A stretch of 64,000 nucleotides of DNA from Blepharisma stoltei ATCC 30299 (Eukaryota > Protista > Ciliophora), in the NCBI GenBank assembly GCA_965603825.1, contig CBFDEM010000035.1, forward strand, positions 434,001 through 498,000, written 5' to 3'. Shown in pieces: positions 1 to 64,000 of the stretch (position 1 is its first letter; each line of letters opens with the position of its first letter). The notes beneath the pieces are model-generated. The model worked only from the letters and a program-made list of their open reading frames with translations. It was not told where the DNA came from and did no database searches. Position numbers and translations under genes: made by a program.

Positions 1-2
1 AT

Positions 3-686
3 GCTACTTATGATGCTACAACTTCGACTTGTCTAGCTTCTTGCACAAATTATTGCCACCCCGATGTGGGATGTTTAAACTCAAATCCTTGCTCATGCCC
101 GGCACTTTGTATATGCTCTGCAAATGATTCAGTGTGCACATCTTGCAAAGATCCAAATGGTGTTTTTGAAAATAAATGCCAATGTAAAACTAATTATGTT
201 CTTCAAGGACTTACTTGTGTCTTAGGTAATTTTTATGCAGATTCTCCTCCCGATTGTGCATTATGGACACCAGAGAAGGTATGCACTCAATGCAATCCAA
301 ACTTTTTCCTCTATAATAGTGGCTCTTCTACAAGCTGCTTAGGTAACTTTTATTTAGCTTGTGGCTCATGCACTTCTTGCAATGCTATTCCTACTTGCTT
401 TAAATGTACTGATTTAATTTCTGAAGCTGAAAACTCCTGCAGAGTTGACTCAATTGGGTACAAATTTAGCTTTGCCTCTCCAAACATTATTGTTGATTTC
501 GCCTATCCGTTGGCGAAGACTCTAAAAATCAGCAACTTAAAAGCAACAACTACGGATAGCCAGGCTATCGCGACCACTACTTGGCAAATCCACTCGCAAA
601 CAGCAAGCCAGCTACAGATTAGAACTGATCTAACTCTAAGCCAGTTCCCAATCAAGCTTAGCTTCAGCTTTGAGCAAGACCCTTAG
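3..686 (+). CDS. 3' part of a cysteine-rich (CxxC, furin/EGF-like repeat) protein with a beta-rich C-terminal domain; probable surface or secreted protein, 5'-truncated by the window
   Basis: Frame is open from nt 3 (ATYDATTSTCLASCTNYCHPDVGC...) to TAG at 684-686, with many CxxC motifs. Two stop-free 15-nt introns: 226-240 GTAATTTTTATGCAG and 343-357 GTAACTTTTATTTAG. Confidence 0.75.
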   Translation, partial: ATYDATTSTCLASCTNYCHPDVGCLNSNPCSCPALCICSANDSVCTSCKDPNGVFENKCQCKTNYVLQGLTCVLGNFYADSPPDCALWTPEKVCTQCNPNFFLYNSGSSTSCLGNFYLACGSCTSCNAIPTCFKCTDLISEAENSCRVDSIGYKFSFASPNIIVDFAYPLAKTLKISNLKATTTDSQAIATTTWQIHSQTASQLQIRTDLTLSQFPIKLSFSFEQDP

Positions 687-1689
687 AAGGATAATTAATT
701 CTTCTTTCTTAGCTAGTAATAAATTAATTATAATAATTATGCATATAGATTTAAAAAATTATCGGACTGATGACATATTATTTATCAATCCTTTTATATT
801 TGTATGCTTGTACTTACCCTTTGCACAAGTTGTTAAAATCAAAAAATATTATAAGATCAATATTAGACTGCAATGATTGCTCACTAATTTTGTATAGTCA
901 ACAATGTAAACATAGAATTTTTAAAACAACCAAAAAAAAATGAGTTTATTTACAATTTTCAAAATTAATGATGGAATTGTTTTTTAGTATAATACCATAA
1001 TCGCCATAAGAAAAATCACTATAGTGCTCATTGGAGTAATTAAAAAGTGAAAAATAAATACAATGATTTATAATTCCATATGCGGAGCATGCACTGCCTA
1101 GTCTCATATACCAATAATTCTTCAAAAATCACTGTTTTCTTTTCAATTTCTTATTGTTAATGATTTTGGATTTGGCTTATACTTATAATGTAAATTTCGA
1201 GATAATTCAAAAATTGGCTAAGTCAAAATTTTTCTCTAGGAGATTCTATACAGTTTTAATAGACGGTAAAGACCAGTTTTTTAAGAGACCTTGGTGTGTC
1301 AATAGAAAAAGCACATGCTTAACCTTAAAAACTTAACTAATACTTCTGTATAAAATGACCGCATTGAGTAGGCACTAAATAAGAAATGATCAATAGATAA
1401 GACAAATTTCCACAAAATTGAATTTCGGTTCTTACTAATAATAAGAGTTACTTATTTTTATCTTCATAGCCATTGTGCTATAGCTTGAAGTTTGATTTCA
1501 TAAAGTACCATTTTATTAAAGCATGAATTAAACTAAAGTTATGCATGCTAATTCTGACCAAAGCATGAAATTTTCATGTGAAAAAACTGAACAGATTCTG
1601 ATAAAATATTTATTAAAATTTTAACAGCCTAACACCCTGAAGAAATAAGTTTAAAATATTATTCATCCCGAAATACTAAAATAGATTTA

Positions 1690-2110
1690 TTCACATTAGA
1701 TGCTGTTAGACTATAATGGCTTATAATGACTGAAGTGAGGTATCGAAATGCGAGTCATGATAAACTTATTCAGGCTATTTCTTAATAAAACTAAAACCAA
1801 ATGAAATACTTATTATAGAATTTGGACGCCTTATTGATTGAGAGTAAGCTTCAGTAGATGGTTAGATGATAATGGCTTACACATTACTGAAGTGTGTTAA
1901 ATGAAATAATTATCATGATAAGCTGCAATTAGGGCTGCTTCTTAGTTACACTCAAGCTAAATGAAATGTTTACTGTTTAAGTAGGACATTCTAGAATGAG
2001 AATAGCTTCAGTAGATGGTTTTAGATGATAATAGCTTATATATGACTGGATTATGGGCATTGAAAAATGTATGATTATAAGTGCAGTAAGGTAATTTCAT
2101 TGACTGTTTT
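1690..2110 (+). repeat. Left arm tandem array, about 3 diverged ~155-bp units
   Basis: Anchor CAGTAGATGGTT(TT)AGATGATAATGGCTTA recurs near 1695 (degenerate), 1852 and 2009. Other shared blocks include ATCATGATAA, GGCT(A/G)(T/C)TTCTTA and AAATGAAAT. Confidence 0.85.
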
Positions 2111-2219
2111 CATTTAAGCATATGAATATAACAAACTTTAACTAAAATCAATCACCCAATATAATCAAATACTATTTAATGCAGCCTTATAATTATCATT
2201 ATTTGTTTGAACAAATAAA

Positions 2220-2790
2220 AAACTAAGAAATGACCTAATTATTGCTTATCATGATAATATTTTCGATGTTGATTCTAGAGTGGTTGCATTAGCCATTGTC
2301 GACTAAAGCCTTCTATTGAAACCTGCCCACAGTCTGTAGTGTGTCTAGCTTCAATATTAAGTCTTTCATTTAGTTATAACGCAATAGCCTTAATTGTTGT
2401 TTATCATGATTCGTATTTCATTACCAATCTACAGTGTTTGAATAATTCATTGTCATCTCGAACCATCTATTGAAGCTACTCTCAGTCTAGGATGTGTCCT
2501 ACTTAAATAATAAGCATTTCATTTAGCTTGAGTATAACTAAGAAACAGCCCTAACAGCAGCTTATCTATAAATATTTCGATATCATTCAGTTATATATAA
2601 GCCATTATCATCTAAAACCATCTACTGACGCCTGCTCTCAATCCATAAAGCATTTCATTTAGTTTTAGTGTTACTAAGAAATAGCCTGAATAAGTTTATA
2701 ATCACATGCTTTTTGATACTCTCTCTTCAGTCATGTATAAGCCATTATAGTCTAAAGCTAGCTACTGAAATCTGCTCGCAATCTACTAAG
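2220..2790 (-). repeat. Right arm tandem array, about 4 units of the same repeat in inverted orientation
   Basis: Reverse-complement anchors at ~2309 (ccttctattga), 2463 (ccatctattga), 2618 (ccatctactga) and 2757 (gctagctactga), spaced 154, 155 and ~140 nt. Confidence 0.85.
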
Positions 2791-3571
2791 TTTTCAGCTT
2801 TAATAATTTAGTATCTACCGCACATAACTATTTTATTAAGAGCTATTAACTACTAAATTGCACAATGCCTAAACTGAAGAGGCCATATTTTTTAGGCCTA
2901 GTGCAGGTTCAAATTATAGTAATAGGCGTTTAATTAAAAAATAAGAGATCTATAATTAGTTAATAAGTCTTTAAGACTAAGTATAGGTATTTTCTATTGG
3001 TGCACCAAGGTCGTCTAAAAAACTGGTGTTTAACGTCTCAAACCAGATAAATATATTTCCAAATTTCTTCTTCTCTCTATCAAAAAAATGGCAAATAGCA
3101 TAAAAAATATAAAGCTAAGAGCTTACAACGAAGCAAGTTCATGAAATTTTTCCACTCTAATTGAAATTCAATGACTTTTTGTGAATAAGTCTATGCTAAT
3201 TTATCACTACCCTATAGACTTCAAAAATTGAATTTATTAGTGAATTTTTGGTTTTAAGCGTTGGCCACTGGTTGACATCGAACTTTATTTCATTAAGGAA
3301 TCCATCACTAAATATTAATTTATAAATTTATTTTGAGATATGAGGTTGGAAAAACTTTTGCAGTTTTTTACAACAAAAAATGAGGTAAAAAGCAGAAAAT
3401 TACAAATAGATACAAAATAGTATAGCACACATGGCAAAATTGAAGATAGCTAATAAAATGATGACTGGCTAATTAAAAATCAGTTATAACAAGCACATGA
3501 AACATAATCATAAATATCTATTAAGCTAATTAAAATATAAATAATTATTTACAATTTTCTGTTTAAAATTT

Positions 3572-6500
3572 TTATCTAAAAGGCTTATGAGGGATGATCT
3601 GTGTTATTGCTTTCATTTTTTCCAAATTCTTCTTTTCTCTACTAAAAAATGGTAAATAGCATCATAAATATAATGAAAAAGAGCTTAAAACGAAGCATGC
3701 CCATGAAACAATTATAAGCTCTAATTGAAATTTAATAACATTTTGTGAATCCTTATCAGCTAAGTCTATCAATAAATCATACTTATCGTCAAGCTCATTT
3801 AACTGCAGCATAATTTCAAGCCAAACATCAAGAAAATCACTCCTATGTGAGTAAACTAGATAAGAACCTTCAAATATCATTACATTCCCTGCTGATAAAA
3901 GTCCATAATCTAAGAAATTCTTAGAATCTGGTACTTTTTCATAGAATATGGTCATAAAATTGTGAGAAAGCAGAGGAGAGTATTTTTTATCTCTTATTTG
4001 TTTAACTGAATAAGTGGCCGATTGAAATGCTTCATTGAATTTTGCTTCTAAGTTTTTAAACGGATAAGTGTCTGCTAATAAAACGGTTAGAGACTGAGGA
4101 ACATTAACTACTGTCATTTCACTAGACCAAACTATCAAAGCTTTATAAGAGACTTGGGTATTTATAACATCTCTTAATAAGCTTGGCCTTAAATGCAGCA
4201 ATGAGGCACAATTTTTATACAAATACAAACTATTTAAAAAATAAAACAAAAGCGCAATAATCAAATAAACCCCAATTCTCCATATAAATTTTCAATAATT
4301 CTTAAAATTCGATTCCAAACTTCTTTTCCCATCATCAGAAACGCTATACATTTTCCCATGGACTTTTTCAAGCCTTTCTATGCAAGCATCTTTAAGTTCT
4401 GGATAGCTATTATAAGCATTTTTTTTAATTAAATTCCAAAATTTATTTTCCATATTGATAGCTGATATACAAAATGGGATTATTATAATCATACATATAA
4501 GGAGGACACCGAATCCTATACTTAATAAGGCATCCATTTGTAGCTTTAAAGAGTCAATATCTTCCATTTTGCATTCAATAAGGTTATAGAGCGAGCTGTT
4601 ACAGTATCTAAAAGATTCCCAGAAGCCATTTATACTAAAAAACTGCAGCTCTTTGATATTATCTTCATGATTAATTTGTTTTCTAATAAAACTGTTGCCT
4701 ATTTTTATGAACTCTGAAACAGTGTTTATAAGATTTGTATATTCAACATGGATTTCCCCAGTTGTACTTCATATTTTGTCAGCTTCATTTGTAAATATGC
4801 TCATAGAACACGATTTTCATTCTATTAATGTAGATACAATGGTTTCATAAAGGCTCTCTAATAGTTCTGCTTGTATATAATAATTTTCATAAGAAAATTC
4901 AATAATATTGCTTGGCCCATTAAGACTTTCAATTACAGAAATCCCTCTTGCATAATGAGTGACTGCATGGAAGACTTCTTGGAGCTTTCCCAATGTAATA
5001 TATACATCTATATTGCTTTCATGTGTAACTTTTGCTGATATATAAAATACAACAATTAAGTTTGTGATCATTACTGCTAACATCTAAATAAATTTTACTG
5101 ATAAAACTAGAGCTATATGGAAGATTTTTATTGTACGAGATGAGAGTTTTACTATATCATTTAGAATAGGAGACTGTGAAAGAGTGTCAGATTTTACTGA
5201 GCTTTTATCATTTTCGATATCTTTTCCGTTTATGATGTCTTCGTAAGTATTATCAATATGCTGCGTGTCAGTTTTAAAAGCAGTTTCTTTTATAGTTGAA
5301 TTTTGCCTTGAAAAAGGATTATTTTTTAGAGCTTTTTGATCAGAAATAGAGCTTTGGGTTATATGTATAGAATTTTGGCGTTTTTGCAATTTTCCCATAT
5401 TTAAAGGCTGGATTTCGTATGAATTTTTTTCTTTCCATGCTTGAATTTCTGAAGAATCATTTATAAGTAAAATATAGGGAATTTTTATATGATAAAATTG
5501 TAAAATACAATAAGTTAGATATGTATCAGATTTAAATGATGGAATTTGGTAAAGCTTTGAAGGCTGCATAGCCGTATAAAGCAAATTAGGAAATAATTGT
5601 GCAAAATAAAAATCTCTTAAATCTATTCGATTTTGGGCTGCAAGTTTTGAGAACTTTGAGAACTTTGCAGAATGTGCAGAAATTTGCCAGCTTTGTGATA
5701 GCAAAGCGTATTGTCTCTTGGCTGGCTTCGATCTGAAAATCAAAATAAATCATAATTTGTCAGAAAAGCAAGCTATTGACAGTTTTCCTGTGCATTCAAT
5801 AATAAAATCATCAGATAATGCTAAGAAAAAGCTTTCAGGTATATTTAAATCAGTATCATCTATAAGCTGCAATGAGGTGCAAATATGCTTATTAAAATAT
5901 TGATTATAAGGCCGCGGGATCAATTCAGAAAAATTCCTTCCTAGAATACTATCTATCGTGTATTTCAAAATTTCCAAAGATTTTGCGTTTGCAAAAATAA
6001 TATTTCCAAAAGTTTCTTTTTCAGCAGAAGCTAAAATCAGTCCATTATTTTCATCAAAATAGCTGAAATCTTTTAAGTCCTTTGTAGAGCTTGTTAAAAT
6101 TTTATCAATTGATCGAATTTTATACTCAAATACTGTTGCCTTATTAAGATCCCATAAAAGATTTCTTGCGAATGATGAATATAAAATTAATGGCTCTTTA
6201 CCTTTAGGATATGATAATGACAATTGTGAATACTCCCTTTCTAAATATATTAAAGATTCTGAGATATAAGTTATAAGCTTGCTAAGGCTACTTATATTTG
6301 GCTTTTCAGAAACGATTTCCTTCCAAAAATCGAGAAGTCTTATACATAAAATTTCGTCTTCTAGCTTAAAGTCATGAAATTTTTGAAAATAATCCAAATA
6401 TTCAGCACTGTCATTGGTATTAAATTCTGAAAGGATTTTCCTGCAAACGTATTCCTGATAGTTCCCTTCTCAGCTGAAATCTGAGTTTCTTATTTTGCTT

Positions 6501-7768
6501 AGCTTAATTTTAGCTAAAGAGTCATTATTTAATGTGAAAATGCAATAATTTGCTTCTCATATAACCAAAAGTTTATTTTTTAATAACTTGGATTCATTAT
6601 AGCATTTTCCCAGGAAATTAATGATTTTTTCTGTAAATTCTGTATTGTGTGAACAAAAATAATGTCTTAAGCAATGTTCTAAATAAAATAAATTGTCGAC
6701 TCTTTTGGGATTTGATGGAATATTTGAGCCAATTTTTTTTATTCGATATGCTAGTATTTTGACTGAAAATAGGCAGAATAGAGGGGTAACTGTAAATGTA
6801 AATAGAATTATTAAAGATGAACTGTCAAGGAGCTTTCCAAATAAAAATTGAGATGCTAGACAAGTAATTGCACACAACTTTATAGCATTCAAGCTGTTTA
6901 TAAAGAAATTAAAATATGGAAAATTCTTTAATGTTTCTATCAACAGCACAGCAGAAGCAATCATAAAGATTAACTGAAAATGCTCAATATAATTATCTGA
7001 AAGAACTGTATATAAAACTGGAAGGCTTAATTTAAATATTGCCTCATGAAACTCATTTTCTGAATGCGCTTTTGATACTAGTATATACTTAGCCATAGAA
7101 TGCCTTATTTCACCTGAAAATAATGCATCCATCAAAATAACCAAAAAACCCAAAAATAAGCTAAAAATTATCAAAATCTGTACCGCAAAATTTACTTTAA
7201 AATCCTCCATATTGCTTCCATCATAAATAGAAATTTTATCTTGACGTGAAAAATTAACTCTCAGACATAAAGCGAGGAGTGTTACTGACGGAATTATAAA
7301 ATAATTTGATAAAAAGTAAAAACTTTTCTTGTAAGTTTTATATAAAAATTCTGGAGTTTTCAATGATTTATAAATCAAGGCGATTGGGATCAGTAATAAA
7401 AGAGCATTTATCATAATGTTAATGAATGATATGTAGATGCAAAAATTAATAACACCTAAAGCATAGCATACGTTATCTAATCTAAAAAAGCCTAAAATGT
7501 GTCAAAATGTTTTGTTTGTGTTTCAGTCTGTTATTGAAAGGCTTGGAATTCATAATAGACTTGCTATTTGAAAGGACCAAATAATAGTTGTCAAAATTGT
7601 ATGGAGTTTTTGCTTGAAAAAAGATTTTTCATCAGGAATTTTCTGATAATATGCAGCTCAATAGAACTCAAAAATTGGCTTGATTAGTGATTTTTTGTTT
7701 TTAAGCTTTCTTGAGGGATTAGAGTCAAAGTGAATTTCTTCTGAATATCCCGAGGTATGATGTGTCAT
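3572..7768 (-). CDS. TmcB/TmcC-like PAS-domain multipass membrane protein, paralog 1 (~1393 aa)
   Basis: ATG at 7768, TAA at 3572-3574. All ORF fragments share one frame and are joined by TGA=Trp. One 15-nt intron, 5084-5098 GTAAAATTTATTTAG. PAS-like segment GNIIFANAKSLEILKYTIDSILGRNFSELIP. Confidence 0.85.
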
Positions 7769-8146
7769 TAATTATTTATTTGGAAAAATTAATTTTGAGA
7801 ATAAAGCTTAAAAAAGAAGTTCTGATTAGCTTGTCAGTATTTTATTATGAAAAATGATATATTAAAAAGAAACTGAAATCATAAATTTTTCTTAACAAAA
7901 TCTAAATAATATTTAAAAAATCTTATATACTTTTATATTTCTAACCATGCTTTATTTAGTGCTAATAGAAAATTAATGTTTAATTTTTAATGCTTAAATA
8001 TTTTCTTGAATTTTTTCTTTGCTTTAAAGAATTTTATAGGCAGTTTTTGAATTTGATTTTATATGCTCTTATAATTCACTAAATAAATAATAAATTAATT
8101 TAAAAATTTTATCTGATATAAACAATTGTTATTAAAATATTTTCGT

Positions 8147-11100
8147 TTAAACCCCTTGCGGTATTATTTTCATCATCGAGTTTATTTTCATCAAATATTT
8201 TTTTTCATTCCTGAAAAATATCAAATATTTTCCGAAATAAATTACTAAAGAAATCATGATAAAAAGTACAAGAATCGTCATTATCAAGTGTATTTGGTCA
8301 TCGATCACACTTTGAGAGTACTTATCGACTTCAACAATTATTTTGCTATAATATTGGTCAAGTTCAAAGATAAAACTCAAAAAACGTAGTCATGAGTAAA
8401 GGTCATAATAAAGATATATAAGAGCTCCAGAATCATATATTGTTATTTGTCCAGCTGAGTGTATTCCCGTTGCAAGCTCATTTCAAGCCGAGTTGACATT
8501 TTCATAATATATTCTATTGAATCCTTTTGATAAAATTTCAGAATACTTAAAATCCCTTAGAATAATTTCTGAATATTTTATTTTCGAAATTGCCTTTTGT
8601 ACAGCAGATTCACTATTTGTAAAAGGATATGCCATGTACAATTGATTTTTTATAGTACTATAGGTATATTCTCCTGAAATCTCAGTCACTCATATTCCTA
8701 GATTTGTGTATGACGTTTGAATAGTTAACAATTCTCTAATCACTTCAGGCCGATAAGACAAATAGTCGGCACATTTTTCATAAAAATACAATATATTGGT
8801 TAAAGAAAATAAAAATACAATTATGCAATAGATAAAAATCCTTCATGTATATTTTCAATAATTTTTGAAATTAAATGACTTTTTTGAGAGTTTTTTGTCG
8901 TTTGTTGCAATTTCAGCTTGATAATGAATATTTGTAAGCCTATCAATGCTTGAATTTGCAAGCTCAAAATAGTTCTTATATGCAGATTTTCTTACGTTGT
9001 TTCAAAGATCGTTTTCAATTTTTAAAGTTGAATAGCAAAATGGAGCCATAATTAGAATGCAAGTTCCCAAGACAGCAATCCCTAGCACTAATAATATAAA
9101 CATTTTGGATTTAAAATTATTGATTCCAGTTTCCTGGCAATCTATAACATCATACATTGAGTGATTGCAATAGTAAAAAGCTTCACCATATCCATTTATT
9201 ATCATAAATGCAGCTTCTTCGGTAAAATCTTCTGAAGTATTATACTTCCTTATAAATTCTTTTCCCTATATAGATTTTACAGTCTGAATAAACAGAGTTA
9301 AAGTATCCAATAAGTTTGTTTTTTCCCGATAAATACCATTATCCAAATACCACATGTCAATATTTTTATCGGTAACTATACTTCTGCCTGAGCATGAGTC
9401 CCAGCTTGTTAAATTATTAGCAATATAAGAATGAATATTTTCCAGTTCACCAATTTTCGTTTCTAATCCTGCAAAAATCGGAGGTAATATTGAGCTGGAA
9501 TAAATTGCATATGGCGACAATATTAAAACTACTTTTGCTATATAAGCAGCTAATTGTAAATTTTTGCCAGCTTCTCCAACAGTTAAAGGAAGGCTCATAT
9601 CGCTGACTAAATCGATGCTGGAAAATGCATAAAATAAAACTGCGATGTTTGTAGCAATTACAATTAAAACCTATATAAAATTTACAGAGAGGACAAAAAC
9701 AAAATGCAAAATATTTATAGACCTTGAAAATATTTTTATAATGCTTAAAAATTGTTTTAAGGAGGTGTGCAAAGAAATTTGGGATTTTTCATCAAGTTTG
9801 TCTGAAGATTTGTCATTAAGAATATCTGAATTTTCATCGGACTTATTTATAATTAGTCTGCACTCAGTATCAAAGTTAAGTTCTCTATTTTCTTGGGATT
9901 TTGGAGTCATTGGCTGGCTCATAGGAATTCCAAGATTTTCTAATAGCCTTGATTTTCTTTTATTATTAATATAAGAAGGGCTGATAGGGCAGGAACATTG
10001 TTCAAGTGCTTTATCTTGCCATTTTTGCATTTCTTCGGGGTCATTTATTAATAAAATATATGATATTTTGACATCGCAGACTTCAAAATACATAAACACC
10101 AAAATTTTATCTGATAAATGATAAGGAATGAATGGTTGAAATTGAAATTTTTCAAAATTAAATATTTTGAATAGATCAAAACCTATCAAATTTCTATCAG
10201 AATATTTAGCATATTTAGAAAAATCTTCAGTATGTCCTAAAATTTCTCCATCATCTGATATTAATGCAACTTGATGACTTGCAGGCTTTAGCTTAAAAAC
10301 AAGTACTGTAATAAGAAAATTATTAATTGCTGTCATTGATGCTTTTCCTGTGCACTCTATTAAAAAATGTGTGGGAAGGTCTATAAAAAATCCCTCCTCT
10401 AAGTCAATTTCTGAGGCAGAGCTAAAATGAGCATACCATTTCATTTTCTCTATGAATATTTTTCTATAATAAGGTATAACAAAATTAGATATGCTGTTAC
10501 CCACAAGTGACGTGAATTTTAAAGTTTCTGAAGCAGCAGAATTAGCAAATAGAATTTCTCCGAAATTTTCTTCTTCATTGGAAAATATCAAAATTCCATT
10601 TCCGTCATCAAAAAAGCTGAAATTTCTTATGTCATTAGTGGAATTTTGAGCAAGCCTATCAAAATATCTTAATTTATTGTCAAGCATAATCCCTTTTTCT
10701 ATATCAAAAAGAATATTTCTTGTATATGAAGCATAGAGGGCTAAAGATTCTCTGGAATTGGAAAATTTTGTAATTATTTGACTATATTCTCTGCTTAGGG
10801 ACAAAATATTTTTATCTATGAAATTCAGTTTTCTTATAAGCCTATTCAAAATTGGCGAATCTGAAGCCACCTCTTTTCAAAATTCTAGTAAGGTTTCGCA
10901 TAATTTTTTATCTTCTTTCTTAATTCAATTTAATTGCTGGAAATAGTTTAAAAATTTTGAACTTTCATTTGTATAGGAATCTTCAATATTTTTCTTACAC
11001 AAATATGCTTGATAATTTGCCAACAAACTCCAATCAGAAATTTTGCTGATTTTGCTTAATTTAGCTCTAGCTAAAGACTCGTCTTTTAGCGTGTGCAAGC

Positions 11101-12316
11101 AGTAATTTATTTCCCATATAACTTGTAATTTGGCTCTATTTGTAGTCTTTTCTATAAAAAATGCTTCAAAAATGTAAATGATTTGATCTTTATTTTCAGC
11201 ATCATTTTCACACAAAGCGTGTCTTAAAGCTTTTTCTAATTGATATTTTGAATTAATTCCTGTTAAATTATTTGGTAAATTGGTTCTTGTTCTTTGCTGA
11301 AGTTTTAAGATAAAATTAATAAAATATAATGATGATAAAGGTATCAGCACAATTGCAAATAAAATAATTGATAATGAATTGTCTACCCAGTATCCTAGCT
11401 GGAAAATAAAGGATATAGCAGCAATAATAAAAAACCTAAGGATCAATAGCGAATTGCAAAAAAAAGAAAAATAGGGAATATAATTTATAGATTCCCACAT
11501 CAAAAATAGTGAAAAAAGCATTATCATAAGTTGATAATAAATAATATGATTTTCTGCAATTATCGTATAAAAAATTGGTAAGAAATATATAAAAATTGCC
11601 ATATGATTATCAACTCTTGAGTGCGCTTTTGCTTTAATTGTTTGCTGAGCTGCAAAATGACGAATTTCACCTGTAAGTTCAGAGTAAAATAATATAAGAA
11701 AAAAAGAAATAGCCATTGCAAAAACGATCAGTATCTGCAAAGCAGTGTTAATTTCAAAGTCCTTGAAATGATTATTTGAGTTATATTCTAATACTTTTTC
11801 CTCAGGAGAAAAATTATATTTGAGGTAAATGGAAAATAAAGTCATCGAAGGAATAAAAAGCATAATAGCCCATAAATAGGAAAATTTTTTAAATAAAACA
11901 AAAATTTGTTGAGGTAAGTCAAATGATTTGTACAAAAAAAAAGCTATAACTAAATGGCCAAAACCTATACAGAAAACTGTCAAAAATGATAAGTATAGGC
12001 ATTCATTAATAATGCCTAGCTTAACACAGGTGGTATCAAATCTTAAATACCCCATGATCTCTCAAATAAAAATATTTCCACTCCAATTTTTAACTGGAAG
12101 GTTTGGAATCCATATTAAAGCTGCAACTTGCAAACACCAAATTGTTGCTTCAAGCACTGCTTTAACCTTTTGTTTCGAAAAAGATTTATTTTCGAGGTTC
12201 TTTTTTGAGTACAATTGTCGATAAGTCTCAAAAATCGCATCTAATCATAAATTTTCGTTTTCAGTTTCCCAAAACTTATTTTTCGTATTGCCAAATTCAA
12301 TTGCTGGCCCTGTCAT
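8147..12316 (-). CDS. TmcB/TmcC-like PAS-domain membrane protein, paralog 2 (~1379 aa)
   Basis: ATG 12316 (MTGPAIEFG), TAA 8147. Introns 9671-9685 and 9266-9280. PAS segment FGEILFANSAASETLKFTSLVGNSISNFVIP. Confidence 0.85.
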
Positions 12317-13129
12317 AATTAATGCTTTTATAAGGAAAAAGGAATGAGATAGAAAATTTCTAATATGAAGGCTTTAAAATTTATTGTGATTTTTATAATT
12401 ATGATAATCATTTTTTATAAATATTTTAAAAATATCTGAGTGTTTTGAGCTATAGTTTTACTAGGAAAAAAATATTTTTAATATACCTTATTTTGCGTGA
12501 ATGGAACAGCCAAGCCTTCTTTGCACAAATTCATATGATATTGATTTTTAAATTTAAAAAAGCAACTAATGCTTTAATATCATATATGCAAAAGACTTCA
12601 GGGATGTTTATTACAATTTATTAAATATGATTAAAAAAACTCAATGTAACTGCTAAAAGACTTCAGCTGATATTGACTGTTATGAGATTCAATCTAAAAA
12701 ATTTTTGCAAACTGAAGTTTTTAAGCCTAATTGCTAAAAAGTCTGCCTAAATTAAGCAATAATCAATTATTTTTGTTTGAGTATAGTTTATATAATTTTC
12801 TCTCATATTGGCTCTATAACTTAAGGCATAAAAGTTTTTATCTGTTTTATTGTTCAAATTATATAAAATTATCATAATTAGCAAAGGAAACGTTAGAAAA
12901 CTTAAATTGTTTCAATTTTTATATTTTTGCTGATAATAAAAATATAAAATGAAATTACTATTAAGTAAAAAAGAAAATGCTAGAAGAAAAAATGGCATGA
13001 TTATTAATATTAATAGTCTTGAATGTTTAATAATTTTATTTAATGCTTTTTGATTAAAAAATTATATAAATAATTTTTATTTGCATTTCTATAAATATAC
13101 GCTATTAAAACCAATAAATTCATAAAAAA

Positions 13130-16100
13130 TTATGGCATTATTTTCATAACTGAATTGATTTTTGTCAAATATTGTTTTTCCTTCCTGAAAAATCTTAGAT
13201 ACATACCAAAATACATTGTCAATGAAATCACAATAAAAACGATAAGAATTGCCATTATTAAATGAATTTGGCTATCAATAATACTTTTTGAATAACTGTT
13301 AACTTCGTCAATCATTTGGCTGTAATAATGATCAATACTGGTTGCCACGAATATAAATTTTGTTCATGCAGCATAATCACTAAGCTCATAAAAAATAGCT
13401 GTAGCTTCATACATTGTGATTTCCCCTGCTGAATACACTCCATAACCAAAATCAGCATAAGGATAATTATTTACATTTTCATAATATAATTGATTAAATT
13501 GTTTTGATAAAATAGGGGAATTTTTTGTATCTCTTAAAACTATTTCTGAATAATTAATTTTGTCAATTGCGATTTGCATTGCAGCTTTGCTATCAACAAA
13601 AGGATAGGCATAATATAAAATGTACTTAGCAGCAGTTCCTGTGTATTCCCCTGCCGCTTCTGATGTTCATATCGCTAAGCTTGTATATAATGTTTGCATA
13701 TTTATCAACTCTCTTATGACCTCAGGCCTATAAGACAAGTATTCTGCGCATTTTTTATAAAAATAGCTCATGTTAATGATGGAAAACGCAAACACAATTA
13801 TAAAATAAATAAAAATTCTCCATGCGTATTTTCGATAATTTTTGAAGTTAAATGCATTTTTAGAAAGCTTCTTGCCATTGAGTGGAATTTCAGTTTGATG
13901 ATGAATGATTGTAAGCCTTTCTGTAATTGTTTGTACAAGCTCAGAATAATGCGTATAAGCAGATTTTCTTATGCTATTTCAAAGATTATTTTCAATTTTC
14001 AGAGTTGAATAGCAAAATGGGGCCATAATAAGAACACATGCACCAAGGACAGCAATTCCTAATACTAGATAAATAAGCATTTTTGTCTTAAAATCTGATA
14101 TTCCTGATTGCTGGCATTCTATAATTTTATATAGAGAAATATTGCAATAATGAAAGGCATCTCCATAGCCATTCAAAAGCATAAATGAGGTTTCAGTTGT
14201 GATATCTTCTGAATCATTGAATTTTCTTATAAATTCATTTCCCTATATAACTTTTACAGTATGAATAAATTTAGTTAATGCGTCCAATAAATTTGTTTTT
14301 TCCCTATAAACGCTATATTTTACATTTCATAAGTCAATATTTTGATCAGTAAAATAATCTCGGCCTGAGCATGAGTCTCAATTTGTTAAATTTGAAGTAA
14401 CATACGAATGAATATTTTCCAATTCTATCAGCGTGTTTCCAAATCCTACCATAGTGCTCAAAGCGTATTGTCTCATATCAGCTCCGCCATAACAAAGCAC
14501 TAAAACACTTTTTGCAAGATAAGCAGCATACTGCAAGTTTTTACCAAGATTTCCAATAGTCAAAGAAATACTAATATCACTGACTAAGCTAATGCTGGAA
14601 AAGGCATAAAATAAGACTGCAATATTGGTTGCAATAACAATCAAGATCTATATGAAATTTACGGATAAAACAAAAATGAGGTGTAAAATATTTAGGGCCC
14701 TTGAAAATATTTTTGTAATATTTATAAATCTTTTTAAGGAAGTGTGCTGGGATAAAAGAGATTTTTCGTCCATTTTTTCTGAAGAGAGATTGCTACTGAT
14801 ATCTAAGTTATCATCAGCTTTATTGATAGTAAGCTTAAAATCGGAATCATAATTATTTTCCTTGCTTTCTTGTACAGCTGAAGCAGTTGGTAACTTCAAT
14901 GGAATCTCTAAATTTTCAATTGTCTTTTCTTTGATGTCGCTTAGGTTAGAATAATTATTATCGCTATAATTTTCATTTAATCCTTTATCTTTTCATTTTT
15001 CTATTTCTTCTAAGTCATCTGTTAGCAAAATATATGGTATTTTAATTTTATGAAACTCAAAATATGCCAATAAAAGTATAATATTTTTTTCGAGACCAGC
15101 TAAATTGTATGGCACAAATGGATTTAAATTAGCAATTTCTATATTGAGGATATTGCTTAAAGCAAATCCTGCTAAGTTGCTTTGATTATTTACAGAGAAT
15201 TTCGAAAAATCTTCAGAGTGGCATAAAATGTCTCAATTTTCTGATATTAATGCAATATAGCGCCTTGTCTGCTTAACTTTAAAAGCGATTGCTGTTATAA
15301 TACAATTATTAAATGCAGTGATTGATGCTTTTCCTGTGCATTCCAATATAAAATTTGTAGGGAGGTATATAAAAAATCCATCATCTAGATTAATCTCTGA
15401 ATTTGATCCAAAATGTGTAAACCATTGAGTTTCATCAATAAATATTTTTCTATAATAAGGAGGAATAAAATTAGATATGTTATTGCCAACAATCGAATTC
15501 GAAGGAGTTTTTAAAATTTTAGAGGCTGCTGGGTTACTAAAAAGAATTTCTCCAAAATTTTCTTCTTCATTTGAAAAAATTAGAACTCCATTTTTATCAT
15601 CAAAAAAACTAAGCTGCTTGGTATCTATTGTAGAGCTTTGGGCAATTCGATCAAAATATCTTAATTTATTATCAAGCATAATTGCTTTTTCAATATCATA
15701 CAAGATATTTCTTGTGTAAGATGCATAAAGTGCTAAAGATTCTCTAGAATTAGAGAATTTCGTTATTATCTGACTATACTCATTGTTAAGGAAAAGAATT
15801 CTATCGTCAATAGCTTTCAGCTTCGTTATTAGACTTTTTAAAATGGGCTTTTTTGATGTAACCTCTTTTCAAAATTTAAGTAAATTTTTACATAATTTTC
15901 TATCTTTTCTTTTAATCCAGTTTAATTGCTGAAAAAAACTTAAAAATGTTGAGCTTTCACTCATATAAGAATCTTCAATATTTTTTTGACACAAATAAGC
16001 TTGATAGCTTGCTTCTCAGTTTCAATCTAAAACTGTTTTAATTTTGCTCAACTTTACCCTGGCTAAAGACTCATCTTTTAATGAATATAAAAAATAATTT

Positions 16101-17323
16101 GTTTCTCATACAACTTGTAGTTTGCTTCTGTTTAGAGTCATAAAAAATAATTCAAAGATTTCAATAATTTGATTTTTATTTTTAGTATCATTTTCACATA
16201 AAGCCTGCCTAAGAACTTTTTCTAATTTGTATTGAGTGTCAATTCCTATCAAATTATTAGGTAAGCTAATACTTGCTCCTTGTTGTCGTTTCACTATAAA
16301 ATAAATAAAGTATATGGACAATATAGGAAGGAGAACTATCGCGAATAAGATGATAGATAAAGAGTTATCAATTCAATATCCTAGCAGAAAAATAAAGGAT
16401 ATTAAAGCAATAATAAAAAATCTGAGGATCACTATAGAATTGTAAAAAATTGAAAAATAAGGAAGAAATTTCATACTTTCTATCATAAGTGCTAATGAAG
16501 CAAGCATTATCAAAATTTGATAAAAAATGATATGATTTTCTGCAAGCATTGCATAAATAATAGGCAAAAAATACATAAAAATTGCAGCATGATTATCAAT
16601 TCTTGAATGTGCTTTTGCTTTTATAGTTCTGCTACTTGCAAAATGTCGAATTTCACCAGAAAATTCAGTATAAGACAAAAGTAAAAAAAAAGAAATAATC
16701 ATCACAAAAACAATAGCGACTTGGAATGCTGAATTAATTTCAAAGTTTTTAAAACTATTGTTAGAACGGTATTCTAAAACTGTATTATGAGGTGAAAAAT
16801 TGTACTTCTCGAAGATGGAAAATAATGTAAGTGACGGTATAAATAGCATCGTCACTCATAAATAAAAGGTTCTTTTAAATATGATTAATGCATATGTAGG
16901 GATTTCAAAGGAATTATATATACAATAAGCTAAGAGAAAAATACCTAAAAAATTGAAGATAGCAATAAACACTGCTAAATAAAGGCATTCGCCAAGAATT
17001 CCAAATTCTGCGCAAGTATTGTCAAGTCTTAAGTATCCTATAATTTCCCAAATAAAAATATTCCCACTCCAATTTTTAATTGGCAGATTTGGGATTCAAA
17101 CTAAAGCTACTAGTTGGAAGCATCAAATTGCGGCTTCAAATATAGCTTTGACTTTTTGCTTATATGCTGATTTATCAGCAAAACCTTTTTTAAAGTAAAG
17201 TTGCCTATAAACTTCAAAGAGCGATTTTACTAATGATTTTCCTCTTTTTAACTTCAAAAACTGACTTTTTAAATTTGAGACTTCCCATCTATCAGCATTT
17301 AGTCCAGCCATAAGTGAAGACAT
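13130..17323 (-). CDS. TmcB/TmcC-like PAS-domain membrane protein, paralog 3 (~1387 aa)
   Basis: Nine co-frame ORF fragments. Introns 14648-14662 and 14243-14257. TAA at 13130. Confidence 0.85.
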
Positions 17324-18326
17324 TATAAGAAAAAACCTAATGATGATTAATTTTAGTTTTTAATAGAGCTAAAGCATTCTAAATATAAATTTTTTTAAAT
17401 ATCGTTATGAACTACTATAATTAAATTTAATTATAAATTATTAATAAATTTTTAAGATAATGATATAAAGCTTTAGAAAAATCCAACTTATGACAAAATG
17501 TTTTCTTTAATCATTATCATTTGAAACTTTTAAGGAAATGAAATAGAGTGTCTATTGAAAAATATTATTTAAAGACTCTGATAATGCAAAATAATCTTAA
17601 AATATAAAACTCTATGCTTTCGGCATATAAAGCCATAGTTGCCATACTTTAGAAGCTTTTAATAATCTACTAAACAGATTATATTATAAAAAAGTTTGGA
17701 TCTTTATAACTGAAATTATCATTTACAGCTAATAAATAGTGTAGTGTTTCGATAGCTTGATTTTCGTCTTTGGTAATATATTTCTTAGTTTTTTAAGATT
17801 AACTAAGCTAAGCATAATATAAAAGATATACTTGGTGATAAGATAAGTTTATTTAAAAATAAAATAAAGTTCGCTAAAACCTTTCCTTTATATCATCATG
17901 CACCTGAATAATTACTTTATTTCATTATGATAAGCGTGAAATTTAATCAATAATTAGAAAGCCATTAATTTTTTATTATTGAGCCCCAAAGAATTATTAA
18001 ATAAAACAATATAAATGGCTTAGTTTATAAACTTCAAAAGCTGATTTTAAATTTTTTATATTTGTCTCTACTGCTTATTTTTCACTTTGTTTCCATTGAT
18101 TATTATAAGAAGTTTAAAAATAATTGAATTGCATATCTTAAAATGCACTTTTCAGTTTTCTATAGACTAAATAAACAAAGATTGTATTAATTTTGTGTAT
18201 ATTTATTATTGCTGTGCTTTAATAATTATTTATAATGTGTAAACATCATTTATTATCTTTTAAATAATTTCTATTTACAGTCTTAAAATACAAGCCCTTA
18301 TAATAAACCACAAGTTTTATAAAAGT

Positions 18327-21300
18327 TTATGGCATGATTTTCATTATCGAATTTATTTTCGTCAAATATTTCTTTTCCTTCCTGAAAAACCTTAAATACA
18401 TCACAAAATACATTATCAATGAAATCACAATAAAAACTATAAGAATTGCTATTATTAAGTGAATTTGGTCATCAATAACGCTTTTTGAATAATGGTTAAC
18501 TTCATCAATCATTTGGCTATAATAATTGTCTATACTAGCAATAACATTTATGAATTTCGTCCATGCCATATAATCTGTCAATAAATATATAATAGCTGTA
18601 GCTTCATACATTGTGATTTCTCCTGCTGAATAGACTCCAAATCTGAAGTCAGGATAAGGATAATTATAGATATTTTCATGGAATATCTGATTAAATTTTT
18701 TTGATTTAATGGGACAATATTTGGGATTTCTTAGCGTATGTTCTGAGTGTTGAATTTTTTCAATTGTTAATTGCAAGGCAGATCTATTATCAATGAAAGG
18801 GAGAGCATAATATAGAATGTACTTCACAGAAGTCCCTGCATAGTCTTGAGACACTTCTGTTGTTCATATACCTAAGCTTGTGTATAAAGTTTGCGAATTT
18901 ATTAATTCTCTTATCACCTCAGGTCTATATGACAGGTATTCTGCACATTTTTCGTAAAAATAGCTTATATTAACAATTGAAAATACTAATACAATTATAA
19001 AATAAACAGAAATTCTCCATACATACTTTGGGTAGTTTTTGAGAATAAATGATTTTTTCGAAAGATGTTTTGCAGAAGGAGGAATTTCGTCTTGATGATG
19101 AGTATTTGCAAGTCTGTCAACAATGGACTGAGTAAGCTCAAGATAGTGTCTGCAAGCAGATTTTCTAACACTATTTCAAAGATTATTTTCAATTTTCAGC
19201 GTCGAATAGCAAAATGGGGTCATAATAAGAACGCATGCCCCAAGAACAGCTAAACTTAATACCAATAAAATTAGCATTTTTGTCTTGAAATCTGATATTC
19301 CTGATTGCTGACATTCTATAATGTCATATAGCGAACTGTTGCAATAATGAAATGCTTCTCCATAACCACTCAAGACCATGAATGAGGCCTCTTTTGTGAT
19401 GTCTTCGGAGTTATTAAATTTTCTTATAAATCCATTTCCCTATATAGCTTTTACAATCTGGATAAATTTAGTTACTGTATCCAATAAACTTGTTTTTTCC
19501 ATATAAACATTATAATCTACATATCATAAATTGATATTTTTGTCAGTAAAATAATTACTTCCTGAGCACGAAGTTCAGTCAGTAAGATTTGAAGTAACAT
19601 ATGAATGAAGATTATCCAACTCTATCAATACAGCTTTAAGCCCTTCCAAAGTAGTAATAGCATAATCTCTAGTCCCAGCCCCTGGGTAAGAAAGCACTAA
19701 AACAGTTTTTGCAAGATAAGCAGCATATTGCAAGTTTTTTCCAACATTTCCAATTGTCAAAGGAAGGCTCATGTCACTGACTAAGTTGATACTGGAAAAC
19801 GCATAAAATAAGACTGCGATATTTGTGGATATAACAATTATGATCTATATAAAAATCACTGATAGGACAAAAACGCCATGCAAAATATTTATGGCTCTTG
19901 AAAATATTTTTGTAGTATTTATAAAATTTCTTAAAGAAGTATGCTGGGACATCACAGATTTTTCATCAATTTTTTCTGAAGAAAAATCGCCATGAAGATC
20001 TGAATTATTGTCAGCTTCATTAAAAATTAGCCTGCAATCGGAATCATAACTGAGCTCTTTGTTTCCTTGTAAAGCGGGGGTAGTTGGCAAGTTTAATGGA
20101 ATTTCTATAATTTCGAATGTTTTTTCAATTCTTTTGCTATGAGTAGGAGTTGTATCATAGCTAAAATCCCCATTGAATCCTTTTTCTTTTCATTGATGCA
20201 TTTCTTCAGGATCACTTATTAATAAAATATATGGTATTTTAATATCATTAAACTCAAAGTACGCAAATACAAACACAATATCCCTTTGAAGGCCAACTAA
20301 ATTGTAAGGGGTAAATGGATTTAAATTAGAAATTTCTAATTTAAGGATGCTTCTTAAAGAAAGTCCTTCTAAATTGCTTTGATCATTTCTAGAAAGTTCA
20401 GCAAAATTTTCAGAGTGACATAAAATTTCACAATTTTCTGATATTAATGCAATTTGATGGGTAACTTGTTTAACCTTGAAAGCAAGCACTGTAATAATAA
20501 AATGATTAATTGCTGTGATTGATGCTTTTCCTGTACATTCCAATATAAAATTTGTGGGGAGATATATAAAAAATCCATCATCTAAACTAATCTCTGAATT
20601 CGAGCCAAAATGAGTAAACCATTTAGATTTTTCAATAAAAATTTTTCTATAATAAGGAGGAATAAAATTAGATATGCTGTTGCCAATAATCGAATCTGAA
20701 GTAGATTTTAAAATTTCTATAGCTGATGGATTAGTAAAAAGAATTTCTCCAAAATTTTCTTCTTCATTTGAAAAAATGATAATACCATTTGTATCATTAA
20801 AAAAATTAGCTTGCTTAATGTCAATTGTAGAGCTTTGAGCAAGTCTATCAAAATATCTTAACTTATTGTCAAGCATAATTGATTTTTCAATATCATACAA
20901 GATATTTCTTGTATAAGAAGCATAAAGTTCGAGAGATTCTCTAGAATTAGAGAATTTCGTTATTATTTGACTATATTCATTGCTAAGGAGGACAACTCTT
21001 TTATCTATCGCTTTCAGCTGCGTTATAAGCCTGTTCATAATGGGTTTTTTTGATACAACCTCTTTCCAAAATTTAAGTAAATCTCCGCATAATTTTTTAT
21101 CTTTTCTTTTAATCCAATTTAGTTGGTGAAATAAGCTTAAAAAATTTGAACTTTCACTCATATAAGAATTTTCAATATTTTGCTTACATATATAAGCCTG
21201 ATAATTTACTTCTCAATTCCAATCCAAAATGGTTTTAATTTTGCTTAACTTTGCTTTAGCTAAAGACTCATCTTTTAAAGTAAATAAACAATAATTTGCT

Positions 21301-22508
21301 TCTCAGATAATTTGAAGCTTGCCTCTATTTAGGGCCATAAAAAATAGCTCAAAAAGACGAATAATTTGATCTTTATTATCAATATCATTATTACATAAAG
21401 CATACCTAATGGCTTTTTCTAATTTGTATTGAGAATCTATATGTATCAAATCATTTGGTATTATGGTATTTGCTCCTATTTGCATTTTTATGATATAGTA
21501 GAGAAAGCATGCTAATATTATAGGAAGTAATATGATTGCAAATAAGATGATAGATAAAGAATTATCTAGCCAATATCCCAGTAAAAATATAAAGGATACG
21601 AAAGCAATCACAAAAAACTTAAGAATCATTATCGAATTGTAAAATTTCGAAAAATACGGAAGAAATTTTATACTCTCTACCATAAGTGTTAATGAAACAA
21701 GCATGACCAAAATTTGATAAATAACGATATTATTTTCTGCAAGCATCGCATAAAGAATAGGTAAAAAATACATAAAAATTGCTGCATGCCTATCAATTCT
21801 TGAATGCCCCTTTGCTTTTAAAGTTCTCTTAATTGCAAAATGTCGAATTTCACCAGAAAATTCAGTATAAAGTAAAAGTAAAAAAAAAGAAATAATCATC
21901 ATAAAGACAATATTTGTTTGCAATGCTGAGCTAATTTCAAAGTTTTTAAAGCCATTATTAAAATGGTATTCTAATACTGTATCGTGAGGCAAAAAATTAT
22001 ACTTTTCAAAGATGGAAAAGAGCGTAATTGAAGGTATAAAAAATAAAGTTAACCAAAAATAAAATATTCTTTTAAATAAGGTAAATGCCGGAGCTGGTAT
22101 ATCAATAGATTTGTATTTACAAATAACTAGGACTAACATGCCTAAAAAAATTAAAAAAACCATAAACATTGAAACATAAAGGCACTCTCCTATAATTGCC
22201 AATTCGGCGCAAGTATTGTCAAATCTCAAATATCCTACAATTTCCCAAATAAAAATATTCCCACTTCAATTTTTGATTGGTAGGTTTGGGATTCAAATTA
22301 AGGCTATTATTTGAAAGCATCAAACTGAGGCCTCAAAAATTGCTTTTGCCCTTTGCTTGTAAATTGATTTCTCTCCAAAATTCTTTCTGAAGTAAAGCCG
22401 TCGATAAACTTCGAAAAGGGCTTTTACTCATGATCTCTCTCTTTTTACTCTCAAAAGCTTATTCTTGAAATTTGTAGTCTGGTCCTTATCAACATCAAAT
22501 CCACTCAT
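18327..22508 (-). CDS. TmcB/TmcC-like PAS-domain membrane protein, paralog 4 (~1383 aa)
   Basis: ATG 22508 (MSGFDVDKDQ). Introns 19845-19859 (GTGATTTTTATATAG) and 19440-19454. Closest to paralog 3. Confidence 0.85.
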
Positions 22509-23624
22509 AAATGGAGATAATTATAAGAAAACTTGGTAGGATTATTTGATAAGATAAGTATTTAAAATATTTAAATTTCTATTTGCATAGTTTTCAACTT
22601 TTCTTAGATGCATTTAAATAGCTAAAATTATAATTCCAGAATTTTACATATTTATATCAATGAGCCTGTTTTTTACTGAAATTTTCTAAAAATAAAATAA
22701 TGAAAGAAATAAAATTTTTCTGTATTATTACTTATAATTTATTTAGAAAATGAATATGAAGGAAATAAAAAAAATTTAAAACTTTTTAAAAGACTAATGT
22801 TGATTTAGAAATAGGGATTATTCAAAATTTTGGCATATTTTTCCTGCTCTGTCGCACTGGTTAAAATAATTTTACTGTAATAAGCTTCTGCTATTCAGTG
22901 CCAGTATATTTTAAAGTTACTGATAAAAATTTATTAAACTTCGCTCATCATTTTTAAAAATTATATGAATAGGATTATTTGCATAGATAAAAATGTTCAT
23001 AATAGCTCTCGCTCCAAAAAGAAAATATTTTAAATATCAATTTTTATTATTAAAATTTTTGAATCAAAAACCAGGCTATTCATAACTTTTATTTAAAAAT
23101 AAAAATTAGTTAATTTTATGCAAAGCAATAATAAGATATTAATTTAATATATGTTATTTTTGAATGATTTTGAGTATTCATGCAAATGAAGTAAATTTTA
23201 ATATAAGAAATGATAAGCCAACAAACATATTATCTTAATTGCCCATATATTAAAAGCTCATTTTATCATTGAGATATTAAAAGAAAATTAGATAAATTTT
23301 AATTTGTAACGATTTTTTTTCATTAGATTTAAATATCTGGACTTGCAATTTTACTTCAAGGTCTTAAATACTTTATTTAATTAAAAAATCTAGGTATTCC
23401 ATGTGTCAATTTCATTGCGAGTTTTCTTTTGATTTCCATTTGCCAAAATTGAATTAATTCTAAGAAGCCTTTTATCTAAATGGAAAAAAATAATGCAAAC
23501 TGTCTTTTATTCGATCAGTATAGATTAAGTTTATCATACCTAAATACAAAATTTAATTAAAAACTGTATAAGAAAAGAACTTTTATCAAGAAGAAAGTCA
23601 GTGCTTAATATTTTTAAAATTTAA

Positions 23625-26600
23625 TTATATATCACGAATATTTATAACTTTTTCAGGCATAATCTGCAGCATTGAATTTATTTTTTGCAAATATTTTTTC
23701 TCGTTTCTAAAAAATATCAAATAAACCCCAAAATACATCACAATCGAAATGACAATAAAAATTGCCAAAACTCCAATAATCACGCTCATTTGATCATCTA
23801 TCACACTTTGTGAATATTGATTATATTTCTCAATCAATTCATTATAATCGGTATCTAGTTCTTGTAGGCTAACCATCAAAGCAAGCCACACATCGACTGC
23901 GTCTCCTTGTAATCTTGAAACTAATAATCCGTCAAATATTGAGATTTCTCCTCCTGAAAAAACCCCAAAATTGTGCTCTTTAATTTCACAGCTATCTTTT
24001 TCAAAAAACTGTTTTTTAAGACTTCTAGGTAAAATCTCAGAATGTTTGGATTTTCTAAAAGTAAGCTGAGATGATTTTATTTGAGCTATTATTTCATCTA
24101 AATTTAATATAGCATTGCTAAAAGGACTGCCTAGCGGTAGCATATCTGCTAGTGAAAACCCTGGGGTCTGCATAGCTGCTTCTGTGATTCATATATTGAA
24201 ATTTGTAAACAAAACTTGAGATGTAATTAGTTGTTTGGTAACTTCAGGCCTGTAATATAAATAATCTGCACATTTTTGATAGAAATAAGTAATATTTATT
24301 ATGCAGAATATTGAAGTTGCTATTAAAAATAAGGTGACCCTTCATATATATTTCCAATAGCTCCTGAAGCTTAACAAATTTTTTGATCGATTTCCGTTGA
24401 AGATAACTGTTTCATGCTGATTGTGGACTGAGTTAAGCCTTAAAATACAAGACTGCTTAAGCTCAAGGTAATTTTTAGTTGCATATTTTCTTATATTATT
24501 TCATAGTATATTTTCAGTTTTGATAGCAGAGTTGCAAAATGGGACCATTATTACAATGCCTATAGAAAGCACTATAATCCCTAATACCAACAGTATGTAT
24601 ATTTCAGTTCTAAAGTCAGAAATTGCTGATTTTTTGCAGCTTATCACATCACACAGAGAATCATAGCAATACTTAAAAGATTCACCATACCCATTTATAG
24701 CAAAAAATGCAGTTTCTTTATAAAAATTTCCTCCATTATTATATTTCGTAATAAATTCATATCCCTATATGAAAATTACAGACTGAACAAACTGCCCAAT
24801 AGTGTCCATAAGAGTGGTTTTTACCGTATACATCCCATCATCAATTTTCCATAAATTAATGTTCTTTTCAGTAAAAATGCTAGTCCCTGAACATGACTTT
24901 CAGTCAGTTAAATTTGAGGCAGCATTTATATACAGATTATCAAGAGCGACAACATTTTCTTGGAAACGATTAAAACAAAGCTGGAGGACACTATCGATGC
25001 CTTCTAATCCATTAAGCATATAAAGCAGCCTTGAAAGAACGCCAAGCTGCTGAAATGCTTTGCCTATATCTCCTATGGTTTTTGGAAGACTTATATCACG
25101 GACTATACCTATACCATTAAAAGCATAAAATAAAACAGCTAGATTGGTGGCAAGTACTACAACGATCTAATTATAAATTACAAGTATAACGAAAACAATA
25201 TGCAATGCGTCAATTGCTCTTGATGAAATTTTCATCATATGAAGAAAAACGCTTAAAGATGAGCTTTCTGTTTGGGATTTTTCGTCATCATTTTTTCCCT
25301 TTGCGTGATTACTTGCTAATTTTGTGGTTTCGTCTGGATTTGATAGACAATCTGACTTAGGATCAAGCATTTCTTTGGACATTAGTAAAGAATTTTCTTC
25401 AGAAGGTGAGGATCTGAACATATGGAATGACAGTGGTGTCGGTCTTACAAAGTTTTCTTCTTGAAGATTGTCTTGTTGCCTCCATTTTTCATCTTTTCAT
25501 TTAAGAATTTCATCAGGATCATTTATCAATAGCACATAAGGGATTTTAATATTATAAAACTCTGTATAGCACATAACTAAAATCATTTCATTTTTAAAAC
25601 CAGATAAATTGTAAGGAACTAGCGGCTGAAAATTTATTTCTTCTAAATCCGGAAATAAAGATTTTATATTAGCTCCTACTAAATTATCATGCCCTATAAG
25701 ACTAGGAAAATCTTCAGTATAGCTATAAATTTCTCCATCTTCAGATATTAAAGCGACTTGATGAGTTGATTTATTTAATCTGAATACAAGTATAGTCGCA
25801 ATGACATTATTAATCGAAGTTATTGATGCTTTCCCAATGCACTCTAATAAGAAATTCCTCGGAGTAATAAAGAAGCAGCCATCATTAAAGTATATCTCTG
25901 TTATTGAGCTAAAATGAACCATTTCGCTCATAGTATCAACTGTTTTTTGGTTATAAGGTTCTGGGATGAAATGATTTATATTATTCCCCACAATTCCATG
26001 TGTCGAAAGTTTAAAAATTTCTGCAGCTCTTGAGCTTGCGAAAAGAATTTCCCCAAAATTTTTTTCTTCATTAGAAATTAGCAAAATTCCGTTATTCGAA
26101 TTAAAACAGCTTAAATTCTGGGCTTCATTTGTTATGCTGGAAAAAATTCGGTCAAAAAATCTGAGCTTGTAATTGAGTTTATCAGAGTTGTCATAATCAT
26201 GCAAAATATTCCTCATATATAAAAAATACAGTCCTAAGGCATCTCTAGAATTATCGTATTTTGTGGTGAGCTGTTTATATTCGGTATTCAAAAAAGTAAT
26301 TCCATCATTAATAGAATTCAGCGATTTGATTAATTTAGAAAATGATGGTTTTTTGCAAGTAACTTCTTCCCAAAAAACTGATAAATTGATGCAGAGTTTT
26401 CTATCTTGCTGTTTTATTTGATGGATTTTATGATAATAATTCTCATATGATACACTTTCATTTGAGTCTGATTCCATGATAATTTTATTGCACAAATATT
26501 CTTGATATTTTTCTTCTAAGTTTCAGCCTGAAGTATATTTAATTTTTGATAATTTTATTTTTGCTAAAGCTTCATTTTTTAAAGTAAATAAACAATAGTT

Positions 26601-27818
26601 TGTTACTCATATAACTTGAAGCTTATCTCTATCCAAGCTCTTAGACATAAAAAAATTTTCGAAAATTCTAATAATTTCATTCTTATTTTCGACATTTCCT
26701 GAGCATAACGCATATCTGAGGGATTTTTCTAAATTATATTGGCTCTTTATTCCTGATATATTATCTGGGATATTTTTGCTTAATTTTCTTTGCAATTTTA
26801 AAGCATAAATAATGATAAAAACGATAGAAATAGGGAATAAAATAATTGCAAATAAAGTAATAAATAGAGAATTGTCAACGCAATAGCCAAATATAAAAAG
26901 AAAAGACATTAAAGTGACTGTAAAAAACCGAATAATTACTAAAATGCTGCAATATTCTGAAAAATAAGGCAAAAATGTAATAGTCTCAGCTAATAAAAAT
27001 GCTGAGCTTATAAGCGCTAAAATCTGCAAATGTATTATATAATTATCAGCAAATATCGAATACAAAATCGGAAAAGCGAATGTAAAGATTGCTGCATGAA
27101 TCTCAATTTTTGAATGTGCTTTGGCTTTTACTATACTTTTTGCTGTACAATGGCGAATTTCACCTGAAAGCATAGAATACAAAAAAAATATCAAGAAATT
27201 CACTATAATGGCAATAAAGCTTAATGCTTGTATAGGACTTGATATTTTAAAATTCGCTGAATTATCATTTTCTTCATATTCCAAAACATTTTTTTGCTGT
27301 GAAAAATTGTACTTAAGAAATATCGTGAATAACTCCAAAGAAGGTATATACAGAATATTTAGCCATATACAGATTAATCTTTTGAATACGCTAAATATAA
27401 TTGCTGGCAAGCTAATAGAATAATAAAGAACTAAAACTAAAGCAAACATACCAAAAAAAACAGCGAAAACGCATGCCATTAAGATATATAAACATGTATC
27501 AGCAATTCCAAGAGCTGAACAAGTATTGTCTATTTTTAAATATCCAATAATTCTTCACATAATCATATTTTCTTTTCAATCTTCAATTTGGAGGTTTGGA
27601 ATTCATAGTAAACTAGTCATTTGAAGGCACCATAAAGAGACTTCAATTGCTATTTTGACTTTTTGTTGTGGCAAAGTCAAACCTAAATAGCTCTTTTGAT
27701 AGTATAGAATAGAGAAAAACTCAAAAATTGCATTTAGTATCGGTTTTTCTTCTTTTCGGCCATAATTCTTTTTGTTTAAAGAAGAAGCTTCACCTATTTC
27801 AGCTTCGAAATCTATCAT
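23625..27818 (-). CDS. TmcB/TmcC-like PAS-domain membrane protein, paralog 5 (~1387 aa)
   Basis: Co-frame fragments from MIDFEAEIG to ...IMPEKVINIRDI*. Introns 25167-25181 and 24765-24779. Confidence 0.85.
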
Positions 27819-28427
27819 AAATTATTAATTAGTTAAAAAACATTAAAAGATGAATAGATAAGATGGTGAGAGGTCAAAGAAAAATTGCTACTTCTTTAAA
27901 TTAGCTAATAAAATTGTGGTAATTAATTTACTATTAATTTGGTAGGTGAATACCCAATGAATATTTAGGCTGCTAAAAGAATGTTTTATTATTTTTATTA
28001 AAAATTTCTTTTACAATTAAGATATCATATGCATTATTATTTTTTAATCATGCTTAATGAACTGAAGATAGTCTGCTTTAACTATGGTCTTACTCTTATA
28101 TAATAAGTTAAATAGGGATGAAATATCTGGTAAACTAAGAAATCTGTTAATCCTATTTTAAAAGTCAAAATAGAGACATGCCAAGCCAGGATCAGAAGAG
28201 GCAAATGTTCCCAATCAGAGTTTAAAAGAAAAAAGCCTATATTCTGAATATTTCGTTCTGGAGAAAAAAAAAGGTAATCAAAAATTGTGTAATTTCTAAA
28301 ATTTAAACTTTTCGAAAATTCCAGATTATATTTCTTAAAATTTTATTTTAAATAATAAAAATCTAATTATTGCATATTTTCTATAAATTAAGTACATAAA
28401 CTAATTTTCAGCGTTCAATTATTAAAA

Positions 28428-29055
28428 TTATCCCAAAAATTTCGCTGGAATTAGTTTTGCTGTTATCTTCATCTTCTCAAGATTTTTTAGTTCATTAAAA
28501 TTCTAAAGGCAGCTGTTAAAAATATATTCAGAATGACCAAGATTGCTCATCCCACGGTCTTTGATTCTATAGTAAAGCTATTACAATAATGAAAAACTTG
28601 GTTTATCCCATTTAAATTGAAAAACTGCACTTCTTTGGTTTGGTCTTCATGATTATTTCATTTTCAATAAAAGATTTTCCCTGAATAATAATTAAAACAA
28701 ATAAACTCTGAAATATCATTAATAAAATGTATTTTTTTAACTGAAAAGCATTGTCATCATCTTAGAGGAAAACATTTTCGTCTATGAAAATCTCATTTCC
28801 TCGATATTATTTATATTTTCTGTCCCGATTAGTCGAATTTCCTTTAAAAGCTCTAAATTAACAATAAAATCCTTATAGAATAGTCTATTAATTCCTGTGG
28901 GCTGCTAAGATCGGTAAGTATATTTACCCTCTTGAAAAATGGCCAAGAGATTCTATTGATTTTTCGATTTTCTTAATAAAAAGTTTAATTCAATATCGCT
29001 TCCCCCAATAATAGCTGTAGCTGTATAAATTAAAACGGTTGAGCTTGTAGCATAA
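28428..29055 (-). pseudogene. Deleted, frameshifted relic of an array paralog (paralog 6/10-like subfamily)
   Basis: Manual translation gives collinear pieces STVLIYTATAIIGGSDIEL, IEKSIESLGHFSRG, PQELIDYS, KEVQFFNLNGINQVFHYCNS and the C-terminus NELKNLEKMKITAKLIPAKFLG*. These match motifs of paralogs 6 and 10 but are separated by indels and a large deletion. Confidence 0.8.
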
Positions 29056-29470
29056 GAGCAAGCGAAGCCATGCAATGCATTTTTTGCAGATTTTTTCGTT
29101 TTTCATAAAAATAAAACTTTCTATTATATCGAAACATACTATAGTCTTTTATAATTATATTTAAATAAGACTTATTATTTTATTTAAATTTTCAGCAAAT
29201 AAAATTAGAATTTAGTTAAACATATGTTTTTATATAAATTAATTTTCAGCTATTTATATCCTTTAAAAAATCTAAGTAATACCGTCTACTGAGCATTTAG
29301 GTAATAAGAATTTTATATGATACAATCGCCTATAAATTAATTGCAGTTGCTTTATATAAAAAGATCATCAAATAAAAATCAAAAAAACTGATTATATATA
29401 TTAATATAAACTTAAATGCCTCTTCTTCCTAAAGTCGCATAATGGAATTTCAACCGGATCATAGATAAGT

Positions 29471-32400
29471 TTATTTAAAATATTTATTAGGAATTAGCTT
29501 CGCAATGAGTGTCATATTTTCGAGCTTTTTTTGTTCTTTTAATAAAAACGGTAAATAAAAAACAAAATATAAAATTCATGAGCATACAATAAAAATACCC
29601 AAGGTTATTGCAATTCACCGCAATTGCTGCATAATAGCATTTTGTGAGTCTTTATCTGCTAAATCTACCAATAAATCATACTCACTGTCCAAAGCGTTTA
29701 TTTCTTTAACTAATTTAAACCAAACTTCAAGATAATTGTCTAAACCTGAAAAATCTAAATAATAAGCTTCAAAAGGTAGCAATGCTCCAGCTGTGTAAAC
29801 TCCATAATCTCCAATTTTTGCTATATTTCGTGTATTTTCATAAAAGACTTCACTAAACTTGTCAGAAAGCAATGGAGAATATTTTTTATTTCTTATTTCT
29901 CTTTCAGAATTTAGCAATGAAGATATTACATTGTTCAAGCAAGATAATTCATTAGAAAATGGGTAAACGCCAGATAAATAAATAGGTAAAGCAATTGGAG
30001 TTGTTGATATTGAAAACTCACTTGTCCAAACAATTAAAGATTTATATAGAACTTGGGAATTTATTATAGTTCTAAGAAGACTTGGCCTTAAATGCAAATA
30101 TTCTACGCAATTTTGATACAAATAAAGATAGTTTACTAAAAAAAAAGCCAAAGCTAAAATGAAATAAACTGAATTTCTCCAAAAATATTTTCAATGGTTT
30201 TTAAAGTTTCCGATTTCACTGATTTTCTTTGTGTCAGAAAATAAAATATTGTTTTGTCCATGCATTTCTGAAAGCCTATCAAAATAATTTTTTTTAAGAT
30301 GCTCATAATTCTTGGATGCATTCTTTTTAATTTTATTTCATAAGTTATTTTCTGCAATTATGCTATATCTAGCAAAAAACATTGTAATTACTAAGCAAAT
30401 AACTAAATTTGCAAAGCCAACGACCAGCAATATATTCATTCAGGATTCGAGCTCTTTTGAGTTATTCATAATGCAATCAGTAAAGGTGTATAAAGAGCTG
30501 TTGCAATAATTGAAAATTTGGCTTAGACCATTTAAATTGATAAATTTGACTTCTTTTGCATCATTTTGCTTATTATTATATTTATCAAGAAAAATATTTC
30601 CCTGTATATCAGTTACAACATTAATAAATTGTGAAACAGCATCAATCAAATTGGCTTCCTTTATATAAATCCCATCAAAATTTTCTCAAATCGGAGCATT
30701 TTCATTTGTGAATGCATCATTTCCTCCACATGTATTCCATTCATTTAAATTATTCGTTATATTTTGATGAGTTTCTTCTAAAACTTTCATATAACTAATA
30801 ATTTGATTGTAAGAATAATCTACCAGTTCTTGTGAACTTCCCGCAAGTACACCTACACCTCTAGCATTATGAGCTATTCCTTGAACTGATTTTTCTACTT
30901 TTCCAAGCAAAATAAGCAAGTCAGTATTGCTCTCAGCCACAATTGCATTTGAAGTATATATTAAAACAATTGAGTTTAAAGTCATGACAATAAGCATCTA
31001 TGTTATTTTTACGGATAATATAAAAACAATATGGAAAATTTTTATTGAATGCGATGATAAATTCACAATTTTTTTTAAATTTCCTAAATGTGATGAGCTT
31101 TCAGAGTTTAGAGAAAATCTTTGCTGCGACTCAGTATTAAAATATTTTACGAACTTACCTTTCTGGCCTTGATTTGTCACATCACAGCTTAATTGATATT
31201 TGGAAGGATCCTCGAGATTGCTCTGACTATTTTGGATATTTTCATTCGATTTACTAACATTTGTTTCTGAAGAATCATCTGCTATTAAAATGTAATTAAT
31301 CTTTAAGCCATAAAACTCAAAATAACAAGGAGTTAAATTTATTTCAGTTTCAGTAAGCTTATATGGTTTAAAATCCTGTAATTCAACATTTTGCAAGCTG
31401 GGAAATAAATGATTAAAACTTAGTCCTTCAAAATTTTGAGCCATTTTCCCTATAAATTTTGAAAAGTTTTCACTATGCCAAGAAATTTCTTTATCCGGAG
31501 AAATCATTGCAAATCCAGAAGAATGTTTTATTTCTTGAAAAATAAATAATATATAAATCTGATTCGAAAGAGATATCAATGACGCTTTTCCAATACAATC
31601 AATAATAAATTTACTAGGCAATGACAAGAAAAAATGATTAGGAGTTTTTATTTCTACTTCTGTTGCAAATTGAAGAAGATGAAACAATTTACAGTTAAAA
31701 TAAGAATCATAAGGAGGGGGTATGAAAAATGAAAAATTATGTCCTGTGATTTCAATTATGGGGTACTTCAGTATTTCTGATGCTTTTTGATTTGCATAAG
31801 CAATTTTTCCAAAATTTTTATTTTCGAAAGATATGAGCATTAATCCATTATTTTCATCAAAAAAGCTTAAGTCTTTACTATCAGCATTTTGCTTGATAGA
31901 TAATTTATCAATAGATTGGAGCTTGCTACTTAGTAAATTTGATTTATCAAAATCAAACATAATATCTTTCATATATGTTAAATAATAAGATAAAGCTTCT
32001 TTAGATTTTGGGAATTTTTGGTGCAAATTAGAATAATTTTCTAAAATATTTGCAATAGAGCTTGAAATTACTTCCAACATTTTATTAATTTTTTTTGCAT
32101 TTGGATTTACAGATACAATTTCTTTTCAAAAATCTAGAAGTTTGACACATAAAATTGCGTCTTCCATTCTATTTTCGCCAATTTGTTGAAAATAATTCAT
32201 AAATTGAATACTTTCATGCCCTTCAAACTCCGAAACATTTTTTATACAAATATATTCTTGAAAATCTCCTTCTAGGCTGTGGCTAGAATATTTTGCTTTC
32301 CAGAGCTTTATTTTGGCTAAGCCATAATCGTTTAAGGTAAAAATACAATAATTAACTTCCCAAATAGCTAAAAGTTTATTTGAATATAGATTGGTGTCAT

Positions 32401-33577
32401 TAAAGCATCTGCCTAAAAAATATAAAATTGGATTCTTATTTTCTTCTATATTTTTCGAGCATAGATAACTCCTAAGATTATGCTCAAGGTAATAAGCATT
32501 TTTAATACTTTGAAGGTCTCTTGGAATTTTAGAAATAATTCTTTGATTCGAAATTTTTACTTTTCGGATAGTTAATCCAGCGATACAAGGGATTATCGTA
32601 AACATAAATAGCCAAATCACAATTGAGGTATCAATGATCTTCGCAAAAATGAATAATGCGGACAATAATGAAACTCCTAAAAATTTAATTGTTGCTAAAG
32701 AATTCATAAAAACGCTAAAGTATGGCAACTCACTGATAGTTAGCATTACTAAAATTCCAGAAATAATCATTAAAACTGTCTGAAAAAATATGATATACTC
32801 GCTACCTAATGCCTCAAAAAGCAAAGGTACAAAGAATATGAGTATTGCTGAATAAATGTCAATTTTTGAATGAGCTTTTGAGTCCAGCCTAATGTGGGTC
32901 AATGAGTGGCAGATTTTTGATGAGCAGATAGAATTGGCTATATTAAAAAAAAATAAGTAGACCAATCCCAAAAATATAAAAAATTGTGTATAATTGCCAA
33001 CTTCAAATGAAGAAATTTCATTTTTTTTAAAATATTCCCAAATATCATCATTCTTAAACCAATTATATTTTAAGCAAATAAAAAGTAAAGTGAATATTGG
33101 GAGTGACAAAAATTTGTATAAAACTTTACAATTTATTCAAAAATAATCAAAAACAATTACTGGTAATCGTTTTGATAGGTAAATAAATATTATAATGCTA
33201 AAAAATCCAAAAATATTTGCCATTATAATACCAAGGGATGCTAAAATACACAAATTTATAACCTCATACTCTGAGCATAGGTTATCTAGCCTTGCATATC
33301 CAATAATTTTTCAAATATTTTTATTTTCTTCTCAATCACTAATAGCTAAATTTGGAATCCATAAAAAACTTGCCACATAAAGAAACCAAATAAAATTTTC
33401 AATAAACAATAATATTTTTTGCTTTTTTAAAGAGCTTTTCTGCGCATTTTGCCTATGATAAATCATTCGATAAATCTCAAAAGCGGATTCTAATCAAGAT
33501 TTTTCATTTTTGACTTTGAGGCTGAATAATGATTTATCATCAAATCATTCAAGATTTGTTGAAATTAATTTTGACAT
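29471..33577 (-). CDS. TmcB/TmcC-like PAS-domain membrane protein, paralog 6 (~1358 aa)
   Basis: ATG 33577 (MSKLISTNLEW), TAA 29471. Introns 30998-31012 and 30602-30616 (GTAACTGATATACAG, stop-free). Confidence 0.85.
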
Positions 33578-34070
33578 ATATATTTATTATGCACAAGGAA
33601 TAAATAAATTTTAGCTGGACGTGAATAGTTAGCTCATCACCAAATTGAGAAAAATCTGCTTTGAATAAAATTAATTATATATATAAATAATAAAAAATGA
33701 AAGGGAATCAATCTGAATGTTATAAAATAGAGATCTAAAATGCATTGATTCTATGTAAGTAAGGATTAGACATTAATTAATAATTGAATCAATTTTAACT
33801 TGAGAATTCCTTGATTGATAATTCAAAATAATGCTATATCATAAGAAAAATTTAAAAAGATTAATTTTTTCATTAAGAAGCCTATTAATTAAAAGACAAA
33901 ATTTTTATATTTGCATTATGAAAAAAAATTAAACTTAAAACGATTCACTAAATTATTTTATTTGAATTTATTACCTCTATATTGTATGCAATCTTTAAAG
34001 TATTAACTAAAAACAATAAATACTTATTTAAGAGCGAATTTATCTTGAGACTAAATGATTTTAAAAATAA

Positions 34071-37000
34071 CTATAAATCATTTTGCTTAGCAATAACTTT
34101 TTCAGGCATGATCTGCAGCATAGAATTTATTTTCATTAAGTATTTTTTTTCGCTTCTAAAAAAGACCAAATATAGACTAAGATACATTATGATCGAAGTT
34201 ATAATATATATAGCCAAAACTCCAATAATAATATTCATTTCATCATCAATTACATTCTGCGAATACTGATTATACTCTTTGATAAAAATATTATAGTCGC
34301 CATCTAATTCTTGAAGGCTGTACATCAAAGGGAGTCATTCATTCATTGAGTTGCCTTCAAATTGTGCAATAAGGTAAGCATCAAGTATTGATAGTTCTCC
34401 TCCTGCATGAATTCCATACCTATGAACATCTACCTCGCAGTCTCCGTCATATTCAAAAAAAGGTTTTTTAAAAGACTCAGGCAAAATAGACGAATATTTA
34501 CTGTCCCTAAATGCCTTTTGAGATTTTTTTATACGAAAAATCACGTCTTCTAAATTATTTTCAGGATCTCCAAAAGGGCATCCATATGTCAATTGTTTTG
34601 ACAGTGAAAAAATTGAATTTTTCATTCCTGCTTCTGTTGTCCATGTGCTTAAAGTTGTAAATAAAACCTGGGAATTAATTAACGCTTCTGTCACCTCTGG
34701 TCGGTTATATACATACTCTGCACATTTTTCGTAAAAATATGTGATATTTATGATGCAAAATATGGAGGTTGTTAAGGAAAATAAGCCGATTCTTCATATA
34801 TATTTTCAATAACTTTTAAAGATTAATGGTTTATTCGACCGAGGTTGGCTATTAGCCTCAGTTTCAGGCTGGCTATGGATATTTGAAAGCCTTGAAAGAC
34901 ATGATTGCTTTAAATCTTTATAATATTTGTATGCAAATTTTCTTGTATTATTTCAGAGAATATTTTCAGTTTTAATCACAGCATAGCAAAATGGGGCCAT
35001 AATAAAAATTCCTAAAGAAAGCAACAAAACTCCAAGTAATAAGAGGGAAAAGATTTCAGTTTTGAAATTAAGGATGGCAGACTTTTGGCAGGATATAACG
35101 TCATATAGAGAATTATAGCTGTATTCGAAAGCTTCACCATATCCATTGAGCACAAAAAATGAAGTCTCTTTGGAATAATTTTCTGAATTTTTGAATTTCC
35201 TCATAAATTCATTTCCCTATGTAAAATTTACAAATTGAATAAATTGTGAAATCGTATCTATTAAATTCGTTTTTTCCTTATATATATCATCATCAATTTT
35301 TCATAAATTAATATTATTTTCACTAAAAATGTCATTCCCAGAGCATGAACCTCAATTTGTTAAATTTCCCGAAATATTCGTATACAAATTATCAAGATTT
35401 TTCACATTTTCTTCAAAACGGCTAAAACAGAAGTTTACAATTGAAGCTGCCTGGCTCAACGGATAAAATATAAAAATGAGTCTAGAAAGAAGTCCAATTT
35501 GTTGGAACGATTTTCCAATATCTCCTAATGCTTTTGGAAGGCTTAAGTCACGAACAGCATTAATCCTATTAAAAGCATAAAATAAAACTGCCAAATTAGT
35601 AAATATTACCACACAAATCTGATTAAAAGTTACCAATAAAACTAAAATAAGGTGTAAGACATCGATTGATCTTGATGATATTTTTATCATTTGAAGAAAT
35701 ACACATTGAGATGAGCTTTCTGTGCTTTGAGATTTTTCAGTATTATTTTTTTCTTTTATTATTTTGGTAGTTTCGTCTGATAAATAATCATGCCCAAGCG
35801 CTTCTTTTGACAGCAGTGGAGAGTTTTCTTCAGAAACTGAGGATTTGAGCATTTGAAATGAGAATGGAGTTGGCCTTACTGAGTTTTCACTAGAAAAATC
35901 GTATTGAGTCCTTCAATTTTCGTCTTTTCATTTAATAATTTCATTAGGATCGTTTATGAGAAGCACATAAGGGATTTTTATGCTATAAAATTCTGAGTGC
36001 ATAAATATCAAAATTGTTTCACTTTTTAAGCCTGGTATATGATATGGGGTGAGTGGTTGTAATTCAGTTTTTTCTAAGCATGGAAATAAAGATTTTATAT
36101 TGAGTCCTGCCAAATTATTACAATTTCCTGCAATTTCAGAAAATCCTTCAGAATAGCAATAAATTTCTCCTTCTTCAGATACTAAAGCAGCCTGATGTTG
36201 AGTTCGATTTATTTTGAAAACAAGTATAGTGACAAGGACGCTATTAATAGAAGTTATTGATGCTTTTCCAATAGTTTCTAACAGGTAATTCTTTTTGGAA
36301 ATAAAAAAGCAGCCATCATTAAAATAGGTATCCGTTGTTGAACTAAAATGCACCATATGATTCATTTTATCAAGAATTTTTGTTTTATAAGGCTCCGGAA
36401 TGAAACTTTGAATATTATTTCCTATAATATCATGTAATGACAAGTTGAAAAAACTCATAGCTTTAGAGTTTGCGGACAGAATTTCTCCAAAATTTTCGTC
36501 CTCATTTGAAATAAGCAAAATTCCGTTGCTACTATTAAAACAGCTTAAATTTTGAGTATTATTGGTTATGCTGGAAAAAATTCTATCAAAAAATCTGAGC
36601 TTGTAGTTAATCTTGTCAGAGTTATCATAATCATGCAAAATATTCCTCATATATAAAAAATACATGATTAATGCATCTCGAGAATTATGGTATTTTGTGG
36701 TAAGTTGTTTATATTCTGCATTTAAAAATTCAATCCCATCATCAATGGAATTTAAAGTTCTGATTAAATTATAAAAAGATAGGTTTTTGGAAGTAACTTC
36801 TTCCCAAAATGATGATAAATTTTCGCATAGTTTTCTATCTTGGTGCTTAATTTGATTGATTTTGTGGTAATAATTCTCATAAGATACGCTTTCATTTGAA
36901 TCGAATTCCGTAATGATTCTATTGCACAAGTATTCTTGATATCTAGCTTCCAAGCTCCATTCTGATAAACTTTTTGCTTTGGACAATTTAATCTTCGCTA

Positions 37001-38249
37001 GAGCTCCATTTTTTAAAGTAAATAAGCAGTAGTTTGCAATCCATATAATTTGAAGCTTACATCTATGTAAGCCTTTAAATAAGAAAAAATTTTCGAAAAT
37101 TCGTATAATTTCATCTTTATTTTTATGGTTTTCAGAGCACAATGCATATCTGAGAGATTTTTCTAAGTGGTATTGATCATGTATTCCATCAATACTTTCA
37201 GGAATATTTTTGCTTAGTTTTTTGTGTAGTTTTAAAGTGTAAATAATAATAAATATAATAGAGATAGGGAGTAAAATAATTGCAAATATAGAAATAGATA
37301 ATGAATTATCTAAGCAGTAGCCAAAAATAAAAAGAAAAGATACCAGGGCAACGATAAAAAACCGAATAATAACGACTATACTACAATATTCTGAAAAATA
37401 AGGAAAAAATGAAATTGTCTCGGCTATTAAAAATACTGATATAATTAATGCTAAAATCTGTAAATGTAGGATATAATTATCAGCAAATATTGAATAAAAA
37501 ACTGGGAAAGAGAATGTAAAGATTGCTGTATGAATCTCTATTTTTGAATGAGCTTTTGCATTAACTGTACTTTTTGCTGCACAGTGGCGAATTTCAGATG
37601 AAAGAATAGAATATAATAAAATAGTCAGAAAACATATTAAAATTGCAATAATGCTTAAAGTTTGTATTGGGCTTGAAATTTCATATTTTGCTGAATCTTC
37701 ATTTTTTTTATATTCAGTGACATTTTTTTGTTGTGAACTGTATTTAAGAAACAAAGTGAATATTTCTAATGAAGGGATGCATAAAAAATTTAGCCACAGC
37801 CAGATAAGTCTATTTAATAAGCTTATTATAATTTTTGGCAAGCTTTTGGAAAAGTAAATAGCTAAAAAGCATGCAAAAATGCCTAAAATTACTATAAAAT
37901 CATAAGCCATTGAGATATATAAACATTTATCTTCAATATCAAAGGCTGAGCAGGTATTGTCTATTTTTACATAACCTATAGCGACTCACATAGTCATATT
38001 AGCCTCCCAATCTGAAATTAAGAGATTTGGAATCCATAGCAAACTGACCATTTGAAGACACCAAATAGTAGCTTCAATTGCCAATTTTAATTTTTGTTTT
38101 ACTAGGGATTTTTCTTTGCAATTATGATGATAGTATAATATAAAGAAAAATTCAAAAATTGTGTCTTCTATTGACTTTTTTTTCTTTGGCTCTGCTTCCT
38201 TTTTGTTCAAAATAGAATCCTCGCTTATTTCAGTAGCGAACTCAATCAT
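34071..38249 (-). CDS. TmcB/TmcC-like PAS-domain membrane protein, paralog 7 (~1382 aa)
   Basis: Co-frame fragments including a 660-aa ORF. Introns 35619-35633 (GTAACTTTTAATCAG, stop-free) and 35217-35231. Closest to paralog 5. Confidence 0.85.
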
Positions 38250-38849
38250 ATTGAAATTAATTAATTAATTAATTAAAACAACACAATATAATTAAAAACG
38301 AAAAGATCGAAATTAATTTATTCAATATTCACATTTTTATTTAGAGTCACAAAAAAATTATTATTATTTATTAGAAAGGCATCAATAAATGCAATTTTTA
38401 TAGGGCCATTTTATTGTTTAGATTAGAAATAGCTCATATAGTGTGTTTTTAAGGATCGGTTACCCCTTTTTCTGTTTCTTTTTAATCTTTTAATTATTAC
38501 TTAGTTGCAAATTATTGATAAAACTTAATAATTACTTAGAACTTATGATAATAAACTTATAAAACACTCCATATTGGAGCGAAAAAGTCATGAAATCCAT
38601 GCACTCTGGGTAAATGATCAGCCCCAGCTCAGAGGGGTTATGGTAGCATATTACGGGGTTGTCTGTTAGATCGGGCTCACACCTCCTGATCGAGGATGAC
38701 TGAGGAAGGAGAAAGTGAAAGAACTTTTTCCTCATGCAGCAATGCCGAACTCTTTTGAATAGCACTAACTTAAATAGCTAACTCATAATGGCGGCAAAAT
38801 ATATATGAATCTAATTCTAATTAATTAGCTAAAATATTCAAAAAAACTT

Positions 38850-39375
38850 TTAATCTGATATTATCTCTGATTTTCTTTATATGCTGTTTTCCTTTATGGA
38901 AAAGTCAAATATTAGCACAATAAAATGGCTAAAACAATTATATTGCATTCATTTGCATTTATGAGTATTTACTCATGCAATCAATTAAGCTATTGCAACC
39001 TGTGTCTAAATTTTGAATCTCAATAGCCAAATTATGCTTATATTGATAATAGGCAAATATTTTCAAAATATTAAATTATCAAAAAGTTATTGGCTTATTT
39101 CTAGTAAATTTCTATATTCAATCATCTGGATATTGGTATCAAGAAATAGCATCCCTTAAGTTTGTGTAGTCATTGTTAAAAGGAATTGGATATGAAGTTT
39201 GTGCTTCCATAGAAACTTGACTAGCTGCTAAGGCCACTTCTGATTGATTGCAATAATGGAAGGCTCATCATATCCATTTAAAACAAAAAATGTGACTTCA
39301 CTTGTAACATCTACTGAGTTATTTAATTTCTTTATAAAATCATTTCCAATTATGATTTACTAGTTGGTTAAAACT
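38850..39375 (-). pseudogene. Deleted relic of a paralog-8-like gene
   Basis: 39240-39375 is a decayed nucleotide copy of 40768-40905. 39140-39215 translates SMEAQTSYPIPFNNDYTNLRDAIS, versus SIEGQTEYPNPFSNTYKKFIDSVS in paralog 8. A YLTF.IKE-like C-terminal remnant lies near 38890. Confidence 0.75.
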
Positions 39376-39756
39376 ACAAATTCTATTCATATAGCATATA
39401 TAGGGACATCAAAATATGATCAAGCTATAGTTATTAATACTATCGAGAAGCTCGCTGTAATTCTACAAGGACTTATAAGGATTAAAATTTTGCAAATTTT
39501 AAATAGAAGCATTCAGCAATATAAACTTTTCTTGATTTAAGCACCAAGCCATCTAATGAGTTTAAAAAGTTTTCATAAAAATTATTTAAAAACTGCACAT
39601 TTCAGTACTTATATACTTATTACGCCTTAGAGCTTGATTTTGCAGAAAATTTAATTATTTATTTAAGTTATTTAATATCCCTTGCACGATTCATACATAT
39701 TTAAAAACTGTAGCATATAAATATTATTTAATCTTTGAATTCTTCCTAAAATTCTA

Positions 39757-42700
39757 TTATTGTGGCATGATTTCTAACATTGAACTGATTCTCTTCAAAT
39801 TTCGCTTTTCTTTTATAAAAAATGTCAAATACAAGCAAGCATACATCACACAACAGCATATAATAAAAATAACTAAAGCTGCAATTATTATTTTCATTTG
39901 CTGATTGATTACGCTTAGAGAGTACTTATTGATGCTATCAATTAAGCCATCATAAATAGAATCCAAGTCCTGTAGTTCAACAACTAAGTTTATCCAATCA
40001 TTTATATATTGAGCATCAAAGCGGCTAATAAATTCAGCTTCGGTTATTGAGTATTCTTCAGCTGCATAACTACCCATCCTATGCTCTAATCTTTCACTTT
40101 TTGCATACTCTTCATAAAAACGCTGTTTAAAGCTGTCAGAAATAATTGGAGAATATTTTGGATCCCTTATTTTCTTTTGTTGCACATTTATACGAGAAAC
40201 TGAGTCTATGAATTTTTTATAAGTATTGCTGAATGGGTTTGGGTACTCAGTTTGTCCTTCTATTGAATATGAAGTGATTTTTAATGATGCTTCTGTAGTT
40301 CAGACGTCTAAATCTGTAAGCAAGATTTGAGAATTCAGGAGATTTTCGATGAGCTCAGGCCTGGAGTATAAATATTTAATGAGCATGCCATAAAAAACAG
40401 TTATGCTAACTATACAAAACGCTGAAGTTACTATTAGCAGTAAACAAAGTCTCCATATGTATTTCCAGGAATTTCTAAAATTCTGATCATTTTTGAATCG
40501 GAGCTCATTGTTAACTGTAGTTTCAAGTTTAGAATGAATACTTGAAAGTCTTTCAATACATGGCTGATAAAGCTTATCATAATACTTATATGCATGCTTT
40601 CTTATTTTATTTCACAGAATATTTTCATTTTTTATTGCAGAGTAGCAAAATGGGGTCATAAAACAAATGCATAAAGCAAATGCAAATATTCCGACAATCA
40701 AAAGAACTAAAATTTCACTTTTGTAGTCAAGAATCTGGGATTTTTGGCATGCAACTATTTCATGCATTGATTGATTGCAATAATGAAAGGCTTCATCATA
40801 TCCATTTAATACAAAAAATACAACTTCATTTGAAACATCTATTGAGCTATTTAATTTCTCCATAAAATCATTTCCCTACTTATAATTTACTAATTGGATA
40901 AACTGAGAGGTTGTGTCTAATAAGCTTGCTTTTTCCCTATAGATTCCATTGTTAACTTTCCATAAATTTATGTTTTTTTGAATGAAAAAATCTTGTGCTG
41001 AGCATAGATTATTTTTGCTTAAAAGAGATATCGCTTTTGAGTAAAAAATCTCCAAATTTTGGATGTTTATCGCAAAATATTTATAAGAAAATTGTCATAC
41101 AATATTATCTCCAAAATCTTTAAATATGCTTGCGAGCCTTGAAAATAAGCCCATTTGTATAAAAGATTCTCCAAGATTTTCTAAAATTATTGGGACATTT
41201 GCATCTCTCACAGCGTTAATACTATAATAGGCATAAATTAAAACTAATATATATGTGATCAGCATTCATAGAATCTATATAAATATTACTGCTAGCACAA
41301 ATACCAAATGCACCACATTTATTGATCTTGATGAAACTTTGACCATGTGAATAAATGCATTTGGGGCTATATTTTTGTTTTTTTGAGGCTCATCTTCATC
41401 TTTTGTATATGCCAATTTGCTTTCATACCTTCTTGTTTTGTCTATAGTCAATTGGATATCATTTTCACAATCGATATTTTTTTCATAAGTTTCGTCTTGA
41501 TAATTTGAAGAGATTTCGTTAAAATTTGATGGCCTCAGTGCGTTATACAATTTTGGACTATTTTCTATTAGATTTTCTTCATCAAGGTTTACTTTAAAAT
41601 TTTTAATTTTTCATTCAGAGAATTCTGCATAGTTGCTGATAAATATAATGTAGGGTATTTTAATTCCAAATGTATTTGATGTCAAAAAAACTAAAATTAT
41701 TTCATCATGCAAAGATAAAAAATAAGGAGAATGTTGCTGCAGATCAACATTTTCTAAATCTGGAAAAATTCTACTAAGAGGAAATCCTGTCAAATTATAA
41801 CTAGGCTTTCTAACTAATTGCGGGAAACCTTTTGTATAGCAAAGAATTGTCTTATTGTCTGAAATCAACGCAGCTTGATGCTCATAGTCATTTATTTTGA
41901 AAACTAATATAGTGGCTAGATAATTATTAAGTGAACTAAGCAAGGCTTTTCCCATGCACTTTAATAAGTCACTATTTGGTGAAATTAAAAAAAAGCTTTC
42001 ACCTAAATCTATTTCTGTGTCCAAGCCAAAATTAAGCATTTTTTTTATATTTTCAGTAATAGAATTTTTATAATATAAAGGTATAAAACTGAATATATTG
42101 TCTCCAATAATTGATTTAAGAGGGAAGTTAAAACTTTCAGCAACCTTCGGGTTTGCAAAAAGAACCTCCCCAAAATTTTCTTCTTCGTTAGAAAAAATTA
42201 AAATCCCATTATTGCAGTCGAAATAGCTCATATTCTTGATAGTGTTTGAATAATATCCTTCAAAAGAGTTTACTTTGTAGCTGACTTTGTCATAATTTTC
42301 ATAATCATAGATAATATTTTTCAAGTATGAGCAATAAAGATCTAATCCTTCTCTTGTATGAAAGTCAGTTGTCAGCTTTTTATACTCATTGCTTAAAAAT
42401 TGTATGTCTCTGCTTATAGAGTTAATAGAGTCAATCAATTTTGAAAATTTAGGCTGCTTTGAAGCAATTTCTTTTCAAAAACTTGATAGATTTTTGCAAA
42501 GTACTCTGTCGATATTTTTTATTTCATTTAATTTATTGTGATAGCACTCAAAAGCAACACTTTCATTTGATTTCGAATCCATTATTTCTCGATAACATAA
42601 ATATTCTTGATAATTCGCCTCCAAGTCTCAATCTGAAACTGTTTTACATTTACATATTTTAATTTTTGCTAGACCGGCATCTTTTAAAGTAAATAAACAA

Positions 42701-43920
42701 TAGTTTGCGAGCCATATCACTTGAAGCTTATCTCTTCATAAAATATTTTCTGAAAAGAAAGTTTCAAAAATATAAATAATTTGGTCTTTATTTTCAGCCT
42801 TAAGAGAGCATAGTTCATATCTAAGGGATTTCTCTAAGTCATATTTATTTTTCATTTCAATTATGCTCATTGGGATACCTTTATTTATTCTTTTATGCAG
42901 CCTAATAGTATAAATAATAACCAAAATAATTATTATTGGTGACAAAAATATTGCAAATATTTTGATAATTAATATATTATCAAGTCATTCCCCTAAAATA
43001 AAAATAAAAGCTATCCAAGCTAAAATAAAAAACTTAATGAGTGCTATTGTGTTGCTATATAAGCAAAAATATGGTAGATACATTATTGATTCTAAAATCA
43101 ATAAAAATGAACTCAGCATTGCAAAAAACTGCAGATAGACAATGTAGTCTTCATCAAATATTGAGCCGAGGACTGGGAGTAAAAATGTTAAAATTCCTGC
43201 ATGGAAGTCGATTTTTGAATGAGCTTTTGCTGTAATAATATTTTTTGCTCAACTATGTCTTATTTCTCCAGAAAATTTTGAATTTAATATAATTATAATA
43301 AAGCACATCCCAATTGCTAATATACAGCACGCGTTTCAAGGAGCAGGGATTTCAAAATCAGCAGATCTAGTGATATTTTCATATTCATTAACTTCCATTT
43401 TGTGCGAAAAATTGTATTTTATAAAGATGGAAAGAAGCTGTATGGAAGGGATGCATATTAAAGTTTGCCATAAATAAATAAATTTCTCGAGTAAATAAAT
43501 TACTGTTTTTGGTATTTTTATTGCATAGCTAATTGCAAAAAATAAAGCTATAGTTATTGAAAAAATACTGAATATTCAAAAAATTGAAGTATATAAACAC
43601 GTATCAATAATTTCGAGAGCTGCACAAGCGTTGTCTAGTCTTAAGTATCCGATCATTTTTCATAATCCCAGGTCATTACTTCAATTTTTAATATTAAGAC
43701 TTTGCATTCACAGCAAGCTTGCCATTTGAAGACATCATATCGAGCATTCAACAGTGACTTGAACCTTCTGCTTTGACAATGAATTTCTAATTGATCCTTT
43801 AGAATGATTAAGCATTCAGAAAAGTTCAAAAATTGGCTTAAGAAATAATTGAATTTTCGAGGTTTGCTTAGAATTTTTACTAGCTTGAGGTCTGGTGCAA
43901 TCACTATAGATTCTAGTCAT
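39757..43920 (-). CDS. TmcB/TmcC-like PAS-domain membrane protein, paralog 8 (~1377 aa)
   Basis: ATG 43920 (MTRIYSDCTRP...IWCLQMASLLW...WKMIGYLRLDNAC, with TGA=W). Introns 41275-41289 and 40876-40890. Tandem TAA-TAG stop. Confidence 0.83.
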
Positions 43921-44275
43921 TATTTAAAAAAATATTTTTGTTGAATAAAATGATTATTATGTAAGGAAGATTCTTCCTTCATTTAAAATGGAGCAAAGCT
44001 AAAAGTATTTTTAAATAGCAGCATCTAAAAGAAAGGATAAACAAAACGAAGGTAATTTTAATTAAGTTAAGCGTTTATTTAATGAGCTATTAAAATTTTA
44101 AAAATTCGAAATAAAATAATTTTGCTAAAGCAAAGCTATCATAGCCCACAATAGAAATATGATTTTTAGGAAATAGAATCAAAAACTATATCTCTCGCAA
44201 TAAAGCTTTAATATTTTAGCTATTTAATATGCATTTACCATCTGATTAAGAAATATTTATATAATTTTTTAAAGC

Positions 44276-47200
44276 CTACCCGGGCATTAGCTTTAGCATT
44301 GAATTTATTTTCCTCAAATATTTTTTCTCTCTTCTAAAAAATGTCAAATACAGCCCCATATACATTCCAAACGATAAGCCAACAAAAAGAACCAAAAATA
44401 TGATTATTGTGCTTATTTGGTCATCTATTAAATTTTGTGAATGCTGGTTATTCTCATCAATAAATTCGTCATATTTGTCATTCATTTTTTGAAGTTGAAC
44501 TATAAACTTTAGTCAATCTTCTACGCTAGCATTTTCATAATACGCAATATAATAAGCGTCAAGCATTGCGACTTCTTCAGCTCCATAGACACCATATGTG
44601 TGCTCTTGAATATCTCCGTCTTTCTGATATTCATACAATTCTTCTGTGTAGGATTTGGAAAAAATACTTTTGCATTGCGTACTTCGTAGCGATGTAAGAG
44701 AGTGCTTTGTTAAAGAAATAATATCTCTAAGCTTAATGTTGCTATCACTAAAAGGAAGCGCAAATGGGAGCATATTTTGTAAAGAATAGTCAGTTGTGTA
44801 TAATCCTGTTTCGCTTGTCCATATACTTAGGCTTGTTATGAAAACTTGCGAATGAATTAAGGATTTGATGATTTCAGGTCTGCAATATAAATATTCTGCG
44901 CATTTTTCATAAAAAATGAAAATATTCAGCAAGCAGAATAATGAAGTAATTATAAAAAATAAGCTAGCTCTTCAAATATATTTCCAATAGTTTTTAAAAT
45001 TTAATCGCTTTTTATATCGGGTTTCTTCATGGTCAGCTAACTCAAGCTGAAAATGAACATTTGCAAGTCTTTTAAAGCATAATTTTTTCAGTTTATGATA
45101 ATGCTTGTATGCATTTTTTCTAATATTGTTTCAAAGCATATTTTCAGTTTTTATAGCAAAATAGCAAAAAGGAGTCATAATGCAAATTCCTATTGCCATT
45201 GCTGCGATCCCTATTATCAAAAGAGCAAACATTTCAGATTTTAAGCCAGATATTTCTGATTTTTTGCATCCAGTGACGTCATACAGCGAATTGTTGCAAT
45301 AATTAAAAGCTTCCCCATACCCATTTAATGCAAAAAATAAAACTGTGTTTGAATAATCTTCTGTTGTATTGAATTTTCTTACAAATTCTTTTCCCTATAT
45401 AAAGTTTACATATATAATAAATTGCGAAACAGTGTCGATTAAATTCACTTTTTCTTGATATATTAGAGGACCAATATTTCACAAATTTATATTTTTTCCT
45501 GTAAAAATACTTTGGCTGGAGCATGAGTCTCACTTAGTTAAATTTGACCCAATATTTATGTAAATATCTTCAAGGTTGGCTATATCAGATTTAAAAAGAT
45601 TAAAGCAATACAAAACGGCTTCCTCAGAGTCTGGAAAATAGGAAACAATCCCTATGATTCTCGAAAGGAAAGCCATTTGCTGAAAGGATTTTCCTATATC
45701 TCCTATTGATCTTGAAAGGCTTATGTCTCGTGCTAAATTAATGCTATAAACAGCATAAGATAAAACAGAAATATTTGAACCTAATACTATGAGAATCTAA
45801 GTAATTATTACGCATAAAATAAAAACACAATGTAAAGCATTAATTGATCTTGCCGATATTTTCATCATATGAATAAAAACAATCTGGTTTTCATTATCTG
45901 TATTTTGAGTTTTTTCTTCATATTTATCTATTAAAATATTTTCAATCATTTTTGAAGACTCATCTGATGACTGATCAGACTTAGAATCAAGGATTTCTGA
46001 GTGATTTTCATGAATTATAGAAGGGTCTTCTACTGAGAGCAGCATATTCTGAATGCTTCCTCCCCTTTGTGTTTCGATTTTATGAGAATTAGAGCAGTCA
46101 GTTGTCCATTTTTGAATTTCTCCAAAATCATTTATTAATAAAATATAAAGCATTTTCATATCAAAGCATTCTAAATTTGATAAAACCATTATTGTTTCTT
46201 TGGCAAAGTTAGGCAATTTATATGGAATAAATGGTTTTATGTCAATCTGTTTTAAATCAAAAAATAAATTGCTAATTGAAGCTCCTATCACATTATTATG
46301 GGATGCACCAGCAGCTACTGGAAAGCCTTCTGAACAGCTAAATATAACCCCATCATTTGATATTAGAGCAGACTGATATCTTGCTTGTTTTAGCTTGAAA
46401 ATCAAAATTGTTACAACAACGTTATTAATTGAGGAAAATAGCATTTTTCCGGTGCATTCTAAAAGAAAATTCATAGGTGATATTAAAAAAAATCCTTTAT
46501 GTAATGAAATTTCTGTATCAGAGCTAAAATCAATTAAATTAGACAATTTTTCAGTAATTTCTTTATTGTAAGGAAAAGGAATAAAATTCTTTATATTACT
46601 CCCAATAATAGATTCTAAAGGAAAATTCAAAATTCCTGCAGTCTTTGAGTTAGAATAAAGAATTTCGCCAAGATTTTTCTCTTCATTTGAAATTATTAAG
46701 ACTCCATTATTTGTATCAAAATAGCTAAAATTTTCAGTATTATCCGAGCTCAAATAAATTTCTTTTAATGATTTTAACTTGAAAATAAGCATTTCTGATC
46801 TCTCGATCTCAAACAAGATGTTTTTCAAGTATGAAGAGTAAAGAGACAATATTTCTTTAGATTTATGGTATTTTGATGCCAATTCTTTGTATTCATCATT
46901 GAGAAATTCAATTCTTGTATCTATAGAATTAAGTGTTTTAGTTAATTTGAAAAATCCAGGGCTTTTAGAAGTAATTTCTCTCCAAAATTCTAATAAATTC
47001 AGGCATAATTTTTTGTCTTCTTTTTTAACTTTATTTAAATTTTGATGGTAATTCCCAAAAGATATGCTTTCATTTGAATTTGCACTGATAATAGCTTTAT
47101 GACACAAGTATTGCTGATAATTTGCCTCAAGACTCCAATCTGATATACTTTTGGATTTACTCAATTTGATTTTAGCCAGAGCTTCGTTTTTTAAAGCGTA

Positions 47201-48421
47201 TATACAGTAATTCGCAGCTCATACAATCTGAAGTTTATCTCGATGCATTATTTTTTTCTTGAAAAATATTTCAAAAATACCAATGATTTCATCTTTATTT
47301 TCAACATCATTTGAACATAAAGCGCTCCTAAGATATTTTTCTAGATCAAATTTATTTTTAATATCGACAATGATTGGAGGGGTTCTTGTTTTTGATTTTT
47401 TCAAAATAAATTGAATTATACATAATATTGATATAGGCACCAAAAAAATTGCGAAAATTGTAATAAGTAAAGAATTATCTATTCAATATCCCAGGATAAA
47501 AAGAAATGATATTAAGGCCACTAAAAAGAATCTAATAATTTCTAGTGTATTAGAGTAGACTGAAAAATAAGGCGAAAATGTCAGTATTTCTCATATTAAT
47601 AATGTTGAAGCAGCTAAAATCGAAAATTGAAAATAAATAGTATAGTTATCAACTGATAGCGGATAAAGAATTGAAAAAATAAATGTAAAAATTGCTGCAT
47701 GTAATTCTACTCTTGAGTTAGATTTTGATTTTACAATATTTTTTGCAGCACAATGACGGATTTCGCCTGAAAATTCAGTTGAAAGAATTGCTATTAAAAA
47801 GCTTAGCATAATAGCAGAAATGCTCACCATTTGTCATGATGCTGTAATTTTAAAGTCAGATAAATTATCAGTATTTTCATATTCAAGCACGTGATCATGA
47901 TTAAGAAAATGGTATTTAGAAAATATGGATAATAACACTAAAGAAGGTATGTATAGCAGTGCTAGTCACAGATAAATAATTTTTTCAAAAATAGCAAATA
48001 TTATTTTTGGCACTTTAACTGAATAATAAAGCGATAGGATCAATAAAACAGCACTTGAAAAAATTGCGAAAATTCCAGCAATTAATATGTAAAAACATTT
48101 ATCAATAATTCCCAAAGCCGAGCAAGCATTATCTATCCTAAAATATCCAATAATTTTCCAGATAATCATATTATTACTTCAATCTTCAATCGAAAGATGA
48201 GGAAACCAGAGCAAAGCTATAATTTGGACGCATCAAAAAAGAACTTCAATCACCAACTTAATTTTTTGTTTCGTCAAAGAATCTTCTCCGAAAAACTTTT
48301 TATAATACATCAAGCTGTAGAACTTAAAAACAGATTTGATAATTGATTTCTTGGGTTTAAGCTCAATGTTGTTTTTCCTCAAAGTCGTTGGCTGATCAAT
48401 TTCACTATCTAGTTCAAACAT
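44276..48421 (-). CDS. TmcB/TmcC-like PAS-domain membrane protein, paralog 9 (~1371 aa)
   Basis: Co-frame fragments. Introns 45797-45811 and 45395-45409. TAG at 44276. Confidence 0.85.
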
Positions 48422-48867
48422 AATAATAATAATAACTTACACAAAAAAATTAAAAATATAATATGAGTCAACTTTCTTGGAGCGATATCGTTATGATTTA
48501 TTAGCTCTCTCAATAAAATATTTTATGAAAAATATTTGTTTAAAATAGCTAAGTATCAAAAATCTTTGTGATAGAACTTGATGTTTTGAAGATTGAGATA
48601 ATTGCTTAATTTGAGTAAATATCAGTTTTCTATTTATGGTTACCTTTTTAAATAAAAAACAAACATTCCACGCAGATTTCTTAAAATATAATAATTGAAA
48701 TATTAAAACTTATCAAATAGCTTCAATTTTAAGAGATAAATGAATAAAACTAAATAATTTTATGAAATTTTTATTTATTAAATTTTATTAATGAAATTAA
48801 TTTTATTAATAAAGCCCATCTTATTTAAAAATTTTAAATAGCAAAGGAATAAACACAACATTCTAAT

Positions 48868-51800
48868 TTAGTATTTAAAAAATCTATCAGGAATAATCCT
48901 TGACATCTCTCTCATCTTACTAAGATATTTTTTTTCTTTTATCAAAAAAGATAAAAATATTCGCAAGTAGATTATTACTGATAAAACACAAAAACATATT
49001 AATGCTGCTATAATAAAGTTTAACTGGCTCTCTATGAGATTCTGTGAGTCATGATCAGCCAGCTTAATTAAAACGTCATATTCTTCATTAAAAACACTTA
49101 ACTCTTTGGTTAGGCTATATCAGAAGTCTAGGAAGTTGGGATCATTACCATAGCCCAGATAATAAGCTTCAGAAGCTAAAACTTTTCCTGTTGCATAAAC
49201 TCCATAATTTGTGATAATATTTGAGGTTTGGCATTTTTCATAGAATAATTTATTAAATTCATCTGATAAGAGAGGTAAATATTTAGAATCTTTAATAGCT
49301 TTTTCTGATAAAGCTATAGAAGCTGAAGCATGATCAAGCTCATATCGAGGATCGCTAAAAGGATATGCTTTCGCTGTATTATTAGGTAAAGATACTGGAA
49401 ATCCTATTATAGAGATTTCACTTGATCATATTCATAGAGATTTATATAAGGCCTGACTATTTATTAAATCTCTCAGTAAATTTGGTCTCAAATGCAAATA
49501 TGTTAAGCAATCACTGTATAAATATAGGATATTCACTAAAAAGAAAGCCAAAGCTAATATCAAATATATACAAATTCTCCAGCTGAATTTCCGATAGTTC
49601 TTTAAATCGGAGTTTTTACTGATCTGATTCCCATCGCTGAACAATGTATCTACTTTGCCATGGGTGGTCATAAGTCTATCTAAGCATGCCTGCTTTAACT
49701 CTATGTAATTGATGTATGCATGCTCTTTTATTAAATTTCAAAATTTATTTTCCATATTAATAACAGCTAGAGCAAATGGAACAGTTAACCCGAGACAGAG
49801 AACTAGGGTTCCAAATCCAACTGCTAATAGGATATCCATTCGATATTTCAAATCATCTATGCCTTGTATTTCACAGTCTGTAAGGCTATATAAAGTATTA
49901 TTGCAGTAATGAAATACCTCATCTCCTCCATTTCTTACAAAATATTTTATTTCAGTTTCCAGGTTTTCATTTTTATTTACTTTCCTTATAAAATCATAAC
50001 CCTATATAAATACTACCTTACTAATAGTATATAAGACAGCATCTATTAAATTTGTCTTTGTCTTACTGATACTGCCATCATCATTATAAATACGCACTGC
50101 TTCATGCACAAAAGCATTTTCACCTAGACATTTATGGACTCCCAATAAATTTTCAGTTATATTTGTATGAATTTCTTGAAGTAGGATTAGCTGGGATTCA
50201 AAATTGTCTAGAGTATATTTAATTAATTCTTTTGAACCTCCAAGAAATGTTAATACATGTACAGACCTTGAAAAAAGTGCAATAGACTGCATAACTTTTT
50301 CAATATTTCCCAAGGTTATCTGCATATCAATATCACTTTCAGAAATAACTTTAGTTGAGGTGTATATCAAAACTATAGAATTTGTAGCCATAACAAACAG
50401 CATCTAAATAAAAATTACAGCAAAAACAAAAGAAATATGAAAAATTTTTATAGACCGTGAAGATAAATTTACAATTCTTTTCAAAGCAAAATGCTGGGAT
50501 GTATTATCTGATTTATTTGAATGTTTTTCTTCTTCAAAACTTTTCCCGCTATGTTCTTCTGCAACTTCAGTGCTGTCTACATTTCCTATATGTGTGTCCC
50601 ATGGTAATTCTTCAAGTTTTGTTTGTTTTCGTATTTTTTTTCTTTTTATTATATCACTGTTATCTGAGCTTAGCGACCGTATCAAATTTAATGAAATTTT
50701 ATTTTTTGAGGTAAATTTTATAATTTTTCCTGCCTGTTGAAATTCATCAAACTCCCCTCGTCGGCATGCTTCGATTTCTTCTGGGTCGTTTATAATCAAA
50801 ACATAATTGATATTTACACTATAAAACTCAGAATGGCAAAAAATTAAATAGGTTTCAATTTCCATATATGAAAGATGATATGGGAAAAAAGGCTTAATAT
50901 TTTCTTGCTGAAATGCAGGGAGCATGTCTTTTAGTTTATAGCCTCTTAAATTATTATTGGATTTTCCAACAAATTGTGGGAAATGCTCTGAGTGTGAATA
51001 AATTTCTCCCTCATCAGAAATCAAGGCGAACTGATGAGAACTATTTCGATTTTTAAATACCAATATAAATATTAAGTGTCCAGATATGCAAGAAAGAGAA
51101 GCCTTTCCTTTGCACTCAATAAGAGATTTGTTGGGTAATTGGAGGAAAAAGTGCTTTGGGAGTTTGATTTGTGAGTCTGATACATATTGAAGAGAAGAAT
51201 AAAAAATATCATCTGTATAGGTATTATACGGAGGAGGAATAAAAAACTGCAATTTGTTATCGATAATTCCATTGATTGGATATTTTAATATTTCTGAAGC
51301 TCTTTGATTAGCAAAAGTGATTTGGCCAAATCTTTTTTGCTCAGCTAAGCCTAGTAGAATTCCATTTCCTTCATCAAAAAAACTTAGACTTTTAGCGTCC
51401 TTTGAAGTACCACTTGCAAATTTATCGATTGATCGCATTTTGTGCTCTAGTATTGTAGATTTTTCAGTATCGCATAATATGTTTCTTGCAAATGAAGAGT
51501 AAAGGATTAGTACTTCTTTGCATTTAGGAAACATTAAATGTAGGTGCGAATATTCTTCATCTAAATACGATATAGAATCAGGTATTGATTTTAAAAGGTC
51601 ATCCAATATATTTAAATTTGGCTTTATTGAAACAATTTCTTTTCAAAAATCTAAGAGCTCCATACACAAAATTTCATCTTCTTTTTTCGCATCATGGATT
51701 TTTTGAAAATAATTTAAATATTCAATACTTTCATTTGTGTCGAACTCAGAAAGGACTTTTTTGCATAGATATTCTTGATAGTTTCCTTCTAAGCTGAAAT

Positions 51801-53093
51801 GAGAATTTTTTGATCTCTCAAGCTTTATTTTAGCTAATGCCTCGTCATTTAAGGTAAAAATGCAATAATTTGCTTCCCATATTGCTAAAAGTTTGTTTTC
51901 ATGTAATTTGCTACAATTATAGCATTTTCCTAAAAAATAGAGAATTTCTGCTTTAGCTTCGATGCTATTTGAGCAAAAAATCGGCCGTATTTTACTCTCA
52001 AGGACATATATATTTGCTAATCTCTTAGGATCAGAAGGCACATCGAAGTCTATTTCCTTTAATAAATTAATTAGAATCCTTGCAATTATAATGTTTAAAA
52101 GTGGAATTACAAGAAATAAAAATAAAGAGATAACAAAAGCGTTGTCTATAACATTCCCAAATAAAAAAGCAAATGATATCAAGCAGATAGTTGAAAATTT
52201 TAATAATTCCAAAAAATTCATAAAAAGATTAAAATAAGGCAAACTTCTTATAACATCTAAAGCCAAAACTCCAGAAATAATCATAAAAATAACTTGAAAG
52301 TACACAATATTATTTTCTGCGGTAATGAATAAATTATTGGTGCTAAAAATGAAAAAGTTGCAGAATTTATTTCTAAATTTGAATGTGCTTTTGATTTTAA
52401 TTTCATTTTTCACATAGAGTGCCTTATTTCGCTTGAGAAAACTACATTCATTATTATCATAATATAATAAATAATCAAAGTAAAAATTATTCAGATTTGT
52501 ATCTCAATGGGCACTTTTAAATCCTCTGCCGAATCTTTATCTTTATATTCTAAAGCTGCATTATCAGGGGAAAAATTATGTTTTAAACATACACAAAGTA
52601 GAGTGACTGTTGGGATTAGTAAATAATTTGACAAAATATAAAGGATTTTTTTTATTACACTGACAAAAATTTTTGGAAATTCTATAAGCTTGTGAATTAA
52701 AATCACAAATATAACAATTAAGATAGCAGTTAATCAAACTGTTGAGAGGGATATATAAATGCAAAAATTAATAATTCCTGTTGAGAAGCATGCATTATCC
52801 AGTCTTAAATACCCAAAAAATTCTCAGATTGTTTTATTATCATCCCATTTGCCAATTGGAAGATGAGGAATTCATAGTAAGCTTGAAATTTGAATGCATC
52901 AAATTGTAGTTAAAAAAATTTTGTGTATTTTTTGTGTGATTATTGAGATTTCTTCAGGTTCCTCTTGGTAATAAGCAAGTCGATAAAATTCGAATATAGA
53001 TTTGATTAAGCAGGATTCTTGCTTATAATTTTTAACAAATTCTAAGCCTATGTCATTTTCGTTTGCAAAGCTATTCAATGCAAAATTTGACAT
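48868..53093 (-). pseudogene. Paralog 10: full length but with a 1-nt deletion frameshift near 52322 (recent pseudogene or assembly error)
   Basis: Reads ...KAHSNLEINSATFSFLAPIIYSL, then only two bases (cc), then AENNIVYFQ in another frame. Introns 50404-50418 and 50002-50016. TAA at 48868. Confidence 0.7.
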
Positions 53094-53650
53094 AATTTAT
53101 AATATCATGACCATCAGATTTTAAATTTTCATGTTGTCTATTTGATTTAATTTAAAAAAATCGAATAGATAAGTTGCTAAATAAATAAGTCGATTTTTTT
53201 TATAAAACTATAGAGTGCTAAGATTTAATTTATTGCGAATTAATAGAATTTTAACTTAAACACAGAAAAATAAGTATTTATATATAAAAATTATTTATAT
53301 TAAATATAATTAACAGGGATAATTTGTGGCACTTGCATTATTTTCTCACAATATTTTTTTCGTTATTCAAAAATCATAAAAATAGCACCAAATAGATGAC
53401 AACTAATCCCACACAAAAACTAGAAAATGCATAAACTATTAACTGCAAACGATTTAATATTGATTATTTATTGTTTTTGACAGCATTAAATAATTCCCCT
53501 TTATCCTTGCTTTACACCAGTTAACAACTATTTATATATAATGAAATCAAGAGAAAATTAGCAAGCAATTTATAAAAATTGGTATAAAGATATTTTAAAA
53601 AGCCTTACATTCCACTATCACTATTTTTCACTAAAAAGAAAAATTTATAT

Positions 53651-56600
53651 TTACCGAATATATTTATTAGGAATTAACTTTGTAATTGATTGCATTCTTT
53701 CAAGATTCTTTTTTTCTCGACTAAAAAATGGTAAATAGCATCCTAAATATATTGCCAATGAGCTTGCCACAAATAACACTAGTGATGCAATAATTAAATC
53801 CAACTGAAAATTAATCTCATTTTTTGATTCAGTATCTACTAAATCAATTAGTAAATCAAGCTGATTATCAATATTATTTAATTCTATCATAAGATATTCC
53901 CATACAACCAGAAAATCATATCGATGCGAGTAGTCCATATAAGAGCCTTCAATTGCGAGTAGTTTTCCTGCGGAATAAGTCCCATACTCTAAGAAATTGC
54001 TTATATTTTCAGTTTTTTCATAGAATATTTTCATAAACTCATCATTGAGCAAAATTGAATATTTTTTATCCCTCAGTTTTTTTTCTGAGTAACTGAGATA
54101 TTTTCATACCTCATGAAACTTCGCCTCAGTAGTCATAAAAGGGTTAGAATTTGCCAATAAAGTAGTAAGGGACTGTGGAACGCCGACAACTGTCAGTTCA
54201 CTAGATCAAACCATTAAGTTTTTATATAAAACTTGCGTATTTATTAAATTTACTAATAAATTTGGTCTCAAATATAGTAACAGTGCGCAATGCTTATATA
54301 GATACAAACTGTTAAACAAAACAAATAGCAGTGCTATCAGCAAATAGACTGAAATCCTTCACACATATTTTCAGTAGTTTTTCAAGTTTGCTTCTTTACT
54401 CTTTTTTCCTTCATCAGACACATTATAATCTCTTTCATGTATATTTATAAGCCTATCTAAGCATGCCTGCTTCAGTTTTCCATAATTTATATAAGCATTC
54501 TTTTTTATTAAATTCCAAAAATTATTTTCCATTTTGATAGCTGACAAACAAAACGGTATAATGATAATAAAACAAAGGAGAAGGATCCCAAATCCTACAG
54601 ATAAAAGAATATTCATTTGCAACTCCAGGGTGTTTATTTCTTCGATTACACAGTCATTTAGTTCAAATAAAGTATCATTGCAATATCGAAATGCTTGCCA
54701 ATAGCCGTTTAAGCTGAAAAATCTCAATTCATCAGAGTTATCTTCTTTTTTAATTTGTTTTGCTATAAAATCATTGCCATTTTTTATAAAATCTGCTATT
54801 ATATTGATAAGATTTGTTTTTTCCAAATGAATTCCTCCAGTTGTGCTTCATATCACTGCTTTTTCATCAGTAAAAATAGTCATTGAGCATGATTTTCAAT
54901 TTAATAAAGTCGAAACTATATTCTGATATAATTCTTCCAAGTTTTTAGCTTGGGTATAATAATTTTCATAAGAAAAAGCTAATATTTCAGGTGGGCCATT
55001 TAAAGACTCAATAACTGAAACAGCTCTAGCATAAAATGTATATGCATGAAATACTTCTTGTAGTTTCCCTAGCGTGATAGGCACATCAATATTGCTTTCG
55101 CTTTTAACTTTTGATGATATATAAAAGACTACTATTAGATTTGTAACTATTGCTGTTACCATCTAAATAAAAATTACAGAAAGCACAAGCATTATATGAA
55201 AAATTTTTAATGCTCTGGTGGATAATTTTACAATATGATTTAGTGTATATGTTTGTGAAAGAGACTCAGATTTTACTGAAGATCTTAATGAGGATTTTTC
55301 ATTTTCTATTATCCCTCCGCTTAATAATACGTCAAAACTGCTATCAAAATGCGAAGTATCTGTTCTAAAAGCGGTTTCTTTGGAATGCAATTTTTGTGAA
55401 AAATTGAGTGTTTCTTCGCTTTGAAAATTTTTGCTGCCATTAACAGTTAAGTGCCGCTTTAAATGTAAAGCACTGTGGACTTTTTTTATGATACCAGGCT
55501 CTGGAGACTGGAAATCTCCAAAATGTCCATGTTTTCAAGATGAAATTTCATCGGGATCGTTAACAAGTATTATATATGGAATTTTTATATTGTAAAACTC
55601 TATGACACAATAAGCTAAATATGTTTCTATCGTAATTGATGGAACTGGATAAAGCTTTCAAGGCTGCAAATTTGTATCATGCAAATTAGGAAATAACTGA
55701 GAAATATTGTAATATTGTAAATTTTTCGATTTTTGGGCTGCAAATTTAGCGAATTTCTTAGAGTGTGCATAAATATCGCCATTGCTTGAGATAATTGCGA
55801 ATTGCCTCTTGGTGATTTTTTCACGAAAAATAAGTACGAACCACAGTTTGCTAGAAAAGCAAGCTATTGACATTTTTCCAGTACACTCTATAATATGATC
55901 ATCAGGCAAGGCAAAGAAAAAACTATCAGGCAGCTTCAAATTAGCATCATCTACAAGCTGCAGCAAGTTATAAAGACCTTTATTAAATAATTCACTATAT
56001 GGATAAGGTATTATAGAAGAAATATTATTCTCTATAATATCATCAATCGGGCATTTCAAAATTTCACAAGCTCTCCCATTCGCAAAACTTATTTTTCCAA
56101 AATTTTCTATTTCTGCTGAAGCTAAAATTATTCCACTATCGTCATCAAAATAATTAAAGCTTTTGCTATCTTTTGAGGAGCTTGTAGTAATTTTATCAAT
56201 AGATTTTATTTTGTACTCTAAAATCGCTGATTTTTCGTTATCATATAAAATATCTCTGGCGAAAGTAGAATAAAAAACAAGGGGCTCTTTGCATTTTGGG
56301 AAGAGAGAGCTTAAATGTGTGTACTCTTTGTCTAAGTTTTTAATAGACTCAGAAATCATCTTTGCATGCTTGTTCAGTATATTTATATTAGGATTGATAG
56401 AAACTAGCTCTTTTCAGAAGTCTAGAAGCTTGGTGCAGATAATTTCGTCTTCAAGCTTGGAGTCGTGAATTTTTTGAAAATAATCAAGATATTCAGCGCT
56501 TTCATTTGAGTGGAATTCAGATAGAGTTTTTTTGCATATATATTCTTGATAGTTTCCTTCTAAGCTAAATATTGAATCTGCAATTTTGCTAAACTTGATT

Positions 56601-57859
56601 TTAGCTAAAGCTTCATTATTTAATGTAAAAATGCAATAGTTTACTTCTCATATTACTAGCAGCTTGTTTTTGTGCAGCTTAGTGTTGTTATAGCATTTTC
56701 CCAAAGAGCTAAAAATTTTATCTTTAAATTCTATATTATCTGAACATAAAAATGGTCTTAAGCAATGTTCTGCATAAAATAGTCCTTCTATTCTTTGCAA
56801 ATCTGAAGGAATATCTGGCTTATTGTTTTTAACTCTATGTAACAAAAATTGAACAATAAATACGCAGAGAATAGGCATGACAGTTAAAGTAAACAAAGTT
56901 ATCAAAAAAGCTCTATCAATAATATTTCCGAAAAAAAATATTCCAGCAACGCACATGACTGCACAATATTTCACAGCAATTAGGCAATTCATGAAAATGC
57001 TAAAATAAGATAAGCTTTTCATCGCCTCTATTAATAAAAGTATAGAAGTAACCATCAAAGAAAATTGAAAATATTCTATATTATCTTTTGAAACTATTGA
57101 ATGGAAAATCGAAAAAATAATTTCAAATAATGCACAGTGAATGTCTATTTGTGAGTGTGCCTTTACTTTTAGGTCGAAATTTGCTATAGAATGCCTGATA
57201 TCACTTGTAAAGATAGAATCCGCTAAAAGGATTATGAAGCATAATATCAAGCTCAAAAATATGAATGCTTGGATAAATATACTTACTTCAAAGTCTTTCA
57301 CATAACTATTATCATAATAATCAGCGGCATTTTTCTGGCTTGAAAAATTTAATTTCAAGCAAAAAACAAGTAATGCTATAGATGGAATAGATAAAAAGTT
57401 TGTTAACAAATATAAGCTTTTTTTGCAAAAACTGATCCAAAGTTCTGGAAGTTTTATCGATTTATGAAATAATATAAGAATCGCAATAAAAGCAAAATTG
57501 AATAAAATAGTCGAAATTGAGGCATAAATACAAAAATTTATGACTCCTAAGGCAGAACATGTATTGTCTAGCCTTAAAAAACCGATAAAATGCCATATAC
57601 CCATACTTTTCTTTCAGCCTTCTATAGGAAGGTCAGGCAGCCATAGTAGACTTGAAATCTGAAGTCATCAAATTATAGTGGTAAAAACAGCTTCTATTTT
57701 CTGCTTTAAAAATGATTTTTCCCTAGGTATTTTCTGGTAGTATGCAATTTTGTAAAACTTAAAAAGCAATTTTAAAGGAGAATTCTTCTTCTTCTTTTTT
57801 GTAGTAAAGCTAAGATTTTCAGTTGCTTCTCCGAGATCAGTAAAAGCCAAATTTGACAT
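53651..57859 (-). CDS. TmcB/TmcC-like PAS-domain membrane protein, paralog 11 (~1397 aa)
   Basis: Co-frame fragments. Single intron 55163-55177. Closest to paralog 1. Confidence 0.85.
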
Positions 57860-58665
57860 ATCTCTTATATTTAAAAATTATAAATTTAATATTTGAAGCT
57901 GAATGCAGCTTGGCTAAAATATTAATTGCTATTTTTATCAGTTAATCTATGATAAAAAATAAATAGTAAAATTTTTGAGAGCCTTTAGGAAGGTTTGATA
58001 ATATTTGAGTTTTTATGCAATTGATAATATTTTCTTTGTTTTTATTTGAAAATTCCATTAAAATTGTATTGATAAAATAAATATTAAGCATTTTTTGTTA
58101 AATCATAAAAACAATAAAATTGAAAGCACTGACACAAAGGAGAATATATATCTAAGCAGGATCAATATAATTGGTTCCAGAAAATTTTAAAGAATAAAAT
58201 TATTATTTATATTAATAATATTTAAATGTAGAGTGCCAGAAAGCCTCGAGATTAATCTTTAGGCTTTTTTTATTCATTCTTTTTAAAATTAGGCAAATTT
58301 TAATAAAAAAATTTGAATAAATGCTATAAATCCTCAAAGAATAATAGCATCCATATTTGAATTAGAAGTATATTATATGCTTTGAACACAGAATTGACTC
58401 TATTGAAATAGCATAATTATGTATTAGTCCCAGAGTTGTATTATACAAATTTTCATCAAATGTTAAATTTCATCTAAATATATCGCAGATTCATTTATTT
58501 TTGATAGATTACTTTTTATAATTCACTTAATAATCAATTTTAAAGACTTCTAATTTAGAGTTTAAAAAAATCACTTAATTAAGTCTGAGCTTATTATTTT
58601 TCATATTCTAAACTATAAACTATAAAGCATAAGGAATTAAATTTTATATAAAATTCAAACTGCAA

Positions 58666-61314
58666 ATGACAGATTTTAAGAATCTAATCGACCAAAAAGT
58701 TTCTCAAACATTTTATATAGTCTCCCAGCAATCAAAATACTCCCCTAAAAAATCCTCCTTAAAAAGCCATAGAAAATCCAAAATTCCTCCAAATATCCCA
58801 AAATCTACTCTAACTCCTAAATCTAATCAAGACCAATCTATAATATCTCAATTTTTATCATCTAAAAGAGAAAAATCAAAGCCTAGGCACAGCACATCTA
58901 TGATATCTCAAAGACACGAAGATAACGACCCATACAAAGCTCATAAAAAGTTAGCTTTAGCCCAACATCCATTATTAGTTGAATGCATTAAAGGCTGATG
59001 AAACGTTATGGACCCTCACGGTGAAAATGAAGACCAAAGAGAGTCAGGCACTCGAGGCTTTATCACAAAAGACCAATATGTAGACTTCAATTTACGAGTC
59101 CAAAAAACAATCCAAAATGAATTTTATTATGAAGAAGCCAAAGAAATTGCTGAAGAAGACTGAAACATTGACGCCGAAGAATGGTATCAAATGGAAGCAA
59201 AAGCTGTAAATTTTGACAAATTTTTGGATTTTTTGTGTGAAATTGCTGAAAGCTGGAATGAAATTACTAGCATTGAAGGGGTTTTGGTAAGTATAAATGC
59301 GATTATGCTGAATATTTCTTATGGAGTGCATCTGAATACATCATTATTTAAAGAACTAAATTCAATTGAAAAATTACCTCAGCAGTTTCATGTAGAAATA
59401 GACCAAATTCAGCAGTCAAGTAAGCAGCAAATCAGCTTGGAATTTATCAAATGGTACCAAACTAATTTTTTGGAGCCAGAATCAATAAGAAAAGAAGTGC
59501 AAGGGAGACTCATGAAAATTTTCCCTTATGAAGCTAGAATTAATGATATTTGGATAGAACAAGCTGGCTATAACCAAACAGCAGTTTTATTGCAGTGCAC
59601 TACTAGACTAGAAAGCTTGTTAAACCAAATCAAAAAGCAGCCAGTCCTGCAATTTTTAGAAAAATCAAAGCCATTGCAAAATAAGACTTCGACTTCTTTT
59701 AGAAGCACAAGATATCAGTCTTCCAAAGTGCCAACATTGCCTATTTTAACCCAAAACCCAGAAGAAGAGCCAACTGTGTATTCAAATCGAATTTCTTTTA
59801 CTAGAAAAGTAAATTTATCATTACTTGGCCAATCGATATCAGCAAGACCTCCTGGCACTGGCCATATAAGCCAAGATACAGTCAATCAAGAAACTTATCC
59901 TATGTCAAATTCCCAAAATTCCAAAAGAGAAGTAAATATTTCACTACCTAGCAGACTGCACACAATAGGCAATAACCCAGTTTCAGAAACCCCTGAGCTT
60001 ACACATGTCGGAACGAATTCTCAATTATTTGGAGATACTCCTTTATCTAATAGATCTTCTAAAAGAATCGTTTTTACTCGAAGCCGATCTCTTTTAGAAG
60101 AACAAGCTATAGAAGACTTAGAATTTAAAAAAATCACAAGGAAATTTTCCCTTGACGATTCAGCACTTTTCGAAGACTTTCCTGACCCAGAATACTCACG
60201 AAATATCAATTATAAAAAAAGTGACGTCAAATATCACAAAATCAACAAAAAATGAAGGACAGGCAAATATTTCAGAGAAAATTCTATAACACCAGAAACC
60301 GGGCTTGGAAATGTTAATAAGAAAAGTCCAGATTTGTTTATACAAGAAAAGCGTATGATTGCACAGCAGATAATAAGCAGAAATAATTCTCCTGATAAAG
60401 AATGCCAAGCAGAGGAAAAACACAATATTTCTCAACAGGAAGAAGAAAAATCGCAGGTAATTGAAAAGAAAACATATGAAAGATCAATTAAAGATGAAAC
60501 TGATAGAGAAGTTGGGTTTAAGGTAACTGTAAGAGTTTCACCTTCACAAAAAAGAAATCAATTTTCAGCTCCTGTAAGTGAGCCTATATCAAGACCTAGA
60601 GAGACATATAGAAGCAATGGTGACAACTCAGTGAAAACGGCTCCAATTAATACGGGAAGAATAACAAATAGGACTACTTTAACTGCAAAAGTGATCCCAG
60701 CAGAATATACATTTGAGGATTATGCTCATTTACTTCAGCAGCCAAAAAAACCTGAAAAAATGGTATTTTATGACAATTTAGAATTTTTTTGTGCCTTGAA
60801 TAAAGCCAAACATGAGTTTAATAAAACTTACCAAAGCGAATTTATTAGGAATTATAAGATGAAAAATGATGATTATAGGTCAAGAAGAGACGAATTAGAA
60901 GGGGTTATTACTGATCAAGATTGAAGAGAATTCATTCAAAGATTGGAAAATTTGCTGAATTTGACGAAAAAAAGAAGAAGGATGAGGAGAGCTAGGAGAA
61001 AAAGAAGAGGGATGAACTTAATTCTTCCGAAATTCATAAATGGTACAAAGCAGCCAAATCTTCAAAAAAATCGGCTATGGAAAAGCGTATTTATCAACGC
61101 CAATTCTAAAAATGCAGATATCTCCAAAAACAACAATTATTTATACCATATTCACAATCTCGGCGAAGGTAAATTCACATCTTTGCCGCCTCCTTTACAA
61201 AGAGTTGTGAATGAAACCACCAAAATACCTCGACCTCCTACCTCAGCCCGTCCCAAAAACCTCACTAATAGGAAATTTAGTCCAGCAAGATATAAATCCC
61301 CAGAAAATTTGTAA
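58666..61314 (+). CDS. Uncharacterised ~882-aa protein with an EF-hand-like region and long low-complexity/basic segments
   Basis: ORFs starting at 58666, 59191, 60334 and 60943 share one frame and are separated only by TGA. Segment GFITKDQYVDFNLRVQK...EEAKEIAEEDWNID...VNFDKFLDFLCEIAESW resembles an EF-hand pair. TAA at 61312-61314. Confidence 0.75.
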
Positions 61315-61337
61315 AATTAAAAATAAATATTAAAATC

Positions 61338-63044
61338 ATGGAAACTTGGGAAGAACGTAAAGCAGAAGATGGGCGTCTTTTTTATTTAAATACAAAGGTA
61401 TTTTCTATATAGAGTAATGAAACTAGCTGGATACGCCCTGAGGATAACAAAGATCCCAAAACAAACCCTACAGAATGGGAAGAAAGCATCACCCAAAGTG
61501 GGAAAATTTACTACATAAACCAAAGGACGTCAGAAACGTCATGGGAAATTCCAGCTGAAGTCCAAGAATGGAAAAATAAAGTTTCTGCTTTAAATCTCCA
61601 AGAAAAATTAATTCAGGAAAATTCAGACGCAGAAGAATGTGAAGAAGGACAAATTCCTGACGAGTTTTTAGATAAGGATGGAAATCCTACAAGAAAAGAA
61701 GAAATTAAACAAGCTTATGTACAAATGTTTCAAGAAGCAGGGGTGACTTCTACATGAAAATGGGAAGATTTCCATAGAATAATGAGAGATGATCCACGAT
61801 TTAATATGATGAAAAATATTGCTCCCAAAAAACAAATTTTCCAGGAATATGCACAGATGCTGAAAAGAAAAGACAGAGAAGACGCAAAAAAGAAAAAACA
61901 AGTCGCGAGAGAAAATTTTATGAAAATGCTGGACTCTTCAGGGATTTTGCGCGCTGAATCAAAATATTATAAGACTGCACATTTTTTCCAAGGAGACCCA
62001 AGGTGGAGAATTTTAGAAGAAAAAGAAAGGGAAGAGCTTTTTCAGGACTTTTTAGATGAGCTCGAAAGAAGAGATAGAGAAAAACAAAGGCAGCTGAGAA
62101 AGCAGCAAATGCAAAGTTTGAGGAAATTATTGGATGACAGAGAGGATATCGACCATACCATGAAATGGGGAATCATACAAAGACTGCTTGCTGAGCATCC
62201 TTTATTTAAAGCAATTGACAAGTTAGACCAGCTAACAGTGTTCAGTGAATATGTTTTGGATACTGAAAAGCAGGTAAGTGAAGCTAAAAGACTAGAAGAG
62301 CGCACAAAGGCTAGAAAAAGAAGAGAAGCTTTTAGAGAGCTATTAGAAGATCTAGTGAAAACTGGAGAAATCAATGCTGCTTCTCATTGGCGGCCAATAG
62401 TCCAAAAAATAAAAGATGACCCGCGATATCTCAATTTAGTCGGCCAGCCAGGATCATCCCCTCAAGAACTCTACTCCGACATAATAGAAAGAGAAAAAGA
62501 AAAAATAAAAGACCACAAAGAAGCCTTATCAGACTCCCTCCTTAATTTCCAAATCACCCCTACCACCACTTATGAAGATATTTTAGAGCATTCCAGAGAA
62601 GCCCTCGACTCAATCCCTGACAACCTTCGTGTCATTGTTTTTCGTGTCCTCTATGACGAAGCCATGATTGATTTAAAAGACAAAGAAAGAAAAACCCAAA
62701 AAGAGCTCAACAAATACGACGACTACTTAAAATCCAACGCAAATATCGCCTCAAATTCTACATATACAGAATTCGAAAACGAAATAAAAGAAAAATTCGT
62801 GAATTTATCAGACACCCAGCTCAGAGATATTTTTAATAAATTCGTGGAAAAATTAAAAGATGAAGAAGCAAGCGAAATCGAGCCTGGAGAAATAAAAAAT
62901 AAAAAGAGAGACAGGAAGGAAAAGGACCATAAAAAGCATAAGCATGATGAGAAGCATAAGCACAAGCACAGAAGTTCGAGATCCCCAGTAAAATTCATAT
63001 AGAGTCATAAAAAGCATAAGCATAAACACAAGTATCAAGATTAA
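61338..63044 (+). CDS. PRP40: Pre-mRNA-processing factor 40 (two WW domains plus FF repeats), ~558 aa
   Basis: WW1 WEERKAEDGRLFYLNTK/SNETSWIRP and WW2 WEESITQSGKIYYINQRTSETSWEIP. FF repeats (DPRF, DPRW, DPRY...GSSPQELY). Introns 61398-61412 and 62988-63002. TAA at 63042-63044. Confidence 0.92.
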
Positions 63045-63053
63045 CTGTAGTTT

Positions 63054-63734
63054 TTATCTAAGATCTACTATGGAGCCTAATTCTTTAAGTTTTTGCACCA
63101 GCTCATTAGCTTGCTCAGTTGGGAGCTGCTTTCCTATCAGCAGAGGCTCATTTACGATAGCTTCGACTTTGTCTTTAGCGTCTTTAAGGCCAATATTTAG
63201 GATATTTTTGACTTCTCTTATAAGCTTAAGCTTTCCATCTGGGCTAAAACCTCTTACAATGACATCAAAATTGGTTTTTTCCTTTTCCACAGGCTTTTCT
63301 TCTTTCTGCTCTTTTGGGGCTTCACTAGCTGCAGCGCTCATTTGGAATTCTCCTGAAATGACTTTTTCTAAAAATCCGCCTTGGAAATTTATGTTTACTT
63401 TGATATTTTTCAGGATTTCGAAATTGTCTGGGGTAAGCTCTGGCCAATCTTTGGCTTTTTGGATTTTTGGAGTAAAATCGTTATAGAGAGCAGGGTCTAC
63501 ACCTACTGTTTCTTGGTATTTGTCACGGAAAAGCTGGTAGAGGATTTGCTGCTCTTCTTCAGACATTTCATTGATCACTTCTGTAAGAAGATTGACTTTA
63601 TTGAGCTGAAATGGAGATAAAGACGCAAGAGCTGCCTTGTATTGTCTAAGTGAAAGTTACTGTTCTTTTGTGGCCTTTAGAATCTGAAGCTGCTCAGATT
63701 TAGATAGGAACCTCTTGATGCAATTTCTAAACAT
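63054..63734 (-). CDS. MRPL12: Mitochondrial ribosomal protein L7/L12 (bL12m), ~221 aa
   Basis: C-terminal domain EKTNFDVIV...KLKLIREVKNILNIGLKDAKDKVE...ANELVQKLKELGSIVDL. The N-terminus MFRNCIKRFLS resembles a mitochondrial presequence. Intron 63646-63660 GTAACTTTCACTTAG. Confidence 0.9.
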
Positions 63735-64000
63735 ATAAATAGATTATTAAAAATGGAAAATTTATTTAATAAATTAATTGAGAGTAATTCTTGAAATATC
63801 ATCATTTAATAGATATTTTCTTTTCAATAGATATTAAATCACAAATGTTTGGCCAATTAGTAAAATTTTTATGCTCAATTTAATTCAAAAATGATATTAA
63901 AGCTGATTTATCATTATTGAAATCTGTCACTGAGCTTAATTCTCAGCTCATGATAAGAATTTTCCAAGAAATTATACTTGAAATATTTTTTATAAAAATT

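Follow-up and report, generated by a model that had tools for sequence, protein, structure and literature searches.

The window is a stretch of 64,000 nucleotides from the heterotrich ciliate Blepharisma stoltei. With TGA read as sense, long open reading frames were confined to the minus strand, and the removal of 15-nt GTA..TAG introns joined them into 11 genes. Between 3575 and 57877 on this strand, they form an array of 11 co-oriented paralogues of 1363-1397 aa (UGA=Trp, 15-nt introns removed) with pairwise identities of 31-71%, accompanied by two short relics. An earlier note, made from the letters of this DNA, had proposed a ciliate with UGA=Trp and 15-nt introns as well as 11 co-oriented paralogues of ~1.4k aa plus two relics; the source organism, the gene models and the relic matches bear this out. 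The features of the array are as follows.

3575..7771, minus strand: g01, gene of the TmcB family, 1393 aa; a single 15-nt intron, 5084-5098
8150..12373, minus strand: g02, 1379 aa; introns 9671-9685 and 9266-9280; identical to deposited protein P0166
13133..17359, minus strand: g03, 1387 aa; introns 14648-14662 and 14243-14257
18330..22520, minus strand: g04, 1383 aa; introns 19845-19859 and 19440-19454; identical to deposited protein P0167
23628..27821, minus strand: g05, 1387 aa; introns 25167-25181 and 24765-24779; identical to deposited protein P0165
28490..29045, minus strand: relic 1, piece of the TM9/loop-1 region between g05 and g06 (gap of 1.65 kb); best E 2e-11 against the paralogues
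29474..33583, minus strand: g06, 1363 aa; single intron, 30998-31012
34074..38264, minus strand: g07, 1387 aa; intron 35217-35231
39211..39356, minus strand: relic 2, short piece of loop 1 between g07 and g08 (gap of 1.5 kb); best E 3e-10
39760..43923, minus strand: g08, 1377 aa; introns 41275-41289 and 40876-40890
44279..48436, minus strand: g09, 1371 aa; introns 45797-45811 and 45395-45409; identical to deposited protein P0003
48871..53096, minus strand: g10, frameshift near 52312-52325; introns 50404-50418 and 50002-50016
53654..57877, minus strand: g11, 1397 aa; single intron, 55163-55177; identical to deposited protein P0015

Ten of the 11 copies were intact, and the frameshifted g10 is a probable pseudogene. 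This copy and the two relics make the birth-and-death turnover suggested by the earlier note visible. Five gene models (g02, g04, g05, g09 and g11) were letter-identical to deposited B. stoltei proteins. The first intron of g04 (19845-19859) starts with GTG and not with GTA, and the other intron position of g07 (35619-35633) is a stop-free 15-mer, GTAA...CAG, that is translated as five residues. The deposited models of g07 (P0001) and g08 (P0004) stop short at the intron and at the first intron, respectively. The spliced UGA=Trp models were used for alignment and dN/dS, and the searches were carried out with UGA-free exon pieces or deposited proteins. g09 served as the representative for all structure models.

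The array makes up most of a tandem cluster of 16 genes in the B. stoltei macronuclear genome. The Blepharisma family has at least 65 members, and 197 candidate loci were found. Contiguous clusters of membrane proteins (orthogroups OG0000018 and OG0000052) are described in the supplement of the genome paper (Singh et al. 2023, PMC9942806) with at least seven TM helices in the N-terminal domain, identities typically below 40%, short copies seen as eroding pseudogenes and, for some of the proteins, a PAS domain in the centre. The window cluster fits one of these by its description, not by gene-by-gene orthogroup membership. The passages of the supplement on these clusters neither assign them to a family nor model the C-terminal module or give a function. 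As the cluster has been annotated and is mentioned in this supplement, the repertoire is not a new one. In the literature on TmcB, or on PAS proteins in Blepharisma or ciliates, only two passing mentions of tmcB and this supplement were found.

The window genes are additional members of the known TmcB/TmcC family and are already named so in UniRef ('TmcB/TmcC TPR repeats domain-containing protein'). For pieces of the window, Pfam PF25474 (TPR_TmcB; cutoff 27 bits) scored 42.1 bits in g07 and 52.6 bits in g09; it scored 34.5-67.8 bits on full deposited proteins including g09 (P0003) and g11 (P0015), and only 17 bits on a g02 piece that is interrupted by UGA. With PF25474 above its cutoff, the resemblance to TmcB/TmcC recognised in the earlier note stands. 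The kinship to Dictyostelium discoideum TmcB/TmcC ('tiny macrocysts') is drawn from this Pfam model and the UniRef naming; no Dictyostelium sequence was among the matches listed in the homologue searches. In the word-based search with a 30-sequence profile, the 8,000 candidates with the most words in common were scored and yielded 17 proteins, mostly from Blepharisma, which is no gauge of phyletic range. Compared with a few genes in Dictyostelium, Blepharisma carries 65 or more tandemly clustered copies. The TmcB/TmcC-annotated P0173 from Paramecium octaurelia was matched by hhalign in the N-terminal block (probability 94%) and in the C-terminal module (81%), and the TM maps of the relatives P0172, P0173 and P0174 showed the same order of parts as the window proteins. 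PF25474 proteins from Paramecium, a chytrid and metagenomic ciliates share with the window genes a PAS domain after the TPR repeats, and PF25474 relatives share the full layout of 8 TM, TPR, PAS and 4 TM with two large loops.

In the window proteins, the parts follow each other in the order that the earlier note had claimed. They are an 8-TM block, a helical region consisting of TPR repeats, a PAS domain, a weak second PAS-like segment, a variable linker and four TM helices with two loops. The motifs it had quoted (WCLQM..LLW.P, GYLRLDNxC, GEIRH..KAHS, WxSCxG and YCNxSL...C) were all found in the alignment. The parts of g09 are given below.

47387..48277, minus strand: N-terminal 8-TM block (about aa 49-345); AF2 pLDDT 94, pTM 0.92
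46772..47101, minus strand: TPR_TmcB repeats (aa 441-550); PF25474 51.6 bits against a cutoff of 27
46376..46744, minus strand: PAS domain (about aa 560-682); below cutoff in single sequences, family profile matching the FixL PAS at E 6.7e-7
46097..46375, minus strand: second, degenerate PAS-like segment (about aa 683-775); hhalign against the first PAS with probability 61%, E 8e-5, 34 columns
45233..45757, minus strand: loop 1, TM9-TM10 (about aa 884-1053, across intron 2); modelled as a four-helix bundle with a beta-hairpin; three conserved Cys
44408..44911, minus strand: loop 2, TM11-TM12 (about aa 1161-1328); modelled as a second four-helix bundle

By its profile matches, the PAS domain of the window proteins is a real one. 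The single window proteins did not reach the Pfam PAS gathering cutoff of 27 (PAS_9 with 17.5-21.7 bits); the relative P0172 reached the Pfam cutoffs with 27.6 bits for PAS_9 and 27.2 bits for PAS. A profile of 68 family sequences matched FixL (1d06) at E 6.7e-7, followed by PAS kinase, EcDOS, BMAL1, CLOCK and HIF-3a at E 0.002-0.04. The heme PAS domains of FixL and EcDOS are thus among the best matches of solved structure. The His of FixL that aligns with the His of the family motif IPxPYxxxH is, as we take it, the heme-ligating (proximal) residue. The motif His is present in 67 of 96 family sequences, but in all 11 window genes the position is occupied by F, I or T (Ile in g09). In a tree of the 96 sequences (MAFFT and FastTree), the His-less sequences, with F, I, L, T, V or Y, formed a single clade (27/27, support 1.0), and 67 of the 69 sequences outside of it keep the His. 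Because the FixL-aligned His was lost, the PAS domain of the window clade is probably not a heme gas sensor.

The N-terminal block was modelled by AF2 as eight long helices. No known fold was found for it: Foldseek against the PDB gave no match at E <= 0.001, the best structure-only match in the PDB had Z 7.7 and concerned generic helices, and searches with the block profile, whether in PDB sequences or in Pfam (E up to 10), were empty or noise. Judged from the model, the domain may have a fold unseen among solved structures. The Foldseek top rows for both this and the C-terminal model (ZnT7, Umb1 and glutamate transporters) were rejected with TM <0.25. A GPCR identity was also rejected, as the block has 8 TM helices, the GPCR rows in Foldseek had E >3 and TM <0.2, and GPCRs were absent from the structure-only top 50. 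Residues Q66, W88, D97, P159, H223 and P329 (g09 numbering) are near-invariant and lie mostly in loops.

A regulated channel or transporter ('transceptor') would explain such a block in that the 8-TM domain moves ions or a solute, while PAS/TPR and the loop bundles only tune it. The block is about as conserved as the cytosolic core (41% versus 43-46%, omega about 0.2) and was modelled with very high confidence, the protein is without an enzymatic output domain, and weak leads from the Atlas pointed to the fungal/plant TRP-type family PF06011 (feature score 0.81, shape TM 0.49, 192 residues). These leads, however, fall under the meaningful levels of the tools, neither a channel or transporter in the PDB (best Z 7.7, generic helices) nor a Pfam transporter family was matched, and the near-invariant loop residues do not line an obvious pore. 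We consider a channel or transporter rather unlikely. A complex prediction of the block with the C-terminal module scored 0.00, which speaks neither for nor against their packing.

The C-terminal module consists of two large loops of ~165 aa each, flanked by TM9-12. It was modelled with pLDDT 91 and pTM 0.83, and its helices extend from the membrane into both loops. The best fold match of the model was the NIT domain of NasR (4akk) with Z 17.3 and an rmsd of 4.3 A over 274 residues of both loops (VIA-align), and the next row had Z 12.3. TorS, NarQ, NarX, McpN and Adeh_2942 followed with Z 7.5-10.5 (TorS 10.5), and MCP ligand-binding domains were among the matches as well. These are matches of a predicted model to helical bundles, which readily give high Z values. 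The possibility raised by the earlier note that the loops form four-helix ligand-binding bundles came out positive, as they are modelled in this way and resemble bacterial ligand-binding sensor domains; the conserved cysteines it had seen in the first loop are three in number.

Like the bacterial sensors (NasR 4akk, TorS 3i9w, NarX 3ezh, NarQ 5iji and McpN 6gcv), the model has paired four-helix bundles side by side, and the outer bundle helices are continuous with TM helices on the predicted non-cytosolic side. Unlike them, it has no detectable sequence similarity (9% identity in the structural alignment), belongs to a eukaryote and carries no histidine kinase, MCP or ANTAR output. The NIT domain of NasR is a soluble cytoplasmic domain. 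In contrast to it, the bundles are separate loops of one chain here, each with its own pair of TM helices. Neither NIT, 4HB_MCP nor similar Pfam families matched any of 72 C-terminal modules at E up to 10, the module profile found nothing among PDB sequences, and Foldseek gave no PDB match at E <= 0.001. A Tweety/prominin-like fold was rejected (TTYH2 with Foldseek E 0.16-0.24 and TM 0.11-0.19; absent from the structure-only top 50). Both large loops are most likely extracytosolic because their K+R content is low (7-9%) compared to the short TM10-TM11 loop (18%), and because loop 1 has conserved cysteines. The N-terminal tail contains 21% K+R.

The mean identity among the window genes was 39% and 36% in the loops, 41% in the 8-TM block, 43% in PAS and 46% in TPR. 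The claim of loops more divergent than the PAS region thus holds only partially, though clearly so in some close pairs. Loop dN was 1.7-2.7 times the core dN in three of four close pairs; dS was raised in the loops, too. Mosaic age or gene conversion can therefore explain part of the loop divergence, and the raised dS suggests a mosaic history of the loops rather than diversifying selection. No positive selection was found in the loops; in the closest pair, no 40-codon window exceeded an omega of 0.84. Of the variable ectodomains on a conserved core proposed earlier, a modest effect is left, with loop dN/dS of 0.2-0.4 and no window above 1.

The array copies are maintained by purifying selection, since dN/dS is about 0.1-0.4 in every domain (8-TM block about 0.2). 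This contradicts a decaying array of functionless duplicates after segmental duplication. The two relics, the frameshifted g10, the non-consensus GTG splice site in g04 and the eroding pseudogenes noted for such clusters in the supplement of PMC9942806 would agree with decay. Ten of 11 copies, however, hold ~1,380 open codons despite a synonymous divergence of 0.4 to above 2, and conserved motifs and intron positions were retained, so that decay of the whole array is highly improbable.

In TorS, sensing depends on a partner protein and not on a small molecule. Its double bundle as a structural neighbour (Z 10.5) would also suit surface recognition or membrane organisation, e.g. in conjugation contact or cortical patterning, where the ectodomains bind proteins of the other cell or of the own coat. 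The family has many clustered, diversifying members, in which the ectodomains are the fastest-evolving folded parts, and Dictyostelium tmcB, according to passing mentions, acts during sexual development in the cAMP signalling pathway (PMC8516963, PMC12750705). Against this, the topology relatives of Tweety/prominin type match weakly (see the TTYH2 values above), adhesion domains are absent, and the few contigs presumed to be RNA do not tie the array to mating. Such a role is quite unlikely.

We give about an even chance (roughly 0.5) to the reading that these TmcB/TmcC polytopic proteins, with their sensor-like double ectodomain, act as ligand receptors. Based on the fold models, the real PAS domain and the loop bundles resembling sensors, it is structurally plausible, though unproven. 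In such a receptor, a cytosolic basic N-terminal tail would be followed by the 8-TM domain, the cytosolic TPR_TmcB repeats, PAS and the degenerate PAS, and by four TM helices extended into two adjacent extracytosolic bundles similar to NIT, TorS and NarX. A ligand would bind at the double four-helix ectodomain, and the signal would pass along the continuous TM9-TM12 helices as in bacterial four-helix-bundle receptors; the PAS/TPR unit, together with the conserved TM10-TM11 loop, would read it out on the cytosolic side. As Pfam searches found no catalytic output domain anywhere in the protein, the output may lie in partners recruited by TPR or in the state that the 8-TM domain adopts, and any coupling of sensing to a signal is conjectural.

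The chemical and mating behaviour of ciliates is rich, yet, to our knowledge, almost no surface receptors have been identified in them; we know of none for the two gamones of Blepharisma. Likewise, we are aware of nothing on the molecular function of TmcB beyond the genetic evidence that ties it to cAMP signalling during sexual development, and the family, which occurs widely across eukaryotes, is, as far as we know, familiar only by this Dictyostelium phenotype. With ~200 clustered genes under purifying selection and a modelled, sensor-like ectodomain, Blepharisma offers a candidate receptor pool, and the receptor reading, if true, would give a first mechanistic handle on TmcB/TmcC. The idea is built on predicted structures, and the cluster itself is already annotated and in print. 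In a wider and unlikely version, the proteins of TmcB type would form a class of eukaryotic receptors that unites a bacterial-style NIT-like ectodomain, PAS/TPR and a new 8-TM fold in one chain. The ~200-gene expansion would then be a chemosensory repertoire, possibly including gamone receptors, in which the window clade dropped an ancestral heme-PAS input (gas/redox) and specialised in extracellular ligands.

Contigs from sequencing runs that we presume, by guess, to be RNA were compared as well. None of them lay on the 5' end of g09 (47300-48436, the only part of g09 compared), and none spanned an intron or the frameshift; short contigs of low depth covered parts of the g10 region at 48970-51500.

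The array consists of real tandem genes for membrane proteins of the TmcB family, already annotated and published in brief. The window is AT-rich (26-35% GC), and reading TGA as sense codon yielded a regular series of ORFs of 370-1015 codons each, on the minus strand only. The junctions between the ORFs coincide exactly with 15-base GTA...TAG elements, and their excision gave eleven genes (g01-g11) between 3575 and 57877 on the minus strand. Both UGA as Trp and introns of 15-16 bp were confirmed for B. stoltei by the genome paper (PMC9942806). The reading frame is intact in ten of the eleven genes (1363-1397 codons), and five of the models (g02, g04, g05, g09 and g11) are letter-identical to deposited proteins. 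UGA-free exon pieces and deposited proteins served as search queries, while the joined models with UGA as Trp were used inside scripts only. The irregular features of the array are the following:

52312-52325, minus strand: single frame change of g10, outside a homopolymer run, giving a 278-aa head and a 1212-aa body
19845-19859, minus strand: intron of g04 that starts with GTG and not with the usual GTA, with an in-frame stop inside
35619-35633, minus strand: 15-mer GTAA...CAG in g07 at the first-intron site of the other copies, without an in-frame stop
28490-29045: relic, a fragment of the first loop (tblastn of masked intergenic DNA)
39211-39356: relic, a further fragment of the first loop (tblastn of masked intergenic DNA)

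The GTG intron is spliced out in the deposited protein of g04 (P0167), which would stop after 891 residues if it were retained. In g07, reading through the 15-mer adds the five residues VTFNQ, and the frame is kept whether it is spliced or retained. The two relics sit in the two widest intergenic gaps of the array. The spliced models and the search of the intergenic DNA thus bear out the eleven paralogues plus two relics counted in the earlier note. Its domain order was likewise right, and the motifs that it quoted (WCLQM..LLW.P, GYLRLDNxC, GEIRH..KAHS, WxSCxG and YCNxSL...C) were all seen in the alignment.

The proteins belong to the TmcB/TmcC family, as the Pfam model TPR_TmcB exceeds its cutoff. 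In the deposited B. stoltei records they are labelled 'unnamed protein product'; the UniRef name is 'TmcB/TmcC TPR repeats domain-containing protein'. According to the supplement of the genome paper, orthogroups of transmembrane proteins occur in large contiguous clusters, with identities typically <40% and eroding short copies (PMC9942806). Two of these orthogroups (OG0000018 and OG0000052) are characterised by an N-terminal domain with at least seven TM helices and, in some members, a central PAS domain (PMC9942806). The description agrees with the family of the window, and therefore the existence of the array is not new.

Five additional copies (u1-u5) were found upstream of the window (C35:434001-498000) at C35:398975-427629, which makes the local cluster one of 16 genes in 93 kb. 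A gap of 10 kb lies between them and the eleven genes of the window. In the whole assembly (41.5 Mb, 64 contigs), at least 65 loci were scored out of 197 first-look candidates, all with E <= 6e-56 against a 685-aa piece of g07, and contigs 35, 4, 17 and 64 are among those on which they concentrate. Matches with E <= 0.001 were found to 357 clusters of a library with 1.8 billion representatives; those looked up were Blepharisma, Fabrea salina or metagenomic contigs.

Synonymous divergence among the copies ranges from 0.4 to above 2, so the array is old. In a FastTree tree, g01, g06, g10, g11 and u5 form one sublineage and g02-g05, g07-g09 and u1-u3 another. Given the fact that these two old sublineages alternate along the chromosome within the cluster, the array did not grow by simple duplication of neighbours. 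Mean identity among the ten intact window genes is 41% for the N-terminal 8-TM block, 46% for the TPR region and 43% for the PAS region, 39% and 36% for loops 1 and 2 (between TM9 and TM10 and between TM11 and TM12), and 21% for the linker. The loops exceed the core in dN for u2/u3 (0.27 vs 0.10), g05/g07 (0.31 vs 0.18), u1/u2 (0.63 vs 0.35) and, to a much lower extent, g03/g04 (0.17 vs 0.15). Nevertheless, the loops are under purifying selection, with dN/dS of 0.2-0.4 and a maximum of 0.84 over 40-codon windows. The loops have a higher dS too (0.83 vs 0.39-0.49 for u2/u3); the loop rates are therefore explained as well by segments of unequal age, or by gene conversion confined to the 5' two-thirds of the genes, as by selection for diversity.

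The C-terminal module was modelled on g09 (residues 845-1371) with pLDDT 91 and pTM 0.83 from 72 sequences. Each of its four TM segments extends into the loops as a very long helix. In a structure-only scan, the NIT domain of NasR ranked first with Z 17.3 (rmsd 4.3 Å) over 274 residues covering both loops, a value above, by a small margin, the Z of about 13 that helical bundles can reach from their arrangement alone. A designed bundle followed in second place (Z 12.3), while TorS, Adeh_2942, McpN, NarQ, NarX and several chemoreceptor ligand-binding domains scored between 7.5 and 10.5. The model and the scan are good evidence for a four-helix bundle in each loop, and for a packing of the predicted pair as in the double bundles of NIT or TorS type. 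This structural likeness says nothing for common descent; profile searches of PDB sequences and Pfam found no sequence-level match to NIT or four-helix sensor families, and a Foldseek search with the C-terminal model returned nothing significant.

The N-terminal block of g09 (residues 40-350) was modelled from a 70-sequence alignment with pLDDT 94 and pTM 0.92 as a fold of eight membrane-length helices. No convincing relative was found by Foldseek, among 48,161 chains compared by structure alone or in the ESM Atlas, where the best scores were Z 7.7 (generic helices) and, in the Atlas, TM 0.49. Lys and Arg make up 21% of the N-terminal tail and 18% of the TM10-TM11 loop, in contrast to 7-9% of the two large loops, from which the C-terminal tail differs likewise. 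Together with the eight helices of the first block, this contrast suggests that the TPR/PAS unit is cytosolic and that both large loops lie outside. Three cysteines of loop 1 are kept in at least nine of the ten intact copies.

Single window proteins score below the Pfam cutoff for PAS. A profile of the region from 68 sequences matched the FixL heme-PAS structure with E 6.7e-7, followed by more PAS structures, and the region is thus related to PAS domains. The degenerate second PAS proposed in the earlier note is plausible but weak, the stretch aligning with the start of the first PAS at an hhalign probability of 61% (E 8e-5). The His of the family motif IPxPYxxxH aligns with that of FixL's H-D-x-Y, the proximal heme ligand:

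near 46556-46558, minus strand: FixL-aligned position of the PAS motif IPxPYxxxH, about residue 622 of g09

This His is present in 67 of the 96 aligned family sequences. Apart from two singletons, the sequences without it form one clade of 27 (support 1.0), to which all genes of the window and of the cluster belong. No member of this clade bears the His, and the position is taken by F, I, L, T, V or Y. If the ancestral PAS bound heme, the branch of the window would have lost heme input.

The predicted structures make the receptor reading of the array more plausible. The putative extracellular loops would bind something, and a signal could travel through TM9-12 and reach both the PAS/TPR unit and the conserved TM10-TM11 loop, in which W1087, R1108 and L1109 of g09 are nearly invariant. 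No enzyme domain is present in the protein; TPR-bound partners may provide the output step, or the 8-TM domain may act as a channel or carrier. The only published function of the family is genetic, with Dictyostelium tmcB reported to have a role in the cAMP pathway of sexual development (PMC8516963, PMC12750705). A chytrid relative (P0172, Nowakowskiella sp., 2266 aa) has a Ser/Thr kinase annotated at residues 362-659, ahead of the same architecture of TM block, TPR_TmcB, PAS and TM loops. The kinase is consistent with signalling but may reflect two merged gene models instead of a real fusion.

Four contig sets, whose RNA origin is only a guess, were compared over 47300-53200. Short contigs mapped to g10 at 48970-51500 and nowhere else in this region, falling on its 1212-aa body, and none of the contigs spanned an intron. 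This pattern is evidence of neither regulation nor splicing nor silence. The array ends at 57877, and the following features lie beyond it:

58633-62999, plus strand: gene with four FF domains (PRP40-like) and an unassigned 893-codon ORF
63057-63743, minus strand: gene of the ribosomal L7/L12 type, in which 63646-63660 is a 15-nt intron
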